Source: Vermamoeba vermiformis
Taxonomy: Eukaryota
Direction: 5' to 3'
Assembly (NCBI GenBank): GCA_045837725.1
Contig: JBEWZL010000011.1
Location: 620,001 to 684,000, forward strand
DNA length: 64,000 nucleotides
The first letter of the stretch is position 1; every line of letters begins with the position of its first letter. Position numbers and translations under genes: made by a program. The notes under the pieces are model-generated. The model had not been told where the DNA came from. It did no database searches and saw only the letters and a list, made by a program, of their open reading frames with translations. Of the stretch, positions 1-64,000 are shown one piece after another.

Positions 1-3000
1 GGGGTGTCAACAGCACACCTGTCAGACTCGGTGACACGGAGCGTGCGGAACAATTCCTCGCATTGACAGATGTCACGCTGGCCTCTCCGCTCACGTGGGT
101 GCGTGTCAAACTGCTGTCCGCGTTCAGTGCGGTGGATGACACGGGACTGCGCGTCAAACTGATCTCGCGCACATCTCCGCACTTGACAGCACTCTTGACA
201 CGTCTGCAAGTGACAGGTGCCACCGTGACACTCGCCGAGGCACGTCTGATCGAGACTTTGCTGCGCTATTATTCCGTCGCCCTGCCGCACCACACCGTGG
301 AGGAAGTGCAGCCCTGGTTGACGGCCATGACATTGCAGTTCGAGAAGTATTTCCGCTCGCTGACACACGACAGCGCGGACGATATTACCATATTTGGCGC
401 TGAGGACCCTACGATCGATCAGAGCGCATTTCCTTATTTGTTCAATCCCGCGCGTCTGGCCCTGGAATGCATTCATGAACCAGTGTACAAGACAGCGTCA
501 CGTGACATTCAAGCCGCGCTGTTCACCACCGTGCTGTCGCTCATGCTGTCAAAACACGCCAAGATTCGCGCCCTGGCACAGAGTGTCATGCGACGGAAAA
601 TTCCGGCCGTGGATCACGCGCTCATCTCGCACGAACTGGCCACGTGCCACCGCGAGATCTTGGCGGTGATTGAACGTCATTCACCGAACAAACGCAAACG
701 TCAAAAGAGGTACAGTACGCCGAATGACACGTGTCACTGTAACTGACATGTTTGACAGCTCTGCCAATGACACGCCGAGCAGCGCCTTGACACCCGAGAT
801 GGAACAAGATCTGGACAGCCATTTGACACGTGTCACTGCCCTGCTCGAGACATTCCAGTACCGACCGCAGTTCTTGTCGCGCGAGCACGTGCCACTGTTG
901 TTTGCCCTGGTAGATCTCATCATCGACCAGCAGCACAGTGTTGGCAAGCGTAAGTCCCTCGCATGTCCAAATAAGGCAATATCTCACGCAGTATCTCCGC
1001 GCAGATCCCTCGATCGAGTACATCACGCAGCAGGTGCTCGGCAGTTTGACACTTGTCACGCAGGCCCTGGTCGATCACGCGCTCACGCAGCAGCAGTTGA
1101 CGGCACTCGGCGCGGAATTTCACGTGGACAGCATCGTGCAGGTGATTCGCGTCAGTCAGGATCCCTCCGTGCAGAAGAACGCGTTGCTATTTTTAGCCGC
1201 AGCAGCACGTGTGTTCCCCGCGCGCGTACTGGAGCACATCATGCCGATATTTACTTATATGGGTGCCAGCAGCGTGCGCTTCGACGACAATTATACATTT
1301 TTGGTCATTCAAAAGACCATCGAGGCCGTGGTGCCAGCACTCGTGCAGTCACGTGACACTTTGGCACCGCTGACGCTGTTCGCCGCATTCGTGCAACACA
1401 TCGGAGAGATCCCCGCGCATCGGAGATTGCTGCTGTTCTCGATGCTGCTAAAAATACTCAGCGCGCAGTACCTCTCCGTGCTGCTGGCACTGCTCTTCTT
1501 CAAGCACGTGCACCTCACCGCCACGGCCACTGCCAAATCGGGCACTGACAGCATCGTAGATTTCTGCAAAGACTTGTGCCTCAAGTTCGAGCCCCACGAA
1601 GTGTTGCAAAGCTTCAATCTATTTTTAGCCAAGTGCAACGACGCCGCCACCTACTTCCAAAAGAAGCGACGCGGAGAATCTGTCGCGGATCTCGAGCGAG
1701 ATTTGGCGGCACATGGCATCGACAAGCACGTGACTGAACACAGCGTGGTGCACGTGACCGGAGATTTCGTGAGATTTGTGGCGAGTTACGTGAGCAGCAA
1801 AGAATTCGTGCAACAAATGATCGATCTCGAAGGCGAGGCCGAAGAACGCACGCAAAGCTTGAGTTTGACACTTTTGGAAACCGCCCTGGTGCATGTCAAA
1901 CAGCTGTCCGCACAACAAGCTGCAAATGACAGCAGTCTGCGCGACGAATTGAAGCGACAAGTGGACGACAGCTACGAACTGATCGATCGCTGCAACGAAT
2001 TGCTGTCCATTCCCTCATTTGTGCACGTGATCGATCGACTGCTGCTGCACGACGACAAACAGCTGCAAAGACGCGCGCTGTTGTTGCTGAACGACAAGGT
2101 GACGCAGCTGCAAAGATCGCTCCACCACAAACACGCCGTGCCGTTCATTAAAATGACGCGTCAGTTGACGGACGTCATCGTGGCCGACATACTGCAGAAC
2201 AACGGCAAAGACTTCACGTTGACAGGTGCCACCGCTGTCAACAAGCAGACAGCCGCGCTCTCGCTCGAGATTATCATTCGCTCGTTCGGTGAACGCAAAG
2301 AATTCGCGGGAGATTTCAAAGAGTTGCTGGCACCACTCACCGCCGCACTCAAAGCTATAAATAGCTCCGCGCAGTCCTCGCCCGCCGATCTCGTACGTAT
2401 CTCACCTATTATTCCGCGTGCCCCACTGACCCCCTTGCCAAATATAGGCACAAAAAGTCAAAGTGAGCTCGTCGCTGCAGCTGTGTCTGGCCTCGCTGGT
2501 CGGTGCACTGGGCCCCGCACTCATCGAGCACGTGAACGAGTTCTATCCCGTGCTGCTCGATGTCATGGATCTCGCGCTCAAATCTCGCGAGGCAGATCAG
2601 GCCCTGGTCGAGTCGTTGCGTCTGTTGCAACTGTCCACGCTGTCCGCACTCAAAGTCATCATCAGTGCCATCGGAAAATTCCTCGGAAAATATCTGGCCC
2701 GCACCCTCACCTCCGTGGTGCACCCAGCCCTGGTTGAGCACCGCAATGCACAACTGCAAAGTCATCTGAGCGAGGTGTTGCGCGTGACCGCAGCGCAGAT
2801 CGATCTGCGACAGTTGCTGTCACCGCTCGCTGTCACGTACCAGCACGCACTCACGCAATATCAAAATCTCCAGGTAACGAGATATACTGCTGCCGTTCAC
2901 TGAACCGATCACTAACTGTTCCCGTGCAGTCCGTGCATCACGTGATCACCTTGCTGGCACGTGTCACCGCAGCCCTGGACAAGAAACACGTGCCCGTGCA

Positions 3001-4000
3001 TCACAAGCCGCTGTTCAAGCTGTATTTGCAACTATTTGATCTGCGTCATGACTGGTGTTCACTGAAACACGTGCCGATTTACTCCGAACACGTGCCCGAT
3101 CACGTGGAGGTCAGAAAGAAAGGCAAAGCTAAGACCGCCGTTCAGTCCCTGAACACGAGTGCGGAACAATTGACCAAAATAGAACAAATCGAGACCGAAC
3201 TGATCGGCGGATTTCTAAATATGGTGATGAAGTTGAACGAGAACACCTTCAAGCCGCTGTACCTCGTCACCATGGAGTGGACGCACGTCAATCACGTGAT
3301 CTCAGCCTCGACCAGCGGCGATGACGCGATGACAGATGTCAATGTGCCACCCGCGCAGCTGTTCAGTCGCACGTACATGTTCTACAAGCTAAATTTGGCG
3401 CTGCAACAACAGCTCAAATCGATCTTCTCGCCGTACCTCAATCACGTGCTCGATCACGTGGCTGCCATCATCGCGCGACCCTCGCTCATCACCGCGGCAG
3501 TCAACACGTGGATGGCGATAGAAATTCCGCTGCTGCACTGGCTGGCCCTGGCACTGCAACAGACTGCTGTCGGTGCCTTCGACAAGCGCCGCTTTGACAA
3601 GCTGTCAGTGCCACTCACGGCCCTGATTGATCGCAGCACTGCACCACCCAGTCCACCGCTCGCGGTCGAGGTGTACCGTGCGCGCGTGACACGTGTCATC
3701 AAAGTGCTGTCCGCGCTGTCACTGGCGGTGCACCACGAGGCCCTGTGGAAGTCACTCAACCACCAGCTGTTGCTGCTCGCGCGACACGAGGACAGTCACG
3801 TGCGCGAGTCTGCAGTGCGCGCCCTGATCGAGCAGTACACCGTGCTGGGCGAGGAGTACTTGCCACTGCTGCCCGAGTCGATTCAATCGATCAGCGAGCT
3901 CATGGAGGACAGCAACAGCGAGGTCGAGGCCTGCACGCTGCAGCTGATCAAGATCATCGAAGATCTGCTCGGTCAGGAGTTTGCGGAACTGCTCAAGTAA
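1..4000 (+). CDS. UTP10: HEAT-repeat U3 snoRNP protein UTP10/HEATR1, 5'-partial, multi-exon
   Basis: ORFs 63-746, 670-, 938-2737, 2463-2903 and 2924-4000 join through short GT-AG introns (e.g. 710-758, 950-1004). Motifs VLEHIMPIFTYMG-RFDDNYTF-VIQKTIEAVVPAL, MVMKLNENTFKPLY (BP28CT) and C-terminal LGEEYLPLLPESIQSISELMED are characteristic of UTP10. Confidence 0.92.
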
Positions 4001-4154
4001 TGCTGCGGTGTTCGAGATTCGAGAGGAATTGCAAATAAACACTCATTTTCATAATAATTATCAGTCACGCGTGATTCGTTGTTCGCCACATCCGGTGACG
4101 TCATTCATTTTCATTAGCGCTGTTCATTGACACCACACGAGACACGAGTACCGA

Positions 4155-5627
4155 ATGGAGTCAGACACTACTGCCCCTGATACTACCGACAACACAGATA
4201 CATTGCGTCCCTATCCCGCCAATGCCTCGGTGCAAGAAGAGTTCGGATGGATCAGCGAGTGGCTGCGTCACCATCAGCTGTTCAATACACTCGATGCACT
4301 GCTCGATGAGGGCATGCAGCTGTTGGACCTCTCCGTCGCGAAGACTGTAGAGCAGCATGTAAGTCCGGTTCAGATCCGATCGTTTCGGAAAATTAAAAAA
4401 CAACTTGTTAAATTTTAATTAGTGCTACCATCTGTCTACTGTAATATTACTAGGACAAATTATTGTGGAAGTTTATTTTATTATTAATTCATTTTGGATC
4501 CTGCTCTCGATCCAGATCGCACTCTGTTCACTGAACTAACCGTTTGCAGGTGTCACAGCCCAGCATTCAACGAGAACAGCCTTTGACACCTGTCATTACG
4601 AGTCCTGCCTCCATTCTGAGCGTGAAATTTCATCCCACCGAACCCTGGCTCGTGACTGGCCACGCCGACAAGACAGTGCGCGTGCACATGTACAAAAAAG
4701 GCAATGACGATCAGCCCTGGGAGAGCTCCCAGATGATGACACTGCCCATCCACCAGGGCGGTGTGGTGAGCACGGAATTTCATCCCACAATCAGCCACAG
4801 ACTGCTGACCTCGAGTCTCGACAACAGCTTTGCAGTCGTGGATTTGTTCCCAGAACAAGAGCAAAGTTATCGCGTGCTGCAACAGACACGTGACCACACC
4901 AAATATGTCATTCGCGCCAAGTGGCACCCGACACGCACGGACATGTTCGTGACAGCAGGCTATGACCATATTTGTACATTGTGGCACCGCGAATCCGAAT
5001 CGCAGCCCTGGTCGAAACAGCACTCGTGGCACTTTGACGGCAATGTCGAGGTACGTGATGCGATCGATGGAAAGGAAATATACTAATATGGCAATGTCAG
5101 GCCGTGGAGTTCAGCCCTGACGGCGAGCAGTTGATCATCGCGTCACGTGGTGTGCCCTATTTGACATATGTCAATCTCGTGTCCATGGCGCAAACACAGG
5201 TCAGCGTCAATGCCCTGGGCGACGATCACGTGAGCTTCAATGTGCTCGATTTGGCAGTCGATGACAAGCACGTGATCGCGTGCACGGACAAGTCACGTGC
5301 CATCATGTACAAATTAGGCACACCATTTCAAGTGCGGAATTTCTTCGGCCTCGAGAACGACGAGTACAGCACACCACGTGTTCAGCTGGATGGCACGGGA
5401 CACCTCTATGCGGTACGTTGTTTGACACGTGTCACTCGCTGACCTCCGACTCACCTGTCATTCAGACTTCACAAACCAAACAGATCTGCGTCTTCGATGT
5501 AGCCACGGAAAAACTCGTTCATGAACTGCGCGGCCACAAGAACATCGTGCGCGACATCGCTCTGCACCAGTCACGTGGTCTGCTGGCATCGTGCTCGTAC
5601 GACAAGACGGTCAAACTGTGGTGTTGA
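4155..5627 (+). CDS. LisH-like plus WD40-repeat protein, multi-exon
   Basis: N-terminal ISEWLRHHQLFNTLDALLDE is LisH-like. WD repeats: SVKFHPTEPWLVTGHADKTVRV, HTKYVIRAKWHP..FVTAGYDHICTLW, GHKNIVRDIALH..LASCSYDKTVKLW. Confidence 0.8.
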
Positions 5628-5768
5628 CGGCCAGCCACTCGCGTTGAAATCACAAACGGCAATGTACAGAAATAAATACTAGCTTTACTACGGCCTCAAA
5701 TAAATACACTAGTCTGCGACAAATAAATACACTGTACAACGCTATTTACATCGATCGATCCTGCTCCG

Positions 5769-8260
5769 TTAGGCGCGCACGAGTTCGTTGCAGACATTGC
5801 TGCAAATATTGTCCAGCGCGTCGCTCTGCACGCCCGTCTTCAGCGTCACCATTACCTTATTAGGCAAGCTGTCATCGGCCTGTCTCTCGAAGGCGAGCTG
5901 ACACTTGACACGTGAGGCTGAAGAGGAGTCAGTCAGCAACATTGCCTGATTTGGTAATCTCAGTGGACTTACTTTTGTCGGCTCCGAACTTGGCGCGCAC
6001 GACATCTTTGCCCAATTTGGTAATCTTTGCACCATAAGCGATGAGAACATCCGCCGCTTGACTGGCAGTTACACGTGTCATCAGCTCCACTGAGCGCCGC
6101 GCAGGCTCCGGTTTGACACTTTTCGTTTTGAATGTGTTTATGAATGACGTCCACCAATTTCCTTTTTTGGGCGAGTCTGCTTGCGCGTCCACTACTGAAG
6201 AGCAATCAGCAATCACGTGACACTCGCTGGGACACAGTGTTTGACACTTACCTTTGACATCTGCAATCTCGTCGGCAGATTCAACGGGTGCAATGAATGG
6301 GTCGTGATAGTACAACTTGCGCGCGGTAGATTTCTTGGCGGCAGATTGCGATCTCATGCGCGAAGAATTGCGTACTGGCGCGGAGTGGACTTGCGACGGC
6401 TCGCGGCTATTATTAGCAGCAGTCAGGGTCTGTGTCAGTGGCACCCCCGTGCTCGTCTGCGATCGTTTGCGCACCAGCACGGGCATGCGATCACGTGACG
6501 TCGGACCACTCTCCGTGGTGTCCAGATCAATCTCCGCGACGAGCACATGAGTCACGTGACGGTGCGATCGATCTTCACTCGATTCGCTCAACAATTGGCT
6601 GCGTGCCGTCTCGCTCACCGTCAAATTTTCTTCGAATTTCTTGCTGCGGCGCTGCGGTCCTTTTTCGTAATATTTTTCCGCTGGCAACTCGCGACGAGCT
6701 TGCAGCACTTTGTAGAACGCTTTTTCCATGTTATTACTACAATAGGACAGTCAGTTTCCATTTATAGCAAGCAGTGCAATGCTCACCTCTGATTGGTCAG
6801 TCGTTTGATCACGTGATGGCGCGGCCAGCCCAGTGCAGTCATGGTAAGCACAATCTCCTCGTCAATCTCCGACTCGGACATGGACCACCGTGCAGACTCG
6901 TGTTTGACAGGTGTCACATCCTCGTGACTGTCCTCGCTGTCCTCGTCGCTGTCAAGTTGATCGGGCGCGTCAAAGATGAGCTGGGGTGGTGGCAAAGTGA
7001 CATCGTTTTCAGTGAACCACGGATGACGTCTGATCTCCGCGAGGGTGATGCGGTCCTTGGGGTCCACCACTAACATGCGGCGAATCAGATCTTGCACTTC
7101 CGGCGCGACATATTTGGGAATGGAATATTGTCCCGATTTGACCTGCCACCGCTGTCAGTGCCTATAATCAGATATATATGCATCTATGAACTACCTTCAA
7201 CAGCAGTGCTCGGACGTTGTGATCGTCGAATGGCAGTCTGCCAGTGACCAAAGTATACAGAATTACTCCGCAGCTCCACACATCGGACAATTTCCCGTCG
7301 TACTTGCCACCGGAGATTACCTCCGGCGAGGCGTAGTGCGGTGAGCCACAGCTCGTCGCGAGATATTTCTGACTCGGCTGCAGCGCGGCCATGCCTATAT
7401 TTGGTAATGTGTCATTCGCAGTACTCGCCATCGCGTGCCACTTACCAAAATCGGCAATCTTGAGCGTGGTCTTGTCAGCACTGAGCAGCAAGTTCTCGGG
7501 CTTGAGATCGCGGTGGCAGATGTGATTGTGGTGGCAGTACTCGAGACCACTCAGCAGCTGTTTGAAGAAGTGCAATGCTTGCTGCAGCGGCAGACCTCCG
7601 TGCTCGATCAAGTAGTCGAACAATTCTCCGCCCTCCACGTACTCCAAGATCAAGAACCTGTTTGCCAAATTAGGAAATGTTTCGCAGAGTGCAGTGCGGC
7701 ACGTGACTTACAAGTACTTGGAGGTCTCGTACACTTCGTAGAGGCGCAATACATTCGGATGATCTAACAGGCGCTAAATATGGCACGGTCAGTAAGAAGG
7801 TCTTGAGTGAGGCCATTCAATGTCCAAATAAGGAAATATTCCCGCTACAAAGCCGCGAGATTTCAACGTGGTACCATTTTCGAAAAACGAGCCAACAATA
7901 TTATGCATGAAATTCGGTAAATCAAACTTGAATTGGATTATATTTACAAATATTACTAGTTCTCTATGTTGGCGATGTATTCTTAAATATTACGCACCAA
8001 TATCGCTATTTCGCGCTCCATCTTGCGTTTTCTGTCTTTGTTGCCCTCGAGTGCGTCTTTATCAATGATTTTAATGGCTACTTTATACCCCGTTCGCTTG
8101 TGATAGCCGAGCTTTACTTTGCCATTAGATCCGCTGTAATTACAATCAGATTTAGTTTAGACACTTTGACACAGTGCTTAACTAGCATTGATACGTACCT
8201 GCCCAAGGTGCGGCCTAATAAAAAGGGCCCTATATAACGTGTTTTGCCCTCCTCCGCCAT
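5769..8260 (-). CDS. BRSK/SAD/Nim1-like CAMK Ser/Thr kinase with UBA-like region and C-terminal KA1-like domain
   Basis: ATG at 8260 (MAEEGKTRYIGPFLLGRTLG). Motifs VAIKII, LEYVEGGELFDY, HRDLKPENLL, IADFG, TSCGSPHYASPEV, DVWSCGVILY. Stop TAA at 5769-5771. Confidence 0.88.
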
Positions 8261-8554
8261 GTTTAATTAATGCTTTGGTAGCTCTGATCGGGATCCAAAA
8301 TTCAACTCGTAATTTCAAAGTCGAGAAGATTCTGTTTGAATGAGGTGTGGTTATTCAATAGCCAATGAGTTAGAAATTTAATTTGTTTTCATCTCCGTCG
8401 TCGGACCTGAATTCGTGTTCAGTCGTTGCGCAAAATGAAATTGAACCACATCCAGAAATCTCGATTAGAACTGTTCTAATTGTAAGCTTTATTAAAGGTT
8501 ACGACAAGGCGGTTGATTGAATGCCGCACGTGTCTACTAGTACAATGCAGGACT

Positions 8555-8974
8555 TTACCACTTCCACTTCTTGAACTTGCCGAACTTTTTGAACTTCTTG
8601 AATCCCTTGAACTTCTTGTGCTTCCACTTCTTGTGCTTCTTGTGCTTCACCTTGTGCGTGTGGTACACGGGTTGACCGTAACCAACAGTGTGGACGGGTC
8701 TAACGGGCTGACCGTGAGTGGTGGTGGTCTGCGTGTAAGTCACTTGAGCACCATATCCAGGCTGAGGCGGATATGCACCAGGAGCAGGGTAGCCACCGTG
8801 TTGAGGAGGGTAACCACCGGGGGGAGGATAACCACCGTGCTGTTGTTGCGGAGGATAAGCACCAGGAGGATAGCCGCCAGGAGGAGGGTAACCGCCTTGA
8901 GGTGGATAGCCACCCTGTTGTGGGGGATAACCACCGTGTTGTGGGGGATAGCCACCAGGAGGAGGATATGACAT
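8555..8974 (-). CDS. Gly/Pro/Tyr-rich (GYPP-repeat) protein with His/Lys-rich C-terminus, resembling plant GPRP/XYPPX proteins
   Basis: Intronless 139-aa ORF with repeated GGYPP units, ending HKKFKGFKKFKKFGKFKKWKW. AATAAA-like 3' context follows. Confidence 0.75.
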   Translation of the reverse strand: MSYPPPGGYPPQHGGYPPQQGGYPPQGGYPPPGGYPPGAYPPQQQHGGYPPPGGYPPQHGGYPAPGAYPPQPGYGAQVTYTQTTTTHGQPVRPVHTVGYGQPVYHTHKVKHKKHKKWKHKKFKGFKKFKKFGKFKKWKW

Positions 8975-9412
8975 CTATTTGTACAAATAATTAGAATATT
9001 GGCCAACCGAAAAGATTTTTCGTTCTGATCTTAGAGCGAAACTGAATTTGACAATAAAAAAATAATTCAAGAGCTTGTAAATAATTACTCGTCGGTAAAA
9101 TAAGCATGATAATGATATTAAATAATTTAGACATCAGGCTTGCTGCGAATAACAGAAACGGAATTCGAAAAACAAAAGGGATTGAGTTCAATTTAATTGT
9201 TTCATCGTTCCATTCCGTATGATAATTATTCGCAGCACTAGCTGAACATCACATTGCATAATCACAAGGGTCGTGTAGTTACTTACTCTGAAAATAGCTT
9301 GAACTGAACGCATTGCACGCGCACTATTTTAGCCACGTGTTCGCAGCAACACACGAACAGGACGAGTGTACAACGAGCTTTGGGGAACTGTTTATTATAG
9401 CTAGGGATACTG

Positions 9413-11033
9413 TTACAACATGATCAAGCCGACATCTTCGTTCTTGAGTTGAGGAGCGCGCCAGTTGAACAAGTAGTAGTGCAGATTGCCGTCGCCAGGT
9501 CCGAACTTGAGCTCATCCAAGAACGACTTGTTGGTCATCATATCGAGTGCATTGAAGACATCGTAGCCCTTGTTCTTCGCGATGATCAGCGCGTCTTGCA
9601 TGAGTGCTTTCAAGGGATGTTTCTTGGCCACGGTGTAGAAGGCGTAGGCTGGTTCAGTGAACGATTAGTCACGTGATCAGCACTGCATGCTTACGAGTAC
9701 TGACCTGCGCGCAGTGTGTTGTACTTGGCATTGCCGATGATGCTGGACGGCAAGTTGTAAAAAGAGAAGAAGTCCGTCACTTGTTTGGTCTCTGGATCCT
9801 CCACCACATAGCTCTCCACCACATCCGGTTCCGCGCACAACAACCAATGACGCGTCTCTTCGAGCGTGAATTCGATCACGAGCTTGAACTTGGCGAGGTG
9901 TTCCATGAGCAGTGCGTGCACTTGTTCAATGTCCTCCGCTTTCATGGGCCGCAGACCGGGCAACAAGGGCTGATCGGGCAATTTGTTGCTGCGAATGGCC
10001 ATTTGCATCGTCATATTCTTCTTTAAATATGAGAACCCAACATCGATCAGCTTCTTGGGGTTGAGTGAGCGGTGGTAGTAGCGGCACTGACCGATGGGCG
10101 AGGGCAGCACGACACCAGCAGTGTAGACAGCTTGCCAGACATTGGTCACATTCACGCGGCGTGTGATCTCGCGGATCAGCACTGGCGCCAGTCTCTTGCC
10201 GCGCAGTGATTTGTGCACGCACAGGAAGTTGATTTCGACCATCGGACGTGTTCTGTGCGCGGTCAGTACGAGCCTCTGATTGACACGTGTCACACACAGT
10301 CACGTGACTTACTTGGAGTGCACGCGCACGGCACAGGGAATGGCAGCGATGAAGCCCATGAGCTGCTTGTTGCTCGTCAAGCGCACACCGACGTGCCACT
10401 GCTTCAAGTAGCCGGGGGGCTTGAGTGCCCACTTCAAGAATGCCTTGCTGTAGTCGAAGCGGAACATGCTGTCGTCGTCCTCCACGTAGTTGTTGTACAG
10501 CAGGTCGTAAATGTCTTGCATCTGGTGGTACAATGAGTCGATGGTTGTGCCTACAGAGGGCCTATAGTATACTACTACGCACCTCCTTCTCGTCGTCAAT
10601 GTTGCAGTCGAACCACTCGAAGGCTGCGGGCAAGTTGAGCGGTGTTTGACGCACGTCCTTGACTGGATCCTTGTCAGCATCAATAGGTCCTCCTTCTTCT
10701 TTTCGTTCGACACTCTCCGCTGCAAAATTAGTTAGTATGGCGTTATTAATAGGAAATAGTAACAAATGTTGTGGAGTAGAATTCAAATAAAATTAAAAAT
10801 AATTGTAGAAATAATTCTAAATGACTAATGACGCTATTTATAGTAATAATTATTGAGATATGTGTATTACATTTAATAGAGTAATTTAAAATTAATCCTT
10901 AGGTGATTGCAGCTGGATCTGCACGCTGCAAGTGTTAGTCCAATGTCGCTACATTACCTAAAGGCACCACAGGCTGTGTCTTCCAAAAAGCGTAGTCTTT
11001 TTTGCCTTCCTTCAATGTCTTCTTGTTGCTCAT
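9413..11033 (-). CDS. NMT: Glycylpeptide N-myristoyltransferase, multi-exon
   Basis: Motifs [77 protein letters not shown]. Confidence 0.96.
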
Positions 11034-11285
11034 GGTGCTGTGTAGTGTACAAAATAGAATAAGAGCAACCAACACAAGAGGTCGAAGTCATTCTAGTCGC
11101 TCTAAACCACCTGCAATCGACAACAAAAGGATTGCACTAGAACTCTTATAAGACGTCGAGTGGCATGCCTTCCGAATCGATGAGAGGCTAGATCTCTCCT
11201 CAAACATTGCCCTATTGGTCACTAAAAATAACTCAACAAATTCTGTGTCGCCGTTGGTAGTTCCATTCCATTAATTACATGTAAT

Positions 11286-12628
11286 ATGGAGCACACTAGT
11301 CAATCTGCTCATGCCAAACAGAGCACTGCGTTCAAGAGCGAGCTGTTGTTGACTGGTAAATACTACCGCATTGCTCTTCTCGGCTCGTTTTCTTCTCATA
11401 AGGCTCATACGATAACATTATAATTAATAATTCATATTTCAGACGATGAAATTCGTCAGCGTGGCATCACCGAACATCAGATCGAGCTCTACCGCCGCAT
11501 GCAATACCAAGCCTCATTCGGCATAGACACGTGGCTGGATCTGCTTTCTGAACACACCTTCAAGACAGAGTTCGTCGAGTTGACTTATCAGGAAGGCCTG
11601 CAACTCGGGCACTACGTTGACACGGTGATCAACGAGCAGATCTTGCAACAAATCGCTGAGCGTATCGATCACGTGATTAAGACAAAATTCCCCAACGGCG
11701 CGTTTGTGGTATGTCGTAGAATAGTGGCAAAGACCTGCCTGACAATTGCCTAATTTAGAAACTCAACACTCGCTCGCCGAAAGATGTGCCAGTGTATGAC
11801 TTCGAAAGTGACGCTGTCAAGACAAAAATAGCCGAAGAATTCGATTCGCTCGGTGACAAATTAGGAAATGACAACGAAGAGGTCTGGGCATTCATTCGTG
11901 CCACCATCAAAATGACACGTGTCAATTCGGGACTCGAAGCACTCGATTTACTTCGCCGCAGCACGCGCATTCGTGAAGACCTCGGAAAAATACTCCGATT
12001 CGGCGAGCAACATTTTTCCGCGCGCGTGACGGTGCGGGAGTGGCACGATGAAGTGGCGGAGAGACCGCAGTTTGAGTTCAGAGGCTTTGCGCACAACAAA
12101 GAGCTGAACGCAGTCACGCAGTACTTTTCCATGACTTATTCCAGCGAACTGCATCAACGGCGCGATGAAATTGCTGCAAAGATTAAAACGTTCCACGACT
12201 CGATTCGCGACAAAATTCCGCACTCGTCGTACGTGATTGACTTTTACGTCACGCGGGACAATCGTGTGCTCATCGTCGAGCTGAATCCATTCGTAAGTCA
12301 TTGCACCTATTTATCGATCACGTGATGCTGACCGATTGCCAGCACATCGGAGCAGGTGCGGGATTATTCACCTGGCGCGAACACCGCGATTTGTTCATGA
12401 ACGGACCGTACACATTCCGCATCGTCGAAGAGGTGCCAGCAGACACCGTGGAACTGTAAGTGTCACAAGTCTTTGCAACAATTCTAATCACGTGCTGTCA
12501 GTGTGCCAGTGCGCTGGGCCAAGTGGATCGATCAGAAATATCACCCGCACAAGTGGATCAAGCCTCCCGTGCCTGAGCCCGCTGAAGAGGAAGAAGCTGA
12601 GCCGTCGCGGTGGTGCATTGTGCTGTAG
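11286..12628 (+). CDS. Cdc123/D123-like (R2K-clade) ATP-grasp protein ending in CaaX motif CIVL
   Basis: Spliced product contains GAFV|KLNTRSPKD, LLRRSTRIREDL, EFRGF, AVTQY, SYVIDF, LIVELNPF and AGLFTW. Last exon reads ...EAEPSRWCIVL* (TAG 12626-12628). Confidence 0.82.
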
Positions 12629-12790
12629 ACTTGCCTTATTTGGATTGAACTAGTTAGTGCATGACAGGTGTCAAACTCGTGCTTGTTACTTCGATGTATT
12701 TTATTGTACAAAATTAAACAAAATTGTCTTGGTGATCAGCGCAGCACTATGTTACAGAAAATTGTTCCGCCAGCGAGTCTATTTTTAGCT

Positions 12791-14030
12791 CTAAATATCG
12801 AGCAGTTCCTCGTCGTTGGCATCATTTGCAGGTGGTGGCAGATTGAGTTCGTCGAGCTCGCGGTCGAGATCATCTTTGCTCATCTCGGCAGCTCCGCTCT
12901 CCACTTTGCGGCGCTTGTTCGGACTCTCCTCCGCATTGCTGTCACGTGCTCGCTTGGCACCCACACTCTCTTCTTTGCCGGGCAGCAGTGAACTCAGTCG
13001 CTGCACACCAAAGCTCGCTTTTTGACCGCCTTCTGACTTGGCGCGCTCCTGTTCGCGCAGCTTTTGTCGCTCTTCTTTGCTGGCTGCAAATGACACGGTG
13101 CTATTCACTGAATCACGCTCTTGTCGGCCTTGCTTGCGAGGATTATTATCGTTGTTATTGCCATTATTATTGCGCTGCTCTCTGCCCTTGTTGTTGTTGT
13201 GCTTCACATCGCTGTTGCTGCGCGCGCGTTGTTCTTGTTTGCGACTGTTAGGCAGTTCAAACACGACATTGGCCTCTTGGCGCGGACGTCTTTGTCGACC
13301 ACTGTCATCGCTGTGACGCGAATTCTCATCGCGATCACGTGACCTATTCGACGCCTCGTCTCTGTTATTGCTTCTATTGCTCGATCTGTCCTCTTTGGCC
13401 GCGCTGTCATTCTTCACGCTGAACTTGAGATTCTTGTCCGTGTCTTCTGCGCTCTTTTTGTTCGCATCTTCAGCTCGGACAAACTGATGACTGAACGGAC
13501 ACGCAGCACCCTTAGCACACTGTCCCATCAAGAAATAATAGCACGGTGTTTGCGAGCGATCAACGGGTGGTGCGTGGTGATAGGACGGGAAGTGCGGGGC
13601 ATGATACGGTGCGCTGTAGCCTGGCTTGAAGTGCGGCTTGGGCTTGAATGTAGGGGCTGTTTGTTTTGAAGGGTGTCTGCGGCAAGCATTTATTAGCACT
13701 GCGATTGGACCTGATGATGATTGTGGTTACATACCGTGAAGGACAATCGGCACCGCGCGGGCAGTTATCGAGCACCCAATCGCGACACACAGTCTGCGTA
13801 TTGAGCGCTGCTTCGCTGTGTCTGAACTCGCACTTGTCGCCCTTGGTGCAGCCATTGTGCAAATAGAAATAACAGTCGGTTTGACTTTTCAATTCTTCTT
13901 CGCTCGCTGACGAACTAATAATTCACGTTAATCATCGTGCTTGTAATAAATAATCATTATTAGTGGCCTACGTCTTTTTGACTTCGGTGGTGTTGTTTGT
14001 TGTTTCCACTGCTTCGACTGGTTCGGACAT
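12791..14030 (-). CDS. Tandem CCCH zinc-finger protein (ZC3H11-like) with low-complexity C-terminus
   Basis: Three CCCH fingers: CYFYLHNGCTKGDKCEFRH, CRDWVLDNCPRGADCPSRH, CYYFLMGQCAKGAACPFSH. ATG at 14030. Confidence 0.8.
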
Positions 14031-14524
14031 TTTGATCTGCTTCAAAAATAATATTAATTTACTGCTTTTAATAGATAATCGACAAATAAGTGCTTATGTG
14101 GGCTGATGCTTTGTAACAATATTGTTTTTAAAATCTGCCTAAATCCCACAAATTTATGATCTATCGCTATCAGCATGAATCAATGCTATCTGTAAATCCA
14201 TCACAATATCATGGAAGAATCATAGCAACCAATTTTGTCTCGTAATTAAGGTATCGCGATCGTATCCATCTGCGGGTTGTCATGCAAATAAAAAACTTTA
14301 TATTTTAATACATACCGTTAATCCTTCTTTCGGTGTTGTATTGTTGAACGTAAAAGAAAAATACAAAACTTTGGGTGCGGGTTGAAATTTCTAATTTGCC
14401 AGACGTTCAGGATTGGTCCAAAAAAATTATTAATTTTATGAGAGTGTTTTTTCCCTTTCTTTTTATCTCCTTCTTCTTTTGTCGTATTCAGGCCCCGTAG
14501 CTCACAGTATAATACACATAAAAA

Positions 14525-15195
14525 ATGGTAAGAGTCACGATCACGAAGAAGCAGTATATTAGGCACTGGAGGATTTATTATGAACGCTCAACTCTCATCG
14601 AATCTTTAATCTGAGATGCAGCAGACTACCAGCAATTTTAATTAATATTTCAATCAATATTATTATTGGCTTCGTTAAACTATATTGTTGGACAGTGATT
14701 ATTTTTATATCGTATTGCGAATAATTATTTTAATATTTACAATTTATTATAGACCAAGGGTACCCAAAGTTTTGGTAAGCGCCACATTAAGACACACATT
14801 TTGTGCCGCCGCTGTGGTAAGAGATCCTTCCACGCCCAAAAGAAGACTTGCGCTGCTTGCGGTGCCCCTAGCGCCAAGATCAGAAAGTGTAAGTATCAAC
14901 TTATTATTGTAACGCTTATATAATGCACGACGAAGACTGCTGGACGAATAGACTCGATGGAGGATAATTATCGTCGAATTAAACAATAATAATTGTTATT
15001 CGGATCGTGTAATAATTATTATCGTTCCTAGACAACTGGAGCGTTAAGGCCCAAAGAAGAAGAACCACTGGTACTGGTCGTGTTGCTCACTTGCGTGACG
15101 TCAGCCGCCGTCTTCACTCTCTCCAACGCACCAAGGTTGCCCAAACTGCCACCGTGTTGAAGATCAAGAGAAGATTGCTCCACACCTCTTCTTAA
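14525..15195 (+). CDS. RPL37: 60S ribosomal protein L37 (eL37), 3 exons; not in the ORF track
   Basis: ATG, intron 14528-14752, [37 protein letters not shown], intron, [20 protein letters not shown] 15193-15195. Confidence 0.96.
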
Positions 15196-15447
15196 ATGAC
15201 TTTATACCTTTGTCAATAAAAATGTCATTAAATTAAACTAAATTCTGCGTTTGAATGTAGATCGCTGATCTCACCCGAAATTCCCAAACTACAGATCAAC
15301 AGTGAACAATCTTTTTATTTAGGGTTTGTTTACAACGCGTAGATATTTACTTGTCAACAGCCTTAAGAGAACGAAAAAATAATGAGCCAGATCGAGTTTA
15401 GGCGCAACAGAGTTTCATTACATTTTTATTTAACTAAGGGCTATTTT

Positions 15448-16435
15448 TTAATGTTTAACCATCTTCTTTTGGTAAAAAGCGAGTTCTTCACCTTCCAAAA
15501 TGTAGCCGTCAGCACGACCGCTTTGACCGGGGCGAGAAGTAATCTTGGCCAAGAGTCTGCCAGTGGCGAATTGTTCTTCCAAAGCAGCATCGACAGCCTT
15601 GCTTCGTTGTCTGACAATAACCTTGTGGTCGAGGTCCTTTCGGCTGACTTCTTCCTTCTTTTCACCTTCAGTAGCCTTGCTTGTTCTCTTCTTCAAGGTG
15701 GTGGCGTAGTACTTCTCGTACCATTGCTTGAAGGGAGTAGCGTCGATTTGAATAACAGCACCCTTGACCAAAGTGTTGGTACGGACCAACTCGTTGCTGG
15801 TAGCATTGTATGAGACACCAATGATACGGGTCTTGCGAGTAACGGCTGGAGTGCAAATATAGTTTAGTATATTTGTTGTTTTCATAGTGCATTAATGATT
15901 ATCAGTGTTTGGATTTATACATCGTGTGATTAGTTGTAATAATTTTAGATTCGAAATCCTTGATCGTGTTTGATTTTTACCTTCAGTGGCCCAAGAGAAG
16001 TTGCCGGTTTCCAAACGAAGAGCACGGCTCTTGAAGTTACCACCGCGGCATCTAACCAAGTGGATTCTCTTTGAGCCGATCTTGGTAGCAGAGGGTTGGC
16101 GACCCATTTCAAACTTTCTCTTCTTGCGGTGAACCTTGCGCTTACCACCAGTAAGACGACGCTTGTATAACGAGGCTCTTGAGATACCTAAATAATAATG
16201 CGGATTAAAAAATATTTCGTTTAAATAATCCCTTTATCATTTGTAATCAATTAATACGTGCAACGATCATAATTATTATTGAATAGTTCTTTAATATAAT
16301 TATTGTAATTATTAAATTATTGTGGAAGCTCGTTGTTGCAACGCATCAAGTAAAAACGCTAGCAGCATCGCATAATTATATCTCCGCAGCTGAATTAATA
16401 TATTCTTCTAACAACAGGGCCGTATTCTTACCCAT
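15448..16435 (-). CDS. RPS8: 40S ribosomal protein S8 (eS8), 3 exons
   Basis: [78 protein letters not shown]. Confidence 0.97.
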
Positions 16436-16614
16436 AGTTGGCTCTGCTGTGCTTTGATCCGAATGAACGAAAGAGGAGAAGATTGAAACAAGAAGGGTGT
16501 GTTTTGGTCCAAAATTTGTGGCTGTTCTGTGATTGGTCAAAATTTTGACCGTCAAAGTTTGAGTTAACGAAACAACTTTGTTGACGAACGCGGCGTAGTT
16601 TTTGCGCTACAAAT

Positions 16615-18537
16615 ATGAACGTGTTGCTACGGAGGTGTAATAGTGTAAAAACACGTATTTTTACAAAGCGATCTGGATTTACACAGACACGCAGCTTTGG
16701 CTTCTTTGGAAAGAAACCAGACACCGAAGACAAAATACAATTAAAAAAATATATTGACGGCGATGCTGCAGTTGCTGTAGAGAGACGTCGTCGCCGAGAA
16801 ACAGTCGAATCTCGTTTTCTGCCCCTCACGTCCGTTCCGAAGTCAATCGAAGAAAGTCTTTCAACACAACCATTAACACCTCCAAAGTATGTATTATTTT
16901 TAAAAATAATAATTCGCAATTTTAATTGGGGTCAGGACTGAAATCACTACCCTGTCAAACGGCGCACGTGTCGGTACAGAAGAGAACTACAGCGTGTCGA
17001 GTTCTATTGCCCTCTTCTTCCACGCGGGTACTCGATTTGAACAGCCGCACAACTACGGCATATCACATTTAATTGAACGGCTGGCATTCAAAAGCACAGC
17101 TACCCGCACTGCAGCAGAAGTGACGCACGTGTTGGAAGACTTGGGTGCAAATGTGTCAATATCGAGCACGCGCGAGTTGATGACGTACAATGCAGATATA
17201 TTGCGCGTACACGTGCCAGTGGTGATGGAAGTGATGGCTGATGCGATTAAGAACCCACAGTTCACGGACGAGGAGATTGCCGAACAACTTGTAAGCAACA
17301 TATTTAACGGCAGTTGATTGACACGGAGTTGTGCGTATATTAATGTCATAATACTCACTAGGAAGTGATTGAATATGAAGCTAGCGAGACTAAAAACGCA
17401 CCAGAGACATTCTTGCCCGAGCTGCTGCACAAGGTATTGGATGCAAATATGCCAATCAATGCGGTATATAACACCTTGCATAGGCTGCTTATGGCAATGG
17501 ACCCCTCGGCAATTCACTGCTAGCCAACGAGGGACTGCACAACATTAAGCGCACGGATCTGTACGACTACCTCCGCAACTATTATGTCGGCAACAGACTC
17601 GTGATCGCGGGTGTAGGTGTGGAGCACAACAGCTTCGTGAAGTTGTCGCAGAACTACTTTGGAGATTTGCCCGCACAAGGACCCACACAAATCCCACCTT
17701 CGAGTGCGCAATACTACGGTGGTCTAGTCGCTGAGCCCTCGCCTGACGACATCAAATTCGTACGTGATATTAATAGCGTGACGAATGATTATAGTATACT
17801 GACACGTGTCAAATACAGGCCCACGTGACGATTGCCTTCAATTCAGCGTCGGTCATTGAACAAGATTTCTTCGCATTTTGCACGCTGCAAACACTGCTCG
17901 GCGGCGGCGGCTCGTTCAGCGCAGGAGGGCCAGGCAAGGGCATGTACTCGCGCCTCTACGCTGACGTCTTGGGCGGCTATTCGTGGACTGAGTCCGTCGA
18001 GGCCATGCACGTGACCTATCAGGACTCGGGTCTGTTTGGCATCTACGGCACTGCACCGCCACGTCACATACTCGCCATGATGCAGGTACGTTAGTGACAC
18101 GTGTCACTCGCGGTGTTCTAACACAAGTGACAGGTGATCATCGATCAGTTATTGTTGCTCGTCAAGAGTGGCGTCACGACCACCGAATTCAATCGCGCCA
18201 AAAACCAGCTCAAGTGCAACATGTTCATGAATCTCGAGTCACGTGCTGTAAGTCCTTGAATGACACTTGCGCCTCTGATATTGACACGTGTCAAATGCAG
18301 ATTTTGGCCGATGACATTGGCCGTCAGATCATGTGGTTCAAACAACGCTTCAGTGGCGAGGAGCTCTGCACACGCATCGATGCCCTGACCGTGGACGATC
18401 TTCAGCGCGTAGCTCAGCGACTGTTGCGCACTGCTCCGAGCATTGCTGTCTACGCACCACAAGCGTACTTGGACAAGTTGCCGGGCTATGATGCTTTTGT
18501 GGATTACATTAAAAGCCACGTGTCTCATGCGAAATAA
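16615..18537 (+). CDS. PMPCA: Mitochondrial processing peptidase alpha subunit, multi-exon
   Basis: Arg-rich presequence. Degenerate M16 motif GISHLIERLAF. Glycine-rich loop LLGGGGSFSAGGPGKGMYSRLY is diagnostic of MPP-alpha. Confidence 0.93.
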
Positions 18538-18654
18538 ACCTCTTGTACATATTTGTAAGTCATTGCCTAATTGAACTGAAATTTCCTTTGTTCTGGTGAA
18601 AATATTTCTCAGCGGTCCTTTCATTCGTTTTTTTCTAACCCTGCGATTGCCACA

Positions 18655-21195
18655 ATGCAATCCGAAGTAACCAACAAGTCTGAGACTAGTGGAGGTGCTG
18701 GTCGAGGACGTGGTCGTTCTTATGACAATAACAACACCAATAACAGAGGTCGAGGTGGATTTAGAGGCAATAAAAACAGAGGACAAAATTCACGAGGCCG
18801 TGGTCAGAATTCTTACAGAGGCGGAGGATCACATCACAACAATAATAACAGACACAATAATAATTCAAATTTACCACAACTGAAGCGAGAGAAAAATACG
18901 ATCCAGCAAAGACTAGAGGACGAAGTATTATCTATTGACAGCGAGAGTGATTTGACGCCAGTTGGATCTGTAAATAGCGACTCATTTGAAGAGGTATTGC
19001 ATTTATGTTCAATTTATTTTTATTTTTTTGAATTTTTGTTAATTTTTCCCGAAAGTCACAAAGCAACAGTTTGTAATGCACGAATCATTAGAACGAGTTA
19101 ATGTATTATCGTAAAATATTATTTCCACTATCTTTCGACTTCTAGAAGTTACTCAATACCGCCGTTTTCTGTGATTAATTGTAATTTCCTCCGTCAGATC
19201 TACCAAGCCCAGGCAAGTGAAAAGCCCACAACAGACGCACAACAAAAAGGCAACAAAAAACACGCACAGAACGCGAATCATTTGCTCAACTTCAGCTATC
19301 CCTCGGCGCGTGAACAGATCGCAGCTGAGCGCAAGGCCCGCGAACAAGAACAGCGCAACAGACAGCGCAAGAGAGTCGATTATGTGCCGTACAGACGCGA
19401 GCGATTTTTGCAAGCCAAGTAAGGGTTAATATGAGCTTAGTTAAGTCAGATCCAACTCACAGCGTCATTCGCTAACAGCTTCCGATTCGTCCTGTCCCCG
19501 AAGCTCGAGGGAGATTTCAGCGTGAATCTGACGGACCCTGATGCCGCGGTGGACTGGCGCCTCGTTGAAGAGGTGTTGGTGCCCTATCCTGCGCAGACTG
19601 ATTGCGAGTGCACCATTTGTCTCTCCCCGCCCACTGCTCCGTGAGTACTTGTGACACGTTGTTGCTGAACACTGTTTGACACCTGTCATTCTCCTTCACA
19701 GAAAAATCACGCGATGTGGTCACGTGTTCTGCTGGGGCTGTGTGGCGCGCTACATGTTGACAGGTCGCACGACTACTCGTCACGCGTGTCCGTGCCCCGT
19801 GTGTCAAGAGAACATCACGCTCGAAGACTTGCGCACGGCACGCATCATCAGCAATCCAGGGTACAGCCGCGACGACGAGATCACGCTCAGATTGCTCTGT
19901 CGCATGAAGGCAAGTACTTACAATATTTGGCAAGTACGTACTAACGCAGTGCCAGTACTCCAATCTCGTGCAGTTGCAGCCAGTATCGCTCTCAGGACTG
20001 GTGCAAGGACTGCCCTTGACCACACATCAAGTCGCCAAGTTCAATCGGCTCGTGCTCTCTGTGGACATCAGTGACATTTTGACACGCGAACAGGATCAGT
20101 TGACAGCACAGCTACAATTGGCTGTATCATCGGGCGAGCACGATCAAGTGCCATATTTGGAGCACGTGCTCGAAGAGTTAGATCTCCGTCGAGCTGCGCA
20201 TCAAAATCAACGTCAACTGCGCAGCATGTTGGACAATGTGCTCGGTGCGCAACACAGTCCGCGACAGCAAGACGATTATTGCTTCTTTTATCAGGGTACG
20301 GCATTGACATGCGTTCACTGAAACACGCAACTAATTGTCCAAATTTAGAACAAGAAGGCCAATACATTTATTTGCACCCTCTCAGCACTAAATATTTGCA
20401 GACAGCCCTGGGTATCGATTGGGTCAATTTCCCGCCAATTATCAGCGCGAAAGTGATTGAAATGGAAGATGTCACAGTCGATGAGGTGCGGTGCAGGTCA
20501 CTGATTGACACGTGTCAAGTACTCGAACTAATTGCCTTATTCAGGATTATCGTAAGAAGAATCGATGGCTGGCACACCTGCCACTGCGCTGCATCGTCAA
20601 AATGGCCCTGATTGATGTCTCGCCCTGGTTGACAGGTGACACCGTGCAGCAGTGGACCACTGAACTTAAACGACGCGAGACACGTCGCGCGCGTCAGGCA
20701 GCAGACGAAGAGCGCAAGGCAGCACGTGCACCCAAGCCAAAGAAGCCCGAGTACGTGATCGACATGAGCTTGATCTCGAGCGGAGATTTGGGCCCAGTTG
20801 TTCCGCCCTCGCAGCAAGAACTGACTTCGGACGAATTCTTCCCGTCTATTCAACACAGCAGCGACGACTCGTACCTCGTGGAGAGTGGAGAGCACGTGAT
20901 CACCAACCAATCAGGTGAAGTTCCGCAGAACAACACTAACAACGCGTGGTCCAAGCCACTGACGAACAGACTGGACTTCACGGCCCCGAACAACGAGGAG
21001 ATGTTCCCAGGCCTGGCACCGGGTCATGTGGTACTGCGGCGCGGAGATCCATCGCTGACGGGACCGTCCTTCGCCAATGTGTTGAAAGCCCCGCAACAGA
21101 CCAAACCTCGCAGCAATTCAAATAACAGCAATAGTAGCAATAATAAGAAAAAGAAAAACAACAAAACAGTGCTCGTGCTGGGTGGTGGTCGATAG
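18655..21195 (+). CDS. RNF10: RING E3 ligase RNF10/Mag2-like, multi-exon
   Basis: NANHLLNFSY, RERFLQANFRFVL, RING CTICL..KITRCGHVFCWGC..CPVC, FFYQ..GQYIYLHPL, RWLAHLPL, Lys-rich C-terminus. Confidence 0.87.
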
Positions 21196-21406
21196 TGATT
21201 GGTTGCACATCACTGGCGAATTTGTAAATAGAAGACACCTCTTTTGTGAATAAAACTCATCGTTCTATCTCTTTGCTTGGAATTTGAGACAGCGTGACCA
21301 GCGTTGATTGCTACGACATTATATCTTACTTGTGCGAGTTTATTTACAACAAATCAGTTCATTCTGAATCAAGGTTACAACGGCCTATTCAACGCTCTTA
21401 ATAATC

Positions 21407-23213
21407 TTATTTCTTCGCAAATTTGCCTGGGCTAGCATTGCCGCGCCCCTTGTTGAACTCGTTGTCTTTGATGCGCTGCAAATGTTCTTGCACGCACTGC
21501 AGCGCCAACAGCGTGGCCGAGCTCTTCTTGGTCTTCATCACAAAAGTGTGCAGTTGATCTTGGTCGTCGCGGTACTGCATTTTAAACTCGTCGCCCGTCG
21601 CTTCTTTCTCCGTGATGCGACTGTGCGGAATTTTTTTCACTTCGCCGTTGGGCTTGACACTGACCGCCAAGAATGATTTAGTTGTCGCAATATCTGCGTA
21701 GCCCAGTGGTGCCCCGTCGAGTGTGGCAAAGGGACAGCTGGTGAAAATGTTGCCGTTGTTTTTGAGAATGTTGATGTTGTAGTCGCGCGCCATCTTCTTC
21801 ATGATGTACACCCACGTGTCCCACACGCTGCGGTCGTCGGTCTGAAACTCGTGCGACACACCCCACACATCGACTGCGCGGCACATTAGCATTACTAAAT
21901 TAGGAAAGACAACCGGGTGACGTACCGATGGTGAATGTGCAAATGTCTTTTTCTTTTTCTTTGCGCTCCTCGCTCGTGATACAACTGCCCAGCAACAAGA
22001 CGCGACTCAGCTGACCTTTGCCGAGGTCTTTCATGTCAGCGTCGGACTTGCGTGTCTTGTAGATGCGAATGTGCAGATTGGTCATCACGCAGAAGAACTT
22101 CTTCCACGGCCCCTCTTGGATGCGCTTTTGAAAGCTCGACGAGCGAATGACACGCTCTGGCTCCACGGCAATGGGCAGTACCTGTCGGGGGGAGTTATTT
22201 CGGTGTTTCTTAATTAGGAAATACTCGGTGAATGGCTGCGTACCGTGTAAGCAGCGAGAACGTTGCCCTGTTGTTTTTTGATGCAGTTGTGCCACCGCAT
22301 TTGCTCGTCTTCGTTCGGAAACACCAAGAAATACTCTTTGTCGTTCTTCTTTGACAGGCGCAAGTTGAATGGTCTGTCGCAGTTCTTGTCGTCCATCGTC
22401 ACCTCGCTCAGATCTGCCAGATCTATGCGACCTTTTAGATTATCTACGAGCGACCCTGCTTTCTGCAATGCGATGAGAATATGTCGAATAAATACGCCTG
22501 AATAGTATTATAACGTACTGGTTGGTCTCCATAATAAAACAAGAAATTTCCTTGCAGCATTAACATCCGCTTCTTCCAATTTCGACTCACGTGACCTGCG
22601 CCTCCTTTCTTCATGCACCATATATTTAAGCCATCGCTCTGTAATGTTTGTTAGCGGTTTCGTTCGCAGTCACTGCGAGCGGATTTACCTCGAGGGATTT
22701 GGCTTTGCTGACAGCGTAACCGAACGCACTTCGCCAGCACTGGTATTCAGTCTCTGCATTATCAGAGGGTGGTACTGTTAATAAAAACTTGCGTCCGGTC
22801 TTTAAAGTCAAGCAAATCGCTGTTCCAGTGTCCATCTGGATGTCACCAACTGTTGCATCCGCCAGATACAGAATTTCAGACAATAATGTGGCCTCTTTTC
22901 CTTCGCCCTAATATCGTATATATAATTAAATCACGCGCGATGTTGATACTGCTCTATAAGTCGAATTTCTAATCGTAATAAATTAACTTGTACCGGCAGT
23001 ACAATTTCGGAATTTGAAAAAAAATATTCGATATTAATAATAGAATAACTAATTTATGATGATATTATATGCGATGAATAATGGGCTTACCGGAGCCTCT
23101 TGATAAAAAGAAGCGAATCCACCCTGCAAAATACACCAACCGTTTTTCTTGCTTTTGAATGTATCTCCTTTAAATAATGCGCGTTGTAACCAGCCACTGT
23201 GAAATAGTTCCAT
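21407..23213 (-). CDS. Multi-PH-domain protein (at least three PH domains)
   Basis: ATG 23213 (MELFHSGWLQR). PH signatures KKGGAGHVSRNWKKRMLMLQGNFLFYY, YFLVFPNEDEQMRWHNCI, PWKKFFCVMT and SVWDTWVYIM. Confidence 0.78.
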
Positions 23214-23717
23214 TGTATAAGAGGAGTATTATTGCGTAAGATCTGAATAAAAGTGGAATTAGCTCTATCTATGGTTGAGGCTGTTGCGTTGTGAATCTAG
23301 ACGGTTATTTAAATAATATAAAGCACCTAGTCTAGTCTATCACCGCCGAGGGTAACAACAGATAACTCGTTGGCTCGCGACTGATGGTACGACGAATTTA
23401 TTAAATTTATCAATTTACGTACCGAGCTTAGAATTCCAGTGAGAGGTGCTTGCAATGGTGGTGCAGTACGTCGGATTGTATTTACAATGCTGTTATCTGT
23501 CTTCTTCAACCCTTTTATCCTTATGGAGAAAGATTTCTCCGGCAGATCCCGACATCGTTCAACATCTCGTGAAAGCACAAAAGAAGGCGTCATGTATCAT
23601 GCCGTACCTGGAGGCTATTGTTGGGATATAAAAGCTTTCTTCGTCATGAGTTGAATTCTGAGAATTAACCAGTTGTTGTTTGGATCCTGCACTGGGCACA
23701 ACAAGGTGGCAACAATA

Positions 23718-24128
23718 ATGAATCAACAGCCATCCTTCAGAACGGTAAATATCTGATACTTTCATTGCTACGATTACTAAACGGCGTTTGTTCAGAAAAC
23801 TATTGAACAATTACTACGTGCAAAATGGCAAGAAAATACTAAAAGTAGGCAAATAATTAATATAATTTTTGATAAATAAGGCTACAACTAATACAATTTA
23901 AATAGTCACTGGAGACGGATTAAAACTTACCACAGAATATTTTCGCTTATTTATCGTTGGTATGAGGGTTGCTGCAATTATTATCTGAGAATAATTATTA
24001 AATTAATTATTGTGTCGATAGAGGCCTTAAATAGAGCCGCACATTACGCCAAAGAAGAAGGATTGAGTCAGATCGAGCCTGAACACATTGAAAAAGTTCT
24101 GCCACAGCTGCTATTAGACTTTGCATAG
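23718..24128 (+). CDS. CENPX: Centromere protein X / MHF2 histone-fold protein, 4 exons; not in the ORF track
   Basis: Spliced product MNQQPSFRTKTIEQLLRAKWQENTKITGDGLKLTTEYFRLFIVEALNRAAHYAKEEGLSQIEPEHIEKVLPQLLLDFA. EKVLPQLLLDF is the CENP-X C-terminal signature. Confidence 0.9.
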
Positions 24129-24236
24129 TGTCTAATACGAAGTATTGTTGTTGTACATAATTAAAGTTGTAATTCTAATTTACACGTTTATTTACATGTC
24201 ACTTGTTTGGATCGGATCGAACAATCATTTCTTGCC

Positions 24237-27200
24237 TTACTTGTTGTTATTATTATTCAGCGACACTACGGCAGCAGGAGTGCTCTTGCTCGCAATGAAC
24301 TTCTCGCACAGCTCTAACTCGCGCTTGGCCCCGCGTTTCTTGGCCTCGTCGCGAATGTCCTTGACGAGCGCGAGGTTGTGGGTCTTGATGGCACTCAAGT
24401 ACGCGCTCTTCAACTTGCCGCACAGCAGCAGTGCTTGGGCCTTGCTCTCTTCGCTCTTGATGCTCGTCGCGAACTTCTCCGCTGTGTTCGGGTCTTGATT
24501 CTGCTCCACGTACACTGCGCAAGTGTCAGTCGCTGTTTGACACGTGTCATTCGTTGATCTTTGCAGCACTTACCTTGCACGATGGCACTCAGGATCGGGT
24601 CCCATTCATCGTCGTTCAAGAACGGCTTGATGCTCTTGAGCAGCTCATTGACAAATTTGGTCTGTTTACTTTGCGCTAATTTCAGCAAAGCATTGTTGTA
24701 GATGCGTGCCATGGGCAGGTGGAATTCTTGCACGATTTTGAAGCCCAAGTCGAAGTTGTGCTCGACTAACATGCGCTCGGCGATGACTGTGCAATGGAGT
24801 GTTAGTAAAATGAAGTATTTCCTATTTTGGTAAGTGGCACGTACTGGACTTGGCCTGCGTGGTGCCGAACAAGCTGTTCTTTTGCTTCTTTTTCTTGCCC
24901 GTCTGCCCCTCCTCTTCACTCGGCTCGCTGAGTTCGGGCTCAGGCACGTTGTTGTTGTTCGTGCTGGTGTGTTTGGCGCCCTTGTGCTTGGCGAGCAGTT
25001 GTTGCATGAATTTCGTGACCTCGAGCTGGAGATTGATCGTCTTGACGTAGCGGTGAATGTCCGAGATCGATTTGGTGCCGAGAATGTTGCTGTTGATGGA
25101 CACCGTGCCGCCCTGTTTGTTGACTTCAGTTTGATACTCTTCGAGCCCTTGTTGCAGGTGTTGTTTGGCCAGGTTCAAATAATTGATTTTTTCGGCCAGA
25201 TCTTCGTTGCGCTCGAACAGTTTGATGCACGTGAGGCCGGCGCGAATGAAATCTCGCATCAGCACTTGGAACTCGAGCAGCAGCACTCCTTCTTTGCGCG
25301 CGTTGAAGTAGCGACACGTGGCCAAGAGACATTCGCGCCACTTGCCGAGCTGCGGATCAATTTTGAGCAGAATGTCTTTGAACTCTTTGAGCTTGTTGTG
25401 CGCGAGTATGTACAGCACGAGGTCGATGAAGAGTTGATTGCCCGCGTGCGTGGTGCCAGCAGTGCTGTTGAGTGTAGCACTCTGATCGGCTGCTGCTTGT
25501 GCCGCGAGTTGGTGACAGTAGCTGAGCACGTAGCGACACGCGTCTTCGAGCAGTTGATGGCGCAGCCAGAACGCGAGCAAGTCATTCGGTGTGCCGTAGT
25601 TCTGCAGGTAATAGCTGCGAGGGGAGTTAAGGAAGAGTGCAATATGTTAATTAAATTGGGTTATAATATTCCAAATTAGGCAATAAAAGGATACATGCAC
25701 TGCATATATCTCACGCTGTCGAGATTCAACTGTCGCTTCACCACCGCGACGGGATTGCGCGCTGCATTCGAAGTCGGTTCAACTTTCTTCTTTTGGGGCG
25801 AGCTAAAAATAGCACGGTGATTAGCGCACGTGCCCGACACCGCCGTTCACTGAACTTACACTTGCAGCACGTGCAAATAAGACTCGAAGGACATGGTGTC
25901 ATCGAAGGTCTTTGCGGCTTTTTTCGTGCCAGCTTTGCTCGCCAGTCTTTGCGATAATTCGTCGAATTTTTGACGCAAATTGAACGCGTCGAGCGGTGCA
26001 TCAGACTCGAGCACGTTGATGATGCGCGTCAACAGTGCACGGTTCACTGGCGGTGTGCCTGTTGTGCGACGTGGCTCTTGAGGGGCTGCGAGGGAAATTG
26101 AGGGAAATTGAGCGAAATTTCATAATTATGACCAAAAAAGGAGATTGACGACTTACTGAGCGAGTACTTGAACTTCTCTTTGGCCTGTTCGTACTTGCCC
26201 ATTTTGAGCAGCGACAGGCCCCACGCAGCCCAGACAGGCTCGCGCTCGACATTGCACTTGTTGGCGACTTCAATGGCCTCGTCCATGCGATCCTCTTCGA
26301 TCAGTTCGTCGCGCAGTTGACGCGCTTTGACTGGATCGTTCAGCGCATTCAAATCGAGATTGAACGGCAGCTTGTGACGCAAGCCATTCTTGTCCTCTCT
26401 AAAGGGATTCGTTAGAGGCATATACAGTATATTATTATAGGTGGTCTTGTTACTGACCTGGCACGGTCAATGCCAGTCAACAAAATGAGTCTGCGCAACA
26501 GATCCAGTCGTGAGAGCGTGATGTCGATCATCTCCGTCATGCTGATCACGTGACTGTCGCCGCTCAAGCTCTCTGACTCGCGATTGAGACGCACTTTAGC
26601 GTAGTACAGCAAGTGCGACACGGCTGACATGGCCTCTGCCTTGGTCCACTGCGACGTGTCACCTTTGACAGGTGTCATTGAGCCACTCTGACTCAGCTGA
26701 TTGGACACTTCATTGCTCGCTTGATTGGAGCTGGTACCGAATGCGAAGGTGCTTAATTTAGCTGCACCGTCCACGCACCACTTGGCGACCTAACAATGAA
26801 ATTAGACGGGAATACTAACACTGTTGAACACGCACTCGTTTGGCATCGTAGCACAGGTCGAGGATGGCAGTGGCGAGCACGTGATTGGGTGCTGAAGGAT
26901 AGCTGTGCTTCTTGCGCAGTGTCTCGGCGTTGTTCTCATCGAGGACCCACTGGCGATATTCACTCGGTCCTGCACGGTCTTGCGGCAGTTCGAGCGCTTT
27001 GTTCGCGTACAAAATGATCAGCTCGTCGTTGCGGATCTGCGGAATTTCTTTGAACACGGGCACGAGTGTGGAGGTCTGTTCGGACATGAGCAGCGACTCG
27101 ACGACGAGCAGCGGCTGGTTGAGCAGGCCTTTGAACACTTTCTGCTGCGCGGGGGGCAACAGTACGAGCACTTTAATGCCGAGCTCCTTGTCGTTGATGG

Positions 27201-30200
27201 GCGTGTTGCTGTTGTTGAGTGCAGCGGCCAGGGCACTCTTGTACTCCATGAGGTACTGGATCAGGAACATGATGGTCTCGGGCTGTTTCACGTGATCGAG
27301 CAGCGACTCGGCCACCGCGATGCTCTCGGGACCCATGGCGGCTAGGCGCTGGCGAACTTGTGCAATATCTGATGTGACACGTGTCAGTTAACAGACTCAC
27401 CCGTCAATCACGTGACTCTTACCGCGCGTGTCGTTCAACAGGTGCAGCAGGGACTGTTCTTCGATCTCTTTTTTCATCGAGGTCACGCGGAACTGCGCAG
27501 CCACACGTGCCGCGAGATCAAAGTGCGAGGACAAGAGCAAGTGTTTGATCACACTCACGGGGTCTTTCAAGCACCACTGCTCCAGCTGTTGCCATCGCTT
27601 CCACTTGTCGACGTTGTTCGCGTCACTCAATATATCTTTGAACAGCTGCAGCTTGGCGTGATGCAGTTCGATGCGTTCAATCAGCGGATCTAAAAATAGC
27701 AGCATTAGTCTGTGGCAGTCCGTCACATCACTTTGTTATCGTACCTCCAGGTGTCATAGTCAAGTGACACTTGCACATGTACAACAGATCACTGAAGACG
27801 ATATTGTCAGTATTTCCAAATATAGTAATGCGGAGAAATAAATTCGCTTACAGAGCTACATCGAGAGGCCACGCGTTCAAGTGCTGCAACACGAGTGCCG
27901 CGCTCTGTTTCTTGTCCTGCATGCGCAACAAATACTCGGTCACGTGCGTCTTGTCCTCGGCACGCTCCACGACGAGTCGCAACAAGAAGTCGGGAGCACC
28001 GAGTGGCATGGTGACATCGGCCAGTCTGATCGCCTCTTCGTGTGCCCCGGCCAGCACCATCTTGTCGAGCAGCGTGCTGTAGAACTCTTGTTCCTGTCGA
28101 ATGTCGTCCTCGTTGAAGATGGTGTCGAGAAATTTCTGGTCTTTGGCGCGAATGTAGTTCACGGACTCGAAGGTCAAGAACCGCTCACCAGGGCCCACTG
28201 AACCCAGCGAGGGTGGCCAATCACCTTCAAAGTGCTCGCCTGAACTCCTGCAAAATATTGTTTAGGCGCTTGCCAAATTAGGAAATGCCTGGCACGTACT
28301 TGAGTCGACGGTGACCTTGCCCTCTGAACGCATCCGCTTTGAGTGACTTGGAAATCATGTGCGAGGACGGTGAAGGTGATGGCATGTCATCGAATTCTTC
28401 CGCCGCACTCGATTTGACACTTTGTGACAGGTCATTGGCCTCGTCTTGCGCTGATTGGCGCGAACTGGATTGACGATTCTTTTTCTTGCCTTTTTTGGTG
28501 TTTTCCAAATTAAGAAAAGCGTAGTTGTTGGGATCGAGCTGTCGTGCGAGTCCATCGAATGACGGATGTGGCTGCAAAAATACGGCTCGGAACACACCGT
28601 ACGTGCGAGCACGCGAGCAGATCCAATTGAAGAGCGAGGGGTAGCGCTAAGTTAGAGGGCATTCGTTATTAAATATGAACAGCTAGTGTGTATTGCAACA
28701 CTTACCCGTGATCTAGACAGCGCAGTTTCCAAGAATTCAGGATCAAATCTGCTCGTGGGAGAGCGGAGCAGCGAGGCGAGTGAAGCCAAGAGCGGCGATT
28801 GTTTGGCGATGTAATTGATCACTTCAATGTCCAGATGATATTTGCCGCTCTGAGGATGGGCATTGTCGCCACTAGCACTCGATGCATCGTGCGGACTCGT
28901 GCCCTGCTCGTAACTCTTGCTCTCCACCGCGTGGTCGTCACTCCGCTCCAAGTCATCAAAGTACGAGTCACGTGCTGAGAACGACGAGGACAAGAAGCTC
29001 GGCGAGGGCGAGGGAGATTTGAGCGAGGTCGAGTACGACGTGGAGTGATTGCCCGACACGCTCAACTGCCGCGAGGGTGTGACACTCATGGCGACACTTG
29101 GTGAACCCTTCAAGAGCCCTGGTAGACTGCTCTGACGCGACAGTGACTTGTTGAGGGCGCCTGAGGAGTTCTTCTTCTCAATGACACCTGTGCGATCAGC
29201 TTCGAGGTGTGACAAGATGACAGCTGTCAACTCCAAGCCCAGCTCAGTCGCGAGATCTTCCGCTTGTTCGTCTGCGACCGAGGTGTGAATATTAGTCTAA
29301 AAATAGATCCTATTGACAGCACTTACAGTTGCGCGACTTGAACACGAGCTCAGCCAAGATCTGCGCGGGCGTTCTCTTCAAGTGCGCGGCATAGTCCCGC
29401 GAGCCAAAGAACTTGTCGCTCGCCAGCGCATCGCCGATCAGCAGCAAGTGGCGCACAATGCGATGTACGTAGGCGTGTGACTTGGTCTTGTCGTTCACGT
29501 CGTGCGTGCCACCGCCACTCAGCTGCAGATTGACTCGACGCAGCAACGAGTCGAGTGTCGCGCGTTGTTGTGGCTCTGAAGTACTAATTAGGAAATGCGT
29601 CGCTATCGGTTGTGTCGTTCGTATTACCTTTTATGGCAGTGTACAGCGCTGAAACAGCAGCTCTGAGGGCCGTTCGATTGCCTAAAAAGGCTTTGAGGGC
29701 TTTTGCATCCACAGGAAAGAATTCAGTGCTCAAGAGACGACTGCAAATATCATATGTTAACGCGAGAGTCGATTTGACACGTGTCATTCTTAGACTTACC
29801 TGCTCAGTCGTTGCGGATAGTCGAGCTGGGAACTTTGCAACAATTTCAATCGGATCAAATAGTTCTCAAAGTTCAGTAAGTGACTGGGAACATTTCCTTT
29901 TTTGGCAGTTTTCTTGTTGCCGCTATCTCCTCCGTGTTGCTTGATTTGTTGCTGCAGTAATTGCGAGGCATGATCTAAAAATACCTCGCTCTGTTCGCGT
30001 GTTTGAGCACGTGTCAGCGCGAAATCGGCGCAAACATTAAACGCGTCATTCGGTGACAGATCTTTTGACAACAATTCACCTGAGATTACAAATATTAATT
30101 TTTTCCTTATTTGGGCAAGTGTTATTCGAAACGTACCAATGGCGTCCTTGCTAACTTTATCGCCAATTTTGGTAATAATGTTGTTGAATTCTTCCGCCAA

Positions 30201-32662
30201 TCGGGCGAGTTCAGTGTCACGTGCTGTCAAATCGAAGAACTTGATGACAGCTTTGCACTTGTTGAAATCTTTCTCGCGCACGCACATGATCAGCAGCGTC
30301 GTGGGCGAGGCGAGCATTAAATTGACAAAGTGTCTATTTTTAGCTTCAGTGCCGTAATATTTGCTGACATCAACGCCAACTGTCAAACGAAGACTTGCGA
30401 TCAATTCGTAACGCCATTTGAATTCGCGCAAAAATTGTTGCAAAGCTTCTAGTCTGTGTTTGAACTCGCTCGAGGTGTCATGTGAGATGGTGACACGTGT
30501 CAAACACTGATTTGCCAAATCGAGCAATGACTTGACCAAAGCAGGTGTAGCCACAAATAGATCGCGTTGTTTGGGCTCAACATCTTGCCACGCACTCCTT
30601 TTTAGGAAAACAAATGCCAGCAAAGTCTCCGCCAGACCAGCTAATGTTGAGTAGTCTGAAATTTTTGCAATGTAATCAGCTGCCGCGTGATATTGTGTAT
30701 CGAGCACTGCTTGGTCCACATTTGCAGATTTGACCACGTGATCGAACATGGCCATCACTGATTTGACCACAAAATACGTGTTGAGCAGCACGAGATCTTG
30801 TGCTTGTTCGTTGACGGAAATTTCCGAGTGATCGGGATTGGCTGCGAGCAGTTCTAAGACTTGCCGGTCTTCAAGTCTGTGACAGACTGCCTGCAATGCA
30901 AATGCAATTGAATGCACTTTCAATTCGTTGTACAGTGCGTTGGTAATAGCTGTAGTGAACTGTTGCAATGATTGATTTCCTTTTTTAGTCATTTTCTGCG
31001 TGCCAATTTTGATTTCATTCTCGTTGTCCTGCAGCAGCTGTGCTGCCGTCCACTGTGCGACGCGAATGCTGTAGTCTAAAATGTCACACTTCAGCGCCAC
31101 ATCTTTGTCTTTGGCCTGTGTTGCAATAATTAGCACGTGTTAGTTACCAAATATGGCAAATACCTCTTGCTTGCCGCCCTGGTGCCAAAGAATGTTCATC
31201 AAACGAATGCGCGCGTCAATGTCGTTGTCAAACTTGTCCCAGACCATGAGCAGCACGAGTGGTTTCAATCGTTCGAATGGTCGCAGCACCACGGCACATT
31301 CCTCGAATTGCGCGGCATTCACGCACTCCACTGCGCGCGTCAAGACAAACTCGAGGCCGTGTTGATTGGTCACTCGCATCACGTGATAGAAATCTCGCCA
31401 AAATCTGCTCAGCTGCTGCTCGACGAGGGCTGGATCACGTGCCTGACCCTGCAAATCACTCGTCACCAATGCGCGCACGTGATCGAATGCGACATTGAGC
31501 GGTGCGTCTTTGTGCGCACGTGACAGCAGTTCATCTTCAACGCGCGCGAACTGAGCGACGAGTCTGTTGTCGTTGTCAGTGCAGTGCGCCAAGAGGGCCG
31601 AGTAGAGTCGTTGACGCCACGGTCCTGTCTCCTGCTCATTGCCATATAAGGCAATCAGCTGTTTGAACAGCGTCACGAGCTCCTCTGCTTCGAGTGCGGC
31701 ACGGTCGTTGCGCTGCGCTGCATTGAGCAGTTTGACGAATTGCAAGGCCTCTTCGCGGTGTTGCGCACTCAACAGATCGGCGATGAGTTGCGCGGAGAGA
31801 TCTACCAGGGCTCGTGAAGCACGTGGTGCTAGAGCACGTGTCAATGAAGCACCGAGCCCTGGTTGAAGCACTGCCACACTGCGCAGTCGTGACAGCGTGC
31901 CTGACGAGAGAGATTGGGCTGGTGATCGGTTAGTATTTTATTACCATATTTGGAAGTAGCGGTACTCACTGCCTGATTCTGCACTCTCGCTGCGCAATTC
32001 ATGAATAACATTTTCAGTGAACGACTGTAAGATGATCGTGCGTATTAGCGACAAATTTTTTAAACATAATGTAACGCGTACCTCGCTGTCATCAGTGTCG
32101 TTTGAATGCAGCGCTGTTTCGAGCAGAACATCGAATTCGAGCTGTTCAGTGAACGATTTGGGCAAATCGAGCTACAGATAGACATTATTATACACTGTTA
32201 GCATTCAAAGATTCGCAGCAAATTCATCACAAGTAGAATAATTTTCGTCCGAACTTTCTTTATCGTGCCATCACGTAATATTGAATATGAATGAGTTAAA
32301 TGCGTTAATTACCTCAAACTTGCTCGGCAATAAATTTTTGTATTCGACCAGACACAGCCATATCAGATGTGACGTCGAAGGGACAGATTTGGAGAGTAAC
32401 CTATTAAAATATCATAATTAAATTCATCATAAATTATAATATTGGAAAAGTGCGCAATTGTTAATAATAATTACCATTGAGCAGGCGGATCTGACGTGAT
32501 AAATGATTTTAATAGTGCCAAGCATTGTTCGGGTGCTATCTTATGATAGTCAATAATAGATGCTCGTGCTAATTCAAATTGTCCAAGCGACAAGTAATTG
32601 CGGATCAAGATCTCGTATTGTTGTTCTGATCCCTTTTGAAGGAACTGATAACCTTGCTCCAT
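24237..32662 (-). CDS. ZFYVE26: Spastizin (ZFYVE26/SPG15)-like protein, apparently lacking the FYVE domain, many exons
   Basis: Conserved C-terminal blocks: QPLLVVESLLM, YPSAPNHVLATAILDL, LRDELIEEDRM..VWAAWGLSLLKMGKYEQAKEKF, MRDFIRAGLTCI, ALLLCGKLKSAYLSAIK. Confidence 0.85.
25615..25694 (-). other. U12-type (minor) GT-AG intron in the ZFYVE26-like gene
   Basis: 5'ss GTATCCTTTT and branch site TTCCTTAAC close to the CAG acceptor. Removal restores RYMQCI-YYLQNYGT. Confidence 0.88.
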
Positions 32663-32788
32663 TACTTGTTCTTATATATTTCAATCTATGATATGCTTCA
32701 TTTCGTTGTTAGATCCGATTGTGTCATTCAGCTGATCCAAAAAATCAATTAATGCCGCGTACTCCTCTCAACAAGCCTTTATTTAACA

Positions 32789-35535
32789 TCAGTCAACAAG
32801 GGATCCCGGCAACAACTCATAGCCCTGACGACTAGCATTGCGTCGCTTCACGAGCCACACGATGCCGCCAATGACAGCTGCGGCGCCGAGCACGGATCCA
32901 ATCACAATCACCGCCACGACTGCTTTGTGCGTGTCGCAGGCTGAGCCAGTGTACGCGCCCTCGCACTCGCACTCACCGCGCGCATTGCACTGGCCTCTAC
33001 CGCTGCACGTCTCATCAGCCACGCAATAAGTCGCGCACGATACGTCGTAGTAATTGGCTTGACACACGCACGTGCCGTTGTTCTGATCACAGGCACCGTG
33101 CACGCAGTTGGACGACGAACAGACCACTTCGCACTGCGGACCGAACGCATTGGTCTCGCACACACAAGTACCATTAGTTGAGTCGCAAGTGCCGTGTTTG
33201 CAGGTCTTGTAGCTGCAGTACGTGTCGCACTGAGCCCCGTAGTAGCCGTCGTTGCACTCGCAGCGGCCCTCCCACGAACAATAACCATGCACGCACCACG
33301 CACTCGAACACTCCACGTCGCAGTGCACGCCGTAGTAGTGCTCGTCACACGTGCAGCCACCCGAGAGCTGATTGCAAGTGCCGTGCGGGCCACACGTGTC
33401 CTGATCGCAGTAGACATCGCAAGTAGTGCCATAGTAGTTGTGTTCGCATGCGCACTCACCCGTCGTGGTGTTGCAGGTGCCGTGCGAGGAGCAAGCAGGA
33501 CAACGCTTGAACTGACACTCGTCGCCGTAGTACTCGTCATTGCACAAACATCCCGTGGCTGAACATGTGCCGTGCGAGGAGCAATTCGTTGCAGCATTGC
33601 AATAGACCGAGCAGTTCTGTTAAATAGACACTTGTTAGCCAGGATAGATTCACGCCACCTCACGTACAGTTCCGTAGTAATTGGTGCTACAAAGGCAGTC
33701 GCCCAAAGTAGAACAAGTGCCGTGACTCGTGCAAGTAACATTTACATCGCAATATGTGCTGCAATTCTGGGAAATCAAATCGTTAACCAAGATACAAACC
33801 TAATCAGTTGAAACTGTACCTTGCCGTAATAGTTGACGTCACACGCACAAGCACCGACTGAGTCACATGTGCCGTGACTCGAACAGGTCTCATTCGCTGC
33901 ACAATAGGTCGAGCACGTAGCGTCGTAGTAGTTCTGCTCGCACTCGCAGCCTCCAGTGGCATTGTTGCAGGTACCGTGCACACAGGCAGGACACGTCTTG
34001 TACTGACACGTGTCACCGTAGTAGCCCTTGTCGCACTGACAAGTACCACTCGATGTGCACGTGCCGGCATTGGAACAGTTGACTGCACGCGAACAGAACA
34101 GCGAACAGTCCTGAAGTGACATTAGACCCGCAGTGAATGAGAAGAAGCAGGAAGACTTACCTCCAAGTAGTAGTCGGTGTCACACGCGCAGGTACCATTC
34201 GTGCTGCATTGCCCGTGACTGCTGCACGTGGAACTCGCCAGACAGTACCGCGAACAATTGGTGCCGTAGTAATTCGACTAGGAGTAACAATATGAGCCAA
34301 TGATGCAATGCAAATAGGACTATAGACCTCACCTCACAAATGCACTTCCCCGAGTCTGCAGCACAAGAGCCGTGGCCAGTACACGTGTACGAGGCATTGC
34401 AGAATCGGTTGCAGCGGTAGCCGTACCAGTAGTCGTCGCATTCGCAGCGTCCAGTGGTCCTGTTGCAATGTCCATAACCGCAGTCGATGGGACAGAATAT
34501 GAATTGACAGTGATCGCCATAATATGAAGCATCGCAGTAACACGAACCATCGGGGTAACAGCCGCCGTGGCCAGAACAGGTCTTGAAGCGATCGCAGTAG
34601 ACGGAGCAGTTCTGTCACGCGGTCAGTGCCCCTCTCTTATTATGGTTATATATACTACTACTTACCTTCGCGAAATAACCGCTGTCGCACTTGCACGAGC
34701 CATCAGCAGCGCACACGCCCAGACCCGAGCAAGTGGTCGCTGGATCGCAGTAGACCGAGCAGTTCTGACAGCAAGGATATGAGACTTATCGTATTACCCG
34801 ATAAGATAGCGCTCGATCGACTTGGTTACCTGACCGTAATAGCCTGTCTCGCACTTGCAGCCACCGTAGTTGTCGCACGAGCCGTGTCCGGAGCAGGTCA
34901 CATTGGCGCGGCAGTAGTAACTGCACGTGGCACCCCAGTAGTCTGCATCGCACGTGCACTCCCCTGTTGTGTTGTCGCAGTGGACGTGGGGTGAATAGTA
35001 TTGACGGCAATAGGAGTACGGGTCCGGTTGATGATTGCAGTGATCTGAAAGCTCGTTTGGTATTTGGATCGTCGTCGATCTGGCGAACAAATACTGACCT
35101 GAAGTGACATCAACATCTATGGTCAATGTAGCGCTCTCTCCTTCGGTTGTGGTGGCTTTAATACTGCAGCTCAGTGTGCCGATCGCGCTGAATACTCTTC
35201 GATCTACCTGCACAAGAACATCCACTTCGGAAACATTGTAACCAATACTAGGGGAAATATTAATCCCTAGGCCTGTAAAATTATTGCTGTAACTAACAAA
35301 ACGTTTGGATGTGACAGATGGGCTCACAGTTGCCGGAGGAGGAGTTTGTCCACGAAAAGTCGGGCTGCAATGGAAATACCTTCGACAAGGTAGTTTTGTA
35401 AGTATAAACATCTTCGGATGCAGGTAGCGTTATGGAAGCTGTGATCCAATCTGGAGACCATGCGATCCACGTCGAAGAATTGGCTTGACACGCCAGCAGC
35501 AATACAACAGCAACTAATACTATAGAGCGCTGCAT
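32789..35535 (-). CDS. Type I membrane protein with many EGF-like repeats
   Basis: Signal peptide MQRSIVLVAVVLLLACQA. Repeated CsxHGxC...CxC..yYGxxC units. TM VVAVIVIGSVLGAAAVIGGIVWLV. Short tail KRRNASRQGYELL. Confidence 0.88.
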
Positions 35536-35702
35536 GGTCGTGTTTGTCGAAAATAAAATCGGACTAATTCTACCCGAATGTCAGCTGACTTGTGACTGCT
35601 GTCTGTTCGTAAATATCTGCTAAGGCCACATCGCCGTTCTTATAATTGCAGTACCGTACTAATACACATCTAAAATAACATTATTTACTGCTACTATACA
35701 CA

Positions 35703-36307
35703 CTACTTAGCTCGGCTTTTCAGATAATACCATTCTTTGCCGTCAGTACTACGGATCCAACCACTCTTGTGCAGCGAGTCATGCATTCGCGCGTACGGAG
35801 TCCTAGGCTTGCTCTCGCTGCGGCCCTTGCGACCAGCACGTGATGTCTTGCGCTGTCCTTGCAACACTGTTTGGGCAAACTCGTTGGCAACGGATTTGGA
35901 GAAGTGAATCCAGCCATCGTCATCGCGATAACCATTCTCTACGGCGTGGTATATAAAAGAGTCCTCTATCGTCACTCGATGTGCGACAGAAGATTGACTC
36001 GTGCTGCTTTCGTCTTGAGCAGATGCAGATGAGCAAGGTGAAGAGGCTTCATCGTCGCTAGAGTAGACCGGCAGTAGGTGAGGAGTGACCACCATATCAA
36101 CTGTACTATGGACCGGTGCTTCATTAGCATCGACAAAATTGTAGTGCGCTGCAGGCTCAGTGATTGAAAAATAAAAGTCGAAGGCATCGTTATCGACTAT
36201 TTCGTAGCTAAAAAATTCATATTAAATCGGCATCAATTAAAACTAAATTTAATCACTTACCTGGAGGTAAACAAATCTGCTTCAAAGTCGCTGAATTGAA
36301 GTGACAT
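35703..36307 (-). CDS. Hypothetical protein with acidic N-terminus and basic C-terminal domain (possible divergent HSF-like winged helix), 2 exons
   Basis: ATG 36307 MSLQFSDFEADLFTS, then a GTAAG...TAG intron, then SYEIVDNDAFDF running in frame into ORF 35703-36095. Confidence 0.6.
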
Positions 36308-36654
36308 GTTATTGATTTGTTAGGTTGGTACCGGCTCGTGGTAAGCTGTTAATTGCTTCATTTTAATGCTGGCCATTGTTATATATTTTTGCTCTTGTTT
36401 GTTCGCCTGTACTTTCAGCGGAGTTGAATTTGAAAAAACAAAGGAATCACACTTTTGCTCCGTACTGAAAATTCAACAACCATTTTTTGACCAACACTAA
36501 CTAACCAAGCAGTTAAGTAGCTATTCCGAACGATACATCAGCCCAAATTCGAGATTAGTGGCCAAGTTGATTTTTGCAGCCTTGTATCGAAGCAAAAAAA
36601 CTGCACTTTGTTTCTCCTCGCGAGCTGAGCGCAACAACAAACAAACCAAACGTA

Positions 36655-36975
36655 ATGGATTGGCATGCCGTGGGTAAATTTGCTGCAATTAATCCGTCCA
36701 AGTTGATGTGGGAGATCCTTTGGCACAACAACATCCCCACGTTAGTATCATCTGACCGCCGCTATTACAATGACCACAAAATTGTGGACGACACGTTGTA
36801 CTTTTTCCGAGATCTGTGCCAAGGCAAAAAAGAACGAGTGGAACTTATTCCACAAGGTACCTCTGGGGCTTTCTCAGTGATTGTGCGGCAGAATGCAGAG
36901 CTGTATTATTACGATGACTGGGACCTAGCTGATATGTTCATCGCTCGACCGATGACAAATGTTGAATGTAAATAA
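36655..36975 (+). CDS. Intronless hypothetical protein (about 106 aa)
   Basis: First ATG of ORF 36574-36975 in A-rich context. AATA(A) follows the stop. No recognisable domain. Confidence 0.5.
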   Translation: MDWHAVGKFAAINPSKLMWEILWHNNIPTLVSSDRRYYNDHKIVDDTLYFFRDLCQGKKERVELIPQGTSGAFSVIVRQNAELYYYDDWDLADMFIARPMTNVECK

Positions 36976-37156
36976 ATAGAAGGAGACTCTAAAGGTTCAA
37001 ATCAAGTGTAGTACTACACTTAAATTCGCCAGGTAAATGTTTGTTTCATTGATTTAAATCTCAAATCGTGTTGCAGAGAAGTTGCAAATTTGGTCGTGAC
37101 GTAAGCGTTGAAATGAAAACGAATTATTTGCACCATTTCAATATCCTCGCGCTCAG

Positions 37157-37585
37157 ATGACCACACACTCCACCCTCGTTAATCTTATCGTCTCCGCAAG
37201 CAATCTCGCTGCTCTCCCAGTGATTTGGACTGCTAAGACCAAGGCAGACAAATTCGTTTCGTTGCTGGTGATGGTCGCTTCTATATTAATGCACTTGAGC
37301 GAGAGGAAGCACAACTTGATAGGAATAGCGCCGTTCAATCGATGGTCGCAAGAATTCTTGTTGTTGGACCGGTCAATGGCGTGGATCGCAGGTCTTTACT
37401 TCGCGCTGCAAAATCCTCGTCTATTTCTGACGAATTATCAACTAGTAATATTTGGATTAATTATGATTGCCCTAGCTGAAAATTATGAAGGTGGCTATCT
37501 CTTCTTTACGATCACGCACGTTATTTGGCATTTCTCAGTCTACAGAATGATGTATCTATTTGTTCAATCTAAAAAATTGATGTAA
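37157..37585 (+). CDS. Small intronless multi-pass membrane protein of the CREST superfamily (ceramidase/PAQR/Per1/TMEM8-like)
   Basis: Hydrophobic helices carrying SxxxH (ASILMH), a conserved Asp (LLLD) and HxxWH (HVIWH). Confidence 0.72.
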   Translation: MTTHSTLVNLIVSASNLAALPVIWTAKTKADKFVSLLVMVASILMHLSERKHNLIGIAPFNRWSQEFLLLDRSMAWIAGLYFALQNPRLFLTNYQLVIFGLIMIALAENYEGGYLFFTITHVIWHFSVYRMMYLFVQSKKLM

Positions 37586-37730
37586 AGTATTTTTTTAACT
37601 GTTGTATACATAAATAACAATTCTTTGCTACTGGCGTCCAAAAATTCAGCAGCAAACACCACCACTTTTTGGCGGGCTTGATTTTTCACCGCCACATTGT
37701 ATTTTTGTTCAGCTGTTCTTGGCGCACACG

Positions 37731-40582
37731 ATGGAGGGGGTAGATTTAGTTCAAAGGCTAAAGAATCATCCTTTATTCGATCCTAGATCTCAAGATCCAA
37801 CCAGGATCCAACGAGAAGATGTGGGGTCTCCCCTAGCCAAAAATATTTTAGCATTCAATAACAAAGACTTAGAATTATTTGTATATAATGCACCAAAGCT
37901 CCATTTGGTTAACTTAAAGAATATCAAGCTAGGAAAAAATTTTAATTACCAGGTATGTTTTTAATAGCTCCAAAAATCATATTAAATTTTATTTTATATG
38001 GCACACTAAATAAATGCATTAATTATAATATTTTAACATCGTTATAGCGCCTAATAATTTTAATTTGATTATTTATTGCATTTGAAACTATTTGTAATTG
38101 TCTGCACGTACTAACATCACCTATCATCCCAATTATCAGACGCTAAAATGCTCCCCATCGCTGCCGCACGACGTTAGTTACTTCGAGTTCAACAAGAGCG
38201 GCAAGTACCTCTTGGCTGTCAGTCCGCGCAAGTGTGCTGTCATTGAAATCTCTCAACGAGCTCGTTTGGAGATTGCGCGCAATGAGAGCGAAGAACTCAT
38301 CACGCAGACACTGTGGCTGGGCGAGCGACTGTTGGCCCAACAACCCTCGTGTCAGATTGTCAAAGCCAGTTGGCACCCGCTGAGTGACTCGCACGTGGTC
38401 GTATTGACCTCCGATAATACGCTCAGGTAATGCGTTGTATATTATATATGACAGCTAGTCCGTGCTGACAGCTAGATCAGGATATTCAACGTGACGGTGA
38501 ATTTGAACGAGCACGAACAAGTGTACCGATTGAACGAGTCGGGTGCGGACAAGATTATCACATTCACATTCGGTGGCTCAAAACAACCGAGCTGGCAACA
38601 TTTCACGATTTATTTCATGACCGAGGCTGGGTACATTTATTCGCTGTGCCCTGTCATTCCTTATTATTGGTACGTCAGACTATGCAGCACCATCAATAGT
38701 CCGCTAACTGATTCACAACCAGTATTATACCTTCTGCGTTGTTGACAGAGCTGCAAGATCAGTTGCAAGCCGAGTTAGACAATTTTGAAAACAATTTTGA
38801 TGCCGATGAACTCAAACAAAAAGAAGCGTCGCTCGAGTGGCTCACGCACGTCAAAGGAGCTGTCGTGGCCTCTGAAGTCACGCGCAAAGCCACGAACAAA
38901 TTCGCGCTGGACGATGACAGCGACGAAGAGCTGAACATTGGCGATGAAGATGAAGACGGTGCGTCGAACAGCGAAAACAAATGGACGCGCAGTGGATGGG
39001 TGCGCACGAGACCTCCCGAAAGAACCGCAGGACTCGTGCGTCCTGGCCTCGTTGGACCACTGAACATTGGAAACTCGACGACCTCCTTGGCGAACACGGC
39101 GATTGATTTGTTGTGCCTGCCCAGCACTCCGACCACACTGTTGCGCGCACACTCTACGGGCACAGTCGACGTACTGTTGAATTTTGATGAAATTCAGCCC
39201 TATTGGCTACCAAAGGTACGTTAGTTGTCACGTGTTCAGCACTACAGTCGTGTTAATATTGTGACAATTTCAGGGCTATTTCTTGGACGACATTGAACGA
39301 GATGTGCCCGAATTAATGTTGTGGGAGAAAATAGACTTGGGAATCGGCAAAAGAATTCAAGCGAGTGGCAAACAATTCACACCACCGCGCTTGACACTCG
39401 ATCCAGCATTCAAAGACAGATTTTACGCATTTCACAGCGCTGGAGTGCACAGGATCAATTTAGTCTGGCAGAAAGATTTGGAGAAGTATGCGTTTGAAGA
39501 CATGGAAGAAGCGGAGGACTTGCCTGATTTGGGCATGTCGGAGATACAGTACATTCTCAGCAATCCGTAAGTCCGTTACCTGCCTCTGCTTGTAAGCTAA
39601 CGCCTGTACAGCTCCGGAAAAGAATTGCTCGGTCACGTGACAATATCTCACCCGCTGATTGGTGACCTGTTTGGACTCATCTACCAGGGCTGGGTCTGCA
39701 ACTGGGTCGATCAGCGCGTCGTCAACTTGGGCTCGGCGAATATGCTGGGCCTCAGCGCCACACCCGACAGTCTCACAGCCGCTGCACCGACCAGTTCGCT
39801 GATGCAACTCGTGGCTCAGTGGCAACGACTGCAACAGCAAAGCATCACGAAAGTCGGTCACGGGTCTCTGTCGATTCAATCTGAAGACTCGCTCGTGTAC
39901 TTCCTCAAACTGGCACAGATGATGCAAAAGAAGTACATTGTCTTCCTGTACCAAGCACACGAAGAGATCAACACGCGGTACGGCCCGATTGATTTTCACT
40001 GTGACACGTGTCATCTAATAGTCGTTGTTATGCCAGGCTGAGGCTATTGCAAGAACTGAAAGACTCGCAAGAAACGAAATTGAACGATGCCTCGCGTCAA
40101 TTGGAACAAATCGATCAAAAACAACAAGATTTGCAGCTCAAATTAAGACGCACGCTCGAATTTCAAGCCAATCTCACTGCACGTGCCTCCACCGTGCTGC
40201 AAGTCGTGAATACGAGCCAACACAAGTACGCCATGATCGTTCATTGGGCGACTATCTAACCAATTATTATAGGCTATCTAAGGCCGAAACAGATTATTTG
40301 GGTGAATTACGAGAAATGCGCCGCGCCGAAGATTTTTACAGCGATAAAATTGACGAGTTGAAAAAACGCGCGACTAACGTGAAAGACGGCAACAAACCTC
40401 TGCCTCAAATAGCGCCAGCTCAATTAGACAAAATTAAACCTATCATAGAAGACGAGTACGTATTATACGCATATTATTATTAACATTTGTACTCACTGTG
40501 CTGTTATTCTAGACACGCAATGATCGAGCAAGCAATAGCAGATCTGCAGAGTTTGCAAATCAAAGCCGAGAGTCTATTGTAA
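37731..40582 (+). CDS. NUP88: Nucleoporin NUP88/Nup82-like, multi-exon
   Basis: ASWHPLSDSHVVVLTSDNTLRIF, FTIYFMTEAGYIYSLCPVIP, RFYAFHSAGVHRINLVW and a C-terminal coiled coil. Confidence 0.87.
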
Positions 40583-40687
40583 AAACTGTTTTTAATATAA
40601 ACACCATCTCACGCGATCTATCTGCGAGCTCTAATTATAGCATTCGTTGCGACGGGGTCAACTGTTGGCATGACACGTGTCAAAACT

Positions 40688-41434
40688 CTAGTACAAGAGC
40701 ACGGCAACAGCGCCGAGCATCAAAGTGCTGAGCCACGGCACGAGTGACTGCGCGCTGTTGAAGCAGTTGTCCACGCCATCCACTCGCACCACTGTTCGTT
40801 GAAACACGTCGTGGAACAAAGTAGATTCGTCCGCCCATCTCTTGCCGCACTTGCTGCTGTCATCAAAGCAGTTCTGTTCGCCTCCATTCGAGTCTCTCAG
40901 GCATATTTGAGCGTCTTTGCAGTTCGTCAACAGTTTCTCGTAGAATGGTGCGCAGACACGGAAGGCTAAAAATGGATCGTGATTAATTTCTGCAATATTG
41001 AAGATAATTACGAAACGCCTTATCATGATTAATTAATATTTTAATATGTGGAAATAAAATCACTATTTTCCATGACTAAACACCGCCGCGATTTTTAATA
41101 ATTGAAGATCGGGAAATTATTATTCGATTAATTCGCATTAATTACCTGAATTGTTATCAACCCACAACGCCATATCAGGTTTGCATTCATTGGCACATTG
41201 GACGAGATTAATTAAATCGAAGCAAGTTTGTCCGAGCTTGCATCCGTCGTCGATCGTGCAAGACTCCTTGATGAAGGTGAATTGGCTCGTGCAACATGAA
41301 TTAGAATTGTATTGAGGGCATTTAGTGTTTCCATTGGGCATTTTAGCGCTAGTAGAGTTATCGGAGCATGTGCCAGCTGATGCAGATCCGACCAGAATTA
41401 CAGCCACAAAAACAAGTACGAATCTCAGCATCAT
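40688..41434 (-). CDS. Secreted, probably GPI-anchored Cys-rich protein with folate-receptor-family fold
   Basis: Signal peptide. Cys spacing CPQYNSNSCC..C..CFDLINLVQCANECKP..RVCAPF..NC. Hydrophobic C-terminal tail LSTLMLGAVAVLLY. Confidence 0.62.
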
Positions 41435-41602
41435 GATTGCTTCTCTCTTATTCGTATCGAATGCTGGAGTAAAAATAATTTTTTGACAGACTCGGCGAAA
41501 AAGACGGAGGAACGAAATATCGCTGGAAAAAACATGTTCCTAAATTTACAACCGATCAGATTTGGGTAACACTAAAGACTTAGTCTCACTGCAAGTCTCG
41601 TC

Positions 41603-43810
41603 ATGTCGGAAAAAGCTGACAAAGAGGTATTGTGGCCTGTAACTTATGCAACGTAGATCTAACTCGTTGTTTTCAATCTGGACAGCAAGAGAAGAAAGCG
41701 AAGGGACTCAGTCAAAAAACGAGTGAAATTCGCAAGTCATTTAATTTACCACAATCAGAGACTGTTATTCAAGGTCAGTATCGAGAATAACATTAATAAT
41801 GATTATTTGAATTTTGCCATTTTTCGTTACAGATGGAATTCACCCGATATAACTCGTGTCTTATTGACAGTATTTTTATTATATCTATGCACGAAAATTC
41901 TAGCTCTTAATTATTACGACGCTTCCATTTCGATTCTAGAATTTTTTTAAGATCAACGCTTTATTTAATATAATTATATTAATGCTACCAATGCATTATA
42001 TGCATACTAAATAGCGATATGGTTCCGAATAATAAATTGATTTATTTTTTTGATCCGCACAGACTACGCTTGTTCACTGCGAGGAGCACTCGGTCGCTTA
42101 TATGTCACACAGAATTATTTGTGCTTTTGGGGCAATTTCAACATCAAATCTGTGAGTACACTAGCCTATAGACAATGACCTACGAAACGGATCGCGGTTG
42201 CGTAATTGCATTTCAAATTCCGCTCCGTGCTTATGACAGCGCAAGAGTTATTACTAAATATAGTATTGCTATGTAGGAGGCATTTCCGTTCAGAAAAATC
42301 AAAGATCTGACGCTAGAACGCGGAGGTGTGTTTAACAGCGTTGGACTGGCCATGCTCGATGGCTCAAAAGTACGCGAGATATTTTCACTGAACGACGAGT
42401 ATTAATGACCGTTTTAGGTCAATATCGGCGGATTTGTACATTTAGACGAGGCCTTTCAACTGATCAGCTACGTGTGGCAGAATCCTCCGACTTACGTCTC
42501 CTTCGCACAACAGCAACAACAGCTGTTCGAGAGTGACAGTCGCAAGTCAGCACGTGAGTGACTAAATTTAGCCGCGTGGAGTGTACTGGATGCTAATTGA
42601 CACGTGTCAAACACAGGCCCAGGCTCGAGTCAGGTGCAAGAACAGATCGATCAGGGCCCGCAAGTCGATGTCGAGACCTCCAAACGCGCCCTGGCCCTCG
42701 CCAACGAGATCTATCAGACCTCGAGCGAATCACTCGTGCAACTCGCCGAACAAGGAGGTACGTGTCACGTGCTGCAGTGCTTGGAGCGCTAATGTGTTGT
42801 TGTGCAGAGACGTTGGATCGCATTGAAAGCAACTTGAACAACATTCACTACAACCTCGACCAGAGCGACAGATTGTTGCGCGGCATTGAGTCGTTGCCCG
42901 CGTACATTGGCAACGCGTTGAAGAAGAAGAAACGACCGCCCCCACCTGCCCCTGTCAAGAACGATCACTCGGTACGTCAATTAGATCGTGTTGTTGAAAG
43001 TTCCGTCTCATTAATCGCGTCCTGCAGATTAACATTAAAAAAGCACCGACTCCGCCCATGGACATTGAGATTTTATGCAAGAACAAAGACGATAGTTGTA
43101 TCCTTATTCATACTACTCTTACGGCAATTCTTCTGCGTTAAATACCACAAAATTCTCCTTGACCCCTAACCACCACTAGTCTCCCAAGCACTGCTGCGCC
43201 TCTACGACGCAGAATTCAGCTGCATAGACCCTGACACTGGCAAACTCTTGCCGCGCACTCAGACGTGGAAGTACACCGAGATTGATTCGGTGGTGATGCG
43301 CGCACGACACCAGCACATGGACATTCGATTCAAGAACGGTCTCGAACGATTCCGCTTGATGTCTTCGTACCTGCAAGTGATCACCAACGAGATTGTGTTG
43401 CGATTGAAAGAGTCACAAGGAGACGTGCAACAACCTGTCACCATCAAAGTACAGTTCGAGCCTGGCGTGAAACAATTTGAGTACGGTGATCCGCGCATCT
43501 CCGTGCAGCCGACACGTGTGCGCGATGGAGGTCAGGGCGGTGGCCCTGGATTTTACCGCAAAGATGCCGGCAAGTCTGCGTCACAACTGCTCACCAACAA
43601 CGCGTCACAAAAGGTGCGAGAGGATTTAGATTTGACAGACCAACACTTGGACGAAATATCGCGGCTAGTCGATGGTGTTGGTGACATGGCGGTGACGATG
43701 AATGACACGCTCGGCAGACAACAGGTTCAGATCGAACGCATCGAAGTACTGACCGAAAACGCCAATACTCGTATTCAGAATAGTAACCAACGCATTGACA
43801 AGCTGCTTTA
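41603..43810 (+). CDS. GRAM domain plus SNAP-25-like Qb/Qc SNARE with a folded linker domain, multi-exon
   Basis: GRAM: FNLPQSETVIQDYACSL..GRLYVTQNYLCF. Qb: SLVQLAEQGETLDRIESNLNNI..LRGIES. Qc: DQHLDEISRLV..LGRQQVQIERI..NQRIDKLL. Confidence 0.82.
43098..43179 (+). other. U12-type GT-AG intron in the SNARE gene
   Basis: 5'ss GTATCCTTA and branch-like TTCTCCTTGAC (43153-43163). Removal gives KNKDDS-F-SQALLRL in frame. Confidence 0.78.
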
Positions 43811-44479
43811 AATTTTGTGCCTATTTATTAAGGCGATGTACAGTAATAAACCGAATTTAAAACCAAGAAACTTCTCAGCAGATGCAGCACTCCGTCGTCT
43901 AATTAGCGAGTAGTTGTCGTGTTTGTATTTCGCGCATCCCCTTGACTTATCGAGATGTGAGATGTTACTCTCAAGAACATTAAAACGACAACTTAACCCG
44001 TAATTAGACAGCGAGCAGCGAGACAATCAAACAACATCCACATCCGAAGCGAACAGCGCAACCTATTGAAACAAAGAAGTGAGAAGCAAGAGGAAGACAT
44101 ACAAGTACAGCATTAAAACAAAATAACGTTAATATGACACGGTTTTATGTACACTATAATACAACAATTCGACATACCTCGCTGGATTAAGGATCGGCGA
44201 GAGAAGGGAAGGGAGCGGCTAGGAGGTCCTAAGGAGCTTGCAAAAAAAAACCTTCAGAAATTTACGAAAAACAAATAAGCACCAAACCCGTGGATTGCAA
44301 AATTGGCTCGTTGCTTCTTTGTTCTTTGATAGAGCTCTAGTCGACTGCTCTCGGGTTGTAAAAGCAGCGATGAGGCCCGTCTCTCTTCGCACTCTCCGTT
44401 CAATGAGTCTTCTCGCGTCGGCTCCTAATCGCAACAGGCGGTTAATACTGCAGCTAAACGACACAGAGGGCTGGATGCA

Positions 44480-45469
44480 TTACTGAGCAAACTCGACGTT
44501 CTCGAAGGGGTTGGTGAAGAACTCGGAGTAGAAGGAGTCAATCTGCTCGATGTTCTTCTTGAACGGGCAGCCCGCGCATTGACACTGACCCGTTTGTTGA
44601 TCGGATTTGACGAGAGGAGTGTTCGGGAGAGCAGTGCTCAAGTCAGTAGCAACGGCGACCAATGAAGAAGCTATGTCACCATCGGTCTCAATCAAACGAC
44701 GAATCTTTGAAGGTCGTTCGGAGGCGTCTGTGGCGTTGTAAGCAGCGATCAATTGTTGGAACGCTTGTTCGAGGGACAAGGCGGGCTTCTCGATGACTTC
44801 CATGGAGTCGTCAGGAAGGTTCAAGGGAGAGAAGTCCTCGGAGGAGTAGCAGACTTGTTGTTCTTCGCGCATCGACAAGTTTTGTTGCAGAAGTTCCATC
44901 TGTCGGAGTTGAGTCTCACGGATAGCTTGAAGCATTTCCATAACGTCAGTGCTTGATGTGTCGATTGAATCCTCGTCTGAGACTCTTCTGCGCTTCTTGG
45001 CAGGAGCGAGAGTTTCCGATTTGACTTGCGGAGTGTTTGATTTGAGTCTTCTAATTTGCTCAGGCTTGCTGACCACCTTAATAGACTCACTGATCGCTGT
45101 GATAGCTCCCTGCTTGCTGCTGATAGCGTCGATTTTCAACAAGAAGAGGGAACCCTCGTATTGGCTTGTCAGCACCTTGATGCGGAATTCGATGGTGACT
45201 TGGTCGCCAGTTGCATTGAGATGCGTGAAATATTCAAGAGGTAATTTTTGCAAGAATGGCACGGGCTTGCGTTCCTCAGAGTCGTAAAGTAAAGAAGCTT
45301 CCATCTTCGCGGCGCTGAAATCAAATTTGCCGTCAGAAGAACCCACCGTGATACAAAAGGGTGTATTCTTTACTACCATGTGCATGTTCTTTGTAACACC
45401 GTTCTTGGAAGTCTTATCCTGGTGCAAAGAACCTTGCTTTACAATAATCATAGTTGATTTGGATGCCAT
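44480..45469 (-). CDS. CudA-family (amoebozoan, STAT-related) transcription factor, intronless
   Basis: SKNGVTKNMHMVVKNTPF, SLLYD, EFRIKVLTSQYEGSLF and SESIKVVSKPEQ match the CudA core as I recall it. NLS-like AKKRRR. Confidence 0.8.
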   Translation of the reverse strand: MASKSTMIIVKQGSLHQDKTSKNGVTKNMHMVVKNTPFCITVGSSDGKFDFSAAKMEASLLYDSEERKPVPFLQKLPLEYFTHLNATGDQVTIEFRIKVLTSQYEGSLFLLKIDAISSKQGAITAISESIKVVSKPEQIRRLKSNTPQVKSETLAPAKKRRRVSDEDSIDTSSTDVMEMLQAIRETQLRQMELLQQNLSMREEQQVCYSSEDFSPLNLPDDSMEVIEKPALSLEQAFQQLIAAYNATDASERPSKIRRLIETDGDIASSLVAVATDLSTALPNTPLVKSDQQTGQCQCAGCPFKKNIEQIDSFYSEFFTNPFENVEFAQ

Positions 45470-45727
45470 GACGAAATAAATATAAGAAGAATAGAAGAGA
45501 AGTTGTGTGTGTGTGTGGCTATGCGGTCGTGGTTGAAAAATGAACTGGCGCCTTCTTGTCTTTTTCTGTTTGCGTTGGGAATCGGCTAAGAAAGTTGCTT
45601 GCGCGGTTTTTTTTGGGCTGAATTTTTAATTTCAAGAACGAGGAAAAATCACGGACAAGAGATTTTCTTTGATTGGAGTGAAATTCCCTTGCTCGTTCAG
45701 ATCTTGTCCTGTCACATTGACAACACA

Positions 45728-47125
45728 ATGGCTAGCGAAACGCCTCGTCCAGAGGAGAAAAAAAAGGTTTGATTTAATTCCGTCGATCTGATCAAAATAT
45801 TAAAAAAATCCTATTAGGTTTTGCTGTTGGGTGCTTCCAACTCAGGCAAGACCAGTATGCGTAGTATAATTTTTGCGAATTTTGTTGGTGAGTTTGAGCG
45901 ATAAACGTGAAATTATATTGAGATGGGGTAATTTATTTTGATTAAAATACAGCAAGAGATACGCAAAAATTGGCCTCCACAGTCGAAGTAGAGCACTCGC
46001 AAGTGCGATTTTTAGGCAATTTAGCATTGAATTTATGGGATTGTGGCTGGTAAGCGTAAAAAATACTATTTGATTTGTTTGACACGAGATCCAGGCAAGA
46101 CAAATGGAAAGAGGCTTATTTTTCAGTTCAAAAACAACATATATTCAGCAGTGTAGAAGTAATGATATTTGTGTTCGATATTACGAGCCGAGATTTGGCG
46201 GTAATGATTCATCAATAGTATCTGCGTGCAGCCAGCATTTATAACACGTGCACTTCAATTACAGAGCGATCTCGAAGACTTTACAACATCAATAGAGGCA
46301 TTGTCTCAGCTATCACCGCAGGCTAAGATATTTATTTTAATTCACAAAGCAGATCTAGTACCGCAGGACCAACGAGAAAAGGTACTTTAACACGAGTTCT
46401 TTTTGGATCCAAAGCACAAATATTCATTATATTGTACAATTAGCTATTTGCAGCCCGCAGAGATCAAGTAACAGAAATGGCCAAGGCATTCAAAGTGCAG
46501 TGTTTTTTGACGAGTATTTGGGAAGAGTCGCTGTACAAAGCGTGGTCACAGATTGTTTATTCAATGATTCCCAACGGACCTCTGCTGCAAAGTAATTTGG
46601 AGATGTTTTGCGAGGCCACAGAGGTCGAAGAAGTCGTTCTATTCGAAAAAGCAACGTTTTTAGATATTTCTCACGCCACTCACAAACGCAGCAAACACCG
46701 ATTCAAAGACGTGCACAGATTTGAAAAGATCAGCAATATGATTAAAATGTTCAAGCTGGGGTGCATGTAAGGACGATATATTAATTAATATCAGTCGCGA
46801 GTAGCAGCTAACGTGCGCAGGAAAACTGGCGGCAATCTACAAACCATTCACATTCGCACGGCGAAATTTGAAGCATTTTTATTCGATTTCACAGTGTATC
46901 CTTTATGCTATAATTACTTTGGTTAATAATTGTTACAACAAATATTTCTCCTTAACCTCTCTTCAGAAACACGTACATTTTAGCCATAACGGATCCAGCC
47001 AGCGGCATAGGTGAGTGACCACTTCAGCTAATATGACAATACTAATACGATTATCAGAGAGCGGGGCCACACAACTAAACATCAAATCAGCGAAATTACA
47101 TTTTGATCGACTGCTGAACAGCTAG
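45728..47125 (+). CDS. Rag GTPase RagA/B (Gtr1)-like, divergent, multi-exon
   Basis: [73 protein letters not shown] 47123-47125. Confidence 0.9.
46896..46966 (+). other. U12-type GT-AG intron in the Rag gene
   Basis: 5'ss GTATCCTTT and branch TCTCCTTAAC ending 10 nt before the intron end. Removal gives FDFT-V-NTYIL. Confidence 0.9.
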
Positions 47126-47188
47126 CCAATAAATCACGTGTTCAATACCACTGACTTGTGCGCGAGACCGATCGATCGAACGAGCAAT

Positions 47189-64000: not shown

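Follow-up and report, generated by a model that had tools for sequence, protein, structure and literature searches.

A highly iterated 12-bp palindrome in gene bodies of Vermamoeba vermiformis represents the preferred version of a dyad site

The 12-bp palindrome TGACACGTGTCA is a genuine, highly iterated element in a 64-kb stretch of the Vermamoeba vermiformis genome (contig JBEWZL010000011.1, positions 620,001 to 684,000; hereafter the window), where it represents the optimum of a dyad pattern, TGACA-NN-TGTCA, found almost only in transcribed DNA. We tentatively read it, with slightly less than even confidence, as the target of a dimeric DNA-binding protein; such sites would be limited to transcribed regions and maintained by selection. 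A scan of the whole window gave 18 exact matches, compared to 0.03 expected and a maximum of 1 in 100 dinucleotide-preserving shuffles. These are the same 18 positions listed in the original prediction, made from the sequence by eye, and no further exact copy exists in the 64 kb; the last one ends at 42609, so the rDNA (54796-61372) has none, as had been stated. The prediction had allowed that the excess might vanish under a stricter null or prove confined to this locus. It persists under Markov models of orders 0-5, which give expectations from 0.003 to 0.9 when trained on bases 1-44000 with the copies kept in, and of at most 0.13 when the copies are taken out of the training sequence. It persists also under codon shuffling: the predicted coding sequence (30,072 nt) contains four copies, against a mean of 0.06 and a maximum of 1 in 200 synonymous-codon shuffles. 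Beyond this locus, metagenome contigs with introns carry more than one copy (four in 1.4 kb for L002/L006, and two each on L003, L009, L012, and L014); each of these loci had been picked because it held one, and the evidence lies in the remaining copies alone. Full-text literature searches found no published description of this iterated palindrome, in agreement with the earlier statement that no described equivalent was known in amoebae.

The dyad architecture is strict. Inverted half-sites of the form TGACA-Nk-TGTCA occur 28 times at k=2 and at most once at each other k from 0 to 10, while everted and direct arrangements stay at background level despite the 268 single half-sites in 54 kb. The pattern TGACANNTGTCA is expected only 0.16 times for its 28 occurrences, and 0.27 times under synonymous shuffling for the 12 that lie in coding sequence. 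Its two central bases are CG in 18 copies, CC or GG in five, GA in two, and CT, TA, and GC in one each, and the ten copies with a non-CG centre are themselves far above chance (Table 1). Near-matches to the 12-mer are fewer than perfect copies (eight with one mismatch, ten with two), and six of the eight one-mismatch variants differ only at positions 6-7, making the centre the least constrained part. The two classes of transcribed sequence differ in this respect: introns hold 12 perfect, one one-mismatch, and one two-mismatch copies, compared to four, six, and nine in exons, and eight of the ten non-CG copies are exonic. Exonic copies are read as L, M, or V followed by T-x-V. Coding constraint therefore shapes the copies, with perfect CG-centred forms in introns and an exonic centre that follows the amino acid needed. 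When the flanks are symmetrised, A is preferred at +1 (15/36) and T at +2 (17/36).

Table 1. Exact copies of TGACACGTGTCA and copies of the dyad with other centres in the window
Form	Position	Location (strand)	Remark
TGACACGTGTCA	725..736	49-nt intron 710-758 (+), HEATR1-like gene	
TGACACGTGTCA	824..835	exon, HEATR1-like gene	frame reads L-T-R-V-T
TGACACGTGTCA	3687..3698	exon, HEATR1-like gene	frame reads V-T-R-V-I
TGACACGTGTCA	5423..5434	53-nt intron 5413-5465 (+), WD40 gene	10 nt past 5' splice-site start
TGACACGTGTCA	10281..10292	60-nt intron 10253-10312 (-), N-myristoyltransferase gene	
TGACACGTGTCA	11913..11924	exon, D123-family gene	frame reads M-T-R-V-N
TGACACGTGTCA	17800..17811	59-nt intron 17760-17818 (+), M16 peptidase gene	7 nt before 3' splice site
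TGACACGTGTCA	18095..18106	48-nt intron 18086-18133 (+)	exact in ortholog L012
TGACACGTGTCA	18282..18293	52-nt intron 18249-18300 (+)	exact in L012, remaining intron scrambled
TGACACGTGTCA	20506..20517	59-nt intron 20486-20544 (+)	GT..AG skip supported by RNA
TGACACGTGTCA	24538..24549	59-nt intron 24515-24573 (-), large 21-exon gene	
TGACACGTGTCA	27375..27386	predicted intron 27349-27411 (-), large 21-exon gene	5' boundary uncertain
TGACACGTGTCA	29775..29786	59-nt intron 29741-29799 (-)	
TGACACGTGTCA	30491..30502	exon, large gene (-)	frame reads L-T-R-V-T
TGACACGTGTCA	34004..34015	exon (-), Cys-rich EGF-like repeat gene	frame reads G-D-T-C-Q
TGACACGTGTCA	40002..40013	predicted 59-nt intron 39978-40036 (+)	
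TGACACGTGTCA	40671..40682	3' flank between convergent genes	directly beyond - strand stop codon
TGACACGTGTCA	42598..42609	63-nt intron 42554-42616 (+)	7 nt before 3' splice site
TGACAGATGTCA	64..75	exonic	
TGACACTTGTCA	1047..1058	exonic	
TGACAGATGTCA	3330..3341	exonic	
TGACACCTGTCA	4584..4595	exonic	
TGACATATGTCA	5162..5173	exonic	
TGACAGGTGTCA	6905..6916	exonic, kinase gene	
TGACAGGTGTCA	12662..12673	3' flank, D123 gene	28 nt past CCTTATTTGG box
TGACACCTGTCA	19677..19688	intron 19641-19701 (+)	CC centre
TGACAGGTGTCA	26666..26677	exonic	
TGACAGCTGTCA	29218..29229	exonic	equals published TGIF1 site core

Hand reading and a separate gene model both reproduced the predicted division of the 18 copies: 12 are intronic (in introns of 44-63 nt), five are exonic, and the last is in a 3' flank. 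With intron and intergenic borders taken from a rough gene model, which found six of nine RNA-supported introns, introns hold ∼2.7 copies per kb and all other sequence 0.12, a ∼22-fold difference in density. This reflects 12 copies in 5.9 kb of intron sequence, four in 30 kb of exon, and two in the remaining 18 kb; one of these two is the 3' flank copy, and the other is in an exon that the gene model missed (the copy at 34004, which belongs to the regular repeat pattern of a Cys-rich protein). Introns and intergenic DNA are nearly equal in G+C (0.40 and 0.41), yet intergenic DNA is almost without the palindrome. RNA reads from a diverged relative contain skips that fit at least three motif-bearing introns among the 15 of 25 joints listed: exactly at 20486-20544, shifted by 4 nt at 17760-17818 (59 nt), and approximately at 18249-18300. 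Within the window the sites are not shifted towards the 5' ends of genes, and promoters are without them; TGACACGTGTCA thus probably does not act as a promoter element.

Conservation was assessed in one 3.2-kb ortholog with four intronic sites, the metagenome contig L012, which corresponds to window positions 16612-19735. Exons are 70-86% identical between the two and motif-less introns 37-40%, and three of the four intronic sites (18095, 18282, and 19677, the last with a CC centre) are kept exactly. At 19677 the identity extends over 16 nt (TTTGACACCTGTCATT). The fourth site, at 17800, reads TGACACGTGCGTCA in L012, a 2-nt insertion. Because these sites are kept while other intron sequence has been randomised, either selection or a site-restoring process maintains them, and the latter would predict conserved orthologous positions just as well.

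Among known systems, the closest site architecture appears by analogy to be that of the TALE homeodomains (TGIF/MEIS). The canonical TGIF1 site, ATTGACAGCTGTCAAT, binds one homeodomain per half in a crystal structure described in PMC6158717; TGIF1/MEIS sites share with ours the inverted TGACA half-sites, the 2-bp spacer, and the flanking preference for A at +1 and T at +2, and at 29218 the window has their 12-mer core unchanged (TGACAGCTGTCA). The centres differ, GC being the TGIF/MEIS form but occurring in only 1 of our 28 copies, where CG accounts for 18. Moreover, the window sites occupy exons and introns of numerous housekeeping genes rather than promoters or enhancers. A second comparison is with CACGTG, the E-box or G-box, to which bHLH and bZIP factors bind. 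By construction every copy has a CANNTG core, with CACGTG preferred, and CACGTG alone is ten times enriched in the window. However, the outer TGA...TCA is the most constrained part of our element and the centre, which defines bHLH classes, the least; other CACGTG occurrences, too, are not intron-biased (1.88 per kb in the intron class versus 2.49 per kb in exons). The palindromic G-box form GACACGTGTC occurs in plant stress-promoter papers.

Restriction to transcribed DNA and a recurrent spacing from splice sites, 7 nt ahead of the 3' one or 9-15 nt past the start of the 5' one, would also be shown by an RNA-level intron signal, an explanation that we consider unlikely. Here the motif would act in the pre-mRNA, by supplying or flanking the branch site, by binding a splicing factor, or by forming a 12-bp duplex between copies, and the intron density and near absence from intergenic DNA of equal G+C speak for it. 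Three of the 12 intronic copies lie 7 nt ahead of the 3' splice site and are followed by AAYRCAG and the exon, so that the A of their TGAC lies 16 nt from that splice site; by hand count, motif-less RNA-supported introns have CTAAY branch-like sites 14-19 nt from their 3' end. A C precedes the motif at 17800 and likewise in both L012 counterparts of the 3'-proximal sites, creating CTGAC, and the ACTGAC at 17800 is likely a branch site. A duplex of two copies is also feasible (-19.3 kcal/mol). Against this, the other nine intronic copies are 8-34 nt from the 3' end, place TGAC elsewhere, and have CTRAY branch candidates of their own. Reverse-complement symmetry would be meaningless for a single-stranded RNA signal; copies are also found in exons, with strong coding enrichment, and in a 3' flank; and centre variants that are not self-complementary are enriched, one of them being conserved. 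Folding prediction for the motif-bearing introns gives no RNA-structure signal: there is no excess structure (mean z-score -0.04), self-pairing of the motif appears in just 2 of the 12 predicted folds, and alone it forms a hairpin of only -2.1 kcal/mol.

Less probable again is a drive of HIP1 type, after the cyanobacterial palindrome HIP1 (GCGATCGC), in which a methyltransferase acting on the CpG-centred palindrome or its CACGTG core, together with biased mismatch repair, would perfect near-matches, so that copies accumulate without function. According to PMC4390886 and PMC5861425, HIP1 is likewise a short palindrome, over-represented hundreds of times, present about once or more per gene and in coding sequence too, conserved, and of unknown function; PMC4390886 links it to orphan methyltransferases. 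Several properties of the window fit such a drive. Perfect copies outnumber one-mismatch copies, and no centre variant has CA or TG, which deamination would produce. The most frequent hexamer is CACGTG (120 versus 11.8 expected by composition), with CATATG depleted (3 versus 14.5) and CACATG/CATGTG low (18 versus 26), and coding CACGTG reaches three times its synonymous-shuffle null (78 versus 25.8 +/- 3.8). In the orthologous 3.2 kb, five CACGTG are particular to the window and none to L012, which looks directional, and a CpG observed/expected ratio of 1.16 indicates an absence of CpG decay, though no more than that. Nevertheless, the would-be methylated base sits in the least constrained part of the 12-mer. 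Copies centred on CC, GG, GA, TA, and GC are enriched, and a CC-centred one is exact in the ortholog; these variants, with the one-mismatch forms and the L012 comparison, show that the central CpG is not essential to the element. HIP1, by contrast, is defined by internal methyltransferase targets, and TGACACGTGTCA differs further in being eukaryotic, 12 bp long, far denser in introns, and rare in intergenic DNA. A CpG-centred repair bias leaves the strict half-site spacing unexplained, and a genome-wide mutational drive does not predict the near absence from intergenic DNA of equal G+C. We therefore disfavour CpG-centred methylation or repair drive, and the HIP1 analogy, on which the original prediction had drawn, is weak.

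Numerous dispersed identical copies, palindromes that resemble abutting terminal inverted repeats, and the repeated introners with inverted repeats known in other protists (Amoebophrya, PMC7789003) could point to what a very small mobile element (MITE, introner, or 12-bp insertion) has left behind, but this is very improbable and largely refuted: flanks are unrelated (mean identity 27% over 36 half-flanks), as the prediction had held, target-site duplications are absent (identity between the flanks reaches at most 2 nt, at two of the 18 sites), position within introns varies while splice sites are ordinary GT..AG, the 34004 copy encodes part of a regular Cys-rich repeat and is no insertion, exonic centre variants track coding need, and sites stay exact in L012 while their intron surroundings have decayed, the opposite of a decaying element. 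The introners of Amoebophrya, Micromonas, and Aureococcus, the latter two as cited in PMC7789003, resemble our element as repeats of inverted symmetry in many protist introns, but they have inverted repeats at intron ends, direct repeats, and members alike along their length. TGACACGTGTCA is instead contiguous and variable in internal position, and sits in unrelated canonical introns with no flanking duplications. The DNA uptake sequences of Neisseria and Haemophilus are also dispersed words inside genes, of 9-12 bp and about one per kb; they are bacterial, need not be palindromic, and are tied to natural transformation, and nothing in the window bears on uptake.

Of the three mechanisms first suggested, binding by an abundant DNA or chromatin protein thus fits best; for self-recognition against viral DNA, a giant-virus record had no copy in the 21 kb examined, which says little either way. 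In the protein-site reading, a dimeric protein, probably a homodimer, would recognise TGACACGTGTCA sequence-specifically in double-stranded DNA. An unrelated group of tailed phages carries the same palindrome between genes, so the palindrome can serve as an operator-type protein site. Another dyad motif in the window, CCWWWWWWGG, likewise shows enrichment (24 versus 2.3 expected) and intron bias (2.24 versus 0.28 per kb), which suggests that introns here accommodate DNA sites of dimer type in general. Bound within gene bodies, the protein may act on chromatin or on passing transcription, perhaps by forming a barrier that phases nucleosomes or by marking genes as the cell's own.

The palindrome TGACACGTGTCA (hereafter the 12-mer) occurs in the 64 kb at the same 18 coordinates that the original prediction reported, and at no others. 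Its expected count is 0.03 from 100 dinucleotide shuffles; Markov models of orders 0-5, for which bases 1-44000 served as training sequence, predict 0.003-0.9 when the copies are included and at most 0.13 once they are removed. The excess thus persists under the higher-order null that had been named as a check (18 copies against at most 0.9). The 30,072 nt of predicted coding sequence hold 4 copies, as compared to 0.06 in 200 synonymous-codon shuffles. Near-matches in the window number 8 with one mismatch and 10 with two, so the perfect form dominates. Gaps between copies range from 99 to 5,998 nt, with no period visible by eye. A full-text literature search found no description of the 12-mer as a genomic repeat, its two matches being unrelated primers, nor did the amoeba and intron-motif literature that we searched contain a paper describing it as such; plant ABRE-type promoters and constructs were among the matches listed for the 10-mer. 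Throughout, the evidence is drawn from a single 64-kb window and a single 3.2-kb ortholog, read with a gene model of our own making.

Hand reading of each site gave the same split as had been claimed, with 12 copies in introns, 5 in exons and 1 in a 3' flank, the last lying between convergent genes. The introns that hold the 12 copies are canonical (GT..AG) and 44-63 nt long. Four of the exonic copies read xTG ACA CGT GTC A (T-R-V) and one reads GAC ACG TGT (D-T-C); the third reading frame starts with the stop codon TGA. Our splice-aware gene finder, trained on the window, recovers 6 of the 9 RNA-supported introns and assigns 4 copies of the 12-mer to exons, 12 to introns and 2 to neither class (an exon missed by the model, and the 3' flank). 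Among the 15 of 25 RNA joints listed, one skip matches the motif-bearing intron 20486-20544 exactly, another, of 59 nt and displaced by 4 nt, fits intron 17760-17818, and a third fits intron 18249-18300 approximately; the reads carry the same species label, yet they are 88-95% alike to the window and so come from a diverged relative. The density of the 12-mer is 2.69 per kb in the 77 short introns (4,589 nt), about one in six of which has a perfect copy, whereas the remainder of the first 54 kb has 0.12 per kb. Composition does not account for the difference between introns and intergenic DNA, since G+C is 0.40 in the former class and 0.41 in the latter. By hand calculation from gene spans, the sites are found anywhere from 17 to 96% of the way along their genes and show no 5' bias, which argues against a promoter-proximal role or one in intron-mediated enhancement. 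The window genes named by Pfam (HEATR1-like, WD40, D123, CCCH zinc finger, ribosomal protein S8e, M16 peptidase and RasGEF) are housekeeping genes of unrelated functions, and thus form no obvious regulon. The 12-mer is absent from the window's tRNA and from its minus-strand rDNA unit (LSU, 5.8S, and SSU with a group I intron).

The 12-mer is the commonest form of a looser dyad pattern, TGACANNTGTCA, with 28 copies against 0.16 expected and, in coding sequence, 12 against 0.27 under synonymous shuffling. Inverted TGACA half-sites occur 28 times at a spacing of 2, whereas none of the remaining spacings between 0 and 10 has more than one case; half-sites in everted or direct arrangement reach only background counts. 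The centres are CG (18 copies), CC/GG (5), GA (2), CT (1), TA (1) and GC (1), with no CA or TG among the 28, and 8 of the 10 copies not centred on CG are exonic, reading L/M/V-T-x-V. The two central positions account for 6 of the 8 single mismatches of the 12-mer. Introns hold 12 perfect, 1 one-mismatch and 1 two-mismatch copies, and exons 4, 6 and 9, respectively. From these counts of spacing, centre, mismatch and coding occurrence we conclude that the half-sites and their spacing are what is kept; CG is the preferred centre where no other constraint acts.

Environmental DNA runs (water, aquifer, soil) contain parts of the window. Scanning metagenomes for the 12-mer followed by AAYRCAG gave 14 loci, among them L012 (3,186 nt), the ortholog of window 16612-19735 (75.6% identity). 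Exons of this pair are 70-86% identical, and introns without the motif only 37-40%. The 12-mers at 18095 and 18282 are nonetheless identical and in register in L012, the CC-centred copy at 19677 is identical across 16 nt, and the copy at 17800 is kept except for a 2-nt insertion (TGACACGTGCGTCA). Exact retention is therefore seen at 3 of 4 intronic sites whose surrounding intron is otherwise randomised, where the chance of retaining a 12-mer at 40% identity is ∼2 in 100,000 per site. Persistence of the palindrome at orthologous positions under these circumstances implies that something reads it. The motif also appears not to be confined to one locus, confinement being an outcome that the original prediction had set against itself: other metagenome contigs with canonical short introns have several copies, four in the 1.4 kb of L002 (same sequence as L006) and two each in L003, L009 and L014. 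One copy in each of these totals is what the contig was picked for, and only those beyond it count as evidence; L004, L005, L007, L008 and L013, with a single copy each, were not used. Within window 17001-37000, matches to metagenome contigs of related strains often end no more than 4 nt from a motif edge (17811, 18091, 24549, 24552 and 29789). The 12-mer may thus form an identical island where introns have diverged, but we do not take the contig-end pattern as evidence. Apart from the 12-mer, an AT-rich first intron of 204 nt (18994-19197, plus strand) is 65% identical to its L012 ortholog, as compared to 37-40% for the other motif-less introns, and probably carries regulatory sequence.

The site combines reverse-complement symmetry with strict spacing and a loose centre, as is characteristic of a dimeric protein bound to double-stranded DNA, and we propose that a putative dimeric DNA-binding protein would read the dyad site. 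Among the sources consulted, the closest solved example is TGIF1 on ATTGACAGCTGTCAAT, which places one homeodomain on each TGACA half (PMC6158717): the halves are likewise TGACA and the symmetrised window flanks favor the same bases (A at +1, T at +2), although the centre of the window site is not that of TGIF1. The core of the dyad site is also an E-box, but an E-box reading needs the centre, and not the outer bases, to be decisive.

A methylation or repair drive like that of cyanobacterial HIP1 would instead generate the sites by converting DNA toward the palindrome, and the counts of the hexamer CACGTG fit it. CACGTG is the commonest hexamer of the window (120 in 54 kb, where composition predicts 11.8 and no single-base neighbour exceeds 32), reaches 78 in coding sequence against 25.8 +/- 3.8 under synonymous shuffling, and places 30 of the 106 CGT arginine codons of the predicted coding sequence in the context xCA-CGT-Gxx. 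Outside the 12-mer it shows no intron bias (2.49 per kb in exons and 1.88 in introns, with 0.89 elsewhere). The orthologous 3.2 kb has 11 copies in the window and 6 in L012, with 6 shared, 5 window-only (aligned in L012 to CACGCG, CATGTG, CACGTT, CGTCTG and CACGTA) and none L012-only; this 5:0 asymmetry looks directional, in a comparison that is unpolarised. CATATG is depleted (3 against 14.5 expected), CACATG/CATGTG is low (18 against 26), and CpG observed/expected is 1.16. The CACGTG and CpG figures leave room for a separate pressure or mutational drive to CACGTG, which could account for the CG-centre preference of the dyad site. For the site as a whole, such a drive has against it that the centre is dispensable, the half-site spacing strict, and the sites scarce in intergenic DNA.

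An RNA-level role in introns would suit the restriction of sites to transcripts, as well as the repeated occurrence of a copy 7 nt ahead of the 3' splice site, where its TGAC falls at the branch-site position. It fits poorly with the symmetry of the palindrome, with copies in exons, with the conservation of centre variants that lack self-complementarity, and with RNA folding, which shows no structure signal. Origin from a MITE or introner is rejected, in agreement with the earlier view that the copies are no transposon remnant: the 36 half-flanks average 27% identity, target-site duplications are absent (direct repeats in the flanks reach no more than 2 nt, a length seen at 2 of 18 sites), and the copy at 34004, which belongs to the regular Cys-rich repeat encoded there, is judged not to be an insertion, the one exonic copy for which this could be decided. 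A PDB sequence search with the D123 exon, whose T-R-V copy might be a 4-residue insertion, gave no match. Of the systems compared, HIP1 is the nearest analogue by abundance (PMC4390886, PMC5861425) and introners with inverted repeats the nearest repeated-intron analogue (PMC7789003). We classify the finding as neither, and instead as a dyad site of the protein type whose distribution is unusual, conserved and centred on introns.

A second dyad motif, CCWWWWWWGG, has 24 sites in the window against 2.3 expected, 10 of them in the 77 short introns (about one intron in eight), where it is ∼8 times denser than elsewhere (2.24 vs 0.28 per kb). Its frequent form is TTTCCTAATTTGGCAA, and introns 7658-7711 and 28245-28299 have the 18 nt CATTTCCTAATTTGGCAA in common. 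We take this CArG-like motif to resemble MADS-box (SRF/Mcm1) sites, and its intron enrichment suggests that introns of the window host dimer-type dyad sites in general.

Coordinates of CArG-like examples and of other features in the window
Feature	Position	Strand	Remark
CCWWWWWWGG site	7665-7674		
CCWWWWWWGG site	25671-25680		
CCWWWWWWGG site	28273-28282		
CCWWWWWWGG site	31147-31156		
Group I intron in SSU rRNA gene	59789-60129	-	Rfam RF00028, 103.9 bits
Array, ∼49 copies of 18-bp unit CCACGGAAATTTAGGTGC	63035-63957		Upstream of rRNA genes
199-bp repeat	62473-63005		
69-bp unit, 2.1 copies	53844-53991		Overlaps tRNA at 53803-53873

Of the tandem repeats in the table, the 18-bp array and the 199-bp repeat look like rDNA spacer repeats. 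Two introns have a U12-type appearance (25615-25694, minus strand, and 43098-43179, plus strand), with GTATCCTT at the 5' end and TTCCTTAAC or TCCTTGAC near the 3' end; an 80-nt RNA skip supports the former.

In a viral scan for the 12-mer, the multi-copy contigs were bacteriophages, with no amoeba viruses among them, and L001, at first taken as a multi-copy relative, was dropped as a tailed-phage contig. Intergenic TTTGACACGTGTCAAA is carried by the tailed-phage contigs L028 (= L001), L039, L046, L047, L052, L073, L081 and L087, so assigned by matches to tail sheath, tube, baseplate J and capsid E. There, 30 of 34 copies lie between ORFs of at least 100 residues, several of them 2-6 nt upstream of the next ATG, in ribosome-binding-site position; the palindrome probably serves there as a phage regulatory site by convergence, unrelated to the copies in the window. 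The 21 kb around the N-myristoyltransferase gene of a giant virus contain no copy of the 12-mer, an uninformative result at 25% G+C. A protist transcriptome collection contains a protein that matches an N-myristoyltransferase exon of the window (9413-11033, minus strand) at 96% identity. The same exon has 74% identity with the enzyme of Orpheovirus, a giant virus isolated on Vermamoeba, as compared to at most 68% for other cellular homologues. The excess over those homologues suggests gene exchange between host and giant virus, and from the two matches the window probably comes from a free-living amoeba similar to Vermamoeba.

For the putative dimer at the dyad site, a gene-body chromatin or transcription-coupled role would be favored, as the sites avoid promoters and show no 5' bias. 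A broader idea, which we consider rather unlikely, is a gene-body code in which TGACA-CG-TGTCA and CArG-like CCW6GG dimer-type sites, set in tiny introns and degenerate in exons, would be read by abundant sequence-specific proteins, leading to chromatin phasing on exon-sized units or to self-marking of transcription units against foreign DNA, with introns partly kept as carriers. Short spliceosomal introns, their splice signals aside, are usually regarded as spacer. Should the reader be a DNA-binding dimer, this little-studied amoeba would have a class of protein sites that is dense, conserved and restricted to gene bodies. Such a class would bear on intron retention and on chromatin organisation over genes, and perhaps on how a host of giant viruses distinguishes foreign DNA from its own. 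A repair drive as the cause would make the sites a eukaryotic counterpart of HIP1.
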